A DNA stretch of 64,000 nt from contig CM097885.1 of the NCBI GenBank assembly GCA_044892525.1, forward strand, positions 126,542,001-126,606,000, written 5' to 3'. Below, piece by piece: positions 1-64,000 of this stretch (its first letter is position 1; each line of letters starts with the position of its first letter). Made by a program: the position numbers and the translations under genes. Origin of the DNA: Schmidtea polychroa. Taxonomy: Eukaryota. A model generated the notes under the pieces. That model saw only the letters and a program-made list of their open reading frames with translations. It did no database searches and was not told where the DNA came from.

Positions 1-3000
1 CTTCATTTGCGTGGGACTAAACCATGTCCCCTCCAACTCATCGATCTTCCTTTTGTACTTTCCAATTTGCGCTTGTAGATCCCTGATAACTGAATTCTTG
101 TCCGAGCAAGAAAAGCAAGGTTTAAGAATGTTGTTGGTACTTGAAGACATCTTGAATAGCTATGAAGAGGAAATGCGAATAAAATCAAACTAAGTCAAAT
201 GTGAGACATCATCATCTAGTCACACTCATACCATACTGATCATAGATTATCATACTGACAAAACGAGTTTATTAGCCTGAAGAGATTTCGTTACCCTACA
301 GATCTTGTACGCTTGGGGTCATTATTTATACGAGAGTGGATCATTCATGCAAGATTTTACCGAAGGAAAGTAAGGTATTATCCTGGATAAGGGAAATTAC
401 AGGTTGATGAAATTACAATTTAATCAATTTACCTGAAAACAGTACCTAACATTTAAAGAGAGTTTAAATTAAATTATAGATTTACCCCAAGACAAATAAT
501 TTGGATGTGTAGATCTTATGCATGGATAGGCGATTTATCTTTAAATTAATTATTCAACATAAATAAGACTCTATCAATTGCTCTGCAATTATTTGTTTGC
601 GATAAGTAAAAGTTTGTTAATTAATTTGCACTTGTTTAGTTGTGAGAAAATCAAAATGATTAAAACAAAGTTGAATATTTAAATGAATTTAACCACGTGT
701 ACCCAAAATGTCTGTCTGGCCGCTATCTATCATTTCTGATCGGTGAGAAAATCGGGTGACTGTCAGTAGTATGTTTCAGTGAATTATGTTTCAGCTGACG
801 CGTCAGGTTGGATTTCCTGTGATTAACAGTCTGTATAATCTACATATTGCGAGTAGCCTCTGTGATTATTCTAAAGCGCATGGCGCATGAAAATTTTCTC
901 TCACCTACTTCTACTTAGTCATAATCGCTGACTGATGTCTTCATGCTCTATGCCATGCCGGTGTATGCATGCAGGTGTATTTTCCCTTATGACATATTAC
1001 ATCACTGACGAACCATGTATCTACCTCAAATGCTGCTGGTTATCTCTCATGGATATTTTGGAAAAACCGGATTTCTACATCATCAATGTTGGAATTAATT
1101 CACGATCCCTCAAATAGGATTTACTAGCTCGTCTCGTGGTCCTCCATCGCTATCAATGTACGCCTGCTACTGCTGTCAAATTGGAGATTTATTACTTATC
1201 CCAATGCTGGATTTTCCACCCGACGGGATGTGGACATTTTATGGTTTACTGGGTAAACAATTATTCTAATAAATTATGTTTTAGGGAAATACATTTTTAC
1301 TGATTGGAGTTATTCGCTTTTATTTTTAATGATTACTTAAACCTATTTAATTACGTGATTTCATACAATTTCATCTTTGAGAGGACATATAGCCGATGGG
1401 AATAGCGATTTCGCAAAAATCGTTAGTCGAAAATTTCAAGATTAAATTTCTAGCGAATTCGAGAACTATGACAACTATGGCATACATAGCACTACCAAGG
1501 TTGGACGGTTTTTTAACGAAAGACTTGCCTAGATCTACTGGATGATAAAGAAGAATTTTAACTTGATCAGACGCTGTTATAATACGCTAGTGCGACACCC
1601 TCAATCACTGCGCGAACATATCAAAATTTCTCCTATTGATCGATTCATTCTCCTATCCTACTTCCTCGTATGAATTTTCATAGAATTTAGTCACTCCTTC
1701 AGCGACGGACCCGTGAGGAAGCCCCCACATTACGGCCCGAATCAGCTGCGTGATTGAAAAGACCCCATGTCCACCGGCTGAGCTCCCGAAGGCACCTCAC
1801 ACCATGACATAGAGTATCTCAACACCACGTTTCTCCAAAATTTTAAATATCATAAAATCAACAAATAGTAAAAATTCCTTTCATTCAAATAAAATATTTA
1901 TTACCAATTTACTAAAACATTTAATTAAGTAAAACCTTCAAATCAAACGAAAAGAGAAAAATGATTATTAAATTTAGACTACTATAAATTCATAAATATA
2001 CATGATCGTTGCATGGTAAACCTAAATAATGGAAAAATCCCTTACCAAATTTTCAAATAGGCTGAATCGAAAAGTTCTGAACAGAATTGGTTAATACTAG
2101 AATAGGTTATAGAATTGGTTGAGTTTCCTGAATTCCTAGAATAGTCCTTGAAATGATTTCGGTGAATCTGTGGCTGTCGCTGTGAATTTTGGTTTCTAAT
2201 GTAGTGGTTAGATGAACGGTAATTGTTAATTAAAATGCACTTACCTAATGTAGTGGTTAGATGAACGGTAATTGTTATGATTTTAGTGTCTGCTTATATA
2301 TTAGTTTTCTATTTATGCGGACCAATCAGAATGGAGTACCGCTTATTTTTATTACTTTAATTTGTTTTCCTTGTTTTTGAGTTATTTCTTCCTATTTTCT
2401 TTATTTTTATTGTATTTTTATTTATTTTCTTTAATTTCCTTATTATTTACTGCATTTTACGTCATTTTCCGTCATTTTATTGTCCTATTTCAATTTTTCG
2501 TGTTTTTATATTTTTTGTTTTAATTCTTATTTTCTAATTATTGTTTTTCTTATTTCCTTTCTACTTTGTTGCGTAGATTTGTTTATTTTATTTTTATTTT
2601 TATTTTTAATTTTTGTTTCGTTATGCTTAACCTAATCTCTCAGATACTCTTCTACTCAGCCCAACACTCGTCTTTCGTCAGTGTATTGTACATTTGAACA
2701 AGGTCGATGCTGTGTTCTGCAAACTGAAGATCGTTGAACTTTGGGTTCCTTCTGCAGGAAGCATTCGCATTTCGCCACTCCATATTCTATCAGGACGTCA
2801 TAGATTATGTGTGTCTTTCTTGTAATTAGATCTTCCAAATTTAATCTCATTGGAAGTTTTGAAAGGCAGCAAACTTTTACCATTTTTTTATTTGTATCCG
2901 TTGTCACGTAATCATCAAAAAACGAGAGTCCTACCATATTGTTGAGGTTTTAAAAGTAAATTATATTAAATCGAATAGGTCCGAATAAAGGGAAAACCGA

Positions 3001-3859
3001 AATGGAATGGCGGTCAAGCACAGGAGTAATGGCAAAGAAAGATATGATAAAAACGGAACTATAAAAGGATACAATCAGACTCGTAATGGAAAAATGCGCA
3101 AACCTGAGGAAGTGGAATAAAGTGAAAAGTTATCGAAATTGAAGCTGGAAAACGGGAGAGGGGTAGATTAAAGACAGTGAACAAGAAATTGTTAGAAAGT
3201 GTTTAGAAAGGGTCGTAAAACAGGCAAATAATAAAACACAAAATATTAATTAATTAATTGGCTAATGGGAAACCCGAGCGATGAAGAAACCGCGAGCGCG
3301 GAAATTTGGAAGAATAAACAAATGGGGAATTCAGAGAGCAATTATCCAAACAGCCGGATAAACGAGGGTAAACAAAAGAAGGGGAATTACGAAGAGGGTC
3401 AACAGAAATAGCTAATTGGAGAATGATAACTAAGGAAGTCAAAACCAATTAGGTCAAAAATAGGGCAATTACAACGATTATGGGAGTATATAAAGAAACT
3501 CCAAATTCACATAATGGGCAATAGCCTTAGGTAGGGAAACAAATATACGTTGGGAGTTTGTGTTTATTAATTTTTGGAACACGTGGAGTCAGAGTAACCA
3601 ACGGTCGACTTTTTAGTATTATAAAACCCAACAATATGTTCACAGAAGGCTACGGTACGATTGGGGTAATTCTTAAGAATTTATAATAGACGGTGATCAT
3701 TGTAAGGGGCTCGGACTGTAGGGTGTTCTTCATTCCATTGCCTCGTGTAAACTAATCCCTTGTACCATGCAACGAGAAAGCCTCAAGTGGATAAAGTTGC
3801 CAAATGATGATAACCATTTGGACGAACAATTCATTAGGAATCTAGTGGTGTATGTACGA
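1..3859 (-). repeat. 3' LTR, partial (cut by the window start; also lacks the outer ~816 bp of U3)
   Basis: 1-3859 matches 26819-30677 with no indel and no differences in spot checks; similarity stops abruptly after ...GTATGTACGA. Confidence 0.93.
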
Positions 3860-3936
3860 CAATACATAGTGTTTTTAGTTCAGTTCTGGCATTGTTTGGT
3901 CACTCTGATGGTTCTGGTTGGGGTTTGCTGCTACAA

Positions 3937-4525
3937 TTACGAACTGGTGTTATGGTAGATTGGGCGATTGGACGATGGTTGAGGAGATTCTTTATGGTTT
4001 AGTCTGGGTGAGCTTGTGGTTTGGATAACATTGGTTATTTCGGCTGGGTTTTGTACGGTGGCTCTGGATTTCGAGCTCTGACATTTTTTCTTAACTTCGA
4101 GGATTTTTAGGAAGGTTATGAGGCATAACAAGATAGTTTCTGCGATCACTACGTAGAGAAGGTAGTGGGTGTCGCTGTTATTTGAGGGTGTTTCTGTTGT
4201 CTCGGCCGGATTTTCGAACACTTCTTGTTGTATTTGTTGTTCCAACTGATCGAAGTGTTGGACTTGTTCGAGTATTTTTCGGTCCATCATTCGGCATATG
4301 GGGTGATTTTTGCACAGACTTCTGACGTTATTAACATATGACCGAGTTGACTGGATACTGTGGAGGATGTTGGTTTTGGCAAGGTTCTGGTTTGGCTTTT
4401 TGGTTTCGATTGCGGTGATCTCGTATGCTTGTCAGTTGAGCGTTTAATTGTTGTTTCTCCATCAGGTGATTTATCAATACCATTACCGTTATCACGATTC
4501 CATACCGCATTGTACTAATATACAT
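3937..4525 (-). pseudogene. Probable single type-I membrane protein gene split by a frameshift near 4435
   Basis: ORF 4331-4525 starts with a hydrophobic signal-like segment; the frame of ORF 3937-4290 is open back to 4431 and contains TM YLLYVVIAETILLCLITFLKIL; no AT-rich spacer separates the two ORFs. Confidence 0.5.
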
Positions 4526-4564
4526 CTATTATTATTATATTATTTACACTGGCTTTAATTGCTT

Positions 4565-5269
4565 TTAGTTAGATGGTTCTCCTTTGGGATTATTTTCGGC
4601 ATTTCTCATCAGGGTAGATTCCGCTTCAATGACCCGGTGTCTTAATTCCGGCATCATCTCTAATTGCCGATCCTTTTCACGGGCTTCCCTTTTTAGGTGT
4701 CTTATCTCCCTTTTTAGTTTGCTTATTTCTTCTCGTTTCTTTACGAGATTTCTTCTTAACTCGATTTGTAGGAAGTCTTGTTCGTTCTCTTGTGGAGGGT
4801 TTCGTTGTTGTTGTTGTCTCTCGATTTCTTTGTATTTGCGGATCCATTTTTTCATTTTTTCACTTTCTCTTTGTTTTTCTTCCAATTGTTGATTTAATTT
4901 ATTTATAGTTGTTTGGCGTTCTTTCACCTCTGTTTTCCAGTAGTCTTGGATTACTTCTTCTGCTTTGAAGCTTGCCCTTTCTTGCCATAATTCCTCTGCA
5001 ATCCTTTCCCAATTTCTTCCTCGTGTTCGTTGTTCCTGCAGCCATTCATTTCTCTCTTCTGCTTCTCTCTTTACTTTTCCTAGCACTTTGCATTCTTTCT
5101 TTAATACTTTAATCATTTTCCGGTCTTCCATATATTTGTTCACTAATCTCTCGTTTTCCCGTTTCTCTTCTCGTAATTCTTTCGATAGTATTTGTGTTTC
5201 TGTGACTTCCATTATAATTTCTCCTTCTTCTACTTCACTCATGGGTTCAACTATCTCTTCAATTTTCAT
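4565..5269 (-). CDS. Coiled-coil accessory protein (234 aa)
   Basis: ATG after ATTATAG|AT; E/K/R-rich heptad-like sequence. Confidence 0.75.
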   Translation of the reverse strand: MKIEEIVEPMSEVEEGEIIMEVTETQILSKELREEKRENERLVNKYMEDRKMIKVLKKECKVLGKVKREAEERNEWLQEQRTRGRNWERIAEELWQERASFKAEEVIQDYWKTEVKERQTTINKLNQQLEEKQRESEKMKKWIRKYKEIERQQQQRNPPQENEQDFLQIELRRNLVKKREEISKLKREIRHLKREAREKDRQLEMMPELRHRVIEAESTLMRNAENNPKGEPSN

Positions 5270-5438
5270 ATCTATAATATTTACAATTAATCATGCGCTA
5301 CAGTGCGACTTATACTTATACATTTATATCGTTTTTATTTACACAGGGTTACAGTCCCTCAAATACTTTTACTATACTATTAATTTTTTTGTTTGGGATA
5401 TAGTCCCAATTTTTGAATTTTGAATTTTTTATTAGCCC

Positions 5439-6612
5439 TTATACGAAGGTTTCCTCCTGACCCACATAACCTTCATCACTATCGACCGCTGGATGCAACT
5501 GTATCGCAATAGGGTCATAGGGTAGGTAATATTGGGGGATTTGAGCTCTCAATTCATTAACTTCGTCTCTTAGAGCTCGAGTGATATTCAGCTCTTCGTC
5601 GAGCAGATAAGTGAGATACCTTGTCTTTTCGTCTTTCGCCTCTACTTGTCTATCTAAGGCCTTGATTTTCTCGTCACCCTTCCATTTTTCAATTTCTATT
5701 TCCAAGTTTTTGATATTTTCGGTATACATTTTCCTCTCATTTTCTAATTTTCTATTTTTTCCCGCTAGGACCATGTTTCTTTGTTCTAACGATCCTTGTA
5801 GTCCATTAAGGTCTCTTTTCATCTCTTCGACCTGATTTACTAATTCCACAACCCGTCCTGCTTGTTGGGTTATCATCTCTTCCATTGCGGCATTCTCGTG
5901 CTCTCTTATGTCGCATTTTATTGCCAAATGTCGCTCAAACTCCATAGCCTTTGTTTGCCAGGTTTGGCTTCGGGCTGCGACCTTTTTCAACCGTTTCAGT
6001 TCTTCCTTTATTATTAAATTTTCCTCCTATTTACCCTGTTCGCTCTCATATCCGAGTCTCATGGGCAATTCTTTCATCTCTTTTTTCATTTCACTATTTT
6101 GTCTTTTCCATTTTCTCGCTTCTGCTACTAAGTGCATCATTTTCCTTCCTTCTATTTGCCTTTCCGCTTCGCGCTTGGTGTTCTCATCGGTAAGTCTCTT
6201 TCTCGCTTCCTGCACTAGCTGCTTTAAGTAGTGGCTGTGCGCTTCTTGGCGGGTATTTTCTAGTGACGCCCATTTTGATGCTCTTTTGCATGCTTCTGCT
6301 TCCGCTCTTAAGTTGTGTATTAACCATTGGTATTGACTATTCTCATCCTCTCTAGCTCCTTCGATGTGATTTCGGGTGAGATTAGTTAGTTGGAACATTA
6401 CTTTGTTCCATTTTTTGTTATGTTCTCGAGGAATTTGTGTCTTGTTGACATTGGTTGGGGCTATCGCAGTTTCGGTTAGTTTCTCTTGTGTCATCTCTAA
6501 ATCATAGACATCGATTAATCTTTTTATTATGAAAAAGGAATTTATTCATTATTTGCTGTTCCTTTGGAAATTTTCGCATCATTTTTGGGTTTACGTATTT
6601 AGGGTTTTTCAT
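5439..6612 (-). pseudogene. Long coiled-coil accessory gene broken by one in-frame TAG (6027-6029) and probably a frameshift near 6520-6545
   Basis: Track ORFs 6027-6494 and 5439-5990 share a frame (QGK*EENLIIKEELKRLKKV); an upstream ATG at 6612 (AATAATAG|TATG) opens a 36-codon frame that overlaps the start region. Confidence 0.65.
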
Positions 6613-6688
6613 ACTATTATTATATAATATTTTATTGGTTATATACACCGATATATACAGATTATTATATACAACATTATTCGATTGG

Positions 6689-8077
6689 TTACTCCGTTCT
6701 ACCCTTCTCCTCTTTCCTCACGGTCATCTTGATATACACCGTGTCATTTCTTGCCATATCTTCTACTTTTTGTTGTAGGATGAACGTAGGTGCTCCTGTT
6801 GCTGATCCTTCTTCTTCCGTAGGTCTCTGGTAACACATTTGGTTTCCCGTTGTCTTGAAGCTTTGTTCGTGGATGCTTCGGTCATTCATTAGTGCAATAT
6901 CGATTTTTGCCTGGAACGGCCACTCTATTATTTCGTCGTATTCCCCTTTACATAACAGAAAGAAAATCGAAAAGTGCGTATCTAATCCGGCTCCGTCCCC
7001 GTTGGGATATATCTTCATTTTCATTTTGTACCCATTCTTCCAAGAATGGAATGCAGGACTTGTTATTCTTGTCTCTTCTCCGGTTTTTGCTTTTCGTATT
7101 CTTTCTTTTACTCCCGTTATTTTCCATATGTAGGGTGCTGTTGGGGTTATCTCATTTAGATTTATTTCCCGTATTTTCTGATGTAGCTCCTTGGCCTGAT
7201 TATTACTGATTTCTATTCGGTTTATTTGCATCTTTATGTTTGCTCGGGCTTCCTCGAACGCTTCCCTTTCTTCTAGTAGTTCTTTGACTAACACTTTCAA
7301 CGATGTTATCTCTATCTCCATTTGTTTTACTTTCCCTTCGCTTTCTTGTAACGCAGTCGACCACATTTCTGCGTGGGTGGAAGCATTTTCTACTAAATGG
7401 TGTGGTAACTCCCCTCGGTGTAATAGTTTCTGACAACCCCATTTACCTAGTACACATGTCATTCTTTTCCTTTCACATTCCCTTAGATGCTGTGCCACCT
7501 TTATTATTTCCCCTTGGTTGCATCCGTTTGGGCATTCCCCACTGAACTCTGCACATACCATTTCTTCTTGGACATTGTGATGTTTGAGGGTGAGATTTTT
7601 CCACGTATCTATTTCTCCACAATGTTCACATCTTTCTAATCTCTCTTCACACTGCCTTTGATGTTCTTTTTCTTCGCTTGCTCGAATGGTTTTATGGCAC
7701 CTTTCACACTGGCCGATTCTGTACATACATTCTCCCATATGTTGTACTACCTTCCAGATTACTCCTTTCCATTCGCATGGGGCATTTTTGCATCCCAGGT
7801 TGGTGTTTAACATGTCTTTCACTGCGGCTTTATCTTCGTTAGTGTCTTCTAAACTCGATATTCGTGTTTCTTTACACACCGGGCACCACTGTGGTCTATT
7901 TTTTATTGCTTCACTGATACATTCTTTACATACTCTGCATCCACATTGAGTTTGGTGAGGTTCCTTTAACAACTTTTCACATATTCCGCACATAACATGT
8001 TTGTGTATTCTGATCGTTGTAGATTTTCGGACTTGCTCGACCATCTCTCTGAACTCTTCTCTTTGTCGTTTATCCAT
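6689..8077 (-). CDS. Intronless full-length TRAF-family protein (RING, TRAF zinc fingers, coiled coil, MATH/TRAF-C)
   Basis: CGICEKLLKEPHQTQCGCRVCKEC...CPVC; CKNAPCEWKG; YIWKI, SPAF, GYKMKMKIYPNGDG, THFSIFFLLCKGEYDEIIEWPF. Confidence 0.95.
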   Translation of the reverse strand: MDKRQREEFREMVEQVRKSTTIRIHKHVMCGICEKLLKEPHQTQCGCRVCKECISEAIKNRPQWCPVCKETRISSLEDTNEDKAAVKDMLNTNLGCKNAPCEWKGVIWKVVQHMGECMYRIGQCERCHKTIRASEEKEHQRQCEERLERCEHCGEIDTWKNLTLKHHNVQEEMVCAEFSGECPNGCNQGEIIKVAQHLRECERKRMTCVLGKWGCQKLLHRGELPHHLVENASTHAEMWSTALQESEGKVKQMEIEITSLKVLVKELLEEREAFEEARANIKMQINRIEISNNQAKELHQKIREINLNEITPTAPYIWKITGVKERIRKAKTGEETRITSPAFHSWKNGYKMKMKIYPNGDGAGLDTHFSIFFLLCKGEYDEIIEWPFQAKIDIALMNDRSIHEQSFKTTGNQMCYQRPTEEEGSATGAPTFILQQKVEDMARNDTVYIKMTVRKEEKGRTE

Positions 8078-8161
8078 TCTATAATTATATGTACATATAG
8101 TTCTTATCGATACAGGTTCGATATTTTATTTACAATTATTTACATTTAAGCTAGGTTTGGT

Positions 8162-8521
8162 TTAGGGTTCGGAAGAGTCGGCTTCGTGTCCGCTCTCCTC
8201 TCTATTCATTAGCCATTCCGACCAGTCTTCTATTTCTGTCTGTTCTGCTTCCTCCATCATTCGGTCTAGTTCAATTTCCTGTCTACGGCTATATTGGGTT
8301 ATCCTCTCTATCTCTCTTTGCATTTGTTCGATTTTCAACCTCTGGTCTTCAATTATCTTCAAATAACTAAATCCTCTATTCATACTCTCAATTAGGTTTC
8401 TGTGCATCGTCAATCCTTGTTCTTGCAAATTGGACACTAATTGTGCTAATACGGCACATTGTTGCTTCCATAATTCTTCAGTTACTGTATTGTGGTTCAT
8501 TTCGTTATTTCCTTGATCCAT
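8162..8521 (-). CDS. Small coiled-coil accessory protein (~119 aa; ATG start MDQG rather than the TTG in the track)
   Basis: First ATG at 8521 preceded by AAG|A; helical Q/E/R-rich sequence. Confidence 0.6.
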   Translation of the reverse strand: MDQGNNEMNHNTVTEELWKQQCAVLAQLVSNLQEQGLTMHRNLIESMNRGFSYLKIIEDQRLKIEQMQREIERITQYSRRQEIELDRMMEEAEQTEIEDWSEWLMNREESGHEADSSEP

Positions 8522-8681
8522 TCTTAATTTATATACACTTTTCAACTCTTATTTAAATTTAATTTTATTTTATGATTCCCGTTATTGTATAATATTGATA
8601 CCGCGCTTATATAAAGATATAGTACTGTTATATACATAAGATATACTTACTTTTTACAATTATATACAGTCATATTCCTTT

Positions 8682-11600
8682 CTATATACGTGAGTTTGGA
8701 GGGCGCTGAGCGTTCCAGGCATCCACCCACTGTTCTTGTTTGATATCACTTGGTCGTTTCACTCGATGTTGGAAATTTCTGATTCGGGTCATCTCTAGTT
8801 CTCCGCGATGTCGTTTATCTTTAATTATTTTTATTGTTCCCCCCGTTATGATTAGGAATGCCCCTGTTATTATTATTCCGCTGATCCACATCATCTGCTT
8901 CACGCTTATACTCTCTGGTTTTTCCTTGTTTGTTAATGTTGATATCGCTTCTGTACTTTTCTCGTTTCCTTTTTTGCCATTTCCTTCCATCATCTCTCGT
9001 ATTCTTGCTATTTCCTCGTTCAAACCCTCCTTTGCCATCTTTTGTATTTTTTCCATTTCTTCCTCCGAAACATAGTTGTCCTGAGCTTCCTCGCCGGTTT
9101 TCTTGTGCTTTCCTCCTTCGTCCTTTTCGTCGTGGTTTTTTCTTTTCTTTCCTCTTTTCCCCGGGTATCGTCGGCATTCTCTTTTTGATTCGTTCCTCCA
9201 GATACAAACCGTGTATTCTTTCGGCGGCTGCTGCTGCGTCACATATTGATGGCATCTCTCACCTGGTCCTAATCTTGAAATACAGACTTTGTGCTCTTTT
9301 CTAGGTTGGAGCTGCGTTATTACTACTTCACCACCTTTTCCTAGGTGTACCTCTTTTCCTTTAACGTTCGTTATTCTCTTCCCGTCCCGATTTCGGTATG
9401 CTTCTTGTATTCTTACTTCTGTTATTGGTTCTGTATCTTCATTTATTAACACTAGTCTCTGATATGCTCTCGACACACATCTTCCTAGTATGCACCTTTC
9501 TTTTAGATTCCATACCTCCTTCAGATCCCATTGCTGCTCTTGTGCTTGCTTTTTCTTTTCTTGTTTTAGTTCTTCCTCTTTGCTGTCTTGATTCTCCGCT
9601 TCTTTGGTTTCCTTTATCGTTCTCGTCCCACCGTGGGCTGTTATCATTTCTACCATTGTTAGTATGAGTATCATTACCATCATATTTGTCTCCATTTCCT
9701 TGTTGGTAAAAAGTAGGCATACCCTCTGTTTTCCAGTATTCGTCTTTTCCTCTTCCTTTGTTCGGCTTCCCGGGTTATTTTCCTCCTTTTTCATACTCGC
9801 GTCGTTATTTTCTTGATTATTCTCCTCTGATTTCTCTTTCTCTTTATTCCCGTTTCGACCTTTTTCATTATTATCGTCGTCTTTATCGTCTTTCTCTCCC
9901 CCGCTGTCGTTTAAAATGTCGTCCTCGACATTTATATCATTCAATAATCTGCGGTATGCTGTTAACACTCTGTTCCTTGCTAACTTTGCTTCGAATTCGA
10001 ACTCTTTTCTACCCGTTGCAGCATGTCTCTTTCTATTCCATTCTTTGACTAATTCTCTCAATTGAAGACGACGATGTTTTCCAATTCGTTGTTGCTCGTT
10101 TTGATTTTGCGTGAATTTGAGGTCCTCTCTATTTAAGACTATTAAGATAATTTTAGGTGTCCCCCCTTTATTTAATGTATTTTTGACCATCTCGTTTTCG
10201 CCGTTCTCGTAAAATTCGTTTACGTTTATCGCATATTTATTACTTTGCGGCACTCTCCATGTTAACAATAATTTCATTGCTTCTAGATTTTTTCGTACCG
10301 TATTCCACTGGAATTGGGATGTATTTTTGCATATATTTTCCACTTCTTCCTTTGTCGCATTTTTGCAGATGAATCTGATCATTTCTAGGTTTGGCTGAAT
10401 GGTTGCCCAGTCCATTGTGGAATTTCCTTCGTTTGACTTTTCGTCTAGTCTTGATCCTGATTGATGCAGTATGTGGAGTGTTTTTGGGTGTATTTTCGTT
10501 ATAGCTGCATACATCATGGCGGTTTCGCCTTGTTCATTTTTTGCATTAGATTCTTCTCCGAAGTCTCTAAGGATTCTTATGATGGTTATTGCTCTGTTTT
10601 CTTTTGCTGCTAAAATGGCTTGTTGTAATGGTGTTCTTGAATCTTTTGTTGGTAAGGTGAATGCTAGTGGTATAAATGTTTTTATTTTTCCTATGTCTAG
10701 ATTTGTGGTCTGGTCTCTTGCGTAGGTGTGTACTGTTTTTGTTATTTTTGCTAGTATCGCTTCATCGGATAGATCTTGCATTTCTTCGAAGAATACTTCT
10801 TTAGCCTTACGTACTACTATCTCTTGGTCGGAGTTTATTGTCTTTGGTTTACTTGTTGTTGCTACATCGCTTATTATTTGATCGACTCGTTTCTCAGACT
10901 CTCTTGCTGTTATTTTCTTGATTTTTATCTTTTTCTTGTTTGAACTGTTAACGCGTTCCTCTGCCGTTAGAACTTGAATAATACTTAGGTAGTTTTCTCG
11001 AATGTTATTCATAGTTTCCATCATATATAATACACTCACGGTTTCCCAATATTTTACTTGTACCTTATCGGTAAATTGAGATATAGTTTTTTCGAAGTTG
11101 GTAATCCGTTTTCTGATTAGTTGTTCGTCTTTGTGATTTGAAAACTTTATGCCACGTTGTAGTAGTTGATTGGGAATTTCGAATAGGTGATGTCCTCTCA
11201 TCGCTTCTCTCATCAAGGTGTTTTCTCCTTTGGTAAACGTTTCGTTTATATCTACCATATAATCGTTTCTGATCGGGTTCCTCCATGCAATTAGTATTCC
11301 AGCAATTGTTATTAATTTCTCTTTGATTGCAGTTAGTAACCCGTCGTACATGTTTCCTATCTCCCTATTATCCTCGTACGATAATAGATCTACTAAGATT
11401 ATGAAGGCTTCCGCACTTTTCCCTTCGATTGCATGATGCAGTGCGTTTTTCTGATTGCGATCTTGTGTGGTTATTTTTGATCCAGTTTCAAGTAATGCGA
11501 TAATAATATCTTTAGCTTTATCCCGATTGGCTGCTATCATTAGTGGAGTGTAACCTTGGTTGTTTTCTTGATCTGTCGAAATGTTACAGTCGCGAAATGC

Positions 11601-14600
11601 TTCAATTGTCTCTAGTATTTGTTCATTATTACCAACCTTTAAAAGTTTGTGTAGTGGTGTATCTCCGTAGTGATCTGTGATTGTGAATAATATAGGCCAT
11701 TGACTTTTAACCACTCTGAGTAATGGGTGTGTTCTTTCTCTGTTCGCATAATTTTCGATCATCGTCAATAATCCTCCTAATATTTCGAAATCTAATCGAT
11801 CTTTTGCCCATCCGGGTAGTTTTATCTTTACCTCTCGTACGATTTTTTCCGCTTCCGATGGTTGTATGCCCGATCGTCCAGGGATAGGTTCTGCGAGTTG
11901 TTGCATCATGTTCATTCTGTATGTTTGCGAACGTGTGGTTAATGTTCGACCTTCCGGTTGACTGGTGGCGGTTTTTGGAATTGATTTACATCGTGCCACG
12001 TTTACGTATATTGGCCTGGTGAATGGATTATTTACCAATTTCACTCTTACATTGGTTTCGCCTACAAATAGAATCTCATATGGTCCTTTTCCGTTGCGTT
12101 GTAACTTTTTTGTGGTTCCTGGAATTAATTCCGGGGTTTCTATCATTACCCAATCACCTGTTTGAAACGTATGTTGCTTCACGTTTTTCTTTCGATCGTG
12201 TAAATCTTTATAACTTTCCTGGTAGAACTTGATATTTAATCCCGCAGTTTCCCAAATTTCTTGCATCCTTTCCTTGAATTTCGTAACATAATCGTCGATC
12301 TCCATATACTGCGATATCGGTGGTTGGTATTCCAGGTCCATTGGCATATTACATTCTCTTCCGTACATTAATTTGAATGGGCTCATTTTTGTTGATGCGT
12401 GAATCGACATTCTGTACGCCATAAGACATAGGTTTATATATTCGTCCCAATCTCGTTGGTGACGGTCGACGTAGTTTGATAACATTTGTATAAGCGTTCC
12501 ATTAAATCTTTCCGTCATCCCATTGGTTTGAGGGTGATATGGAGATGTTCTTAGTTTTGCTATTTTGAAGTAATTTGTTACTTCGCTCATTATCTCACTC
12601 ATAAAATTAGTTCCCTGATCGGTTAATATTTGTTTTGGTGTTCCATATCGGCAACATATCTCTTCTACCAAAATTTTTGCGATTGTTTTAGCTTTTTGGT
12701 CTGGCATCGCGAATGCTTCTGGGAATTTCGTAAGAAAGTCTGTAATCACTAAAATATAAACGTTCCCTCTATCCGATTCTGGTAATGGACCAACTACGTC
12801 CATGGATATCATCGTCATCGGCTCTATTGGTACGGGCATTGGCGTTAAAGGCGCTTTCCATTTTGATCCAGTATTTTTCCTGGTCGCACAAGTTAGGCAA
12901 TTTTTTACCCATTCGGTTACGTCTTCGGTTAACGTAGGCCAAAAATATTTCTGTTTCATTCTTGCTAACGTCTTTTTCGATGACATATGTCCTCCCAATC
13001 TCCCATCGTGATATTGCGTTAGTAACTCTTTTCGTCGGTTTTCCGGTATACACATTAACCTCTTCTCTCCATCCATTATCAGCAACCAATCTTTTTCTAT
13101 AATATATCGGTGTCGGTGTTTATCCATATGTTCTTTTAATTTTTGGTCTTTCGCATATGCATCCGTCTTTCCGGTTTTTACATAATCGATAATTTGTTTT
13201 AATTCCGCGTCCTCTTGTTGGTCCTTTCGCAGTTGACAGAAATCCAAATCTTCCGCTACTATTAAGCATATGCGTTGCATTTCTGAATCCACCAAATCTG
13301 GAAAAATGAATCTTGACATACAATCGGCGTTGGCATTTGCTCTTCCTGCTTTGAATTTTATAAATGGGGAATATTCTTGCAATTGCATGGCCCATCTCAT
13401 CAGTCTACTGGACGCTTCTTTATGTTGCCCTAACCACACTAATGGTTGATGATCTGTGGTTATGCATATCTCATGTCCCCATAGTAAATATCGGAAGTGT
13501 TTGATAGCTTGTATTATAGCCAATGCTTCTCGTTCTGTTACCGAATAGTTCTTTTCGTGCTTTTTGAATGTTCGACTGTAATACCCGATTACTCTCTCTT
13601 TTCCTTCATCGTCTAATTGTCCCAGAATCGCGCCTGCCGCGTACCCGCTTGCATCCGTTGCCAATAGAAATGGCTTCTTAAAATCTGGGTGTACGAGGAT
13701 AGGTGCTTCGATTAGTTTATCTCTCAGCGTTTCAAACGCCTCTTGTTGTTCCTTCCCCCAAATGAACGAAATGTCCTTCTTTACTAATTCCTGGATTGGT
13801 TTTGCAATTCCTGCATAATTTTTGATAAATTTGCGATAGTATCCGCATAATCCTAGAAATTCCTGAACTTGGGTGACAGTTTTCGGTGCTGGACATGTTT
13901 TTATTTTCTCAATGTTTCTTGGATCTGGCTCCTTTCCTTTAGCTGACACTATGTGTCCCAAAAACGTGACTTTTTCCTTTGCCCAATCGCATTTTGATGG
14001 TTTGAGTTTGAGTTTCCACTGTCTTAATCGAATAAATACGTTTCGGATATCTTCTAGATGTTGTTCAAATGTCGCTGAATAGATTAGTAAATCATCAATA
14101 TATACCATACATTGTTTGATTCCATGAGTGACAAAGTTCATACACCGTTGGAATGATGCTGGTGCATTGGTCAGTCCGAATGGCATTTTCCGGAATTGAT
14201 ATAGATCTCGTCCCAGCGTGAAAGCTGTTTTCTCTTTGTCCTCATCTTTGACTTTAATCTGCCAGTATCCACTTTTTAGATCTAAAGAAGTAAAATATGC
14301 TGCCCCTTGCAACATCAATAACATCTCATTGATGTCCGGCAATGGATAGGTATCTCTCTTGGTTACTGCGTTTAACTTCCGATAATCGATACAGAATCGT
14401 TGGGTGCCATCTTTCTTTTTTACCATGACCACTGGGAATTGCCAAGGTGAGCAACTCGGTTCGATTACTTTTGCGTCTAGCATCTTTTGTACTTCTGCTT
14501 CGGCTATTTCTTTTTGCATTTCTGCTAGCTTGTATGGTCTTAATGCAATTGGAGTTTCATCTATGAGGGGTATTGCATGTAGGGTAACATCGCATGTACC

Positions 14601-17600
14601 CAAGTCTAAATCTGAGATGGCGAATATATCTTTATATTCTACCAACAATCGGTGCAATTTTTTCTTTTCATCATTCGTCAACAACATACTATCTATTGTC
14701 CATAATTCATCATCTTTGATCATTTCGTTGGTCACTTTCGGTAATTCTATGTCTATCATTGGGGTCAATCTTCCCAATTTTTCGTTCTCATAAATGATTT
14801 TGTCTTCCTCTTCGAAATTCGTGATGTTGAGCGGTATCACTCCTTCTTGGTTTATTGTGATTATTTCCCTTGCGAGTGGTAACTCTCGTCGCTTTTCAAA
14901 TGACTTGCTTGGTTCAAAGATAACTTCTCCTTCCATACCCGTATCCACTTTTATCTGACAAATCATCTGTGATTTTGCTGGTACCACAATTTTCTCTGGA
15001 CATCTGATTATGGCATTCATTTTGCATATTCTACCTGTTTTGTCTTTTAAACACATGGTTGTTAAATCAATCACCATTTCTTTTAATAATTCCGGCATCA
15101 GGTCCGTTCCGATTATGCATGGTACGCTAAGTTTTGGTATTACTGCCAAATACGTTTCAATTTCGTTGTCCTGGTATCTCAATGTAGTCCACCATCTTCC
15201 GACCACGTCCACCGTTTCTTTACTACATGCTATGATGTGAATTGTTGTTGATTCGATATCTTTCCAGTGCTTACTGGGGATTTGATTAATCGCTATCGCT
15301 GATACATTAGCTCCGGTGTCTATCATAGCATTGGTCTCTTTACCATTGATTTGAATCATGACTGTTACTGCTGGACCTCCAGGTAAACTCATCGCTGCTA
15401 TTGTTCTTACGTCATCTGCTTGATCTACACTTTTGGTACGTCGTGTTGGCATATAATGCATACCGGGTTGACTCGGTAATTGCGGATACATGTTTTGTGT
15501 CATGGTCAAAGCTGCTTGTGGTCCCACGATATCTGGCGGTATATAGCTTCCATTGGCGATCCAGGTATTTGTTTTTTCCTTTTCCCAATATGGTGCCGTT
15601 TCCATTGGTTTTTCGTTTGGGTTTCTGTTTGGATATAGACATTTATCGTTCCCGTTATCATCGTCGTCACTATCGCTGTTAGATGATTGGCTTCTAAATC
15701 GGTCCAAGAATTTTTGCTTATTCTTTTTCAATTGTCGTCTTGTTGCTTCATCGTACATTACTTTCCGGAATCGTCTGCCTACTTCTTCGTCGGTTCCTTT
15801 AATCTTTGTTAGTATTTTGATCAATCGCTTTATCCGATGGATGTCTTTTGAGTGACCATGTAATACCATGGTTTTTGCTAAAAATGGTAAAAAGCCTACT
15901 ATCATTTTCCAATTTACTTTCTTTTCTCGATTGTATATATCAAAACAAGCTAACATTTGTGTTAGTATTACCCTGACTATCTGAATTATGAGTATGATCC
16001 CCAGTATTCCGGCCATCATTTGTCCAAAAACTAAAAATCTTCCCCACATGGCTTTCATCATGTTTGACGTGGCTTGTTGAAAATGGTCTGGCGATAGTAG
16101 CAGCTCGTAATTCGGGCCTGATTGATAATTTGTTCCCCCCGTTATTGTAACCATATTTGACAAAATGGATTCTCGTCTGGCTGGGAAGAGTACGTTAAGT
16201 CGTGCTGTTTCTAGATCTTCTGGGGAATACATACCACCGTTTGACACGTCTATAGGTTTGAAATCCAGCTCTGTGGCGAGTTCTATTAATCCAAATTTCT
16301 TGGGTTCCTCGAATATGGTTTTTCCCGGTAGCATCATCCATTTCCCATCGGGTCTTTCATATAAAGGTCCGTATGCATTAGAACAGTTAAAGAGATTTGG
16401 GTAGAAACCCACTGGATTCATAATTCTCGTGACTGGTTGGACGAATCGATTTTGTCCCTTATAACGGATTTCTAATTCGTTTGCACATCTCTTTTCGGGT
16501 AGTATGGATTTTTCTGGCATTCGTGCATACGTCTTTGTACACTGGTATGTGTACATCACTTCTCCTACCATTCTACCAAAATGTCCGTCTGGTAATGGGA
16601 GTGATGGCATCGTGTTATCTGGGTGTGTTATCGCAATAGCTAGCTTTGTTTTCAATATTTCTTTATTCAATGAACAATCGTTTTGTATCAGATCGTAATA
16701 TACTTTTTGCAAGGTCGTTTGTCCGCGATGAAATAGAAAATCCATTTTATTATTTGCATATAAGTATAGTTTTACGTCCTCCGTTGCTATCTTTCCCACT
16801 GCTCTATCGATTATTTGTCTCGACATATAGATACCAGCGTAATTGGTTTTATATACTATACTGTCACATTTGGTGGTTTCTTTCTCTTTGATAAATCTCA
16901 TACCTAGATCTGGATCGTCTGTGATTAATGCTGTTGGTGTCTTCTGCGTTGAGAGTCTCTTTTCTCTGGGAGATGGTGGCATTGGTTTTCCATTTCGCAT
17001 TCTCACTCTGTCGTTTCCATCCTCGTCGTTCTCGTTCTCATAAATTTCTCCTTTTACTTCATTGAACAAAGCACTTTTTAACAGTTGGAGTCGGCATTTT
17101 TGGGTATTAGCTTCATAGATTATAGTTGATACTCCTGTCCTGCATACGTTTTCTGTAGCTCTACACGCTGGGTTGGTCTTCATTTGATAATTATTTGCGT
17201 CAAATTGCGCTTCGTATTCTTTTAATTCAACCGTATAAGACTCGATCACTACTACTCCCGATATTACCTCGCCTCGGATCGTATACGTACCTCCGTTACA
17301 TGACCCATCTGATGATTTTACTTTTCCGGATACGTAAACACTTTCGGTTTTAATCATTCCAGTTTGTCCGTGAATCGTCACTCCGTTATGCATTTTTAGC
17401 GCTCCGGTTCTAAATAGCTCTTTACAGTCCTCTCGTTGTATTGATACGATTTCTTTATCCAGACCGGGTAGTATAAGAGTCGAATATGAATATTGTCCAC
17501 AGTAATATGCGAGTACCTTTTTTGATACTACGCATTCCCTTGCTTGCGTTCTGATGAAATCTGATTCTTGATATACATGGTAAGTAACTTTTGTTCTTAC

Positions 17601-17747
17601 TATGTCTAATTTGTTGGGTGATGCTTGTCTGCATTCTTCTATGTCTCTCAATGAGTATTTATCTCTCATTATCATATTATCACAATCGTAGATGGTAAAA
17701 CCCGTTGCTCCACTTGTGCACAACATCCATATCATCATAGTCATCAT
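8682..17747 (-). CDS. pol: Env-Pol polyprotein: signal peptide, chuvirus-like glycoprotein, TM, aspartic protease, RT, RNase H, integrase, ankyrin repeats, second membrane module
   Basis: G: IYDC, YYCGQYSYS, GEVMYTYQC, GMYSPEDL, TM ~15945-16030. PR: DTGA at ~15318. RT: YIDD 14091-14102. RH: TDASG. IN: H-H-C-C, DVVGP, GPY. ANK: GDTPLH, GYTPLMIA, GETAMMYAA. Confidence 0.95.
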   Translation of the reverse strand: MMTMMIWMLCTSGATGFTIYDCDNMIMRDKYSLRDIEECRQASPNKLDIVRTKVTYHVYQESDFIRTQARECVVSKKVLAYYCGQYSYSTLILPGLDKEIVSIQREDCKELFRTGALKMHNGVTIHGQTGMIKTESVYVSGKVKSSDGSCNGGTYTIRGEVISGVVVIESYTVELKEYEAQFDANNYQMKTNPACRATENVCRTGVSTIIYEANTQKCRLQLLKSALFNEVKGEIYENENDEDGNDRVRMRNGKPMPPSPREKRLSTQKTPTALITDDPDLGMRFIKEKETTKCDSIVYKTNYAGIYMSRQIIDRAVGKIATEDVKLYLYANNKMDFLFHRGQTTLQKVYYDLIQNDCSLNKEILKTKLAIAITHPDNTMPSLPLPDGHFGRMVGEVMYTYQCTKTYARMPEKSILPEKRCANELEIRYKGQNRFVQPVTRIMNPVGFYPNLFNCSNAYGPLYERPDGKWMMLPGKTIFEEPKKFGLIELATELDFKPIDVSNGGMYSPEDLETARLNVLFPARRESILSNMVTITGGTNYQSGPNYELLLSPDHFQQATSNMMKAMWGRFLVFGQMMAGILGIILIIQIVRVILTQMLACFDIYNREKKVNWKMIVGFLPFLAKTMVLHGHSKDIHRIKRLIKILTKIKGTDEEVGRRFRKVMYDEATRRQLKKNKQKFLDRFRSQSSNSDSDDDDNGNDKCLYPNRNPNEKPMETAPYWEKEKTNTWIANGSYIPPDIVGPQAALTMTQNMYPQLPSQPGMHYMPTRRTKSVDQADDVRTIAAMSLPGGPAVTVMIQINGKETNAMIDTGANVSAIAINQIPSKHWKDIESTTIHIIACSKETVDVVGRWWTTLRYQDNEIETYLAVIPKLSVPCIIGTDLMPELLKEMVIDLTTMCLKDKTGRICKMNAIIRCPEKIVVPAKSQMICQIKVDTGMEGEVIFEPSKSFEKRRELPLAREIITINQEGVIPLNITNFEEEDKIIYENEKLGRLTPMIDIELPKVTNEMIKDDELWTIDSMLLTNDEKKKLHRLLVEYKDIFAISDLDLGTCDVTLHAIPLIDETPIALRPYKLAEMQKEIAEAEVQKMLDAKVIEPSCSPWQFPVVMVKKKDGTQRFCIDYRKLNAVTKRDTYPLPDINEMLLMLQGAAYFTSLDLKSGYWQIKVKDEDKEKTAFTLGRDLYQFRKMPFGLTNAPASFQRCMNFVTHGIKQCMVYIDDLLIYSATFEQHLEDIRNVFIRLRQWKLKLKPSKCDWAKEKVTFLGHIVSAKGKEPDPRNIEKIKTCPAPKTVTQVQEFLGLCGYYRKFIKNYAGIAKPIQELVKKDISFIWGKEQQEAFETLRDKLIEAPILVHPDFKKPFLLATDASGYAAGAILGQLDDEGKERVIGYYSRTFKKHEKNYSVTEREALAIIQAIKHFRYLLWGHEICITTDHQPLVWLGQHKEASSRLMRWAMQLQEYSPFIKFKAGRANANADCMSRFIFPDLVDSEMQRICLIVAEDLDFCQLRKDQQEDAELKQIIDYVKTGKTDAYAKDQKLKEHMDKHRHRYIIEKDWLLIMDGEKRLMCIPENRRKELLTQYHDGRLGGHMSSKKTLARMKQKYFWPTLTEDVTEWVKNCLTCATRKNTGSKWKAPLTPMPVPIEPMTMISMDVVGPLPESDRGNVYILVITDFLTKFPEAFAMPDQKAKTIAKILVEEICCRYGTPKQILTDQGTNFMSEIMSEVTNYFKIAKLRTSPYHPQTNGMTERFNGTLIQMLSNYVDRHQRDWDEYINLCLMAYRMSIHASTKMSPFKLMYGRECNMPMDLEYQPPISQYMEIDDYVTKFKERMQEIWETAGLNIKFYQESYKDLHDRKKNVKQHTFQTGDWVMIETPELIPGTTKKLQRNGKGPYEILFVGETNVRVKLVNNPFTRPIYVNVARCKSIPKTATSQPEGRTLTTRSQTYRMNMMQQLAEPIPGRSGIQPSEAEKIVREVKIKLPGWAKDRLDFEILGGLLTMIENYANRERTHPLLRVVKSQWPILFTITDHYGDTPLHKLLKVGNNEQILETIEAFRDCNISTDQENNQGYTPLMIAANRDKAKDIIIALLETGSKITTQDRNQKNALHHAIEGKSAEAFIILVDLLSYEDNREIGNMYDGLLTAIKEKLITIAGILIAWRNPIRNDYMVDINETFTKGENTLMREAMRGHHLFEIPNQLLQRGIKFSNHKDEQLIRKRITNFEKTISQFTDKVQVKYWETVSVLYMMETMNNIRENYLSIIQVLTAEERVNSSNKKKIKIKKITARESEKRVDQIISDVATTSKPKTINSDQEIVVRKAKEVFFEEMQDLSDEAILAKITKTVHTYARDQTTNLDIGKIKTFIPLAFTLPTKDSRTPLQQAILAAKENRAITIIRILRDFGEESNAKNEQGETAMMYAAITKIHPKTLHILHQSGSRLDEKSNEGNSTMDWATIQPNLEMIRFICKNATKEEVENICKNTSQFQWNTVRKNLEAMKLLLTWRVPQSNKYAINVNEFYENGENEMVKNTLNKGGTPKIILIVLNREDLKFTQNQNEQQRIGKHRRLQLRELVKEWNRKRHAATGRKEFEFEAKLARNRVLTAYRRLLNDINVEDDILNDSGGEKDDKDDDNNEKGRNGNKEKEKSEENNQENNDASMKKEENNPGSRTKEEEKTNTGKQRVCLLFTNKEMETNMMVMILILTMVEMITAHGGTRTIKETKEAENQDSKEEELKQEKKKQAQEQQWDLKEVWNLKERCILGRCVSRAYQRLVLINEDTEPITEVRIQEAYRNRDGKRITNVKGKEVHLGKGGEVVITQLQPRKEHKVCISRLGPGERCHQYVTQQQPPKEYTVCIWRNESKRECRRYPGKRGKKRKNHDEKDEGGKHKKTGEEAQDNYVSEEEMEKIQKMAKEGLNEEIARIREMMEGNGKKGNEKSTEAISTLTNKEKPESISVKQMMWISGIIITGAFLIITGGTIKIIKDKRHRGELEMTRIRNFQHRVKRPSDIKQEQWVDAWNAQRPPNSRI

Positions 17748-17768
17748 TAACGAATTTATTGATGCTTT

Positions 17769-20700
17769 TCAGCTTGCTGGGTCTTTCATGGGTAGTTCCC
17801 ATTCTAGTTCATTCAACAACTTCTTCAATCTAACTTGCATCGACCTTTCTTGCTCATTTTTTCGTGGCGCTTGTATCAGTCTTTTCCATCCTCCGGCACG
17901 AATAATATGTGGTTCAATAGTATTCTCTATGATTGAAACGGTTATTTCCACGTGATTTGCAAATTGTTTATTTGGTATTTTCCTCGCAGCTAGTCCCATT
18001 AAATTATACATCAAATAAGTGATTACCACTAGATGATGTTCGTCATCATTTGCATTTGTCGTGAGCTGTTCGATCACTCTCTTCGTTTCGTCCCAATCTG
18101 TTTTGGTGGTTTTCGTTTTCTCTTTGATTAACTTTGGGATTATCCCCGAAACGATGTGCCATAATTGTCTAGCTTCCGTACTGGCTACTTTCCGTTGCCA
18201 CAAACGTCTAAGTTGTGGGTTTGTTATTATTAACATATCTTTGATCAATTCTCGTATCCATTTTTCTCCTCTTTCAATCGTGGGTTGGGCTTCCTTTAGA
18301 TCCCATACTATTTTATCCAATTTTTCTAATCGAGCTTGCCCTTGTTCTTGCTTTAATTGTTCTTTGGTTTTGAACTCAGACTTTTCTCCTTGTTTCTTAG
18401 GTCTTCCTTTTGCCCGTTTTTCCATCATCGTTCCGGCTTCCCTGGTATTTTCGTAATTCGGATTTCTTTCGTTATCCGTTCTGGGTAATGAGCTATCGTT
18501 ATTTCTTAGCCACTCATTCCATTCGTCTATTATTTTATCGGTTTGACCTTCTGGTGTTACTTTCGTTGGTTCTCTTTGCTTCTGGAATTGTTCATCCGTT
18601 TCGGTTTCCGTAGTGTTGTCGATGATTTCTTTGATGTTTAGTTTCGTTGGTTGTTGATAACTCGTTGATGGCTGGTTATTAGTCCACATTTCGGCTCCTG
18701 TCGGCCATCTCACTAATAGCGGTGATCTTTCTCCTGGTTCATCGTCACTATCTTCCAGGATTATCTCTTCAACTTCTTCAGTTTCATTAGATTTACTTGG
18801 TGCTTTGTTCGGACTTGGAGTACTCAAACTGCCTTTTGTTGGTTTAGTAATTTTACTTTTCCTTTTTAACGGTTTCCCCAACGTTTCTGCCATTGTTAAT
18901 ACATTTGTCTCTTCCAATCTCATGGGTGTTATTCCGACGTCTGCATTATCGTCTAGTGACTTTCCGAATAGTTGCAGATGGAATGGAGTTTCATATGCTA
19001 ATTTCTTTTTTAATTCTCTAATTTTTGTTGTTGGATGCACCTCTAGTTCCTCGATGCTCTTGTCCGGATACTTGGTTCGGATGTGATACCTCTCCTGAGT
19101 GTCTTGTGCCCATTCCTGATTTCTCCATTTTCGAATAATTTGTTCTAGCTGTTCTGGATACCATTCATTATATTGCCTGTATTCCTCTATTGCCTTTGCC
19201 ATTCCTCTCAGATTGTGGATGTTCTCTGATGTTTTTAAGATGATGTTAGCCAACGCTACTACTTGGCGTTTTTGATTTTTCGCTCCCATTGCTAAGATAT
19301 CGCCTAATTGTTTATATCTTTCTTTCTCTTCTCGTTCTCTTGCTTCCGTCGCTTCCTCGCCGTCCATATCAGCATATTCACGTTCCTTTTTTCTCATTGC
19401 ATGAATATGTCTCGCTTCATTTTCGCTTTCTGATGTGACACCCGTCTCGCCTTCGTCATCTGATGTCTGTCCCCTTGCTTCCTCTTCATATTCTGGAGGT
19501 TCCTCTTCTTCTTCCTCCGATTCACTTCCTGTCTCACCAATGTCTGTTTCTACGAAGATTCCTTTCTGGATTTCCCATTCCTTATTTTCTGCATTCCACA
19601 CTCTTTCCCATGGGGTTCGTCTGCAGGATCTGGTACTTAGTTTCGTGATTTTTCCTTGTAGTTCTTTTTCTTTTAACCATTGTTGGTGGATTTCAATTAT
19701 TTCTGTAGATTTTTGATATAACGTTTTCATCCGGTCCCGTATTTCTTTTTGATAGGTTACATCTCTTGTTCGAAATTCATCCATTGGTACTATCCTGATT
19801 ATCTGATGATTGTCCCACATACCCATTTCGCTTAACGAGGTGTCGTCTTCCGCTCGTAATATTATTTTATCGTACATCATGACTACATCATCCACCATAC
19901 CATCACTACTTTCGCTACGTACCTTTTCCGTTATCTCTTGGTTTATCTTTGATACCAAGTCATCCACTGTACTCTGATTGCTCATTGTTATTCGTCGTTT
20001 TTCTTCGTTCGGTAACCATATGGTTATTTCCAACCTCTGTGGCTGGGTTTCTTTTAACCTTCCATATTTGTGGATTAAATTTATGGTTCTCCAATCACTC
20101 ATCCGGAGCATTTCTGTATCTCGCAATCGGCTCATTAGTTCGTACATGGCTGGGGCTCGTCTGGTGATGAGTAAATCCCAGTTGTCTTCCACTTGTTCTT
20201 GAATTTGTTTGATCAGCTTATCCAGGTTTCGTCTCAGAGTACATTGTTTTATTTGTTCTAATTTCAATTTGATATTAAAATCATATTCTGCCTTGGCATC
20301 TTTAGCCCAATCGTAAAGGTTGGCTGGTTGTTTTTCTTTATGCAACTTCAGTATTTGCGTTTCTCCTGGCCATATTAGTGCATCTACTAAGTGCATATCT
20401 GGTTTGATCTGTTCTCCTTGGTATTGATACAGATATTCTTTCTTTCTCGAACTTCCCAAATGTTCCCGTATCCAATCGAAAAGTTCGTCGGTGACTGTAT
20501 TTTTTATCCACATTCTTTCAAGTCCTCTACTCGTTCCGATTTTTATTACATACCGCGTAGTATCTGCCTGCTTCATTTTTTCCATATACTTTTTTATAAT
20601 TGATTTTTCCTCGTTTGGTATTAGGTCTTTCTCGTTTCTTTCCAATTTCATCACTTTTTGTACGAATCGTCTGAATGGTATTATATCGATGAATTCTTGG

Positions 20701-22550
20701 TTCCTCACTACTACTGGGAGTATTTCAGCTACTTGTTTTATCGCTTCCTCCCTCTCTTTTCTCAACTTTATTTCAATATCCTCGTCTTCACTTTCACTGG
20801 TTATCTCGCTTTCGCTTTCTTCTTCTTTGATTTCCCCTTTTGGTGGTTCGCTTATTTCATTTAGCTGTAGTATTTCTCCACCCAAACTACTTACATAGTC
20901 TTCTCCTTCGTCTGACGATGCTACATCTTTTGTCCTTTTCATCATATTGATTTGCAAATTTCTCATCCTTGGTACTCTCTTTAGTTTCTTTCTTTCGAAT
21001 ATCGTTGTTTCTTCTGATTCTAATTCTTGTAGCACTTGGTGGTTTAGTTGACTGGTTTGTTCCTTGCTCTTGTTATTTTCGTCTTCTGTCTCAGTTTTCG
21101 CTTTATTATGTTCTTTTTCGATTTTATCTTTTATCTTTTTCCAGAATATTTTCTGAATTCTCTGGTTTCCTTTTAAAATCGTGGTTGAATTCTCTGTTTT
21201 CATTCCCGTTGTTGTTTCTTTTACCTTTTCTGGTTCCGTCATGGGTACTACCCTTGGGTTTTTCCCGTAATTGTAACAATACTGGCTCTTCATGTCTTTT
21301 ACTAACTTCATCATATTTATTCGCAATGGTTGTTCTTGTCGTTGTTGGTTGCGTTCTTGTTTTATCCTCTCTTCCTCGGCCTGTAGTCTTTGCCATTCTT
21401 GTACATGTTGATGTACTTCATAATTGTTGAGATTTTCGGTGCTCCTCATCATACGTATATTCTGGGTTTGTTGTGGTGCTGGTTCTTGTCTTGGTCTCAT
21501 CATTTGTTGCATCATCTGTTTCATCTGCGAGATTTCCTGCATAACGTTCATTTGTTTTCCTTCGCTAGGGTTGCTTTGTCGTTGCGGATTCACCATATAA
21601 TTATTATTTCGCGGTAGTGGTCGTTGTCGTTGGCCCCTTTCTCGGCAATCTCTGGAGATGTGACCTGGCTGACCACAGTTAAAACAACCTCGCAATTGGC
21701 ATACATTTTCGGTATGTCCACGCCGTCCGCAACGATTACAATTTGAATTTCTATAACAATCTCTGTCCCAGTGTCCTGGTTTACCGCATGTTCGGCACTG
21801 CTTGTTATCGTTCATATTTCGTCGATTATTAAAATTGTTCTCATTATTCAGGTTGCTACGATTACCATTATTCCCATTTGGTCGTCCTTGTGGTGGTTTA
21901 AAAATTTGATGCGCTCCTGGTATAAATTGATTCATTTTCGGTTCTTGATTGTTGTTATCTCCGTTATCTGCTTTCGCTATTGCTGTCGCTATCCTTCCCT
22001 CCTCTTGCATGATGTTCATTTGGGCTGGAAGGTGGAGCTCGCATCTTGTAGCCCAATCTATGGCTTCCTCTAATGTTTTGCACATTTGACAACCTACTGA
22101 GGCTCTTACCTCTTCTCGGCGTAATCCCTCTATGAAATAGCCAATCAGGTTTTCTTCGGTTAATTTTCCATTCATTGCTTTCTTCGCTAATCTCCGCAAT
22201 TCACTGGCGTATAATGTTATCGATTCGTTCGCTCTTTGTTTCCTAGTTGCTAGTTCGCCCAACGCCTGGTTGATTGGCTTACTGGCTCCGAAGGTTTTCT
22301 GCAGGAATGTTTTGATATCTTCCCATTTTTCTAATTTCGTATCTCTCTCTTTAGCTTCTAAATAAACTTCTAATGCGCTATCGCACAAAAACAACGGCAT
22401 CCTTTTACTAATTGCTTCGGGTGTCCATCCACACACAGTGATATAAACTTCAAAATTAGTTATGAACGTTGCTAACTTGTTTGCGTTTCCGTTGAATGGT
22501 TCTCCTCTGAACTTCTCTTTATACTCGTCGGTTTTTACGACATTCGTCAT
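17769..22550 (-). CDS. gag: Gag polyprotein with a long accessory extension (capsid, 3 CCHC knuckles, 3 ubiquitin-like domains, Bcl-2-like C-terminus)
   Basis: Retrotransposon capsid motifs (RKQRANESITLYASELRRLA); CRTCGKPGHWDRDC, CNRCGRRGHTENVC, CFNCGQPGHISRDC at ~21645-21797; HIIRAGGW near the C-terminus. Confidence 0.92.
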   Translation of the reverse strand: MTNVVKTDEYKEKFRGEPFNGNANKLATFITNFEVYITVCGWTPEAISKRMPLFLCDSALEVYLEAKERDTKLEKWEDIKTFLQKTFGASKPINQALGELATRKQRANESITLYASELRRLAKKAMNGKLTEENLIGYFIEGLRREEVRASVGCQMCKTLEEAIDWATRCELHLPAQMNIMQEEGRIATAIAKADNGDNNNQEPKMNQFIPGAHQIFKPPQGRPNGNNGNRSNLNNENNFNNRRNMNDNKQCRTCGKPGHWDRDCYRNSNCNRCGRRGHTENVCQLRGCFNCGQPGHISRDCRERGQRQRPLPRNNNYMVNPQRQSNPSEGKQMNVMQEISQMKQMMQQMMRPRQEPAPQQTQNIRMMRSTENLNNYEVHQHVQEWQRLQAEEERIKQERNQQRQEQPLRINMMKLVKDMKSQYCYNYGKNPRVVPMTEPEKVKETTTGMKTENSTTILKGNQRIQKIFWKKIKDKIEKEHNKAKTETEDENNKSKEQTSQLNHQVLQELESEETTIFERKKLKRVPRMRNLQINMMKRTKDVASSDEGEDYVSSLGGEILQLNEISEPPKGEIKEEESESEITSESEDEDIEIKLRKEREEAIKQVAEILPVVVRNQEFIDIIPFRRFVQKVMKLERNEKDLIPNEEKSIIKKYMEKMKQADTTRYVIKIGTSRGLERMWIKNTVTDELFDWIREHLGSSRKKEYLYQYQGEQIKPDMHLVDALIWPGETQILKLHKEKQPANLYDWAKDAKAEYDFNIKLKLEQIKQCTLRRNLDKLIKQIQEQVEDNWDLLITRRAPAMYELMSRLRDTEMLRMSDWRTINLIHKYGRLKETQPQRLEITIWLPNEEKRRITMSNQSTVDDLVSKINQEITEKVRSESSDGMVDDVVMMYDKIILRAEDDTSLSEMGMWDNHQIIRIVPMDEFRTRDVTYQKEIRDRMKTLYQKSTEIIEIHQQWLKEKELQGKITKLSTRSCRRTPWERVWNAENKEWEIQKGIFVETDIGETGSESEEEEEEPPEYEEEARGQTSDDEGETGVTSESENEARHIHAMRKKEREYADMDGEEATEAREREEKERYKQLGDILAMGAKNQKRQVVALANIILKTSENIHNLRGMAKAIEEYRQYNEWYPEQLEQIIRKWRNQEWAQDTQERYHIRTKYPDKSIEELEVHPTTKIRELKKKLAYETPFHLQLFGKSLDDNADVGITPMRLEETNVLTMAETLGKPLKRKSKITKPTKGSLSTPSPNKAPSKSNETEEVEEIILEDSDDEPGERSPLLVRWPTGAEMWTNNQPSTSYQQPTKLNIKEIIDNTTETETDEQFQKQREPTKVTPEGQTDKIIDEWNEWLRNNDSSLPRTDNERNPNYENTREAGTMMEKRAKGRPKKQGEKSEFKTKEQLKQEQGQARLEKLDKIVWDLKEAQPTIERGEKWIRELIKDMLIITNPQLRRLWQRKVASTEARQLWHIVSGIIPKLIKEKTKTTKTDWDETKRVIEQLTTNANDDEHHLVVITYLMYNLMGLAARKIPNKQFANHVEITVSIIENTIEPHIIRAGGWKRLIQAPRKNEQERSMQVRLKKLLNELEWELPMKDPAS

Positions 22551-23209
22551 GATTGGTGTTCTAGATTCGTCTGGTTCCTTTAAATTGTCTAACGATGTGA
22601 CTAAACTTTGGGCTGATAATTCTTCGGTTGACGTTGCTAAACTATTAGTGATGTCGGACAGACTTTCTCTGCTTCGAGATCGACTTGGGGTGTATCCAAG
22701 ATTTTCTTGGTCAAATATAGGTACTTGATTGGTTCTCCTTGATCCTTGTGATATTCCTCTTTGATGTTTAATAGATCGTCCTCTTTTGAGTTGTTGTAAT
22801 TCGTCTCCTGAAAATAATACGTCTCCTGGCTTACTTGAAGATCTAAGATTGGGTTTATCCGTGATTCCTTTCTTACGCTTCTTGGTAATTAGCGGCTACT
22901 GAATTGGACGAGTTCGGTTCTGATGGTGTTTCCTTCGATAAGTATTCTGTATGAATCTGCTACTGTGATTCTGAGGAGATTTACTAGTCCTTGACAGATG
23001 GCTGCTAATACTATGAGGTTGAATATATCGATGATTCGTTCGAAGTTGGAGATGTCGCTATCTGTATCTTCTTCCGTTCTGGAGTCTTCCGGTTGTTGGG
23101 TCTCTCGGTGTGGGTTCTGAATGGATTTATTCTTGGTTGATTGTCGATTTCTTCGAATTCCTTTTGTGCAGGTTCTGGATTGGCTTGATTGGCTGACTTG
23201 ATTTGATAT
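22551..23209 (-). other. Probable N-terminal coding extension of gag (ATG-less exon with one frame break)
   Basis: The gag frame is open 115 codons upstream of the ATG (to 22895); another frame is open 23209-22889 and starts right after acceptor TTTTTTCATTTTAG. Confidence 0.5.
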
Positions 23210-23918
23210 CTAAAATGAAAAAATGATCTCGTGTTGCATCTGCTTACACGACTTCATCATTCTTTCTGCAACATTCAAACACAGACACCTTTTAGGTTCT
23301 GTTTATGCTTCCCCTATTTTTTATGCAATTACTTCCGCGGGTTATAATCTCCCATCAGCCCGAATTTTTCGTCGATTTTAAATTATCTATATGGGGTAGT
23401 AACAAATATCTATATGGTCGTATAAATTATCTATAGTTATCACTTATAATATCGATAGGTCGTTGTCGGTCTCTGCTTATTACCCCCCTTTCATTTTCCT
23501 AATCCTTTTGCGCTGTTGTCGCTATTTTACTTTTTATATTTACTATCATTCCACTCGGTCCTACTCTGGAACCAATAAAATGCATTTTCCCGGTTTAACC
23601 CAAAACAAAATATTCCGTAGAGTTTCTCTACTTCACTGGGATCCCTTTAATTAGTTGGTTACTTTCCTCTTCTACTCGTTATCATCATTTCACGTATTCT
23701 TTATTTTCCATTATCTTTTAATTCATTTCCTTCTTCCCTTTCCTTTTCCGTCATAATCTCATTATCTTTTCCACGAGCTCGTTTATTTCCTCTCTAAACT
23801 CAAATTTTCGTAATTACATTCAATTTGTTTCTAGCTAGCTTTAATATTCCCTTTCTCTACTAATTCAGATATTAGCTCATTGTAGCTTAACTGCTATCTC
23901 TCGCTTTTCTAGGCCTTT

Positions 23919-24243
23919 ACGACTGGCTGGCACTATTCAACAGCTCAATCTTCTTCCTTCTGACCGGTTGAACTATTCGACAACTCGATCTTACGACTGG
24001 CTGGCACTATTCAACAGCTCAATCTTCCTCCTTCTGATCGGTTGGACTATTCGACAACTCGATCTTACGACTGGCTGGCACTATTCAACAGCTCAATCTT
24101 CCTCCTTCTGATCGGTTGGACTATTCGACAACTCGATCTTACGACTGGCTGGCACTATTCAACAGCTCAATCTTCCTCCTTCTGATCGGTTGGACTATTC
24201 GACAACTCGATCTTACGACTGGCTGGCACTATTCAACAGCTCA
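23919..24243. repeat. 74-bp tandem repeat, ~4.4 copies, in the 5' leader
   Basis: Units start at 23919, 23993, 24067, 24141 and 24215; each unit is a dimer of related halves sharing GGxTGG-ACTATTC-ACA-CTC-ATCTT. Confidence 0.95.
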
Positions 24244-24847
24244 GTTTTCGTTTCCCTTGACCGGCTGGACTATTTACAGCTCGGCTTTAACATTCTTTAC
24301 TCTGCATGCTTCTACTTCTCTTTTCTTCTTTTACTCAAGATTACTATTTTCTCGGTCTACTTTTAATTTGTTGACTTAATCTTTACCGCTCGGGAGTGTG
24401 TCCCCTTTCCCCCCTTGATCGAAACGCACGACGATCGCGATGATCCATTTCTACATTGGCATGGTGATCAGTCATGCCGCAGAAACTTCTCATCATTTGC
24501 GATGGTACCCCGCCCTACGCTCCTCACTTAGGTTGATCGGTTATTCCCTCCCAATTGGTTTTATCGTATGATAGAACGTACCGCCCTAAGGTGGCTCGGT
24601 TTGTACCCTTACAGCCTATATTGGGACTAGTTCCACGTTAGTTTAGTTCTCTTTTCGTTTGATTCAAAAAAAAATAAAATAGAATTAAAAGCCATGGATT
24701 ACTCAGCTTATAACAAGAGTTTATTTGCCATAAAAATAAAAATAAAATTAAGACTTTAATAATATTTCACACAACAATTACATTTATTCTCATTCAATCG
24801 TCAGTATCAATTCGATGTTCATAAATGTCATTAAATCTTTAACACTT

Positions 24848-25324
24848 TTATTCGCCATAATAAACCATATGAGTCTCTTTTATCTCGTGCTTACATATTG
24901 TGCACCGTTTTAGATCGTTTACACATTCTTCGCAGTGACTGAGGTGTCCACAGGGCAAGAACAGTACGCGAATAGGACGAAGTTTGCAGGACAGACAGGT
25001 TCGTAATTTAGTGAGCTTTTCTTGTATCTTCTGTTCGATTATGTCGGATATAATATCTAATTGATCTCGTAGTCGATGATATTCTAGATTCAATCTCAAT
25101 CTTTCCTGATACCACTGATATATGGTTTCATGATTCACTTTACTATCTGCACGACTTAGGCCTATGGCTAATAACATATGGTTAGGTACGATTGGTGCTT
25201 GTCCCATTGTTTGTAGTTGTATGCTCCTAATTCTCTCTCTTTTCTGTGTAAGCGTTTTTATGGGATCGTTTTCTATATCAACGAAGTTGCTTAGTTGTTT
25301 CATCAGTTCTGTGAATTCTGTCAT
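24848..25324 (-). CDS. Coiled coil plus C-terminal IAP/MDM2-like RING-HC protein (158 aa), upstream of gag
   Basis: CLSCKLRPIRVLFLPCGHLSHCEECVNDLKRCTICKHEIKETHMVY at the extreme C-terminus; acceptor TTTTCCAATAG 2 nt before the ATG. Confidence 0.85.
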   Translation of the reverse strand: MTEFTELMKQLSNFVDIENDPIKTLTQKRERIRSIQLQTMGQAPIVPNHMLLAIGLSRADSKVNHETIYQWYQERLRLNLEYHRLRDQLDIISDIIEQKIQEKLTKLRTCLSCKLRPIRVLFLPCGHLSHCEECVNDLKRCTICKHEIKETHMVYYGE

Positions 25325-25633
25325 GTCTATTGGAAAAGAAAATATTTTAATAATATACAGCTAATACATGGTGGTTTCAGCAAACATTTCTCTTTTGAGT
25401 TGTTATAAGTTGTTTAACTTTTATTTTATTTTCCCAAATTTAAATTTACTTTATTTATATCTTTAACTTCATCATTTTCTAACCGTACTTTATAATAGGA
25501 TTCGAGAAGTATTAGTCAATTTGCATTCGCTAATTAATTGAAATTGATAATCCCGGTGAATTCGCACTATTCGACAAAATTTAATAATAAATCCCGGTCA
25601 GGCTTACTCTAGTTAACGGATATTTCACTCTAG

Positions 25634-25651
25634 ATCCCGGCTGAGCCCCCA
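25634..25651 (-). promoter_or_regulatory. Primer-binding site complementary to the tRNA-Pro 3' end
   Basis: Minus strand TGGGGGCTCAGCCGGGAT; plus strand ATCCCGGCTGAGCCCCCA closely resembles the eukaryotic tRNA-Pro 3' end (ATCCCGGACGAGCCC+CCA). Confidence 0.8.
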
Positions 25652-26224
25652 AAAATTATGTTGGCGGGTGACTACCCGGATGACCCCCTTCATTACCGCT
25701 TTCAGTCCAGAGGATGAATGCCCCATATCGATTACGCTCGTCTTGATTCTGGTCATTGCCGAGCAGGACCCGTACATAATCTACCCTCCAACATAGCACC
25801 CGTGAATCGCTTCACGTTGGAACTGTGCTACGCCGGCGAGACGCCAGTAGGCAGGTGAGCCATCTCCTTCGGACTACTCCCTACTGAGGCCTCGACTTCC
25901 TAACCCTGACTGCCGATAGAAGGACTTACGTCATTTCATTTTGTCACCCATCGCAAGATTTCTAGCTGGAATTACCAATTGACCAATATTCCTCATTTTT
26001 CCGAAAAACTCTCAATGCTATTTACAAGTTCATATTATTTTCTAAGTTCAACACACAAGATAACGCATACATAAACGAAAAACTTTTATTATTAAATTTA
26101 CTACACAAACACCTAGAGGATTTATACAAGGAATTTTACACGAACTGAATAACACCAAGGTAGAAAACGACAACAGAAAAGTTCGATCCGCTACGGAGAA
26201 GGAGGCCATTCTCCGGGGAAATCC

Positions 26225-26968
26225 TCATCTCTCCCACTCCGAGTCGGCGAGTAACTCGTCCAGATTAAAGAACTCGGCGGCGTTTTCCTCCCACATCGCC
26301 CCGGCGGCGGAGATGACTCGCCCGGAGATCCCGGTTGTTGGGACGACCACCGTTAGATCCCTATTGTTGCTGACTGGAGCGATGATTGACGATGTACACT
26401 GCTTGACAGACGCCCGTTCCCGTTGTTTCCGTTTGCGTTCGGCCCGAGACAGCTGTCGACGCTTAGGCTTTGAGGAGGTGATCGTTTGTATGGTTGATGA
26501 GGACGCGAGATTTAGCTGGACCTTACTGGTTCCGGTGAATACAATCTCTGGGTCTTTAGGAGAGAGCTCGGATTCTACACATCCATGGCAAGACTTCGCG
26601 AGTGGAGACGAAAACTTGACAGAAGTATCATGGTGCGCTGGGAAGAGATTGCCGGCTTCGTCAATTGGGATCTTCGCTATTTTTCTAGTGGTCGCCGCTT
26701 GTATGTATAGTTTATGCAGTGCTTCCGACTGCTCTTTTATCAGGCTCCTCTGTGCTCGACTTTCGGAAATGAGAGCATCACGACAGTGCTCGCTTCGATA
26801 CAATTTCTTTTGGGTCTCCTTCATTTGCGTGGGACTAAACCATGTCCCCTCCAACTCATCGATCTTCCTTTTGTACTTTCCAATTTGCGCTTGTAGATCC
26901 CTGATAACTGAATTCTTGTCCGAGCAAGAAAAGCAAGGTTTAAGAATGTTGTTGGTACTTGAAGACAT
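26225..26968 (-). CDS. LTR-encoded 247-aa protein (CxxC, coiled coil, basic NLS-like stretch, acidic-aromatic C-terminus)
   Basis: ATG preceded by a strong acceptor TTTCCTCTTCATAG 9 nt upstream; KPKRRQLSRAERKRKQR; ends EEFFNLDELLADSEWER-like acidic tail (EENAAEFFNLDELLADSEWER); AATAAA ~135 nt after the stop. Confidence 0.7.
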   Translation of the reverse strand: MSSSTNNILKPCFSCSDKNSVIRDLQAQIGKYKRKIDELEGTWFSPTQMKETQKKLYRSEHCRDALISESRAQRSLIKEQSEALHKLYIQAATTRKIAKIPIDEAGNLFPAHHDTSVKFSSPLAKSCHGCVESELSPKDPEIVFTGTSKVQLNLASSSTIQTITSSKPKRRQLSRAERKRKQRERASVKQCTSSIIAPVSNNRDLTVVVPTTGISGRVISAAGAMWEENAAEFFNLDELLADSEWER

Positions 26969-29056
26969 CTTGAATAGCTATGAAGAGGAAATGCGAATAA
27001 AATCAAACTAAGTCAAATGTGAGACATCATCATCTAGTCACACTCATACCATACTGATCATAGATTATCATACTGACAAAACGAGTTTATTAGCCTGAAG
27101 AGATTTCGTTACCCTACAGATCTTGTACGCTTGGGGTCATTATTTATACGAGAGTGGATCATTCATGCAAGATTTTACCGAAGGAAAGTAAGGTATTATC
27201 CTGGATAAGGGAAATTACAGGTTGATGAAATTACAATTTAATCAATTTACCTGAAAACAGTACCTAACATTTAAAGAGAGTTTAAATTAAATTATAGATT
27301 TACCCCAAGACAAATAATTTGGATGTGTAGATCTTATGCATGGATAGGCGATTTATCTTTAAATTAATTATTCAACATAAATAAGACTCTATCAATTGCT
27401 CTGCAATTATTTGTTTGCGATAAGTAAAAGTTTGTTAATTAATTTGCACTTGTTTAGTTGTGAGAAAATCAAAATGATTAAAACAAAGTTGAATATTTAA
27501 ATGAATTTAACCACGTGTACCCAAAATGTCTGTCTGGCCGCTATCTATCATTTCTGATCGGTGAGAAAATCGGGTGACTGTCAGTAGTATGTTTCAGTGA
27601 ATTATGTTTCAGCTGACGCGTCAGGTTGGATTTCCTGTGATTAACAGTCTGTATAATCTACATATTGCGAGTAGCCTCTGTGATTATTCTAAAGCGCATG
27701 GCGCATGAAAATTTTCTCTCACCTACTTCTACTTAGTCATAATCGCTGACTGATGTCTTCATGCTCTATGCCATGCCGGTGTATGCATGCAGGTGTATTT
27801 TCCCTTATGACATATTACATCACTGACGAACCATGTATCTACCTCAAATGCTGCTGGTTATCTCTCATGGATATTTTGGAAAAACCGGATTTCTACATCA
27901 TCAATGTTGGAATTAATTCACGATCCCTCAAATAGGATTTACTAGCTCGTCTCGTGGTCCTCCATCGCTATCAATGTACGCCTGCTACTGCTGTCAAATT
28001 GGAGATTTATTACTTATCCCAATGCTGGATTTTCCACCCGACGGGATGTGGACATTTTATGGTTTACTGGGTAAACAATTATTCTAATAAATTATGTTTT
28101 AGGGAAATACATTTTTACTGATTGGAGTTATTCGCTTTTATTTTTAATGATTACTTAAACCTATTTAATTACGTGATTTCATACAATTTCATCTTTGAGA
28201 GGACATATAGCCGATGGGAATAGCGATTTCGCAAAAATCGTTAGTCGAAAATTTCAAGATTAAATTTCTAGCGAATTCGAGAACTATGACAACTATGGCA
28301 TACATAGCACTACCAAGGTTGGACGGTTTTTTAACGAAAGACTTGCCTAGATCTACTGGATGATAAAGAAGAATTTTAACTTGATCAGACGCTGTTATAA
28401 TACGCTAGTGCGACACCCTCAATCACTGCGCGAACATATCAAAATTTCTCCTATTGATCGATTCATTCTCCTATCCTACTTCCTCGTATGAATTTTCATA
28501 GAATTTAGTCACTCCTTCAGCGACGGACCCGTGAGGAAGCCCCCACATTACGGCCCGAATCAGCTGCGTGATTGAAAAGACCCCATGTCCACCGGCTGAG
28601 CTCCCGAAGGCACCTCACACCATGACATAGAGTATCTCAACACCACGTTTCTCCAAAATTTTAAATATCATAAAATCAACAAATAGTAAAAATTCCTTTC
28701 ATTCAAATAAAATATTTATTACCAATTTACTAAAACATTTAATTAAGTAAAACCTTCAAATCAAACGAAAAGAGAAAAATGATTATTAAATTTAGACTAC
28801 TATAAATTCATAAATATACATGATCGTTGCATGGTAAACCTAAATAATGGAAAAATCCCTTACCAAATTTTCAAATAGGCTGAATCGAAAAGTTCTGAAC
28901 AGAATTGGTTAATACTAGAATAGGTTATAGAATTGGTTGAGTTTCCTGAATTCCTAGAATAGTCCTTGAAATGATTTCGGTGAATCTGTGGCTGTCGCTG
29001 TGAATTTTGGTTTCTAATGTAGTGGTTAGATGAACGGTAATTGTTAATTAAAATGC

Positions 29057-29144
29057 ACTTACCTAATGTAGTGGTTAGATGAACGGTAATTGTTATGATT
29101 TTAGTGTCTGCTTATATATTAGTTTTCTATTTATGCGGACCAAT
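29057..29144 (-). promoter_or_regulatory. LTR promoter (CCAAT box, TATA box) followed by a short first exon and a GTAAGT splice donor
   Basis: CCAAT 29140-29144, TATATAAG 29111-29118, AG|GTAAGT with G at 29062; same motifs in the 3' LTR at 2239-2326. Confidence 0.6.
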
Positions 29145-29473
29145 CAGAATGGAGTACCGCTTATTTTTATTACTTTAATTTGTTTTCCTTGTTTTTGAGT
29201 TATTTCTTCCTATTTTCTTTATTTTTATTGTATTTTTATTTATTTTCTTTAATTTCCTTATTATTTACTGCATTTTACGTCATTTTCCGTCATTTTATTG
29301 TCCTATTTCAATTTTTCGTGTTTTTATATTTTTTGTTTTAATTCTTATTTTCTAATTATTGTTTTTCTTATTTCCTTTCTACTTTGTTGCGTAGATTTGT
29401 TTATTTTATTTTTATTTTTATTTTTAATTTTTGTTTCGTTATGCTTAACCTAATCTCTCAGATACTCTTCTAC

Positions 29474-29755
29474 TCAGCCCAACACTCGTCTTTCGTCAGT
29501 GTATTGTACATTTGAACAAGGTCGATGCTGTGTTCTGCAAACTGAAGATCGTTGAACTTTGGGTTCCTTCTGCAGGAAGCATTCGCATTTCGCCACTCCA
29601 TATTCTATCAGGACGTCATAGATTATGTGTGTCTTTCTTGTAATTAGATCTTCCAAATTTAATCTCATTGGAAGTTTTGAAAGGCAGCAAACTTTTACCA
29701 TTTTTTTATTTGTATCCGTTGTCACGTAATCATCAAAAAACGAGAGTCCTACCAT
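29474..29755 (-). CDS. Small Cys-rich U3 ORF (93 aa); identical copy at 2656-2937
   Basis: ATG-initiated ORF in otherwise very AT-rich LTR sequence; no recognised domain. Confidence 0.35.
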   Translation of the reverse strand: MVGLSFFDDYVTTDTNKKMVKVCCLSKLPMRLNLEDLITRKTHIIYDVLIEYGVAKCECFLQKEPKVQRSSVCRTQHRPCSNVQYTDERRVLG

Positions 29756-32348
29756 ATTGTTGAGGTTTTAAAAGTAAATTATATTAAATCGAATAGGTCC
29801 GAATAAAGGGAAAACCGAAATGGAATGGCGGTCAAGCACAGGAGTAATGGCAAAGAAAGATATGATAAAAACGGAACTATAAAAGGATACAATCAGACTC
29901 GTAATGGAAAAATGCGCAAACCTGAGGAAGTGGAATAAAGTGAAAAGTTATCGAAATTGAAGCTGGAAAACGGGAGAGGGGTAGATTAAAGACAGTGAAC
30001 AAGAAATTGTTAGAAAGTGTTTAGAAAGGGTCGTAAAACAGGCAAATAATAAAACACAAAATATTAATTAATTAATTGGCTAATGGGAAACCCGAGCGAT
30101 GAAGAAACCGCGAGCGCGGAAATTTGGAAGAATAAACAAATGGGGAATTCAGAGAGCAATTATCCAAACAGCCGGATAAACGAGGGTAAACAAAAGAAGG
30201 GGAATTACGAAGAGGGTCAACAGAAATAGCTAATTGGAGAATGATAACTAAGGAAGTCAAAACCAATTAGGTCAAAAATAGGGCAATTACAACGATTATG
30301 GGAGTATATAAAGAAACTCCAAATTCACATAATGGGCAATAGCCTTAGGTAGGGAAACAAATATACGTTGGGAGTTTGTGTTTATTAATTTTTGGAACAC
30401 GTGGAGTCAGAGTAACCAACGGTCGACTTTTTAGTATTATAAAACCCAACAATATGTTCACAGAAGGCTACGGTACGATTGGGGTAATTCTTAAGAATTT
30501 ATAATAGACGGTGATCATTGTAAGGGGCTCGGACTGTAGGGTGTTCTTCATTCCATTGCCTCGTGTAAACTAATCCCTTGTACCATGCAACGAGAAAGCC
30601 TCAAGTGGATAAAGTTGCCAAATGATGATAACCATTTGGACGAACAATTCATTAGGAATCTAGTGGTGTATGTACGAGGCCCTTGCGCCATGCTACGAGA
30701 TAGTTTATGGTGAATAAAGTCACCAAATTATGATAAGATAACGTTCCTGAAGTTTTTAAATGGATTGACCCGTGCGGGTAGAAAACCTAGTAGACCGACC
30801 GGTCGACCAGGCGGAGGAAACCGCATGTACGACACCTCTAGAACATTCCCGTTTTAGTGAGTGGTAGATTAAACTCAACACGAATTTCACAATTTTTAGA
30901 AGTTAGGATAAGGAAAATCTGTCTCACGGGAAATAGTAAGGCAAACCACTTTTCGACTTTTCTAGTGTCAGAGTGACGATGAATCAAGACATTACAGCCA
31001 GCACAATGATTTAGGAGATACCATTTTTGGTTGAAAAGACTACATTTAGATAATTCAAGAGAAATTCGTAATTTTCATAAATAGATATAAATGATTATTA
31101 TAGGCAACTAATAGGAAAACTACATACTATGAAATACAGATATAAGTGATTATGATAGATGCATTACACAAATAGCCAAGCTTATTCAGCAGGATAAAAA
31201 TTGATTTAGAAAAATTAAAAAATCGACATAACCTTTTTTTTGCGTAGTAACGGGATTATTATTAGACATGTAAGTTATAGACAATTTACAGGTCCGGGAA
31301 GTGACAATAATTTAGAAAATCTAGTAACAAACACAAAGTTACTATGTGCCGCACTATGGAAGTTAGATATCATCCCCAGTTACCATCTATTCGAAGACTC
31401 AAACTCTGTCGACACCGCTTCAGTACCGTGACCTCTCTTAACACAGCCGATTTCTCTAAATCAGGATAGGTAACTCTCCCTAGAACGCCAACATCTTCTT
31501 CTTGTTTTATTTTTGTGTTTTGTCATTTTGGTGTTCTTTTAATAGTATTTACTTAATGTTTTAAGTTTGGGACTGTGTGCTATTTTCTGACGCATTCCGA
31601 TCATGTTAACTGCTACATAGGTCTAAATCCAGTTTTTGCTTAACAATATAAAATATGAGAGAGGAAATCGACCGAGTCAATTTCAGGCATTCCAGAGTTA
31701 TTGTTATGGATCCTCGAATGGTTTATCAAATATAAGTATTTCAAGACGACTGTTACAACCTATTTCTTTTAATTTCTAAAGTGACACATTTTCCGTGCAA
31801 ATTATAGAACTACTTTGCAAATTATATTTACTATTTAAATATCAAAAACATATATTTACTGATTTATAATCTTCATGCTCTTTTTTAATAAATACAATGA
31901 AAAAGAAATTGGTGGAATAAGTTCTTATAATATTTAAATTATCACCAAGTTTTATTTTAAAATTACCTTTGGATTCTGTTAATAAATACTATTAGTATCA
32001 CTTGACAAACTTAATATTTTTTCGCTGAAAAACTTAATTTTGTAAAATATTTTGAAATTGCGGAAACTCATAATCCGTGATGTACTAACTGTAATTTATT
32101 AATATTTATTAATATAAATTAATTTCCTTATTTTTATTGCTTCCAAAGTCATTCTAATGCTGAAAGTATTAACTTTCCAACAAAATAACAACTAAATTTG
32201 GCAAAATGTTTTCATCAAATTTCAAAAAACTTTATTAACAAGACAACACAAATATAATAAACGACCTGAAATTCTAAATTACTGCCACTTAGCCTTGAGT
32301 ATAGAACTTTTAAAATGATAAATAACAAAAATATCAATAGTGAAAAAT

Positions 32349-34460
32349 CTAAAAACAAGTATTTTCTAGGGTAAGAGCCAGTCTATCTATGCAATCGAAT
32401 TGCCAGCTCCAAGCAACGTTATACAAATAAGGCCGCAAATCAAATCTATTATCATCACAATTATACGATTCCATATGATATGATGGAGTGATAACCGTCA
32501 TCTTGTGACGGTTTCTCGAATAACAAATGAAAAAATGCTTAACTTTCTCGGCGATTTCACAAGGAGTCAGTTGTTTATCTTTCCAAATTTCCAGCAGTTT
32601 AATAAACATTCCAAATGGACCGCAACATTTCACTTTTCGTAGCTTTCCATACTCAGACAATTCTGAATATGTCATTCCCATGTCAACTTCATCAAGTTGA
32701 CACACTTTCCCGTCTTGCAACGGCTCCAATTCAGCTGTCGGAGGCGCCGCAAGAATGCTTGCCAAACTCGCTAATTTAAATTCCTTGATCGAATACGAGA
32801 TGAACATTTTCAAATCTGTTTTACAAATCGAGCCAATTGGATTCAAGTCTGCACTGCTACAGTCGTACTTGGTCAAATAACCCCTTAAACATTCATCGAG
32901 GTTACCCGATGCCAGCACCAAAAGGCCGCCCGATCGATTTTTCGACCACAAATACAATTGACTCAATAAATACGCCAACACCATTCGGATTCTTGCTTGT
33001 ACATTTTGCAACGCCAAATTCTCGGAATTCGAGCCGCCGTTTGCTTTATAATTCAATTTTGTTCCGAAACAACACAACACGACCGCAATGAAGGCTGACA
33101 CGATCTGATCGATTCCGACATCGATGTGGTTGGAGTTTATGTCGGCCGACAAGCATTTCGCTCGGGTTTTCGTTTCCTGGGAACTGTTTTCTGAGCCCAT
33201 GTAACATGTGACGAGGATTCTTGAGCACAACTCTTTCTCATTGGTCGGAATGTAATTCGGATCATCGACAACTTGTCGAATATCCGAGAGAGTTCTTACG
33301 TTGCCGAGCTTGATCGATTTGACGATTTCAATGCACATTGAGTACACGATGCAAGCAACACTAGAACTGTCCAGTCCGCCACTTAACGGAAGAAAGAATC
33401 CATTCAATTTTGATCGGCGCAAATTATCCCATAGCCATAACGCGGGCGCTAAACTGATTTCTTTTTCCGGAGGAATTATTATCGGATTAATTGGACGAGA
33501 TATTTGCAGTTTCAAATTGTTGTAAGAAAACTGAGTTGTCAGTGAGAAATCGATGGGAATTCGATGAATCTGATTGCATCCATGAAAGTTGATGCTAGAG
33601 TTTGAGCTGCAATTCCTATAAGTGCGGACTTCTTCCAAATCAATGGTCGCTGCTAACACTTCGACGTCTTGTAAGCTAAATTGTTCACTCTGGCCGACAA
33701 TTTCCCCATTTACAGCTATCAGTGCTCCTCCGTCGTAATAAATTCGTTCTCCGTCACATCCGCGTAAATTTGTGTACACATAAACCCCACCAATCTTTTT
33801 GCATGCAGACTGGATTAAATTCAATCTTCTATCCAATTTCCTCAAAATATGGTTACTGCCGTTTCCATTGAAAATAATTTCCGCTCCATTTAAATAATAA
33901 TCAATATTCGGAGCGTTTTGTGCCCATAACTCCTCACAAGTCTCAATTGCAATGCACGTATCATTTAAGCACAATAATGCATCCCCAAATGGAACTTGTT
34001 TCTGTCCTGTGATTTCTTGAATAAAATCCGGTAATAAATAGTTGTCAATAGCGTATTTTTGCTGCCAAGGAGTAAACCAACGGCTCTCGCGAAACACTTC
34101 TTTGTTTGCAAGGACTTGTTTCGGTCGAATTAGAATAATTTTTCCGTTTAGCAGAATTATTCGACAATTGTAAACCACGCCTCTGTGACCAATCGGCATT
34201 CCGATATCCAGAATAATATCGCGACAATCTTCATTTTCTATAATTGTTTTCATGACTTCCCATGAATGTAACAATGTGTCGGATTCATAGAAATGATCAC
34301 CACATCCATATCCAGTGACTTCTAATTCTGGACCAGCACGATATTTTGCATTCTGTAGCTTTGCCAATCGAATACTATCAATTATGTTTTTACAATTGCC
34401 CTTAAAATCTAAAGCCCATTGATTTAAAACAGAAGTAGCAAATGTGCAAACACTTTTCAT
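32349..34460 (-). CDS. NADSYN1: Glutamine-dependent NAD(+) synthetase, intronless
   Basis: N-terminal nitrilase-type glutaminase (GPELE, RPK, ETCEELW) fused to a synthetase domain (LSGGLDSS, QNVQARIRM, YDCSSADLNPIG); 703 aa. Confidence 0.96.
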   Translation of the reverse strand: MKSVCTFATSVLNQWALDFKGNCKNIIDSIRLAKLQNAKYRAGPELEVTGYGCGDHFYESDTLLHSWEVMKTIIENEDCRDIILDIGMPIGHRGVVYNCRIILLNGKIILIRPKQVLANKEVFRESRWFTPWQQKYAIDNYLLPDFIQEITGQKQVPFGDALLCLNDTCIAIETCEELWAQNAPNIDYYLNGAEIIFNGNGSNHILRKLDRRLNLIQSACKKIGGVYVYTNLRGCDGERIYYDGGALIAVNGEIVGQSEQFSLQDVEVLAATIDLEEVRTYRNCSSNSSINFHGCNQIHRIPIDFSLTTQFSYNNLKLQISRPINPIIIPPEKEISLAPALWLWDNLRRSKLNGFFLPLSGGLDSSSVACIVYSMCIEIVKSIKLGNVRTLSDIRQVVDDPNYIPTNEKELCSRILVTCYMGSENSSQETKTRAKCLSADINSNHIDVGIDQIVSAFIAVVLCCFGTKLNYKANGGSNSENLALQNVQARIRMVLAYLLSQLYLWSKNRSGGLLVLASGNLDECLRGYLTKYDCSSADLNPIGSICKTDLKMFISYSIKEFKLASLASILAAPPTAELEPLQDGKVCQLDEVDMGMTYSELSEYGKLRKVKCCGPFGMFIKLLEIWKDKQLTPCEIAEKVKHFFICYSRNRHKMTVITPSYHMESYNCDDNRFDLRPYLYNVAWSWQFDCIDRLALTLENTCF

Positions 34461-35188
34461 CTAAAACTAAAAGTGATATATACTTAATAAATGTAAAATT
34501 CAGGACTTTAAAAAAAATTATTGAATCATATATAGAAATAAAAATTTTAAGTTTATTTGAAAATGAACAGTAATGTCCGCATTAATGCTTATATAAGAAA
34601 AAAAAATTAATTTAATTTGTAGTATTTATGGTTTGTTTTATTGTGATAAATAATAGAAAATTTTACTAAATTTACAAATAACAAAATATAAATTTTAATT
34701 AAAATTTTAAATTAATTTAAAAATAAATATTGAAATACTTCTATAAAACAAATTATTTTTCAATGTAACTTAAATGGAGAAAAATAAAATATATTACTCG
34801 AATTTATTCTAACTTATAACACAAAACATAGGATATTCAAAATATTAAATTTTTGCAAATTCAAATCAAAAATACAATCTAAAAATAAAGAATTTGACGA
34901 GAATCCCGAGAAAATTCAAGAACTGCAAGTAACTGTGTCGAAAAGCTTGAAATGTGAATTTGAATTCAAATTCAAATTTAAATTTTGTGAAAATGACATT
35001 AGAAAATATCTAACAAGAAGGACTAGAATTACATGAACAATTTAAGAAAGAGATAGATAATAAACAATGACGTAAGACCTTATATCGGCAGTCCAGAACC
35101 CGAAAATGAAAATACAATTAGGAGGATTTTCAATCATGGTGTACAGCACCAACATGGTTATCACCATGGGTACACAGATGGTGTAAAG

Positions 35189-35812
35189 CAGAGCTCCGCA
35201 ACCGGTGTGCCGCGGCGCAATGTATACCCGAGAAAAAATATAAGGTTTATGACGTGCGTTATGCTTATATCTATCTTGTTTACAAATAATTGCGTTGTTG
35301 ACAAAATATTCGGTCAATAAACATGGTTTAAAAAAATTACATTTCAGGTTGTTCACATTTAAATTTATTGTCTTATATTGTGCTACCAAGTTTTACAGCC
35401 TGAACAATAAATACAATAAATCCGAAAAGGCTATTGAAGTTCTGCTCCCATTTTTAACCACGTACATATGTGAAGAAATTTTTTCAACTCTAGTTTTAAT
35501 AAAAAATGATAAGCGGTCGTGCTTGAAGGGCCTTGACCAAGAACTTCGAGTTGCTCTTTCAAATATTGAGCCCAATATAAAACTATTATGTTCCTTAAAA
35601 CAATCTCATTAGTGATTGTTCATATTAGTTATAGTTATAAATAAAAAATAGTTGTTAACGGCGATAATAAATTTATCAAATAAAAAAAATTACATTTTCT
35701 GTTTGTGCATTTCTTATCACGTAAATTTTTGAAAATTTTTGTTTGTGGTGTGCCGCGAAATTTTTTTAAGTCTTAAGGTGTGCCACGGGTGAGAAAAGGT
35801 TGCGGAGCTCTG
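35189..35812 (+). mobile_element. Non-autonomous hAT (Buster/Charlie-type) element
   Basis: 15-bp TIR CAGAGCTCCGCAACC; 8-bp TSD GTGTAAAG (nnnTAnnn); internal transposase C-terminus LLPFLTTYICEEIFSTLVLIKNDKRSCL. Confidence 0.92.
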
Positions 35813-36592
35813 GTGTAAAGTACAATAATCATGAAAGAGTTTAGGAAGGAGTCACTTCGAAATCCATTAGTACCTCTAACAAATTTAAAAAATTACACCC
35901 CTAAGCGCGAAAGATCTTCCCCACACGTAACCCAACACTTTGAAGGGTGTATAAATTTACTTAAAACCTCAACCTTTTTGTTAACGCTTCCCAATAACAG
36001 AGAGTAGTTCGAAATCATGAGGCAAGAAACTGTTATCACTAGAATGTATTAGTCAACAAAAAGCTAAACATTAAATTTTTAATTAAGAAACTTTTATTAG
36101 TTATAGTTTATAGTAATTAAAGGAAATATTTTTAATTTATTAACTATTTTTTACATAATAATTTATTAAGATTTTTAATTTTTTAACTGAAAAAAATTTG
36201 TTTAAATATGAATTTATTAACATTTCTTATTATATCACTAAACGAGTTTTTGCATTTGTGATGTTTTAAAAATAAATAATAAAAATCATACATTTTTAAT
36301 ATAAGTATGTTATTAGTTTATTTTTCAACTTCATTGAATTCAAACATGAAAAACTAAAAAATATTTATGAGTTATATTTATTACACTTTGAAATATATAA
36401 ATACTACAAAGTCACTAATTTTATAATTTAATCATTAAATATATTAAAAAAAATTCCTAGACATTTTAAAATATCTGTAATTAAAATCATGATAAAATTT
36501 TACGGAAATTAATTAAAATTTAAAAAATAAAATAAATATTGTTTAAATATTACCCAATAAAGCACATTAAAGTTAAATTAATTTTAAAAATC

Positions 36593-37771
36593 ATGGCACC
36601 GACTGAAAACATTCGCAAAATTAGTTAGTATATTTGTTTAAAGTCTTTCAAATTATTTTGGATTTTTCAGAGCAGTTCAATCAACTGAATCATAAAAATT
36701 TGTTGATTTTAAAGTCTAAAATCCCCAACGTAATAAACGATGACAATCTTAAAGCAATTATCAAGAAATATGAAAATTGCCAAACTCATGAAATCGCCGA
36801 AAAATTACAACATTTGGAGGGTCTTCAACCAGTCACAATTCATAGGATTCGAGATTATATTAATAGGAAAAATCGAAAATGCAAAACATCATCAGACAAT
36901 AATAGTCTCACGTCTGATTATTCTACGCCACATTCAAATTCATCCAATACCAGTTGTGGTAATTATTAATAATTATAAAACATTCAATTTAATATTTGAA
37001 TGTAGCCGCTGAATATCAAGAATTAAAGAAAAAAATAGCTAATTATTGGGGTTATACACATTTTCAAAAAACTTTCTGTCAAATTTTATCAAATCACGAT
37101 GAATTGCACTTAATTTCAAAGTCTTCAATTGAAATTAATTTCCAAACTTTGAAACGTAGTTGCCGTAATGATATAATTAATCTCATAAGTACGGTTAAGT
37201 TAAATAATTTCTAAAACTTATTTTCTAAATCTAGACAACTTTTCACCAAAACTCTCTCAACCAGATCGTACAAATGAATTAATAGAGTTGTCTAAGAAGA
37301 TTAACCTTATTTGGTCTTCTGAAAGCAACATGAAGCACGTGTATAGTTTACTTAAAAATGATAAGTCTGTCTCTATTGATAAAAATGGTTGCTTTACTTT
37401 TGATCTCGTTTCATTATCCAACGAAACAATATCTGAATTGACCCAACTAGTTGATTTTTTTGTATCTAAAATACCACAGGGTAAGTCTGTTGTCGGTAAA
37501 TATGATTATTAATAATATGTAAATAGCGGATAAAACAAGTCAAATAGTGTCAAGTGAAACTGAACCGACTTCATTTGATATTTCGCGTCTTCATGAATTG
37601 ACGAATAGAATCAAAAAGTTGATGCACGATGGCAACAACGTTAAGAAATTGTGGGAAATCATTTCAAAATATGAAGTGATTGACAGCGCATTGAATCAGC
37701 CAAAATTAAATCTAAAGAAATTGAGCAACACGACTTTATTCCAACTTGAGAAATATATAAATTCATTGTGA
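36593..37771 (+). CDS. Five-exon gene encoding four tandem ET/AHD-like domains
   Basis: Exons 36593-36623, 36671-36958, 37006-37188, 37235-37480, 37548-37771 join in frame through GT-AG phase-1 introns; motifs SIEINFQTLK, FTFDLVSLSNETISEL and LNLKKLSNTTLFQLEKYI resemble the BET ET and AF9/ENL AHD domains. Confidence 0.7.
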
Positions 37772-38804
37772 ATATGAATTTCTCGTGTTGTTTTTGATTC
37801 GAAATTATAATTTATAATAATCCAATCAAATTGATTTGACAAATTATTTTGAATGAAGCGTGATTTTTCATTTGTTTAAATGAGTATTTCAAATTAATAA
37901 AAATAAAACGTGATTTGTATTCCGGAATTTCTCGAGGTTTCTTAGTTTGCATCTCATAAAAAATAGGATATATTTAATTAATCCTTTCGACACAGTTAAA
38001 ATAATGAACAAGCACATAAAACTAAGGGTGATAAATAATGAACATAGTTAAAACATTGCTATTGATGATTACAAAGATTTATATTTTAGTTGATTAGGGG
38101 CAAATTAGTTCATTAAAAAAACTAATTCTGGCGTAACTCGATACAAGCTGTTAAAACTCGACTTGTTTTTCTGTCAGTTTCAGCAATAAATTTCGCGCCA
38201 TTCTGACAAGACAAATTTTACATAAATTCGATTTATTGAACTTAACTAGCACTTTATTAGGATTTATTTGACACTTGGTTGATTAGTCGATCTTTGTGAT
38301 ATTATTATCTAATATTATTTTCATTATCATGTTTCATATTTATTTTTGAGAATCGACTTTCTCTGATCAGGATCAATAATACTGGAAATACACAAGGATG
38401 ATTTTATTTCTTGTTTGAATTAGTACATTTTTTAGCGTATCCTGCTTTGGTGGACTACGCCTTAAAAGTCTGGATGTTTAAATTTCTAGGTTTTTAAAGA
38501 GGTTGTATTTCTCTATTGATGATGTGGATGGGCACTAATTTCTCTATGTATGTCTTGGATGTGCTTGGTTTTTTAATATTTACGGTTCTTTCGATATATG
38601 AACATTTTGCAACAAGAAAACATAATCTTGATTTCGAATGGATCCGAAACGGGGCACGTGGCCTATATGACTAAGATTGTAATCTAATAATAAATTATGT
38701 TATTTCAATGTTTTTGTTATTTTATTTTAATCCAAAATTATATATCTAGTTTCATAGTCAACAACTTTTAATGTTATTTTTTAGAAACCATGTCATCTGC
38801 GCGG

Positions 38805-39044
38805 ACGTCAATTGCGCGGGTCCAACTGCGCGGACGTCAATTATTATTATTATTATTAATGTTATTAATATTATTATTATTATTATTATTATTAGTATTA
38901 ATCTATATACTCCGAGTCTATCCGACAAAATATTTTGTCCCCCTATGGGTAATGCTCACAAGGGTACTGCTCATGCTCAACAACTAACAAGGGTATTATT
39001 AAACAATTGACTACCCGCGCAATTGCTTACCGCGCAATTGACGT
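38805..39044. mobile_element. MITE-like element with 15-bp inverted repeats and an internal (ATT)n tract
   Basis: ACGTCAATTGCGCGG / CCGCGCAATTGACGT with extra subterminal copies; TSD not resolved. Confidence 0.5.
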
Positions 39045-41262
39045 GCTACGATTTTTTATTATATAAAATATTTTTGTTAAAATAATAATTTTAGTTTTAG
39101 TAACAGTATCTAGACAACAAAATTGTATAATTAAAATTGAATAAAACCCAAATGAAATCGAAAAAATGCATAATTAAATATGAGAATGTTGGGCTGAGGT
39201 CAGGCGTAAAATGGAGTAAATCAGATTTAGGAGAACTGGATCTAAATTAATGCTATATATAACAAGCAATCATTTAAAACTACACAATATACATTTCTAG
39301 AAGCAAAATAACAAACCGCTGTCAAGAAGTCTGAAACTCAATAAATTTGACCAATTGTTGGGCAGAAACGGGCAGAAACCTTGTTGTTTATCCGGCGCAG
39401 CAACACAAATAATAATAAGAATAATAAAATTTATTATAATGACTTACCATATCGACATGGAACTCCAGTTTCGATTCTGAAGTTAGAATGCATAATCTAA
39501 ACCAACAATCAAGAAGAAGTATATGAAACAAATCGTTCGAAACTTTTGAAAACTTCGTACAAGGAAATATATCAACAATCGATCTAATACCGATGTAGTA
39601 AATTAATAAATATTCTCTAATCAAATGTTCAATATTTTTTTTCGAATTTCTCATGTATTTTCTTTTATTATCTTCCTGGAATGATATGAATGAAATCTTT
39701 AAATTTTTTGGTAGATAATATGATTCTGTATGATCTCAGCATGATGATATGACCAATGACTTCGACTTATATGATTGGAATCATTGATATTTCAATTGTG
39801 TTCTGTTAGAAATTTGAGTCTAGAATATTTTAAATGCTCGTTTCCCATGGCCCACATTAGGGGAACGAGCTCTTAGTGTCCTATATTATAAGAGTGTAGT
39901 TTACAATTTATTTTACATATGTTTTTGATTTTACATATAGGTCATTTATATTACAGAAAATGAATATTGTTAAAAAAATATTGTTTACCACAGACGGTCT
40001 ACTGTAGTGCGATAAATCCTCAGTGTTGTTTATTCAGACCTTGGAACTACAAGAAAACCAAAAGCTACTTACATATAATTTAACGGTTGTGGTATTCCGC
40101 GACACTGGACTTATCTGTTGCCAGCATCGCATGGAGCTACCCAGGCCTATCCCATGTATATAACGTCAGTTACTAGTCGTCATCCACACGGGTCACAGGA
40201 AGTATACCGATAAACCTCGCAGTAAAACCGCTCTGGTAAACGGAATAGTACAACTGCCACTTCCTTCCACTACTTCATCATTTTATTTTTTTGGTCGAAA
40301 AAATGTTATAAATTCATTGGGGAAATTGAGTTCGTTTTTTGAAAAAAAAGATCAAAAGACAAAACCTTTCCAAAAATTCATTAATTAAACGAATAGTACA
40401 AATATGAAAATTTACTTACTAGTTGCTTCAATTTCAAAAACTGGCATTCAGTTTTAAACATAAGTTGGTATAAGTTAAGTTCAGTTTGACTGATTTGTGA
40501 CTGCAAATGCGTTGGGTTATATACCTTAATTTTAGTGTGCGAGTATGTGTGCGTACAATTATTTTTATTCTACTTAATTTTGAATTTCAACTTTGATAGC
40601 TATTTTTCGCAATTATATTATTTATTTTGTTTTCTAATTTTTATATTTTATTTATTTTTAATTAAATTTTCCGCTATGATGGATATTGATGGTTTCTAAA
40701 ATATTCCATGTTGTTTTAGCGATTTTAATATATAATTCTCATTTCTTTTAATTCTTTCGTAATTCTTTGGTAAATTACTTCGCTAGTTTTACGGAATATT
40801 ATAGTGTTTCTATTTATTCCTGTTGTAATTTTTATTCCTAATTTATATTTTGATGTTTTTTTGTGGAAATCTTTCTAATTTCCATTCATATTTCTCCTTA
40901 TCTTCATTAATTCAAATTTAGTTACTTCTGTTATGTATCTATGTTTTTTTGAGTTGATTTCATGCAATACTTCTCGCTTTTGTTTCATTTTATTTTACTT
41001 TTGGGTTTACTATTTGGGTGTTAAGTGAATTCGGTTTAATAGTTTAGATGATGTTCGAACGTATTTTAGTTTGACTCGACTTGATGTAATGTTTGTGTGG
41101 TATGTGCCAACGCTTTCAGTCACGATTCAATCCCTTTGGCTCAAAATCTGTTCTAGCTAAACAATGTGAACGAAAGGCTAAAATTGGTGGCTATGTGCTG
41201 GTCACAATATCAAAATTATCATACAAAATATATTATTTAAAAAAAATTAAATATTATATTAA

Positions 41263-41795
41263 CCTTTTGACCACTGTCGGGACATATATGTCTCAGTCAA
41301 ATTTAAAAAAAATATAGATGCCTTATTCTCTGTGCTATTACAACCAACGCTTGTCCCGCTCGTGTTTATAGTATTTTCGACTAGTTTCGTCTATACTCGT
41401 TAATATACGTTCTGCCAGCTAGCAAACTTAACATTTTATTTCATTCGTTGTCACAGTTTACTTTTGTGAAATAGTGGTTAAAATACCTACATTATTGTTT
41501 ATTTTGGGAAGTATTTATATCAAAAGGTAAGCACATTTATTTTTTTTGTGTAAATGTTTATATTTTTTTTTATAAAACTGCATGCAATAATAGTTTTTGC
41601 CTTACATTTAGTTAGTGGGACATATATGTCTCGTTAGAAAACACTGTTGGGACATATATGTCCCACACTCAAATTTCAAATTTTTACTATAGGAAATATT
41701 TGAAAAAAACATTACATGTTTTAAACAAGCTATATAGCTGATTTCTATCGTTAAAGTTACAGAAATTGCATTTTTTTAAATTCGTCATCAAAGGG
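41263..41795. mobile_element. piggyBac-like MITE
   Basis: TTAA|CCTTTTGA ... TCAAAGGG|TTAG; internal GGGACATATATGTC(C/T) palindromic repeats. Confidence 0.65.
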
Positions 41796-42749
41796 TTAGG
41801 TAATAAACATATTTGTTTATCTATACACTTTCATTTTACTTTTCAAAATTCACAATTCAATTCAAACATGTTTAACAAAATTATCAGAAGTAGTTGCTGG
41901 AGTTGAAAAAAACGAACAATGCTAATCAACAGATGTCATAAATAAATCTTGGGTATCTTATTACAAATAGAAAAGAAAATTATTAAATAATTTGATTGTT
42001 TTAAACAACCATTACAAATCACGATAACGACAAATACGCAGAGTGACAAATTACAACTGCGTGTGTACTAGAAAGAAAGTAGTTATAGAAAAAAATCTAA
42101 TTTAATTTAAAATAAACTACATGAATTAGTCAGCACTCGCATATGTGTGCACTACCAATCTAAATTTTTAAGAATTATGCACACCCTTATTTCATAGATT
42201 GGCAGAGAATCCGTGGGTGAGCATCGCAAAATGGTCTAAGTACACCAAACGCCACTGAGAACCGTTTCCTATAATATAACAAAAAATCAATAATCTTACA
42301 TTTTAGAAACATACATACTTTGATTTCACGTTGATGTTCTCATTTAGAGTGCAGTCAGATACATCCTATACTATAGAAATCTGAAAAGTGGAAGAAAAAT
42401 TAAAAACTGCACACAAACACAACACATACTAAAAAACACATACAAACTTTTGATTCATCGAAATGTACCGCTGAGATACGTTTCTATAATAATTCTATTT
42501 TAGACAATTTTTAGAAAAAAAAGATCGCTGAAAATTTCATAAAGTATATTTTTAATGAAATTTTCAAGAGTAGATGAATTTGGTTCAATGTCTTTTCAAT
42601 CCAGATTTGCTTTCCTGAAAGAAGCTCCTCACATTGAGCTCAGAAAAAAAATAACAAAAATTATTTCATATTCGGCGATTTTTCCCAAATTTTTTAGAAA
42701 AATACATATTTTTGATAATTGATTCATTTAATTATAATTAAAAACATAT

Positions 42750-43770
42750 CCTCCTCGTGTCCTTTAAATCAAAACAATAACGACCCAACGTATATTGAAA
42801 TAACAAAATTCACAATCTTTTCTCAACACTTTACAATCAATAATCAAAGTTACGTTTGACCGATTCTCAGCATGGCGTTGATGCATTGTAAATAGATAAT
42901 ATTCACCTTTTATTTCTTTAGATTTTTTTGACCCACGTTTTCCTCTTTTTCTGTTTGATTTGATTTTTTTCACCTTTCCGTATTCCTATTCTATATCTTC
43001 TTTTCCCTAATCTCCTTAATTCGTTTTTACCTATTCCTAACTCGGTTTCTTCTAACCCTAGCTGAGGCAAAATGCCGATTTGCTCTGATTTTCCCATTCC
43101 TTATATACTCTTCGAAATCGGGATGACAAATAGATATTGCCGAGCCAATCTCTCACTTGGCATTCGCTTCCATATATCTGCTTCGGCTGTCACCCATAAT
43201 GGTCCAACGAACAAAGATAATTAATGGCCCGTCCGGCCTTTCTACACACACTATCTTCTCCTTGCTCTTTTCCAATTAATCATTGTGTTAAGCTAATGGG
43301 CCCAAGTCTTCCTTCTGTTTACTTTTCTTCTTGTTTACCCAGCTCGGGTTTCCTTCATCTCTCGGGTTCTCCATTGGCTCGGGTTTCCCATTAGCTCAGG
43401 TTTTCTATTAGCCAATTAATTAATTAATTAACGTTTTCTGTTTTTACACATTTGAATGCTTTTCGACCTTCCTAACCATTTTCTGATAAATCCCTAATCA
43501 TCATCTTGTTGACCATTAGCTAATCTATATCTGTCCCGTTTTCCCAATTCGATTTCATGATTTTACAATTTATTGATTTTTCTCGGATTTCCGGATTCTT
43601 GCCTTTCGTAATTGCTTTTGGCAATTTCTAATACTGCTTCCATCACACTTTCCTTTACTATCGATTCTGTGCATGATCCCGCTTTTATTTGTCTTTTTTC
43701 TTCACTTACTTTTATTTAAATTATTAACCTAAATTTCATTTTAATTAATTTTAATTTACGGACCTAAACA
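42750..43770 (-). repeat. Diverged, inverted fragment of a related giant-element LTR (U3 region)
   Basis: Collinear matches to the reverse complement of LTR ~2960-3580: CCCAACGTATATT, TTATATACTC, CTCGGGTTTCCCATTAGC, GCCAATTAATTAATTAAT, CCCGTTTTCC, CGGACCTA. Confidence 0.75.
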
Positions 43771-45013
43771 TCTATATAGATAAAAATTCAAGTCTTAAAA
43801 TTTACTTTAAATTTAATATCTTACCTGAAAGCCATTTGTAAAATGGCTAAAATAAATTTCCAAATAAATTTCAAATTCATGATGAGTAAACAAAATGTTA
43901 ACAAAAATAATGAATAATTTAAATTTTTGTATTTAGTTCTTTTCTTGAATGATTTCTTTTATATAATATGTATGAAAAAAACATATTGTAATGTTTTTTT
44001 TCAATTAAACCATGATTTTGTTTTAATTTCTGGTAAAATGTTTATTACCGAAATTTACCGGTTTTACCGGTAATACGATTGTTAATTTACCGTTTACCGG
44101 TAAAATAAAACATACGGTAATTGAGGAACAGTAATTCTGACCTATATTTATTCGTAGTTACTCGATGAATCTCTAATGTCACCCAAAACTAAATCTTTTC
44201 TACTCACAATCGATCTTCCTTTCCTCCATACTAGCCTAACTCACTATAATCCATAAAAATGTGTCAGTGATAGACTCATAGGAGGCCCTCCAATCAAGCT
44301 CATTGAGCCGAGTGTTTGAAAAACTGGTTGACACTCCTGGTGAAAAGATACGAAGTCTCTTCATACCCGTGGCCACAAAGGATTTCAATATCATTGTACT
44401 CATAAAACCAAAAGAAAATCATTACGTTCAAAATTAAAATTTAGAAATGGATAATAAAAAGAACAACAAAATAAAAAAAACTAAATTCCATGTGAAAAAT
44501 GTATTTACATAAACATTAAAAGTTATTTTATACAACATAATCCTACCATAATGGCATAAATCGAAAACTGAGAGCAAGTTGACATCAAAAATATTGTGTC
44601 TAAAATTTCATCAAAAGTTAAGTTTGAATAAATTTTCCGTCGGTATTTATACTGATTTTGATTGTGCGCCTACGCATTCTCTGACATTATATCCAATTGG
44701 AATGCCGTTAATTTTGAATTCCTTTACAAACATACATGACTGTATGAGTGTATTTTTAAAATGCTTTTATATTTAATTTAATTGATTGTTTTTAATAATT
44801 CGAATTATTTAAATAATTTTATTTTTTTATTTTTATTTATCAAGTTTAATGGAAATTTTTAATTTTAATTTTCTTTTAAATTTATTTAGTTATAAATATT
44901 TTTCTGCTCTTTTCTTTAAAGTATGCACTCTTTGCCATAGCTCCTTCACGTGTATATACGAGCCATATCATCCCTAATTAATTTGATTATAGTCTTTCGT
45001 ATGTAAATATGAC

Positions 45014-45301
45014 CAGAGGTGAGCTAGGAAATTTTTAACAAGGGGCTCGTTCTTTTTTACGCCGAGAATCATATGAACTAGTACTCTAGTTATGTGTCAC
45101 TGCGGCTGACTTTTATAAATCCAAATAATGTTAATTAAATGGTTTATTTTACACAAATGTATGTAATGGAAATGATTTCAAAGTATTATATTTTCTTTTT
45201 GAAAAAATAGTTACCAAGAAGAACAAGGGGCTCGAAAATCTTAGAATAATTTAACAAACGGCTCGCGCAAGCCCCTTCGAGCCTCCTATAGCTCACCACT
45301 G
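45014..45301. mobile_element. hAT-type MITE
   Basis: TIR CAG(A/T)GGTGAGCTA; 8-bp TSD AATATGAC. Confidence 0.88.
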
Positions 45302-45805
45302 AATATGACCAATAATCATTCTTAATTTTTTATATTATCAATTATTTTATTTATTCTAATTAATTTGATTATGGTTTTTCGTATGTAAATATGACCAATA
45401 ATCATTCTTAATTTTTTATATTATCAATAATTTATTTTATTTATTGTTCTTTTATTTTCTAGTTGGCAGATATTTTGAATGCGCTATTTCTCTCTTAACT
45501 GTGTTGGTGATTACAACTTCTTGTGTTCCTCGATTTTATTATACGTGTTTTATTTATTCTCAATGTGTTGTATACTTTACTTTGTATTAGTTGGTGTATA
45601 ATAATAGATTTTAATTCAACTTGGTGCGGTTTTTATGCTATGTATTTCCGACTTTATAAAACAAGCTCTCAATTTTTGGTTCTAGCTCAACAAATGAATT
45701 CGCTCAAGGAAAGCGGATGATCTGTTCAAGCCACCCATAACTGCTCGGTAAATCTTTCACTAACTCCAGAAATAACCCGATGAGTGGCTGACTTACAATG
45801 TAGGC

Positions 45806-46165
45806 CAGTGGTTCTCAATTAATATAAAAGCGCGGAACACCATTAAGATGATTTTTTTTATTCGGAACACTGACAAAAAAACTTGCCCACAATCAGTGAC
45901 CAATCACAAATTACTATAAATCTGTCGTAAACGTAAACAATGCTTTCTTATAAGCAAAGAAAATAACACGCGCTACAATAACAAGCAATAAAACACTTTT
46001 ATATTTGTATGTTTATATCTCTGTAACGGCTTTCTTATTGAATGATCCTATAAAAAAATTAATTGAGGTTTTTGATGATGTGTATCTTAAATGCAAATTT
46101 AAAAATAAAATGTCATTTTTTTTGCGGAACACTGATGTTCCGTGGAACACGGATTGAGAACCCTG
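45806..46165. mobile_element. hAT (Charlie/Buster-type) MITE
   Basis: TIR CAG(T)GGTTCTCAAT / ATTGAGAACCCTG; 8-bp TSD ATGTAGGC. Confidence 0.88.
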
Positions 46166-47278
46166 ATGTAGGCATTCATCGCAAGACCCATCTGGGTGAT
46201 CGACTCACAGAGGTGACGGTAGTTTGATGAGCTTCTAGATAGGATAAAAATTTCACGATATAAAATAAGTAGAGTAGTTAGTAAAACATTCTGTCTCAGG
46301 GAGTTGGACTTCGGAATTACACATTGACCGAAATAAAGCTAGCCACCGTCTATGGCTAGTCTTTATATTTCTACCCCTTTTTCTATCGTATTTGCTCAAG
46401 AATAACATAAAAAATCGTAAAATGAAGTATAATGACATTGAATTATGGCTAAAACTAAAATAATCAAATGAATTGAATGAAAACATCGAATAACGTCACA
46501 ACAGTATAACAAGATAAGAAAATGAATAATATCAGGTGGAAGATGAAGTGAAATGACAATGAAAAACAATGAAATTGCAAAGAGAGTGATAGAGAGTGAA
46601 AAACATAGAATGAAGACACGATTAAGGCAACAAATAACTTCAAAATAGTAAACAAAATACATGAAAAATAAATAGCAACTAAATACCGAAAGTTGAAAGA
46701 CAGAGAGTTGATGATATTTGAACAATACCCTCCCTAAGTGCTACCAGTCAAGAACCTGGTACGATTAATTAATTTTTACCTGCTTAATATCTCTGAACTA
46801 CCTTGTACAGTACTAACCTAGTGGTCAAGATTAGTAGCCAGAGTAAAAAGCTGCTCGACTCAGAATAATGCTATTTCGTTGTCAATGAAAATTAAAGTCA
46901 TAGTACCTTCATGAAAAATAGATCCGGAAAAATACAATTCATACTGATTTTTATTTCTTTATTAATTCAAAATGTTCAATTTCACAGCAATATTAAAAAA
47001 CATAATAGATGAATGTCGAAAACATTTTTTGAATAATTTTAAGTTTCAGTTTTATCTTTAATGTTATATTTATTCTACTGGATCAATATGAAATTAATTA
47101 ATTACTTATTGCTTAGCAATAAATACTTTTTGTGGTCTAACCACTTACAAAGTTGTTTAAATATCTGAATTTTATTCAATTTACCAGGTGCAAATTAAAA
47201 GTTTAATTATTTTCAAAAAGTATTAATATTATATGTTTGATATATATAATAAATTTTAAAAGAAATTATCTTCTAATC

Positions 47279-50200
47279 ATGAGTTCTGATGAAGATGAAT
47301 TTTTTGATGCACCAAATGCTTTCATGTCATCAACGTTTTCTTCTAAATGGAGTGACAGGTTAACTTTGCTCTTATAAATAATACTTAATCACTATTTTAG
47401 CAATGAAGATTTAAATCTGACGGCCCTAGAAAATGTTTCGAAAAATGCAGAAAGAAGAAATAGAGTTGAATCATTGAGAAGAACTGGAACATGTCGTAGC
47501 AATAATATAACTGCTTTGGATTTCCGAGAAGATTCAAATTATTTAAATCAAATTTTATTTAAAGATAAAGAAATTATTCAGACTGATAACGATCCAATAT
47601 CGAGTCATTCAATTATTCAAACCGTAATTTTCCAGCAGCAGCTTCTACAAAAATTGCAAGAAGATCCTAACTTGTGTCAATGCATGAAACAATTACTAAA
47701 CACAGTTATGACTCAAAATCCTTTAGAAATCAAACAAGCTCCATCGAAAATCAAGTTCGATTCAGTGAAATCAACAAATGTAACAATGACACAAAGTTGC
47801 CCTGAATGCTGCAAGCCAGTTTATTCTCTAGCTTCAACTTTAGGTTTATCGAATGTCTTCAATAATACCAAGTCTTGGTCATTAGATTCAGCAAAAATTC
47901 TCGAATTGGAAAAGGTTTAATTAAATAATCAACCTAATTCTTATGAATTGATTCCTATCGTATTTATTAAAGCGTCTATCAAGCCGAGATGGAAACAAAG
48001 AGTATAGCCATACATTTCCTGCACAGACTGCCCAATCAATTATGACACATTTAGAACCATTACAGCTACAAGCCTGTTCTAAGGAATCCTTTGGTAATTA
48101 ATATTGAATTAATTAACATTTAATTAATTAAATTATTAATTAAAGTAATTGTTAATTTAATTGATATATTAATTTTATTATTAAATATATATTTATTGAA
48201 ATTATTTTTTAATTAATTAAATTAAAAATTTAATTTAATAAATTAAAAATTTAATTTAATAAATTAAAAGCTAACAATTGATAAAGGTTGTACTGGAAAT
48301 TTGTAATTATTTTTAAACCATTCATTTCTTGCCATGTATTTCTTTTTTAAATGTTTTTTTATTATTCAATGCGATCTATTGAAATGGTTGAGCGCTTTTA
48401 TTAATATATCCCAAGTTGGACTTATAAATCACTATTATAATATTCTCGATTCAACTTCAATTTCATTAAAAAATTACATTAAACAACTTTCAAATAAATG
48501 AAAAATTTGTAATCTTTGTTAACTGTTTCATTTGGATTACTGGATTGCTGTAAATAACTTACGGGCGTTTTCAGAATGTTTTCAAAACACATGTTTAAAA
48601 TCGTTTTCTTAGAACAATGTTTTTCTTTATGAAGTTTAACCATACAAAACTTGAGCTCCTCAAAACTTTCACGATTATGCAGGGCTGGCCCTGGTTGGTG
48701 GCGATTCAACAAAATATCAATTTCCGATAACAATTTCGCCTCGCTAGGAATAATGCCCATGAATCTGTGAAGGAAATGAGCAATGAAGCGTTTTTTCTCT
48801 ATATTTACATTGTTGTCAGCTATACACGCAATACAAAGAGAAGCCGATATTAGGTAAGGGTAATAAAGACAAATTTTACCTAATGACGATTGAGTCAACG
48901 AGAAATGGCCGTTGTTTACAAGTTGCAAGAAATTCTAATGATCACTAAATTGCAATTCTTCTTATAGTTTTAGGAAAAAACAAATGTGTAAAAATAATTT
49001 GTTTTGGTAATTGTATTTAATTCCCTTTTCGGAAACGATGCGGTGTAGTTCTAAATATGAAATAGGAATACTTTTGTATTTTCACAAAGATTATTTTAAC
49101 GAAATAAGAAGGCGGTGAAAATTTGGCTTGTACACGTGCAGCCAGTTACTCAGGACCGGCACTGAGATTACTTTCATAGCTTCTTGACCATATTTTGGAA
49201 TACCATATCTGATTGAATAACTTAATTTGTATATTTATATCGCAAACTACAAGGAAATTGAATCTATTTTAATCTATCATTAAAGAATACAATAATTAAG
49301 TTTATAATTATTGAAATTTTGTTAAAGTTTATTTTAGGCTATCCAAGTAATTTTATTGGATTTCGATGTTTGGCCTTGTCGTATGAATTTGTATTGTTGA
49401 TTATGTGTAAAAATTAATTTAGCGATTGATTGGCTGTATAAATTACAAGTTAATTTGAAATACATCACTTTAAACTAATTTTAACAAACTTTCAATGAAA
49501 AGATACGTACCTCACGCACCTTACTGGTAATATTGATATTTTGGACTTTAATAAAAAAATTTTGTATAAATTACACTTATAATTTTGGGGATCAGTTCAT
49601 CCTTTCTAAGATTGACTAACAAATTACGTGAAGTCTATTCATACCAAGTAAAAAAAATATAAATCTCCTCCTCCCCCCCCACACACACACACACACAACT
49701 AAATATATGCAATTGAGAACAAATGGGATATTTATTTGACATTTATTTTACATTAATTTTTACATGTTTTTACCACTTTGTAATTTTTTAAGATCAATAA
49801 AAACGACTCAGACAAACGCGTTATCATTCATACATAATAATTAAAAGGGACAAGGTAATATATCATAAGGATCAAGATACTCCCATTTGTCATTACAATT
49901 ATATTCCAAAAATAATAAAATAAAAACAAGCTAAAATAGCTAAAATTGTATTATTTTAAAATTAAAAATTTAAATTTAAAAGTAATTAAATTAAGTATTA
50001 AAAGTAATTTAAAAAGTAATTTTATATAATTAATGACATTGACATACTTTACATTTTCACGTAGAAACAAACTGGAGAAATTGACTTCAGACAGATACTC
50101 ATGCAAATAATACCACTAAGATCTGAATACTTTTCAATACATTATTTTAATAATGCCATTTGGTATAATATTTATTTTATGTAACAATGACTACATTTAA

Positions 50201-53200
50201 TAATACAATTAAATATTTCAGGCACTACGATATATTTAAAAAATATTAATTACAATTTGACAATATTGAAATTTTTCGAGAATTTAACACATTAAGTGCT
50301 TACTATTATAGAGAAACTGAGTGTACTCAAAGTCCAAACCATGATCCCGTAAATTCGTAAGATAGAATGTCACTTGACATTATGTTAACTCGAAGTCAGT
50401 AAAAACTGGCAACCAATGCGTTTAAGAAAAAGTTAGAATCAACTTGGCCGATAATATACAACCTTCGATTTCATCTGTGAATTGATATTTTGATGTTAAA
50501 AATATTTAATTTCCTGAAATGTATCGATATTCACCCATAAAACAAAGTAAAAGATTTATAAACTGCCTTTGTGATTATAATAAATCGTATACTAGTCATT
50601 AATATATGTAGTGATCGGTGTCCTATTTATATAAACTAAACTTTGTTTCGGTTTCACTTAAATCTTCGTTTAAGTAATCGGGAACTTTTTTTAGTAAATT
50701 GAACTTCAATAACCCACATTTCTATGGCATGAAATAACAAATTGAATTCCTTATCGAAAAAATTTTTAGTTTGTTTTTAGTCTCATAATAATAAGTATTA
50801 AAATATATAGTAGACCAGAGATGACAAGAGATTACATTGATATTCTGTTTTTCTTAATAGCAGTTACTAAAAACATATGGAAATGCGTTGTAGAAAATTC
50901 ACTGTTTTAGATAATAATATTCAATATTTATTTATTTTTATTACATTAGAAGGTCCGAATAATAAATGTCAAAATTGCCAACCAAATGAATTGTTGAAGA
51001 CCCTTCATTCAGATTCATCTATTCAACGCAATATTCAATTAATGCATTTATCTGACCCAAAGGTAAACACATCATTTGTCATTATTTCTTTTAATTTTGT
51101 TTAATTCTTTGAAATAGCTACTGAAAACTACTCATTTATTAAGATGACATTACCGTATATACTCGCGTATAAGTCGAGTAAATTTTAAGGGGTTTTTAAG
51201 TCCTAAATTCGAAACCCGCGTATAAGTTGAACAAACAAAAATAAAAAAAAGGTTTAATGATTTCATTAAAAATTAATTTGTACGTTTTTTGACCCGCGTA
51301 TAAGTCGAAGTGGCTATTTTGACTTGAAAATTTGACGTAAATTTCTCGACTTATACGCTAGTATATACAGTAATTAAATTAAATTTTTTAATTGAAAGTA
51401 CTTAAATAAATAATTTTCTCGGTAGAAATTGAAAATAATTTTTAAATCTATATTTTGATTACAAAATTCTAAAAATTATTATGAATTTTCAAGTAAGTAA
51501 TATCAAGATATTCATTGGACAGAAAGTTTAAAAAAAATCATAAGAATGTTAACTTATATAAATCAATAATTACAATTAATTACATTAATTACATTAATTA
51601 AATACAAATCATACCATTACTCAAATTGATAAATAGTCTCTTTTGTTTATCCTATATTTATTCTATATTGTGTTCAAAGGTTACACATTTTATCGCAACA
51701 TATTTTCTGACATAAATTATTTTTTGAGAATAATAATTTTCGAGAAAGTTCAAAAAATTGAAAACCAAAATCGCTTAGCGTGTTTTATAAACTTTTCAGA
51801 TCTAGAACATTCATTTACTTTTTAAGAGTTTAGTATGAGTCAAAATTGCTCTAGGATCAATGTAAAATTATTGTTTCAGAGAAAGATAGAATGTATGTCT
51901 ATTTTTTAATTCGATTATCTTCAATATTATAATTTGTTAACTGATAAAATTTGCCTGACTTTAGTAAATGAGAGAAAGCATTAGAAATTTTATAGACCTC
52001 TTTTACTTTCACCCGAAACAGATTCTAGAAACTGTAACTAGAATCAAAACAAACCACTTACATTCTTATGTTGAATATAAAAATTATTCATGAGTCTTGG
52101 AATCTACAGTACCAAAATATTTTTTCATTATGTTTGTTGAGTTAAATAAATTTTTAGATTTGAAAATTTCTAAGCCTATTTTGGAATTTTACATTCAAAT
52201 ATGAACTTGAAGATAATTTGTCGATAGCGGAATTATTTATTAAAATATGAATTATTAGATTTCATAAAATTTAGTGATCAATAAATGGTACTGTTTTAGA
52301 ATTCAGTTATTATTTAAACAATTTTAGGCTGATTTCTGATGTTAATAAACAAATTAAAAAATAATTGGATTTAGTAAAAGTATTTTTTAAAATTTTAATA
52401 CATAAAATTCGGAATGTTCACAATAACTACTATCTTAATTGAAGGTTCAAAAATTTGATTTAATTTCCATAAGACTTTTTGCGGATAGATTTAATTGTAA
52501 TATCAAATATTCACAATAAATTAATAATACTGTATGAATAACTGTTCCAATTTAAAATGAGACACTTTTAGAAGTCCAGGCTTACTACTCTAAGTCGTCT
52601 AAGATTTATTTATTTTTCTATAATGTAGCAACTGATCCTCAAAGGATTAATTTCTCAATGATTTTATTCATTTGGGAATTCAGTGAAATTAAAATATAGT
52701 TTATGAATTGAAGGTTCGTGCAAATTATCATTTTAAGGAAAACATTTAGTTTTAACATTTGGATATTAACGTTACAATTTCAGATTCTAAATCCTTAACC
52801 ACTTCGCTCCGACCATATACAAATGCTGTGTGCGACAGGATATTGTAATTTTGTTAAAACAAAGCATTTTTTATAATAAAACTTTTTTTTATAATAAAAC
52901 TTTTTTTTTATAATAAAAAAGACTGCACAAAAATAACACCGTACATATAGATTGTCGAAGTGTAAAGAGAACAGTGTATGCCAAAGATATTCAACATGTC
53001 ACAAAATACACAGTGTACCAATACACAACATGACGAGACATACTCATCCAACGCAGAGAAGGGGTTAAACGTTTATACAGCCACAGAATAGTGTAGCTAT
53101 GGTACACATCTTATACTCATACTTTAAAGATAATATAAAAAATTCATATTTCTTCATATTCAAATTCATATTTCCTTCACATTTAAAAAAAAAATTTCCT

Positions 53201-56200
53201 TTAACTTTTCTTCTAATAAATACTGCTTGTCGTTTCGGTGTAACCAGGCTTCATTTCTACAATCAACTGTGAATTTGTTATTTATCTAGGCAAGAGCTGG
53301 AACGTTTACAATAGTATGGAATAAAAATTAGTATTTTTTAAGCAAATGTTTTTATTTTTGAATTTATCCAAAATTCTTAAGAATAACCACTCGTGTATAT
53401 GCAACAAGAGTAAACCACTGAATCAAAACTGTGAAAACTTCTCCAGAAATGATTCCTTAAAAGCTATCAGAACTTTGAAAGAAGGCTCAACGAATCTTTT
53501 TCACGATCAAAAGTTGATCGTAAATTCCAAAACATTGACAAATGCTGTCAACAGTGAATTACCGCCAGAAATGAATCCGATTGAAGTACAATTCAGAGAG
53601 CGAACAAAAAGGTTATTCTATTTCCGTTTTATATCAATATTCGTAATAAAATCTATCGAATTTTAACAAGTGTTTTGATTATTTAGCATGGAAATCATGT
53701 TAAAAGAGCCTTGGTTAGTCATATAATTAAGTTGAGTTTTTTATTTCCAAATTCTCAATTACGATTCAATGCCTCCTCTATAATTTTGATCACAACATTA
53801 ATATAATTATTTATGTAATAATTGTTTTCAATATTTTCAACAGATTTATTTATTGCTTGCTTCGAACGGTTGATCGCACTTGCTTATTAATTAATAAAAC
53901 GATTTTTTCTATTTTAAAATCAATATTATTGATCATTTGTTGAAGATTTTCAGAATTTAATTGAAATTATTTGATAAAATAATAAACCGAATTGATAAGA
54001 TATGCACTGGATTCTATTGAACATAAAATTCGGTCTTATATTCGAAAAAAAACTATCAAAGGCTTTTCAATCATCTCATCATTTAAACACATCTTCAGTG
54101 ATTTGCAATATTATTACTAATTTAATTGCTGATAGAGCAAAAATATTCCAGATACATTTATATCACAAAAATTGAAAGATTTTTTTGTCGTTTCTTTTTA
54201 ATAAAGGATATACTATTTTCAATAAAACAAAATATTGTTTCCCAACAGGGTCTTTTTCGGTATCCCAACTTTGCATATTCTTTATTGCCGATTAAACCAC
54301 AATTCTCATTCGCATGCTTCATACTTGATTTAAAAACGGAATTTACTAATACATCAAGTGGTTGAAGGTAAACTGTTGTTCTTGGTAGTAAAATTGGTTT
54401 TTATGCAATAAATCAAGAACATTTGCATCTTTGTGTGAATCAAAACCATTAAGCCAAATCATACCATTACTCAAATTGATAAATAGTCTCTTTTGTTTAT
54501 CCTATATTTATCCAAATCTTCATTATATCTTTATCTATCGTTCCAGAATTGTTAATCATTACATGTATACTTTTTAGAATTTTCTTTAATCCTCTTAAAA
54601 TAACTAAAGTTTTTTTTTATTTACACACATACACACACAATTTCAACATTAATATTTATGCTGCTTCTACGTAATCCAAAACTGTCTTTGATATCCTCAG
54701 CGCTTCTGTTGTCTTATTAACCGCCTCTAAATATATTTTTTACTTAAAAGCAATTTATGCGCATGAAATTGTTTATTCATTGATCACTCGCTTTTAAATC
54801 AGTAAATATTTTCATTTTCTACTAATTGTGTAGCTTTTTCTTTTAGATTTCTGTAAGAAACTATTCTTTTTTATTATATAAATTATTTGGTTTCATATTT
54901 GATATTTTTTTAATTGAATAATTTTCATAATAATAGTTTTACAAATTTTAATATGAAAATTATTGAATATTCTTTTTGCTATCTCTTCATTCTACACGTA
55001 ACCATTCAAACTCTTGATTCTATCTCTTGAAGAGCTCTAACCGAACCCAAGGATGTTGTACAGCATTTTCATTACTAGTAGAGTTTAGTTTCATTTTTTC
55101 TTATTCTCTGATCATCCTTGAGGAAACATTGACTCTCCTAGCTGTTTTGAATGTTGTTTTCATTTTCAGACCGTTTCTTAAGAGTATTTAATTTTTCTGT
55201 TACAGTGTCTGATTTTCATAGCTATTATTTATTTATATTTTCAAATTTATAAAAATATTCAAAAATACAATATGCTTATTTATGTAAGTATTATGTAAGT
55301 ATTATGTAAGGTCTTATTTTCGATAGAATCCGGTAATTGAAAAATTAAGGAATTAAGAAAAAAATTATTTAAGTACACCCATACCTAGCTATACGGCCGC
55401 TCTTTATACGGCATTTCGCTATAACGGCCTTCTTCAATTAAAACACGTTTTCGATTTACGACCTAAAATGTTTCCCTATAACGGCAAAAAANNNNNNNNN
55501 NNNNNNNNNNNNNNNNNNNNNNNNNNNNNNNNNNNNNNNNNNNNNNNNNNNNNNNNNNNNNNNNNNNNNNNNNNNNNNNNNNNNNNNNNNNNNNNNNNNN
55601 NNNNNNNNNNNNNNNNNNNNNNNNNNNNGCGCAATCTTGATTCCTTATAAGGCGTTTAGTTTTGCGGCCAAGTTTCGTGGAACGTATCTAGGCCGTAAAG
55701 CGAGGTATGGGTGTAATTGGATTTATTAGCAGTATTTTTCAATATCATTTCCGGAATCATAAATCAATTAAAATTTAGTTTGTCACATTCAATGAATAAT
55801 GATTAAATAATAATAGCTTATTGATTAATAATCTATTCCAATTAAAAACAATTAAAATTATTGATATTTTGTTAGTAGAATTTTTGATCATAGCTAAATA
55901 AGCTTGCTGCTAAAGGTTTATTTATTCAAGTATATATTTTATTGTTAATTCTTTAATGTTTTCCTTAAATTATTTTTAGTAGATTTTTTAAAATATACTT
56001 TTAATATTTTTTAAATATATTTTTAATCAATAAAAATTACTAGCTCTCATATTGATGACAGAAAACCTAAAACCAGAAATTTTGGGACCATACATTTCTT
56101 CAGTGCCTCTTCTGTCAATCAAAAATAATTAATTGAAAATTTGATTTAAAATACGCTTAAATTTATATACAAAGAAACTTTAGAAATTGTTATTCTAAAC

Positions 56201-59200
56201 ACAATAATATAATTTAACAATATAAATAACATTCTAAAGTGTATGGTATCCATATAAGCATAATTTTCACCTCTTTCTATTACTCAAGATTTGTTTTTTA
56301 ATATTCTGAATCTCCAATTCAAATACATTACTTAGGTCGTCAATGTTAGACGATATTGTCACATATGACTCGTGTTTTAAATAAATCCATTTTAAAACTG
56401 ACAAGTCCTAATTTCTTGTGAACGAGTTTATTTTCCAATGACACGATTTGTGAAAGTATTTTTGAAGACTTCCCGGGTCACTTTGGCTGTGGAGAGACGC
56501 AATATTTTACATCAGAATAGTTTTGCTGACAACTCATTTCGCTTATAACTGTGGCATAAATAATATGAAATTTGTAATTATTTTTAAACCATTCATTTCT
56601 TGCCATGTATTTCTTTTTTAAATGTTTTAGTCTATTTTTAAATCATTATTATAATATTCTCGATTCAACTTCAATTTCATTAAAAAATTACATTAAAACT
56701 CTTTCAAATAAATGAAAAATTTGTAATCTTTGTTAACTGTTTCATTTGGATTACTGGATTGCTGTAAATAACTTACGGGCGTTTTCAGAATGTTTTCAAA
56801 ACACATGTATTATTTTTCCTTTTCACTATTTGTTAGATATCAAAGAATAACATCTTAAGGAGGAACTTTGTCAAGAATGCAACGATTTAATTATCTTTAT
56901 ATAATTAAGTTCCTTATCTACATAAAAAGAATGATTTGTTAAAACATAAATGCAACCATTTAATTCTTCAGTGTGATGATTTATGGTGATTTATGGGCAT
57001 TTATTTATTTATTGATTTTTGTTAGATCAGAAAGAGTAGAAAGAGAAAATGGTGGATGGAACTGCTATTGATGACGTGATTTTCTTTCTTTAAGTTAACC
57101 CTTTCAAATGATCGTTTTTAAAAAAAGTGTCTAAATTTTTCAGGTTTAGATATCTTTCTTGTTTAATGCACTTATTTAAAATAAAATTTAAATTTAAACA
57201 AAATTTATTATAAAAATTATTCGAACTATGGGTCTAATGCAACGAGCATAATATTGGTTTAATTTCTATTGAATTTTCAAGAATTTTAATGAATTTTAGT
57301 TGGAATGTGTACATAATTAATTGTCAAGTCTATGTTCTTATTCCTCAGTAATAAATATATTATGTATTTTAGCAGCACAAGTCTGCAAAGAAGTGAAGAT
57401 TCCGATAGATTGCAAGAGAAATCAGATTTTTCTCAAAGGACTATTTTTAATTTTCAAGGGTACATAATCTTTTAAATTACTGTCAGATTTCACTTAACAA
57501 TAGGAAAGTTAAAAAGCTTCACAAAAATGTCAAAAGTGCATTAACTGCAATGAGCCGAGCAAAAAGTAAATTTTTATTATATATTTATTTCTTTGTAACT
57601 TTTTCAAAATGAATTAGTAACATGAATTGTAGAAAATCATTTTCAAATATAAACATGAATTCCATGAAACTAATATAAACTTATTTCGAAGATATTTTAG
57701 AATTTTATTACCAGTCAATTATTAGAAATAAACAATTTTCTTGTTATCTACAAATATAAAATGTTTTTAAATAAGTAAAATCACTTTATTTCCAGAGTCC
57801 TCAAAAATGATTATTGCACAATAACTGGGATAAACAATCCTCGATCCATGGGGTAAAAGTATAATTTTAAACCTTATCGTAATGAATATCTTTTAGGTTT
57901 TGGCGGATAAGATCACAAAATGCCATATACACAGTAAATTTGCTAATTCATTCATTAAGTTAACAAATTATACTTTTACCCCACGGATCGAGGATTTTTT
58001 AATTGCTTTTCACAATTGATCTTTTTTTATAATTTAAATTTCCTTTACATTAATTTCTTATTAGCCTATAAATCAATATTGCAGATATAAAAACATTGAT
58101 TTATAATTTGATAAGAAATGATAAAAAGAAATAAATCTGAGACAATATTGTTTTGTAATTATTGGGTAAATATTTTTTCCGATGAATATATTTGTTAGGT
58201 TCGCATGGTGAGTCTACGCCTAACACAGATTAATAATTACAATTTTTCTGACTCCAAAATTTATTGAATGTATATGCGCGCGTAAATTTAACTTCAACAA
58301 AATAAATAACACAGTATGTTTTAAAAATATTTATTTATATTATTACAAAATTATACAAAGAAAAATCTGTAAAATCCAACTACTATGTGTTGCTCGTTAA
58401 AGTAAAGAAATCGTTTGTTTCAAACCGCACTAAAGAGTTATTTCTAAGAAATCTAGGCTGACCCTAATTTGCGTCAACAGCCCAATATAGGCGTCAAAGA
58501 TAAGATAAGGGTTCTTACCAGTGAGTTTAACACAATAGTAGTAATCCAGAAATTGACTAGTCCTTTTCCTAACTGATCCATTTTTGAAGTTTAAATCGAG
58601 TAAAACATTAAAAAGGTACTGGTACTCGTGTATGATTATTTAATTTAATTTAATCCATTAACTATTGCGTATTCGTTGATTAATAATTCCTTCGATTATC
58701 TTCCAAATGATCGAATAACTAGAAATATTTTCAGGAAGTAACAAATCAGTAAAATGATTTTGTTGCTATTGTATCAAGTTCAATAAAATTTACAATAGAC
58801 TAAATTCTATTAGATTGAGATTTCAATAGACTAAAATTTCAATGTGTGGAAATGTTATCTGTCCAAAAATCGCTATTAAAATTCCGTTAAATTATTGTCG
58901 ACCATTTTTTGAATAACAATCGATACTTAATAATTCGGGGAATTTCCGATAGTATATTTAAATAATAAATAAATTATCAGTTTTGAGCAATTACTATAAC
59001 TAATTACATTGTGAAATAACAAATTGAAGGTTTTAGCGAAGTAATAATTAGATTTTTGTATACAAATATTTTTAATTAAAAAAAGGAAACCATATAAATA
59101 TATAAATTTAAGGTAAGAAGTTGTTTTATTATAAATATTGTTTTTAAAATAATTTTAATTAAAAAAATAGAAACCTTTTACCCACAAAATGAGTAAAATT

Positions 59201-61698
59201 GACCAGTTAGATATGTCTTGAATCACTTTCATGCAAAGGTTCGGCGACTATTGGTCTACGTAGGCATCTTGAAGGTGTACATGAGTACAAAAGAGATGAA
59301 AAAAATTATGGTCCAAGTACCTCAAAAAATGCAAAAAGGGTACGGTGAAAATCCAATAATTGAATCTTTCTTAAAATGACGAAATATAGATGAATTAGTT
59401 TCAAAGTTAGCAGCTGTTGATGGAATATCTTTTCACAGAATTACTAAAATTGAAATGAGAAATATGTGTTTTCTTTTCTCGAGACATTAAAAAGGGTGAG
59501 AAATGTGAAACACTAATCCAGTATAATGTTTCTTTGTAAACTGAAACATTGCCCAGAAAATTAGTCTTTTTTAAATTGGGATTGCTGGGTAAAACCTTTT
59601 TTGACATCAGTTGGTTTATAGCTCAAAAACTTTCCTATGAAACTTATTTTCCTTTATGAAATACTTTTCGGTTTGACATTGTAATTTTATAGAAAGTTCA
59701 TAAGAGTTTGGTCTTAATTTTCACCTGTAATTAAATTTTAAACTTCTTAAGTTTATCGTTTGTTCTTAAGTCATCTTATAAGTTGGAATGACCATTTACA
59801 AATTTAGAATTAATTTTCATCCTTTCTGTTACCTAAAAACAGAATGTTTATCCCTGACACCGTTTCATATTTAATTTTATTAAGAAATAATTATAATTAA
59901 TGAACAAAAAGCACGAGATTTCTTGGACAATATAATAAACGGAATGAAAGCTTCTGGAATAACATGGAGACTTTAAAAAATTAGTTGCATCTATTGTAAA
60001 TAACTTTGCTGAATTAAAATCTTTTCTTTCTACTACTTAGTTTCGGATTATTTTTCATTCAATCGTAATATTTCAAAAAAAATTAAAAACAAGTTTATTT
60101 TAGGAAAATTCTCAATGGAAAGGAATATTAACAAATTTGCAAATACATTACAAATATTTAGGTTGCAATCATTTCATTTTTAATAAATAACATACTTTAT
60201 TCGTGTTTATACATTGTTTATTGCATACATATCTTTCCTACAATAGTCGAGTTTTCGCTCCTTTTCCACAACAAAATTAATGTCTCCTGTAAATTTTGTT
60301 GTGTAATTATTTATTGATTTAATTTAATAGTCCTCAAAATAACACCAAAGACTTGGGCTCATAATAATTTGACAATTTTGCATTGAAAAAATTCTTTGTA
60401 ACTAAAATATAGAAAAATGTAAACATTCTGTTTACCATTTATTACTTTTTAAAACAAACTTTTTGATATTAATGATAACGGATATTTAATAAATTTCAAT
60501 TAATTGTCATTCTGAATAAAATCATCGTGATATGTGTGGTCCTATTCACTATTTGATTAATAAATTAAGACCATTGTTTTTTAACCTCTGGTTTATGGAC
60601 CACTTCCGGTCCTCAAAAATATGCTGAAATTATACCTGTACTTATACAAATAAATAATTATTTATTTTCAATTTTTAAAACTGTCATGAAACCCGTCTAA
60701 CACAAACTCTGTTTTCGTAAAATCTGGCTTAATAAACTTTTTTTCTCAGATCCCACCTCAATATCAGTTCATTAAATACTGCACAGTGAAACACGTTTAA
60801 CACGAAACTAGGTTAATGCAAACATGTTTTGTTTGGCACTTTTATTTCGCGCTAATCGAGTTTCACTGTATAAATGTGTGGCGATTTTTTATATAGCGTT
60901 TATGATGTCTCATTTAATTTCACACCTTTTGATAATTTGTTTTCCCAGTTTTTTCATCTACTAGTAGAAATTAGTAGTCCATATAAATTTATCCGGTATT
61001 TTACAGGTCAGCGATAAGAAACTCTGATTTAGATCTCATCAATATCACCCATATCCATAGTTTATCTCGATTTTCTGTCTGGCTTTCTATTTAAAATTTT
61101 TATTCTTTTATTGAGTTGATTGAAGTTGATATTATTTGTACTTCAACTCTCTATCTGGTGAAATGTCTCCAATATTTATTAGCGTATTTTAATCGATGCC
61201 TATTGGCTTAATTCTTGATCTCATTGTTATTGATCTGTTACAATTGACACGAGCTTATTTTAACGGAAACACTTTATAGTATAATATCATTTTGTACTTT
61301 ATAAAACATTCAAATATTACATAAACATCAATATTTATCTATGTATTTGCAATTAGTTTTCAATCAAGACGAAGAATCTTCAAGTGAAGATGAAGAATTT
61401 GTCGGAAATCGAGGCATTAGAGTAACTTTTTCAATATTCTAGTTTCATTTAATCACATTTATCTAATATTTTGTTTCCTTAGTTACGGTCTTCTAGGCGA
61501 ATGAAAGGTCGCCGAGATTTTTTACAGATTAAGCTAGTACAGGAAATGAAAGATGAGCATACAGTAAATTTTTAAAATAATATTAATACTAATAAAAATT
61601 GCCAATTGCATTTTTATACAATTAAGATTGCATTAATAAATATTATTTTTCAGGGTGCCATCTGGGCAATGAGGTTTTCTCCTTGTGGAAAGTTACTG
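47279..61698 (+). CDS. WDR44: WD repeat protein 44 (rabphilin-11), 5' multi-exon portion; gene continues beyond the last exon identified
   Basis: Exon 1 MSSDEDEFFDAP (47279-47358). Exons 61357-61421, 61483-61563 and 61654-61698 give FNQDEESSSEDEE...KGRRDFLQIKLVQEMKDEHT|GAIWAMRFSPCGKLL, matching the WDR44 segment before the first WD40. Middle exons (47401-47914, ~47971-48093, ~57373-57565) are only partly resolved, and linkage of the 5' and 3' exons is inferred. Confidence 0.82.
48479..48928 (-). other. Uncharacterised 149-codon open frame antisense within a WDR44 intron
   Basis: Long ORF in very AT-rich DNA; its 3' part is duplicated at ~56566-56808. Confidence 0.3.
51153..51370. mobile_element. 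pogo/Tigger-like MITE
   Basis: 26-bp TIR C(C/T)GTATATACT(C/A)GCGTATAAGTCGAG flanked by TA. Confidence 0.88.
52799..53064. mobile_element. piggyBac-like MITE
   Basis: TTAA on both sides; imperfect TIR CCACTTCGCTCC / GCAGAGAAGGGG. Confidence 0.6.
54200..54620 (-). pseudogene. pogo-family DDE transposase remnant
   Basis: Minus-strand translation gives FDSHK...LLPRTTVYLQPLDVLVNSVFKSSMK with stops (QPLD motif of pogo DDE_1). Confidence 0.65.
55376..55713. mobile_element. Tigger-like MITE spanning an assembly gap (N at 55492-55628)
   Basis: TA|CACCCATACCTAGCTATACGGCC ... GGCCGTAAAGCGAGGTATGGGTG|TA. Confidence 0.7.
57836..57996. repeat. Short foldback element with 32-bp inverted arms
   Basis: AATCCTCGATCCATGGGGTAAAAGTATAATTT / AAATTATACTTTTACCCCACGGATCGAGGATT. 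Confidence 0.75.
59230..59470 (+). pseudogene. hAT/BED-finger transposase remnant
   Basis: CKGSATIGLRRHLEGVH (end of a BED finger), then DELVSKLAAVDGISFHRI, with stops. Confidence 0.5.
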
Positions 61699-61986
61699 GT
61701 TTGTTATTTAGCTATTACTTTTTTAATATTACAATTTCAAAGTTATTTTTACCTGCAAAATATGATTGAATTTTTAATTATAGAAATTCTGTCCTTTTAC
61801 TTATTAAAATAAATCAAATATGTTACTATTGAAAATTTTAATTTTAAATAAAATTTTCTAATTCTGATTAAAAAATCTTTTTCAAATTTTGCTAAAATTA
61901 CACTTCAATCAACAGTTGATTTCAAGATAACATCGATAACTTAGAATATTTTTTAATATTAATACTGAATTAATATTTATAATATA

Positions 61987-62482
61987 CTAACTTTATTGCC
62001 CGGCTTTGCACGGGAAAGTTGAAAAAGAACGTGCTCCACGGTCTGAGAGATATTGTGATCGTTGAATGAATGAATGAATGTTTCGGATTTATTTTTTATA
62101 GGTATAGATTTAAGAAAAATTGTCTTTGGCTGGCGGCTTTGGCATCAAAGATTTGTCCATGTAAATTTTCAACGTTCTAGTTGTAGTAATTTGGGCTGCG
62201 CGAAAAGGAAAATATGGCAAACACACTCACACACCCCCAAACATATGGGTTTTATAGTTTAGAAGATATATTTAGAGTTTTATAGTTTTAAGTATTGAGC
62301 AATTTTTATAATTTTTAAATCATCTTCTTCCACTTCCATTTTTAACAAAAAACTAACACAGTACAATTGGTAGAAATATAAACACTAACTGAACACTTCA
62401 AAGCTAATTACTCCAGAATCACTCACTTTGAATTTTAATGCCAAATACATTCGCAAACATATTCAGAGTTTTATAGTTTAGA
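61987..62482 (-). mobile_element. Non-autonomous Helitron-like element
   Basis: Minus strand A|TC...CCCGTGCAAAGCCGGG hairpin...TTAG|T; internal (GAAT)n microsatellite; no TSD. Confidence 0.55.
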
Positions 62483-62920
62483 TTTAAAATATAACATTTT
62501 CATTTTTAAACCAGAAGTTGACAAATATGGCCAGATGCCAATGTGTAGTCCATATGATAATCAATGTGACCGTCACAATCGAATTCATTATTATAAATAA
62601 AGTGTGTCAATGAAATACACGCCTGATAATGGCTGTGCCGAAATATTGTGTACCTTATATATTGTTTTGATCTAGTTTTACAAACATTAATATGAAAATT
62701 ATTGAATTAAATATAATTGATCTATACAATATATAAAATATATGTTGATTTATAGTAAGAAAAGTAATGAAGATAAAAGAAATTGAGAATGTAAACAGGT
62801 CAATCGTGAAAAAGATTTAAAAAAATTACTGATGTAGCACAGACCAATATTTATGAGCACAAATAAATACTATATGAATAAAATAGGCATATCTGATTTT
62901 AAAATTTTATTAAAATTTTT

Positions 62921-63947
62921 GGATCATAAGTCAAATTTCCCCCCTTTTTGATCAATGGTCAAATTTCTCACAATAAAAGAATAATAAATAATTAAATAAT
63001 TTAATTAATTCAATGACAAACAAAAAAAAATTAATTAAATAATTTAATTAATTCAATAACTTTTTGAAAGTTTTTTTGACAAACATTATCCCACCAATTA
63101 AACATCGCTAAATATTCACTTAATTTTTTACCTCTTATGCCCTTCATTGTTTTTTGACGTTGCTTTTATAAGCACGCCATTCGTCGATGTGAATAATTGA
63201 TCCAGGAATTACATGTTGTTGTATAATAGGCAATAGTGTTTGAGAAGATCGATTAGGAACAACAAACATTAGACCTTTTGCAGGCACATAACTAGAATCC
63301 ACAATTCCAAACACCCAGATCTCATGATCCGTTGCTCTTCCTCTGTGGTATTTTGGTTTATGCCTGAACATTGATTCATCAAGATTAATAATATGTCCAG
63401 GACCACCAATCATTTCAATATTTTCCACATAATAATCATGGCATAAACCACGCAATTTTCCATATAATTTATATAATACCTTTTCTGCACAATCAAGTTC
63501 CGATAGAAAGGTTGAACAACATACTTCTTGAGAAAATTTCCAAAAAATTTTTAAAATATCCTTAAAGGTGATGTTAAAATTGTCCAAAAAACTTTCTGTT
63601 CTAACAGATTTTGTAGTTTTATATTTTGAACAATCTTTCTTTGAACAAAATAAATCTACCATCTTTTACTTTTTTACAAATCCTCACCTTCATTCTTTCA
63701 TTACAGTAATTACATTTTATTTCTCTTTTCAAAATGCCAATATTCAGCAAAAATTCATATTGGATATCAACATTACCAACTATTATTTGTTCCAGTATTT
63801 CAGTGTAAAAATTTTGCATTGAAAGGATTAAAAAATAGGAATTATAAAAATACAATCAATATTTTTAAATTTATTAAATTAATAAAATTTATTTAATTAA
63901 AATCAATGGTCAAATTTCCCCCTGGGGGGAAATTTGACTTATGATCC
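62921..63947 (-). mobile_element. Merlin (IS1595/ISXO2-like) DNA transposon with a frameshifted, truncated transposase
   Basis: TIR GGATCATAAGTCAAATTTCCCCC; 8-bp TSD AAATTTTT; ORFs 63619-63855 (CNYC zinc ribbon) and 63144-63662 (IGGPGHIINLDES, WVFGIVD, IHIDEWRAY). Confidence 0.9.
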
Positions 63948-64000
63948 AAATTTTTTAATACTTATTTTGCACGTGTTGATAAAATAGTTGGATTTGATAA

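Follow-up and report, generated by a model that had tools for sequence, protein, structure and literature searches.

The 64,000-nucleotide window analysed here (Schmidtea polychroa, assembly GCA_044892525.1, contig CM097885.1, positions 126,542,001 to 126,606,000) holds a defective copy of an enveloped Ty3/gypsy retroelement that is of Burro type, young and present in high copy number, and every cargo ORF tested in it is under purifying selection across copies, with dN/dS mostly 0.06-0.27 and up to about 0.5. The element is sister to a Burro1/GYPSM1-type family of the same genome. We think it reasonably probable that the captured cargo serves as a set of accessory factors, likely dampening signals of stress, cell death and innate immunity in the particle-producing cell. 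Burro cargo and the idea of host control are already in print (PMC6431247), the suggestion dating from 2007-2019, much as the initial annotation of this DNA had suspected for some of the cargo; what we add is evidence that each accessory gene tested is under selection, together with a map of the differences between two sister families.

Architecture of the element

The element lies on the minus strand, as do all features below for which a strand is assigned. It is 30.6 kb long, with an internal region of about 22 kb and 3.8-kb LTRs. Every part of the toolkit that the initial annotation had listed does fall within 3937-25324, on the minus strand, but the element itself is larger and reaches from 29484 to -1159 in window coordinates. 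The LTR pair (3,826 bp, TG...CA) shows 5 mismatches and a 4-bp target-site duplication. The 5' LTR (25659..29484) starts where those of the sister copies do, and its target-site duplication recurs at the outer end of the 3' LTR (1..2666, with a further 1,160 bp beyond the left window edge). A 1,193-bp copy of the host flank 29485-30677 (2667..3859, no strand assigned) stands, in this assembled copy, where the final ~217 bp of internal sequence would be; the alternative of a 5,019-bp LTR with no target duplication was ruled out by comparison with five sister copies, which support 3,826 bp plus the duplicated flank. In all five the LTR pairs are 99.8-99.9% identical. Within the LTR lies a 247-aa ORF (26225..26968) to which no function is assigned; it has a stop in the 3' LTR copy, its shared variants concentrate at third codon positions (103/72/231), and a homolog in L185 is 35% identical. 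The leader contains a 74-bp tandem repeat of 4.4 copies (23917..24243, no strand assigned). Contigs from two runs, which we guess to be RNA, the run type being unrecorded, map on the element, and we draw no expression reading from them.

Most copies carry one long Gag-cargo-Env-Pol-ankyrin frame, with 4,732 open codons in 45 of the 77 scored copies. This copy has three lesions. Its single polyprotein is split by an in-frame stop at 17769..17771, and because that stop is private to it (1 of the 30 top-scoring copies), programmed read-through at the Gag/Env junction is ruled out. Gag is present (21645..22550), comprising a capsid domain (Retrotrans_gag, E 2e-9) and three CCHC knuckles (zf-CCHC, E 6e-11, with two stretches passing), all three of which are visible in the translation. 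Env (15918..17747) is a viral fusion glycoprotein in frame before Pol (Monjiviricetes_fusion, E 1e-66; dN/dS 0.03), with a signal peptide and a TM helix, the hydrophobic helix spanning aa 577-595. Domain matches in Pol (11958..15362) give an aspartic protease, RT, RNase H and integrase (integrase dN/dS 0.02), confirming the gypsy order. A segment of ~90 aa between protease and RT, the place of a dUTPase-like segment in Burro-type elements, has no Pfam match and is 63% identical to its sister-family counterpart. The polyprotein tail (8682..9695; dN/dS 0.18), in which no Pfam family reaches the cut-off, has two hydrophobic stretches and is predicted to be a second type I membrane protein, with a signal-like stretch, an ectodomain, a TM segment and a short tail. 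A motif recurs at domain borders, marking candidate protease sites (a score of 5 against 0.7 in ORF1 shuffles, and of 3 against 1.6 in ORF2), in a test that is circular because the pattern was fitted after looking.

Domains carried in the polyprotein

The two ankyrin clusters reported initially are well matched to Ank_2, at E 1e-17 for cluster 1 (11151..11810; dN/dS 0.11) and E 2e-8 for cluster 2 (10308..10700; dN/dS 0.09). The three ubiquitin-like domains also hold, as predicted ubiquitin folds that are weakly to moderately supported. Each was aligned with hhalign to a profile built from the Ubl domains of other elements, which retrieves ISG15 and ubiquitin in PDB and gives a probability of 0.1-0.3% with nine control segments. 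The first domain (20331..20573) reaches 66% probability (E 6e-5) and is the second-ranked region in the profile scan, with no Pfam Ubl match; the third (18876..19103; dN/dS 0.10) reaches 72% and matches Pfam ubiquitin below cut-off, at E 0.01. The second (19776..20048) reaches only 2%, but its low-confidence model (mean pLDDT 42) resembles ubiquitin and UBX folds at Z 7.0-7.6 and it has sub-threshold beta-grasp Pfam matches. Neither of the profiles A5 and A6, in both of which the MATH domain of P0002 is dominant, gave a signal for the first or second domain. No C-terminal di-glycine follows the Ubl domains in the translation, from which we judge them to be integral Ubl domains and not conjugatable ubiquitin-like modifiers.

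The Bcl-2-like domain (17826..18350; dN/dS 0.08) is divergent, with a BH2-like end kept and the BH1 motif absent. Three consistent sub-threshold signals, each weak by itself, point to a Bcl-2 fold: a Pfam match below cut-off (E 0.045); a PDB profile search with a best E of 0.01, in which all 60 matches shown belong to the Bcl-2 family; and a top structural match to Bcl-xL (Z 7.8, rmsd 5.3) from a low-confidence model of mean pLDDT 42. Foldseek with the aligned model returned nothing at E <= 0.001, its best value being 0.052 and its matches mostly ubiquitin folds. A single-sequence fold of the region was set aside at pLDDT 43. The BH1 NWGR-type motif is found in 0 of 6 aligned element domains, and in three of four host-type matches, with a variant in the fourth. 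Protein databases yielded two matches to the Ubl-Bcl-2 region and one TRAF relative among 3,442 candidates.

TRAF, RING and accessory genes

The TRAF (6689..8077) is a full-length, intronless gene of 462 aa, with a RING (E 2.5e-4), a zinc-finger region, a coiled coil and a C-terminal MATH domain (E 3e-26). Its best PDB matches are TRAF3/1/2 (E 3e-27), and its N-terminal RING-zinc finger part matches TRAF5/6 (E 1e-13); Pfam gives no zf-TRAF score for it. The TRAF of the initial annotation is confirmed. The RING ORF of 158 aa (24848..25324) has a helical N-terminus and a cIAP-type RING (zf-C3HC4_3, E 4e-11; best PDB match the cIAP2 RING, E 7e-11). "IAP-type" therefore describes the RING but not the whole, since the Pfam scan found no BIR in this ORF or elsewhere in the element. 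The domains are confirmed, but three canonical apoptosis motifs, the BH1 NWGR-type motif, BIR and C-terminal di-glycine, are missing.

Five further accessory ORFs follow the polyprotein. ORF F (8162..8521; 119 aa; dN/dS 0.26), which has a homolog in the sister family, ORF C (5439..5945; 168 aa; dN/dS 0.10) and ORF B (4565..5269; 234 aa; dN/dS 0.17 within the family and 0.42 against a diverged lineage) are predicted coiled coils. ORF D (6027..6494; 155 aa; dN/dS 0.23 and 0.10 in the same comparisons) occupies the position of a BIR-RING IAP in the sister family. ORF A (3937..4525) is a small predicted surface protein with a signal-like stretch, a Cys ectodomain, a TM segment and a tail. It is split over two frames here; 29 of 38 copies keep a frame of 195 aa or more, and the intact gene has about 200-220 aa. 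Thus the coiled-coil and membrane proteins of the initial annotation stand, as predicted coiled-coil ORFs and two extra predicted membrane proteins, but the small membrane ORF at 3937 turns out to be one piece of a gene broken by a frameshift.

Selection across copies

In variants common to at least two copies, the dN/dS test gave p <= 0.005 in all 21 segments tested, with no shared stop; within-family values left out codons with more than one change, and the sampled copies are top-scoring matches, biased towards intact relatives and drawn from few lineages. Pairwise values against a diverged lineage were 0.06-0.42, and non-coding controls showed flat phase counts and out-of-frame gaps. The TRAF has a dN/dS of 0.16 both within the family and against diverged lineage L091, and for the RING ORF the 23 copies, of 29, whose dS is at least 0.24 give 0.14-0.27. 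Between lineages ORF A is 41-51% identical, and with dN/dS at 0.38-0.52 in the 14 pairs (of 15) that gave a value we saw no positive selection on it. The cargo is not neutral, and profile and structure searches confirm the domains at the strengths stated; therefore two of the three grounds on which the initial annotation offered to be rejected, neutral cargo and unconfirmed domains, fail to reject it.

Inter-domain linkers, at dN/dS 0.12-0.41, are about as constrained as the cargo (the 25 "frameshifts" scored in linker 1 are probably alignment gaps), so the selection indicates protein function, not cell-death function. This equal constraint, the absence of BH1, BIR and di-glycine, and the fusion of the Ubl, Bcl-2 and ankyrin modules into the Gag-Env-Pol polyprotein all fit a different and possible, if doubtful, reading, in which the captured folds no longer act on apoptosis or immunity and have been repurposed for the life cycle of the element (assembly, trafficking, ubiquitin-dependent budding or Env handling). 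However, the TRAF is a separate gene with a whole signalling architecture, a BIR-RING IAP and two MATH domains are found in the sister family, and several modules of one pathway recur together. That the cargo is kept as a benefit to the host, through domestication for stem-cell survival or radiation tolerance, we hold to be very improbable. That idea would find a place for the unexplained planarian TRAF expansion with expressed members described in the available part of PMC6109357; but the constraint is seen between dispersed recent insertions, stops and frameshifts accumulate in single copies, the large clade of the host cluster does not include the element TRAFs, and the related BURRO1 is silenced by PIWI, as the accessible text of PMC8532177 relates.

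Origin of the captured genes

We consider the TRAF, RING, ankyrin, ubiquitin-fold and Bcl-2-fold proteins likely to be captured host genes. The Cys-for-His RING signature of the element TRAF is shared by all six other TRAF loci of the genome that have a RING in the alignment, and this sharing with planarian TRAFs favours host capture over a DNA-virus source. In the MATH tree the element TRAFs lie outside the large host cluster clade and the element rows need 2-3 changes; because its deep forks are open, we claim no TRAF origin from it. That the toolkit arrived as one block from a large DNA virus seems to us very unlikely. In its favour, a fusion protein of virus type is present in the element, and TRAFs are encoded by fish megalocytiviruses; yet the Env family is of RNA-virus type, the modules are dispersed along the element and exchanged between families, and no relative was found in viral contigs, in a search that detects close relatives only. 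In the portion of the 2012 paper PMC3352826 available to us, the viral TRAFs listed come from four fish megalocytiviruses alone and not from pox-, herpes- or baculoviruses. "DNA-virus-style", the initial label, consequently survives as an analogy but not as an origin.

Proposed function

In the mechanism we favour, in which the cargo dampens signalling in the producing cell, the polyprotein would be cut into separate proteins by the element's own protease and the accessory ORFs would be translated separately. At TNF-receptor/Toll-type complexes the TRAF and the cIAP-type RING may then serve either as ubiquitin ligases or as decoys, while the ankyrin clusters may be adaptors. Poxviral Bcl-2-fold NF-kB antagonists work as binding scaffolds, and with BH1 lacking, the Bcl-2 fold here would more likely be a scaffold of this kind than a classical BH3 sink. 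By analogy to Drosophila gypsy, Env might carry the element on to heritable cells. Among possible producing cells, differentiated somatic ones would be more likely than stem cells. For the related BURRO1 family, the accessible text of PMC8532177 reports that a double PIWI silencing acts in neoblasts and that the family is derepressed in differentiated cells of the intestine and epidermis, which argues against the stem cells guessed at initially; in the same text, BURRO1 RNAi left the smedwi-2 phenotype unimproved and no infectious property was seen. A bolder proposal, which we rate as unlikely, is that Burro-type elements are complex invertebrate endogenous retroviruses with a working, self-contained TNF-receptor-style switch, in which two fast-evolving surface proteins, ORF A and the polyprotein tail, would recruit the element's own TRAF and cIAP-type RING and so control survival as well as immunity in the producing somatic cell, in convergence on the herpesvirus LMP1-type strategy.

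If the cargo works as we infer, a model animal in which RNAi serves studies of cell death and stem-cell control harbours retroelements whose accessory set is like that of a large virus. Planarian gene-family counts can also be inflated, and RNAi and read mapping confounded, by the hundreds of TRAF and Bcl-2 sequences that such elements carry.

Comparison with known elements and viruses

The element is placed as Burro-type by architecture and sister-family identity, the Burro-2, -3 and -4 consensus sequences lying outside the comparison. MATH/TRAF, BIR, ankyrin, BCL2-like and Ubi/SUMO-like domains, an in-frame env and a host-tinkering hypothesis have been published for Burro elements (PMC6431247); in the literature outside subscription journals and supplements, we found no functional test or dN/dS analysis of this cargo. 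As far as the available text of that paper describes them, Burro elements share with ours a length of about 30 kb, a polyprotein of about 4,700-4,900 aa, a Gag with three CCHC knuckles, the combination of Ubl, BCL2-like, in-frame Env, PR-RT-RH-IN and ankyrins in one polyprotein, accessory ORFs, and a tandem repeat in the leader. Our element has the size (about or above 30 kb), the 20-25 kb internal region and the MATH/TRAF, ankyrin, BCL2-like and Ubi/SUMO-like motifs of the type; the family also has one polyprotein of ~4,800 aa in which Env stands in frame between Gag and Pol, and which a stop splits in this copy.

The sister family (L176-L179) is 92% identical in RT and 58% in Env, and keeps the element's modules at 24-45% identity; Ubl and Bcl-2 modules occur in three more distant families as well. 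The sister family has MATH inside a 4,791-codon frame, two MATH domains, a BIR-RING ORF and one ankyrin Pfam stretch, whereas our element has two ankyrin clusters and, in contrast to Burro1/GYPSM1 also, neither a MATH in the polyprotein nor a BIR, its TRAF being a separate full-length gene 3' of pol. The Burro-like element of Dugesia (Girardia) tigrina (PMC6431247) likewise has a polyprotein lacking MATH and a TRAF/MATH in an accessory ORF, but the two differ in the site of the TRAF ORF, upstream there and downstream here, and in the knuckles of Gag, two there and three here. The HSV/gB-type GAG-ENV-POL errantiviruses of Platyhelminthes, Nematoda and Bryozoa resemble the element in their Env between gag and pol, their chuvirus/gB-like fusion protein and their multiple intact copies, but differ in that the available main text of PMC13524379 mentions no Burro, TRAF, Bcl or ankyrin cargo.

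Large DNA viruses offer a parallel in their host-modulating genes, among them baculovirus IAPs and poxvirus ankyrin and Bcl-2-fold proteins. The same classes of domain have been captured in both settings, with the megalocytivirus TRAF ORF111L as an example, although, in what the available part of PMC3352826 reports, the TRAF of ISKNV promotes apoptosis rather than blocking it. No sequence link was found between the two sets, and the carrier here is a retroelement; nonetheless, the host-modulating genes of large DNA viruses and the cargo of this element probably follow the same selective logic.

Element architecture and copy number

The retroelement occupies 30.6 kb on the minus strand, from window position 29484 to 1,160 bases beyond the left edge of the window. 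Its 3,826-bp LTRs begin with TG and end with CA, as in sister copies, and a 4-bp target duplication borders the pair. The element's genes all lie on the minus strand. An ORF within the LTR comes first, at the 5' end, then the 158-aa RING ORF and a leader that contains a 74-bp tandem repeat. Next is the polyprotein, which opens with Gag (three CCHC knuckles) and continues with three ubiquitin-like (Ubl) domains, a Bcl-2-like domain, an Env that is a Monjiviricetes-type fusion protein (E 1e-66), PR, RT, RNase H and integrase; behind these come two ankyrin clusters and, at its end, what is predicted to be a second membrane protein. The accessory ORFs lie 3' of it, six in all, in the order F, TRAF, D, C, B and A; heptad patterns appear in ORFs B, C and F by a crude score with no null model. 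A short motif recurs at several domain borders (window 8682-22550; the pattern was fitted after inspection) and may mark cut sites of the element's own protease.

DNA searches of the 781-Mb genome, which has four large contigs, each returned 324-375 first-look candidates, 40 of which were scored. The 4,732-codon frame is open in 45 of 77 scored copies, and LTR pairs are 99.8-99.9% identical in all five sister copies examined; the family is large and young. The window copy, with five sites differing between its LTRs, carries three lesions: an in-frame stop between the Bcl-2-like domain and Env, private to it among 30 copies; a frameshift in ORF A, whose frame of at least 195 aa is present in 29 of 38 copies; and a duplicate of host flank that has displaced the internal region's final ~217 bp. 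In the last of these, 1,193 bp (29485-30677) were copied to 2667-3859, ahead of the 3' LTR. The pattern of mismatches, none over window 1-3859 and five in the distal 1.2 kb of the LTR, suggests either an extended tract of gene conversion or repair or a fault in the assembly.

Elsewhere in the window, a host gene (32349-34460, minus strand) that lies 2.9 kb away from the 5' LTR encodes an unbroken 703-aa glutamine-dependent NAD synthetase-like ORF with CN_hydrolase and NAD_synthase domains. A run of 137 N occupies 55492-55628, and 37-bp terminal inverted repeats at 62908-63960 enclose an ISXO2-like transposase fragment (63144-63662), a small DNA transposon of Merlin type.

Domain identities

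The initial annotation had assigned the cargo from sequence alone, and domain checks leave its TRAF and both ankyrin clusters firm. The IAP-type RING is equally firm and of cIAP type; its ORF contains no BIR. For the Bcl-2-like domain there are three concordant signals, each weak alone: a Pfam match at E 0.045; a six-sequence profile for which all 60 PDB rows shown are Bcl-2-family chains (best E 0.01), mostly matched on the BH2-like end; and a top structural match to Bcl-xL (rmsd 5.3) from a model of mean pLDDT 42, at a Z of 7.8 that, as the tool warns, can arise by chance for helical bundles. The BH1 motif is absent from all six element domains aligned. As for the three Ubl domains, Ubl1 and Ubl3 draw support from a profile and Ubl2 from predicted structure only. 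An independent profile from other element families, one that recovers ISG15 and ubiquitin, gives 66% for Ubl1 and 72% for Ubl3 against at most 0.3% for controls. On translation, none of the three ends in a di-glycine.

Selection across copies

The cargo segments tested are not evolving neutrally. Selection was measured against the window copy, in the 3' half with 40 further copies (36 drawn from 39 additional TRAF matches, and four from the set scored for an open frame) and in the middle section and the RING ORF with 29 each. Among these copies, picked by similarity and mutually non-independent, with coverage excluding Ubl1, all 21 segments depart from neutrality at p <= 0.005. For variants common to at least two copies, none of them stops, dN/dS is 0.08-0.26 in the cargo, 0.15-0.24 in linkers and 0.02-0.07 in integrase, Env and RNase H; single-copy variants lie nearer neutrality (0.07-0.73) and include stops. 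Pairwise values are 0.14-0.27 for the RING ORF and 0.06-0.42 against L091, a diverged lineage. Non-coding controls gave even phase counts and out-of-frame gaps. Alongside this constraint in a large, young family, domestication of the cargo by the host seems very improbable.

ORF A is the fastest gene, at 41-51% identity between lineages and a dN/dS still below 1. Between L091 (contig C1, 81705000-81714999) and window 4565-11584, synonymous divergence is 0.1-0.5 in the polyprotein tail and climbs to 1.0-1.7 in the accessory ORFs. Together with the wide differences in ORF A, this indicates that recombination shuffles modules between lineages.

Origin and function of the cargo

Sequence comparisons favour host capture as the source. 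The element TRAF RING has Cys at the C3HC4 His position, as do both other element TRAFs and all six other TRAF loci of the genome with a RING in the alignment; those six were checked for element genes within ~1.5 kb, and an RT fragment lies near one. In a 38-row MATH tree whose deep forks are open, element TRAFs fall outside the large host cluster. MATH-domain loci with frames of ~190-210 codons are densely clustered on contig C2 (~105-124 Mb and 1-5 Mb), and 22 sampled there form one well-supported clade separate from the element TRAFs. TRAF expansion in planarians is described in PMC6109357. A DNA-virus source, which the mix of domains had brought to mind, is quite improbable: no relative was found in viral contigs, in a search that reaches close relatives, and the accessible portion of PMC3352826 lists viral TRAFs, as of 2012, only in megalocytiviruses.

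Pfam Bcl-2 is matched by 136 of 150 candidates scored genome-wide. Many of these form dispersed near-identical sets or sit within frames of ~3,050 codons, which suggests that Bcl-2 domains travel with several mobile families.

Of the readings considered, the most probable, with moderate confidence, is that the accessory genes were likely taken from the host and would control TNF-receptor/Toll-type signalling by way of ubiquitin. The Bcl-2 fold would serve as a scaffold, and the particle-producing cell would thereby stay alive and quiet. Repurposing of the cargo for particle assembly or budding is a less probable alternative.

Relationship to Burro elements

The window element is almost certainly of Burro type. 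The initial annotation had guessed that some of its cargo was already described, and section 7 of PMC6431247 bears this out, giving Burro1/GYPSM1 MATH_TRAF_C, BIR, ankyrin, Smc-like, BCL2-like, Ubi2/SUMO-like and dUTPase-like, with an in-frame Env. Burro is named only in passing in the available sections of PMC11410931 and PMC13238120. Flatworm GAG-ENV-POL elements sit among gB-type errantiviruses (PMC13524379, in part), and that article's main text, as far as available, makes no mention of cargo of this kind. According to PMC8532177, BURRO1 is repressed in neoblasts through two PIWI layers and is expressed in intestinal and epidermal cells upon smedwi-2 RNAi.

A family fitting the published Burro1 description, as compared by description, is present in the same genome. 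Its locus L176-L179 (C1, 21527500-21567499) has the same 5' RING ORF, a MATH domain inside the polyprotein, and 3' ORFs that include a BIR-RING IAP and one more full TRAF. Another copy (L181-L183; C4, 59317000-59331000) is broken by a multi-ORF insertion with a 1,309-codon ORF and a P-loop ATPase-like ORF, possibly a Polinton-like element, a guess from ORF starts. The window family is a sister of this Burro1-type family, at 92% identity in RT, 58% in Env, 42-45% in Ubl and 34% in Bcl-2, and differs from it in having neither a MATH domain inside the polyprotein nor a BIR. The cell-death and ubiquitin cargo is real and, in kind, already known from Burro, a description that the selection data presented here extend modestly.

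Follow-up and report, generated by a model that had tools for sequence, protein, structure and literature searches.

In the spacers between the accessory genes of a giant retrotransposon, the first Pumilio-type motif is anchored to the stop codon of the upstream gene, and not to the ATG of the next one. This observation is new. Judging from the sequence, we tentatively propose that these sites, which lie 13–22 nt past internal stops, shield predicted mRNAs with long 3′UTRs from NMD. A search of the openly accessible literature turned up neither a description of PUF motifs between the genes of Burro elements nor a paper showing Pumilio blocking NMD.

Organization of the element

The 64,000-nt stretch of DNA analysed here (the window) holds on its minus strand a giant gypsy-like LTR retrotransposon of the Burro type, likely planarian, and all element ORFs read on this strand. 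In window coordinates, the element reaches from −1159 to 29484, LTRs included. Its 3.8-kb 5′ LTR (25659..29484, minus strand, TG...CA) is defined by the paired LTRs of other copies, which are 99.4–99.98% identical in three of them, and the 3′ LTR (1..2666, minus strand) runs 1160 nt past the left edge of the window. A 5-kb direct repeat was rejected as the LTR, as other copies show the 3.8-kb LTR and a duplicated flank; a copy of the 5′ flank of the element (29485–30677) occupies 2667..3859 (no strand assigned) and replaces the last ~217 nt of the internal region of other copies.

The 5′ LTR contains a predicted core promoter (29111..29144, minus strand), recognized by sequence as a reverse CCAAT (29140–29144) with TATATAAG (29111–29118), and, ~50 nt past the TATA box, a predicted major splice donor AG/GTAAG (29058..29065, minus strand); both are kept in the diverged LTR of locus L035. 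An ORF of 247 aa (26225–26968, minus strand) lies inside the same LTR. The primer-binding site (25634..25651, minus strand), presumably tRNA-Pro-like, has 1058 exact matches genome-wide, compared with 0 for the reversed control. It is followed by a leader RING-finger ORF (24848..25324, minus strand), with a pyrimidine-rich acceptor ahead and an AATAAA and T-rich tract behind, and by the polyprotein (8682..22550, minus strand), in which Pfam matches give the order Gag-Env-PR-RT-RNaseH-IN-ankyrin. A premature stop at 17769–17771, private to the window copy (1/30 copies), splits the polyprotein; being confined to this copy, this gag stop was rejected as a read-through site.

The accessory ORFs follow on the minus strand, and each ATG is preceded by an AG, such that the spacers end in AG-ATG. 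ORF119 (8162..8521; AG at 8523–8524), whose 119 aa match no Pfam family, is 29% identical to a 151-aa ORF of sister family B. The TRAF-like ORF (6689..8077; AG at 8079–8080) encodes 462 aa with RING and MATH domains. The large coiled-coil ORF (5439..6494; AG at 6497–6498) measures 351 aa from the ATG in most copies and carries an in-frame stop (6027–6029) in the window copy. The next ORF, a coiled-coil protein of 234 aa (4565..5269; AG at 5272–5273), has TATAG and TACAG variants of its acceptor among copies, with the YAG kept in both. The last accessory ORF (3937..4525; ATGs at 4525 and 4510, AG ahead of each) is frameshifted in the window copy and 203–219 aa long in most other copies.

Burro, or GYPSM1, elements are giant gypsy-like LTR retrotransposons of planarians, ~30 kb in length and present in many copies, with one polyprotein in which a mononegavirus-like env follows gag and precedes protease, and with ankyrin, MATH/TRAF, RING, SMC-like coiled-coil and accessory ORFs as cargo (PMC6431247). 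The window element resembles them in its ~30 kb, its LTRs, its many copies and its accessory ORFs, in the same location of env within a single polyprotein (by Pfam domain order), and in its ankyrin, MATH/TRAF, RING and coiled-coil cargo (Pfam). The 13 window proteins scanned returned no match to BIR or Bcl-2-like domains, and we therefore regard the element, judged by domain content, as Burro-type and not as Burro1 itself; family B does carry a BIR-RING (IAP) gene. The Burro review is silent on spacer motifs and on accessory-gene expression (PMC6431247).

Pumilio-type motifs in the accessory-gene spacers

The original prediction had placed twelve plus-strand TAT[ATG]TACA starts in this region. 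All twelve are present, and on the minus strand they read TGTAHATA, in the sense of the element ORFs. The three H variants occur as claimed (A in 5, T in 6, C in 1, G in 0), and the spacers, 38–194 nt long and 76% AT, indeed hold 1–3 copies each. The five spacers (645 nt, 76% AT) contain 12 motifs against a mean of 0.62 and a maximum of 4 in 5000 dinucleotide shuffles; the enrichment thus stands, while the expectation of 0.25 given for it was slightly low. The coding sequence of the element (17,358 nt) contains 0 sense motifs, which represents no depletion, because only 0.9 were expected from synonymous shuffling. Two antisense matches fall within 4541–8668, at 7720 and 8090, the latter overlapping the self-complementary site at 8088. 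Other copies keep the motifs as well, with 11–13 sense motifs in 30 genomic copies (92–100% identical, window included); in most other copies a 13th site lies behind the last ORF, in a stretch lost from the window copy. Two isolated motifs, at 24271 and 26019, have no counterpart in the leader/LTR stretch of L035 and were set aside.

TATA-like or forkhead DNA elements, acting as internal promoters with one per accessory gene, had been named as alternatives. Five of the six TGTATATA sites extend as TATATAA, and the forkhead core consensus GTAAATA lies inside TGTAAATA. However, orthologous sites swap TATATA, TAAATA and TACATA, a set tolerated by neither consensus, while the 5′ TG is invariant and 19/19 sites of the family A (window) and family B spacers lie on one strand. 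The last motif is 8–145 nt from the ATG, in four cases ≤15 nt, which leaves little room for a start site, and a CCAAT-TATA-donor unit is found separately, in the LTR. The fit is poor, and we consider this reading most improbable.

Anchoring of the first motif to the stop codon

In four of the five window spacers, the first motif lies 13, 17, 15 and 16 nt past the stop. The distance is 16–18 nt in 5/6 spacers of family B, whose accessory proteins share 28–43% identity, and 13–19 nt in 4/5 spacers of a third family, C (13, 19, 15 and 16–18 nt in 4/4 intact copies). Motif and distance are thus conserved in related elements of three families, although the sequence separating stop and motif has been replaced from one family to the next, and orthologous sites vary only at H (A/T between families, A/C between subfamilies). 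For families A and B, the first motif falls inside one 6-nt window past the stop in 9/11 spacers, compared with at most 7/11 in 100,000 trials of random placement, a pooled test that overstates significance because orthologous spacers are not independent (about six independent positions). The same statistic calculated on the ATG gives 3; spacer ends are approximate for window spacer 5 (by 1 nt), family B spacer 5 and family C spacer 4, with consequences for the ATG distances alone. Taken singly, families A (4/5) and B (5/6) exceed the shuffle maximum of 2.

All window sites lie on the minus strand. Past the polyprotein stop, TGTATATA at 8661..8668 has a distance of 13 nt in 28/30 copies (2 not scorable), 16 nt in family B and 13 nt in family C. 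The same spacer holds a second TGTATATA (8629..8636), exact in 28/30 copies, and an acceptor-proximal TGTATATA (8530..8537) located 8 nt ahead of the ORF119 ATG. Past the ORF119 stop, TGTAAATA at 8137..8144 lies at 17 nt in the window and at 17–18 nt in 30/30 copies, with 17 nt in family B and 19 nt in family C; a tandem TGTAAATA (8127..8134) overlaps an AATAAA, and an acceptor-proximal TGTACATA (8088..8095) precedes the TRAF ATG by 10 nt. The TRAF stop is followed at 15 nt by TGTATATA (6666..6673; 15 nt in 29/30 copies and in family C, 16 nt in family B) and by two further TGTATATA sites, at 6652..6659 (30/30 copies) and 6640..6647 (29/30 copies). Past the stop of the 234-aa ORF, TGTAAATA at 4541..4548 lies at 16 nt in the window; among the 30 copies the distance is 16 nt in 5, 18 nt in 1 and 22 nt in 22, and the site is absent in 2, while families B and C show 17 nt and 16–18 nt, respectively.

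The large coiled-coil ORF departs from this arrangement. It lacks a stop-proximal site in 29/30 (scorable) copies of family A, where the first motif is at least 95 nt away, and in 4/4 copies of family C, and a small hairpin and A-tract take the place of the motif. In the window, its spacer carries TGTAAATA at 5336..5343, 95 nt past the stop and specific to a subfamily (5/30 copies), and an acceptor-proximal TGTAAATA at 5278..5285, 8 nt ahead of the ATG of the 234-aa ORF, in which H is A in 5 copies and C in 25 (TGTACATA, the other subfamily). At the equivalent stop-proximal position of family B, TGTAAAAA is seen in two of the four copies shown. The IAP gene, which only family B has, carries the one-base variant TGTATAAA at 17 nt past its stop. 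Family B spacers contain five variants with A at position 7, which a strict PUF protein would bind less well. Past the polyprotein of compact relatives, an exact stop-proximal site was found in 0/6 loci (L088, L089, L101, L098, L096, L097), and L096 and L097 carry TGTATAAA at 20 nt.

No stop-proximal motif follows the last accessory ORF of family A copies, where the first motif is 54–181 nt away or missing, and none at all was found past that of family B; the LTR ORF and the leader RING ORF also lack a stop-proximal one. These are the ORFs with their own T-rich end signal or in last place. Host genes had the motif at 10–20 nt past 0/36 stops (30 GPCR, 5 TRAF, 1 NAD synthase), a control in which 8/30 GPCR loci are partial matches outside a 22-gene tally, likewise motif-free, and L055 was not scored.

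Possible recognition by host Pumilio

The genome encodes a Pumilio with the repeats SRFIQ, NYVIQ, CRVIQ, NHVVQ, CRVIQ, NYVIQ, SNVVE and NYVIQ. Its recognition residues match those of solved PUM1/PUM2, with two of the four exons aligned and the other two compared by eye. In planarians, DjPum is a neoblast gene (PMC5855632). The Pumilio response element (PRE) is UGUANAUA, with a free fifth base; functional human PREs have the exact consensus, clustering and AU-rich context and tend, without a strict rule, towards the 3′ end of the UTR, with Pumilio working together with PABP (PMC7566576). The window sites share these features, with UGUANAUA on the RNA strand in 12/12, clustering, AU-rich context and a cognate PUF protein in the host. 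They differ from typical PREs by lying 13–22 nt from the stop and not near the UTR 3′ end, and by departing from the preference for single strands, as the motifs are predicted to be more paired than the remaining spacer (0.39 vs 0.57 unpaired). A further difference is that these candidate sites belong to a mobile element and are repeated for each of its genes. Of the claim that host Pumilio/Nanos regulates the element mRNAs, the part that stands is an apparently PUF-compatible motif at the RNA level (sense strand, H-only wobble, canonical host Pumilio). A Pumilio sponge, suggested as an alternative role, is unlikely, as 12–13 dispersed sites at a fixed stop distance suggest that they work in cis, when translation terminates.

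Ordinary Pumilio repression is the main rival to the proposed shielding, although we regard it as quite doubtful. Nested mRNAs would carry all downstream sites, from ~12 on the genomic RNA to 0–1 on the mRNA of the last gene, and in stem cells the strongest damping by Pumilio with CCR4-NOT would fall on the genomic RNA and the upstream mRNAs; alternatively, the genomic RNA would be shifted from translation to packaging. The sites would lie at the first place outside the ribosome path because the spacers are short. Consensus, clustering and AU-rich context match functional PREs (PMC7566576), the host Pumilio is canonical, and second and third sites are accounted for too. However, random placement in the same short spacers fails to give the fixed 13–19 nt. 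Functional human PREs favour the opposite UTR end (PMC7566576), so that standard repression leaves the anchoring unexplained, and the terminal ORFs, nearest the tail, are without a site.

Predicted transcripts and a possible role in NMD

From the AG-ATG spacer ends, together with the LTR TATA box and splice donor, we infer nested mRNAs with kilobase 3′UTRs. The LTR promoter would produce a short leader with the donor, spliced to the AG ahead of each accessory ATG, to give 3′-nested mRNAs. Their predicted 3′UTRs would extend ~1–5 kb with the accessory block as the limit, or >8 kb with a 3′ end in the LTR, compared with a planarian median of 176 nt (PMC5068929). Host Pumilio would probably bind the motif as RNA and act at translation termination. 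The 'ribosome shadow' reaches roughly 15 nt past the stop codon, so a distance of 13–22 nt is just outside the reach of a stop-bound ribosome, and a protein there would abut the terminating ribosome. Pumilio, which works with PABP (PMC7566576), might make the stop resemble one close to the poly(A) tail; equally speculatively, it might exclude UPF1, the effect that PTBP1 has on the RSE of Rous sarcoma virus. A second, looser class of sites, 2–14 nt ahead of the acceptor AG, may serve a different purpose. The activity of the RSE requires a position directly behind the stop (PMC4764554). Like the RSE, the window motif would be a cis element of retroelement RNA that lies directly past a stop and depends on this position. 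The RNA of the RSE has a very long 3′UTR, the equivalent of which in the window element is suggested by the acceptors, the donor and the lack of T-rich internal ends. The RSE is single, 400 nt long and pyrimidine-rich, whereas the window motif has 8 nt, is A/U-rich and occurs past up to six stops. Its factor is PTBP1, in place of which we propose, by analogy, a PUF protein; PTBP1-type pyrimidine-rich sites are absent from the window spacers, the sense strand of which is A-rich.

The proposed shielding leaves gaps. Of the 12 sites, seven or eight do not come first after a stop and need an extra explanation, and the large coiled-coil ORF lacks a stop-proximal site despite its long predicted 3′UTR. 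The best-known activity of Pumilio, which is repression, also counts against it.

If each mRNA instead ended in the next spacer, in the style of an operon or an adenovirus late unit, UGUA (a CFIm-type enhancer) and AAUAAA would serve as internal 3′-end signals. The order stop-UGUA-AAUAAA is that of a short 3′UTR, and AATAAA occurs in 12/16 spacers, at times overlapping the motif as TGTAAATAAA, but it is not enriched (8.9 expected, p 0.08). The T content 10–50 nt past internal AATAAA is 12–42%, compared with 50–57% past the last ORF and the RING ORF of family A (the LTR site has 42% and the RING site of family B 18–33%). Eight positions are conserved and not four, and nuclear processing is blind to stop codons. 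Planarian poly(A) sites are described as having no upstream UGUA, and CFIm-59/68 as not detected (PMC5068929). We regard such signals as unlikely.

Full sites 6–8 nt ahead of the AG in 3 window spacers, and TGTA[AT] half-sites ahead of the AG in 4/6 family B spacers, might suggest that a nuclear factor on the motif balances the use of weak, A-rich acceptors. A CELF/Bruno-like protein, which would bind UGU, is one candidate for this factor, and acceptors and a donor are predicted to exist. Yet the conserved first site is stop-anchored, 20–140 nt from the acceptor, full acceptor-proximal sites are missing in family B, and the motif contains no branch-point-like YTNAY. Splicing control is decidedly unlikely.

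We consider it very improbable that the motif serves termination-reinitiation on a polycistronic RNA, with a factor past the stop that would retain the 40S subunit on the transcript until the following ATG. Sites are present where the next ORF follows at 40–190 nt and absent past terminal ORFs, as this would have it, but each ATG has its own acceptor, with a donor in the LTR, and the reinitiation signals known to date are located ahead of the stop codon.

The upkeep of long-3′UTR mRNAs by retroelements or retroviruses is known in few cases, such as the RSE with PTBP1. A short motif that keeps its distance to as many as six stops, in families whose spacers can no longer be aligned, constitutes a natural experiment on position-dependent PUF action, in a Burro-type group with about a thousand primer-site matches in the genome. 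It is conceivable, though doubtful, that Burro elements mark every gene they capture by placing a Pumilio site one ribosome edge past its stop, turning a repressor into a termination-coupled NMD guard. If the shielding were real, a modular 'true stop' mark would have let a retroelement reach 30 kb and six to eight genes in a host with ~176-nt 3′UTRs, its expression would be tied to Pumilio-rich stem cells, and its apoptosis and ubiquitin cargo genes would be linked to the neoblast Pumilio programme. Under repression, a transposon would keep host repressor sites under selection.

Related loci and sequencing runs

Of 20 locus stretches fetched for comparison, L038, L039, L046, L047, L056 and L057 missed their target. 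Among 15 stretches behind primer sites, 6 have the accessory block (4/5 of family C, 2/2 of A3) and 9 do not (1 C, 6 D, 2 B2), families D and B2 being outside the comparison. A metagenome scan with an ORF119 alignment gave 158 pattern matches and 0 confirmed relatives, for which reason all family comparisons are confined to one genome. None of the listed runs containing the sequence is recorded as RNA. Contigs of runs X1, X6, X7 and X8 (guessed to be RNA) and X2 extend over the region, in some cases across spacers, but they are uninformative on transcript ends; among the loose ends listed, beyond which there are 537 and 100 more, none at a spacer is a leader, a spliced leader or a poly(A) tail. 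Two observations, each from a single contig and not counted as evidence, were made in these runs: a contig of X1 starts 3 nt ahead of the coiled-coil ATG, and in a contig of X6 a run of A occurs 240 nt inside the 3′ LTR.

Architecture of the element

A single minus-strand LTR retroelement fills the first 29.5 kb of the window. Pfam matches identify gag, zinc knuckles, a Monjiviricetes-type fusion protein, protease, RT, RNase H, integrase and ankyrin repeats (8682-22550), a RING-MATH (TRAF-like) ORF (6689-8077) and, between the primer site and gag, a RING ORF (24848-25324) with a pyrimidine-rich acceptor. Two further accessory ORFs give weak coiled-coil matches in Pfam. The LTR pairs of three other copies define the true LTR (TG...CA, 25659-29484), which contains a 247-aa ORF (26225-26968), also with a pyrimidine-rich acceptor; AATAAA and a GT-rich tract near 26090 suggest an unusually long R region. 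The available text on the planarian elements Burro/GYPSM1 (PMC6431247) describes the same layout. The 5' leader holds four to five 74-nt tandem repeats (23917-24283), present in other copies too.

Despite almost identical LTRs, the window copy is defective, with three ORFs hit: the polyprotein has a premature stop (17769-17771) found in one of 30 copies, a coiled-coil ORF has a stop at 6027-6029, and the last ORF is frameshifted at about 4290-4525. Ahead of the 3' LTR the internal region has lost its final stretch (about 217 nt), which is replaced by a repeat of the 5' flank (29485-30677) at 2667-3859, with 100% identity. Repair or conversion with the 5' end as template is the likely cause; an assembly error may be the alternative. 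The duplicated stretch is a very high-copy repeat in its own right. Several element copies also occur in tandem, 20-26 kb apart, in the comparison genome (C4:46255550 and 46281731; C4:69863444 and 69889730; C158).

Motif enrichment and anchoring to stop codons

A motif search recovered all twelve TGTAHATA sites of the original prediction, every one on the sense strand. They lie in the five accessory-gene spacers (645 nt in total), where 5000 dinucleotide shuffles gave a mean of 0.62 and a maximum of 4. When 8-mers were counted without bias in the spacers of two families, TGTAAATA came first (12 against 0.76) and TGTATATA fifth. Thirty copies of the element (family A) retain 11-13 sites. One site differs by subfamily, reading TGTAAATA in 5 copies and TGTACATA in 25, and site 5336 is missing from 25 copies. 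Columns vary at 4/12 H positions and 14/84 fixed positions, 9 of those 14 being due to the loss of site 5336 and to alignment gaps at 4541.

The original prediction missed that the first motif is anchored to the stop codon, which extends the observation. From stop to first motif, the five window spacers measure 13, 17, 15, 95 and 16 nt. Across family A these distances are 13 nt in 28/30 copies, 17-18 nt in 30/30, 15 nt in 29/30, at least 95 nt in 29/30 (one copy not scorable) and 16-22 nt in 28/30.

Motif and distance are likewise kept in two related families. Family B has a 4791-aa polyprotein and an additional BIR-RING gene; its accessory block gives no blastn match to the window element, and its accessory protein segments are 28-43% identical. 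In one B copy (L042) the distances are 16, 17, 16, none, 18 and 17 nt, and the one spacer lacking an exact motif carries TGTATAAA 17 nt from the stop. Among four B copies compared, two (L040 and L041) carry TGTAAAAA at the fifth site, both with an ORF shortened to 261 aa, and in L048 the polyprotein stop is shifted. The TGTATATA sites of family A are TGTAAATA in family B. Family C (70% identical in TRAF, 25-60% in the last ORFs) shows 13, 19, 15, none and 16-18 nt in all four copies containing the accessory block.

One 6-nt interval after the stop takes in the first motif in 9 of 11 spacers from families A and B. Random placement never scored above 7 (100,000 trials), and with the next ATG as anchor the same statistic gives 3. 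Since orthologous spacers share ancestry, the evidence is better taken as about six positions, at which linker letters turned over and motif and distance survived.

In 30 host GPCR loci (22 matched over their full length, 8 in part), five host TRAF genes and the NAD synthase of the window, the stretch 10-20 nt past the stop is free of the motif; a motif anywhere within 200 nt of the stop was found in 2/22 host GPCR genes. Within the element, a stop-proximal motif is absent after the last accessory ORF, the LTR ORF and the leader RING ORF. Counting against generality, it is also absent after the large coiled-coil ORF in families A and C, and 0/6 compact-relative loci have the exact site after the polyprotein. 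The spacer without a stop-proximal site in families A and C (window about 5375-5410; L175-L178) holds a GGGA-6 nt-TCCC hairpin and, after it, an A-tract whose length varies, reaching about 40; an A-tract is also present in the corresponding family B spacer (L042 7490-7550). This could possibly be a PABP landing site.

Both this type of element and the motif itself are known; for a retroelement with a PUF-type site at a set distance behind each of its internal stops, no report was found in the literature searched.

Transcript model

An AG 0-4 nt ahead of the ATG closes 11/11 A and B spacers (the fifth B spacer read directly from sequence), and TAG/CAG swaps between copies preserve YAG. For the last ORF, an acceptor conserved in A and C precedes the second in-frame ATG. 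The LTR presents, in order, a reverse CCAAT, TATATAAG and AG/GTAAG, retained in a diverged LTR; a search of the initial 700 nt of the LTR in family B found no matching donor. Internal poly(A) signals, for which spacer AATAAA would be the candidates, are improbable: AATAAA is not enriched (12/16 against 8.9 expected) and no T-rich sequence follows it. The available text on planarian poly(A) sites (PMC5068929) reports no upstream UGUA and a median 3'UTR of 176 nt. Because of these candidate acceptors, the predicted LTR donor, the AATAAA context and the planarian data, the accessory mRNAs are predicted to be 3'-nested, with kilobase 3'UTRs.

Candidate reader and mechanism

The comparison genome has one full Pumilio gene (C4:75.2 Mb), with the same recognition residues in its eight repeats as human and fly Pumilio, proteins that bind UGUANAUA according to the available text of PMC7566576. 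Planarian DjPum is described as required by neoblasts in that of PMC5855632. From these residues, host Pumilio is likely the reader of the motif. CELF-type UGU binders are alternative candidates. Outside the main Pumilio locus, two duplicated exon fragments (repeats 3-4) lie at C4:88.41 Mb and 88.55 Mb.

A function of the motif at the RNA level is highly probable, and much more certain than any particular outcome. A stop codon is visible to translation only, so the anchoring favours action on translated RNA and disfavours promoter, splice or 3'-end machinery. The proposed Pumilio/Nanos regulation or sponge is partly supported, as regards an RNA-level motif and canonical residues in host Pumilio; promoters, the alternative offered with it, are the least probable reading of all. 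Splice control is quite improbable as well, and reinitiation very unlikely.

A motif starting 13-22 nt after the stop sits just beyond a ribosome on the stop codon. A protein bound there, just past the terminating ribosome, may shield a long-3'UTR mRNA from NMD. Stop-proximal elements rescue long-3'UTR retroviral RNA from UPF1 and lose activity on being moved, as the available text of PMC4764554 has it. Given the anchoring, the position just past the ribosome and this precedent, we tentatively rank an NMD shield above all rivals, at somewhat less than an even chance; plain repression via the motif is unlikely, yet next in order. Weak points of the NMD shield are one long-UTR gene without a site, position-7 variants, TGTATATA sites predicted to be paired, and the absence from the literature searched of any paper on Pumilio opposing NMD.

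Other observations

Of the 150 MATH/TRAF matches listed for the comparison genome, many fall within frames of 487 aa or 4791 aa, lengths characteristic of family B copies, and some of the TRAF expansion in planarians may consist of retroelement cargo. Multi-copy Bcl-2-like ORFs (115-144 aa) occur in AT-rich multi-ORF repeats (L090-L095, L102-L104), which tblastx does not relate to the window element and which are possibly another class of large transposon. Host neighbours in the window are a single-exon glutamine-dependent NAD synthase of 703 aa (32349-34460) and an ISXO2/Merlin-type transposase fragment (63144-63662).

Follow-up and report, generated by a model that had tools for sequence, protein, structure and literature searches.

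The 462-aa TRAF gene located at positions 6689–8077 on the minus strand of the window (the whole 64,000-nucleotide stretch of Schmidtea polychroa contig CM097885.1 analyzed here) is carried by a giant Burro-type Gypsy element, and about 280 copies of this element TRAF are present in the genome. It is a fixed accessory gene maintained by purifying selection, likely captured once, long ago, and likely acting as a survival adaptor or a ubiquitin ligase; we regard this combined reading as somewhat probable.

The ORF runs intact from ATG to stop on the strand common to gag and pol, and it is a TRAF family member by its RING (eight cysteines, aa 30–68), TRAF-type zinc fingers (approximately aa 96–235), coiled coil (approximately aa 232–307), and MATH domain (aa 316–453). 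Pfam recognizes a C3HC4 RING at aa 30–68 (E 2e-4) and the TRAF MATH domain at aa 316–453 (E about 1e-25; PF21355, E 3e-26). Among PDB structures, the element MATH matches those of TRAF3, TRAF1, and TRAF2 (E about 1e-27 to 1e-26), and the RING with the zinc finger matches TRAF5 (E 2e-14), TRAF6 (E 4e-12), and also TRAF2. The AlphaFold model based on a 92-row alignment (mean pLDDT 92.8) has the full TRAF layout of RING, zinc fingers, long helix at aa 232–307, and MATH sandwich, and its top Foldseek matches are TRAF domains (TRAF2/3, E about 1e-17). Residues Cys96, Cys101, His113, and Cys117 of the zinc finger are invariant across the 92 aligned TRAFs. All described TRAF features are present, far above chance. 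The preliminary description of a complete RING–zinc finger–coiled coil–MATH protein, uninterrupted, encoded on the strand of pol, and reading CGCRVC where CGHRFC is usual, is borne out in these respects.

The RING ligands are spaced as C30-x2-C33...C45-G-C47-R-V-C50-x2-C53...C65-P-V-C68, and Cys47, the fourth zinc ligand, aligns with the histidine of CGHRF in TRAF5, TRAF6, and TRAF2. Cys47 is present in 80 out of 80 element proteins, the C3HC4 histidine at the fourth ligand being absent; the eight RING cysteines are kept in 79–80 of these 80 proteins, and Ile32, Gly46, and Lys87, in all 80. RINGs of the C4C4 type have a precedent in the E3 ligase NOT4.

The same preliminary description treated the variant RING as a special mark of the element TRAF, and this part did not hold, as cysteine is the norm in this genome: matches of the general CGC[RK-type]xCxxC motif number 920 in the genome (one in the control), and those of its His version, 11 (three in the control). 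Every host TRAF RING in the set compared carries Cys, and two His-type matches are found upstream of host MATH domains that group with conventional TRAFs, at distances of 2.3 and 6.2 kb. Among 150 database relatives, gathered by a full HMMER search (a word-based homologue search with the element TRAF found nothing), 96 have a matching RING, 79 of the His and 17 of the Cys type; the nearest named proteins are TRAF-2/4/5 of Dendrocoelum lacteum, which suggests a triclad host. Cys47 leaves the TRAF membership intact, because Cys is common to the host genes and to 17 of the 96 RING-bearing database relatives. The Cys-for-His RING is also seen in P0032 (Antedon TRAF3-like), on a separate, non-planarian TRAF branch, and the change therefore seems to have arisen more than once.

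In full-length host TRAFs, the stretch from RING to MATH is unbroken by an intron in eight out of eight genes examined, five of them with an in-frame Met. Since the nearest host genes are intron-free from RING to MATH, absent introns alone are not proof of retro-capture. Judging by the motif counts and gene structures, both the Cys-RING motif and the lack of introns are traits of the host lineage and not specific to the element.

Of the proposal that the gene is a retro-captured host TRAF, the host capture is supported by the trees, and the lack of introns does not by itself mark it, the eight host TRAFs being alike in this respect. The phylogeny with host TRAFs, suggested earlier and now constructed, yields the planarian Cys-RING genes of the host lineage as the nearest kin. 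In full-length trees (built without L119, L083, P0040, P0077, P0099, P0146, P0056, and other rows), the TRAF considered here and that of a second Burro family described below join (99/97; 97/94 with a mixture model), and element and planarian Cys-RING TRAFs together split from conventional TRAFs (95/98; 99/99 with the mixture model). Within the Cys-RING group, one tree places the element clade as sister to the whole set of host Cys-RING genes (84/83), and the mixture model puts it weakly inside the host clade (65/82); in the topology test, nesting in the host clade is not rejected (p-AU 0.36 and 0.35). In the MATH tree, both accessory TRAFs and the polyprotein MATH of the second family join (95/93), and the host tandem arrays stand apart (98/92). 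The 102-column RING–ZF1 tree leaves the two element TRAFs unjoined, and with these data a grouping of element TRAFs with the host arrays is marginally rejected (p-AU 0.044). Attraction between the element rows is possible, given their unusual composition and long stems. Such kinship of the element TRAFs with their planarian Cys-RING counterparts is indicative of a single ancient capture, and in our best reading the gene was likely taken from planarian Cys-RING TRAFs and later duplicated within the element.

The element carrying the gene is an env-bearing Burro-type Gypsy element on the minus strand, about 31.8 kb long, with LTRs of about 5.0 kb. Its 5′ LTR (25659–30677, minus strand) holds a 247-aa ORF (26225–26968), and its 3′ LTR (1–3861, minus strand) extends 1,160 bp past the window start. 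The LTR pair shows five differences in 5,019 nt, with identity across the 3,859 bp inside the window, and the insertion is therefore young. The order of the element is LTR, RING ORF, gag, env, protease, RT, RNase H, integrase, ankyrins, 119-aa ORF, TRAF, three coiled-coil-like ORFs, small ORF, and LTR, all these features lying on the minus strand. The RING ORF (24848–25324, 158 aa, C-terminal zf-C3HC4_3 RING) has the same position in the second family. The gag side (17769–22550, 1,593 aa) contains retrotrans_gag, zinc knuckles, and a weak Bcl-2-like end, and is devoid of MATH; the Bcl-2-like end has a Pfam E-value of 0.047, under the cut-off, and this region found no match when compared with PDB. 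The env–protease–RT–RNase H–integrase–ankyrin frame (8682–17747) comprises 3,021 aa from the first ATG, its env being a Monjiviricetes-type fusion glycoprotein according to Pfam. A single in-frame stop separates gag from env-pol in the window copy, and many other copies have one frame of 4,732 aa; the apparently shared stops at pol positions 2282 and 2662 were rejected as projection artefacts, the 4,732-aa frame being seen in many copies.

Directly upstream of TRAF lies a helical ORF of 119 aa (8162–8521, minus strand; dN/dS about 0.12), whose counterpart in the second family occupies the equivalent position and is about 31% identical, and a putative splice-acceptor-like YAG (8078–8095, minus strand) is located one nucleotide before the TRAF ATG. 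The downstream accessory ORFs (3937–6494, minus strand) are three coiled-coil-like ones (6027–6494, 5439–5945, 4565–5269) and, last in the series, an ORF with a hydrophobic stretch (3937–4290). By eye, the latter and the end of the polyprotein (8682–9700) have hydrophobic, membrane-like stretches.

Several features of the non-coding parts and flanks were also noted. Positions 23917–24286 of the leader, which separates the RING ORF from gag, hold a 74-bp tandem repeat, and a primer-binding-site-like stretch at 25634–25651 (minus strand), 7 nt inside the 5′ LTR, probably resembles tRNA-Pro. Two terminal bases are missing from the 5′ LTR, which adjoins an older repeat from position 30678 onward. 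A target-site duplication sought at both flanks was not found, the right flank being the older repeat and the left flank unlike it. A host gene for glutamine-dependent NAD synthetase (703 aa in a single frame, 32349–34460, minus strand) is situated 1.7 kb from the 5′ LTR.

A search with MATH revealed the second Burro family (loci L105–L107, L102, and L110), whose polyprotein of 4,791 aa contains an internal MATH on the Gag side. The env-pol parts of the two families are about 66% identical. The second family has a full TRAF downstream in the same slot, 28–29% identical to the window TRAF and directly followed by a BIR–RING IAP ORF of 392 aa, so that the two form a TRAF–IAP gene pair; the homologue search with this BIR found nothing. 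The family-specific RING motif has 283 genome matches (none in the control). The window family has neither a BIR gene beside TRAF nor a MATH in the polyprotein.

The possibility, allowed for in the preliminary description, that TRAF is missing from other copies and represents a one-off insertion is contradicted by the copies themselves. A protein search of the genome with TRAF yielded 92 scored loci of 1,909 candidates, all 93–100% identical and 91 of them stop-free; the element also aligns with all 29 non-self TRAF loci that have flanks and with all 40 longer stretches. In a sample independent of TRAF, comprising 40 of about 66 integrase matches outside the TRAF list (150 scored), TRAF is in place in 36 copies, and the remaining four end before that region. 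The frame is open from RING to MATH in 24 of the 36 TRAF-bearing copies (a separate tally gives 13 of 36 with a disrupted frame, as expected after insertion). The family-specific degenerate RING motif has 281 genome matches, decayed copies included, and none in the control; an exact 23-mer has 125 matches, and an exact RT 22-mer, 241. A tandem cluster at C1:152.9–153.5 Mb, considered as a candidate domesticated TRAF, was rejected, since it holds broken element fragments (four loci around motif matches).

The overall dN/dS of TRAF, about 0.13–0.19, demonstrates purifying selection. In 41 copies picked by TRAF similarity, pN/pS is 0.147 for TRAF (0.119 for variants seen in at least two copies and 0.24 for singletons), and in the same copies it is 0.041 for RT, 0.024 for IN, and 0.161 for the ankyrin region. 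For 24 intact integrase-picked copies and the window, dN is 0.064 and dS is 0.488 (dN/dS 0.132), and among 88 unique intact TRAF frames the ratio is 0.16–0.23 per domain; only intact frames were admitted to the dN/dS sets. The ORF is intact even in sub-lineages with saturated dS, where dN is 0.17. As shared variants arose in replicating lineages, we infer that the constraint serves the element. The base composition of the element TRAF equals that of gag and pol (A3 0.45, vs. 0.30–0.38 in host TRAFs), which fits long residence. The dS values per domain are uneven for the same copy pair when positions 6692–8077 are compared with other copies (e.g., coiled coil 0.07, MATH 0.63), which suggests recombination between sub-lineages inside the TRAF gene.

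Under the preferred reading, TRAF would be produced from a spliced sub-genomic RNA, with the YAG before its ATG as the acceptor. YAG is found 1–2 nt before the ATG in 140 out of 140 family starts found (the loci being partly redundant), and it also precedes the TRAF and IAP starts of the second family; its presence before these ATGs suggests spliced sub-genomic RNAs. Contigs from runs presumed to be RNA cover the TRAF ORF, but none of the joints listed falls at the TRAF acceptor. In S. mediterranea, BURRO1 RNA is repressed by piwi (PMC8532177). The protein would trimerize via the coiled coil and MATH, and its RING may pair with itself or with RINGs of host TRAFs; with its altered MATH groove it could join or displace host TRAFs at the tails of receptors or adaptors, tilting TNF-type or stress signaling away from death, possibly together with the Bcl-2-like and ankyrin domains of the element and, in the second family, the adjacent IAP.

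The details of the RING and MATH domains bear on the type of activity. The element RING retains Ile32, Gly46, Pro66, and Lys87, the last aligning with Arg126 of TRAF6, a ubiquitin-contacting linker residue, and the TRAF2 insertion is absent. Position 34 is Glu or Lys (Glu34 in the window copy), whereas TRAF6 has Leu, which presumably has a role in Ubc13-type ligase activity; such activity of the element RING is therefore doubtful. In the MATH groove, the Lys/Tyr pair is kept, and the serine run, Ser-Ser-Ser of TRAF2/3, reads Gln-Met-Cys.

The role of a survival adaptor seems the most likely one because host TRAFs are needed for cell survival in planarians (PMC7586133, PMC8807557) and anti-death-type cargo lies nearby. 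Several observations speak against it. The window family has no BIR beside TRAF, and the Bcl-2-like match is under the Pfam cut-off. That a TRAF borne by a virus acts on death signaling has a precedent, which favors a role in this pathway, although the one viral case compared is pro-apoptotic (PMC3352826).

Alternatively, the protein might be a decoy that occupies host TRAFs or the sites where they dock and prevents antiviral or innate signaling, without a productive ligase role. This is a rather unlikely possibility: heterodimers of TRAF RINGs use a conserved interface (PMC5702613), the groove serines are replaced, and the MATH loop at aa 408–428 is among the most variable stretches (ratio 0.33, rank 10 of 441 windows). 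On the other hand, the RING and all zinc fingers are as constrained as MATH (0.16–0.19), which goes beyond the need of a simple decoy, and no sign of positive selection was detected in the MATH groove, no stretch examined having a ratio above 1.

It is less probable that TRAF acts on the own products of the element, e.g., ubiquitinates or scaffolds Gag or Env during particle assembly. The MATH fused into the Gag-side polyprotein of the second family, which belongs to the same element clade, and the second RING ORF encoded by the element are consistent with such a role, but the window family is young and numerous without a polyprotein MATH, and the remaining cargo, with its BIR, Bcl-2-like, and ankyrin domains, is suggestive of death and immune pathways.

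The earlier suggestion that the element feeds the TRAF expansion of its host stands only as a matter of copy number. The motifs of the two element families account for about 564 of the 920 Cys-RING matches (61%; nesting of the patterns is almost complete but not strict). When ten motif sites outside the elements were sampled on C1, eight proved to be host TRAFs with two exons, located in AT-rich arrays, and the remaining two lacked TRAF similarity. The host tandem arrays (C1, about 2–17 Mb; C2, about 1–5 and 105–124 Mb; L192–L211) consist of short two-exon Cys-RING TRAFs with very divergent MATH exons and form a clade of their own; as this clade is separate (98/92 in the MATH tree; the rejection with RING–ZF1 is marginal), the element did not seed them. 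Thus, on these comparisons, the element raises the TRAF motif count but is not the founder of the host arrays. A stronger version, in which the element is the source of the expansion and intron-poor host Cys-RING TRAFs descend from its copies, is quite improbable. It draws on the contrast between the intron-poor Cys-RING clade and the two His-RING host TRAFs found, which extend over several kb and fall among conventional TRAFs, and on the tree with the element clade sister to all host Cys-RING genes. Against it, no host gene nests among element TRAFs, the arrays have an intron besides being a separate clade, the host genes are AT-rich and lack the flanking ORFs of the element, and the mixture model weakly nests the element in the host clade, which the topology test does not reject.

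Finally, a passive hitch-hiker or one-off insertion without function, to which the disrupted frames might point, has a negligible probability, being refuted by the selection data (dN/dS 0.13–0.19, intact ORFs in the sub-lineages with saturated dS) and by the presence of TRAF in two families with env-pol so divergent.

The element TRAF bears on the unexplained TRAF expansion in planarians (PMC6109357, PMC8807557). The figures in print are transcript counts (PMC6109357, PMC7586133); with about 60% of Cys-RING motif matches being element copies, TRAF counts in genomes and transcriptomes may be inflated, and the actual host expansion is the separate clade of tandem arrays. A bolder picture, which we consider possible but doubtful, is that Burro would be an analog of complex viruses, expressing a TNF-pathway kit (TRAF, IAP, Bcl-2-like, ankyrin) from spliced RNAs, with hundreds of intact TRAFs acting on host death signaling and inflating planarian TRAF counts; in its boldest form, the intron-poor Cys-RING subfamily of the host would itself have begun as a copy retroposed by the element.

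Among known proteins, the planarian host Cys-RING TRAFs (L072–L077, L109, and TRAF-2/4/5 of Dendrocoelum lacteum) share with the element TRAF the architecture, length, CGC[RK] RING, and absence of introns from RING to MATH, but are only 26–33% identical to it and differ from it in lacking the element-like composition, the altered MATH groove, and the hundreds of dispersed copies within elements. The element TRAF agrees with vertebrate TRAF2/3/5/6 in fold and domain order, keeps the basic linker residue, and is free of a TRAF2-type RING insertion; it differs in having Cys instead of His as the fourth zinc ligand, Glu where TRAF6 has Leu, and other residues in place of the groove serines. ORF111L of ISKNV, likened here by description only, is a TRAF carried by a virus; it comprises a RING, a coiled coil, and a MATH domain and influences the death signaling of the host. 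Unlike the element TRAF, it has 296 aa, comes from a fish DNA virus, is pro-apoptotic, and has no zinc-finger array described in the available text of the report (PMC3352826).

Burro, or GYPSM1, elements (Jurka 2007; Grohme 2018; reviewed in PMC6431247) are giant LTR elements of the Gypsy-like type that occur in planarians; they exceed 30 kb, have long LTRs as well as ankyrin and BCL2-like domains, and carry env in the interval from gag to protease. The window element, with its length and LTRs, env between gag and PR–RT–RH–IN, and ankyrins after IN, is assigned to Burro by this reviewed layout (PMC6431247), not by identity to the named Burro1–4. The MATH, BIR, and BCL2 cargo of Burro, and even an accessory MATH ORF, are already in print: the review lists MATH_TRAF_C and BIR, with MATH_TRAF_C of Dugesia tigrina in an accessory ORF (PMC6431247). 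The second family has both the polyprotein MATH and BIR, whereas in the window family MATH is found only in the accessory ORF, with no BIR. A literature search found no account of a full-length Burro TRAF ORF, the selection acting on it, or the fraction of TRAF copies it contributes beyond PMC6431247, although Grohme 2018 or its figures may show the ORF. In the review, the MATH domain belongs to the polyprotein or to an ORF upstream, whereas the present element has a full RING-to-MATH gene downstream of pol, and the published guess that Burro meddles with apoptosis and ubiquitination of the host (PMC6431247) becomes testable with a complete signaling gene that is under selection.
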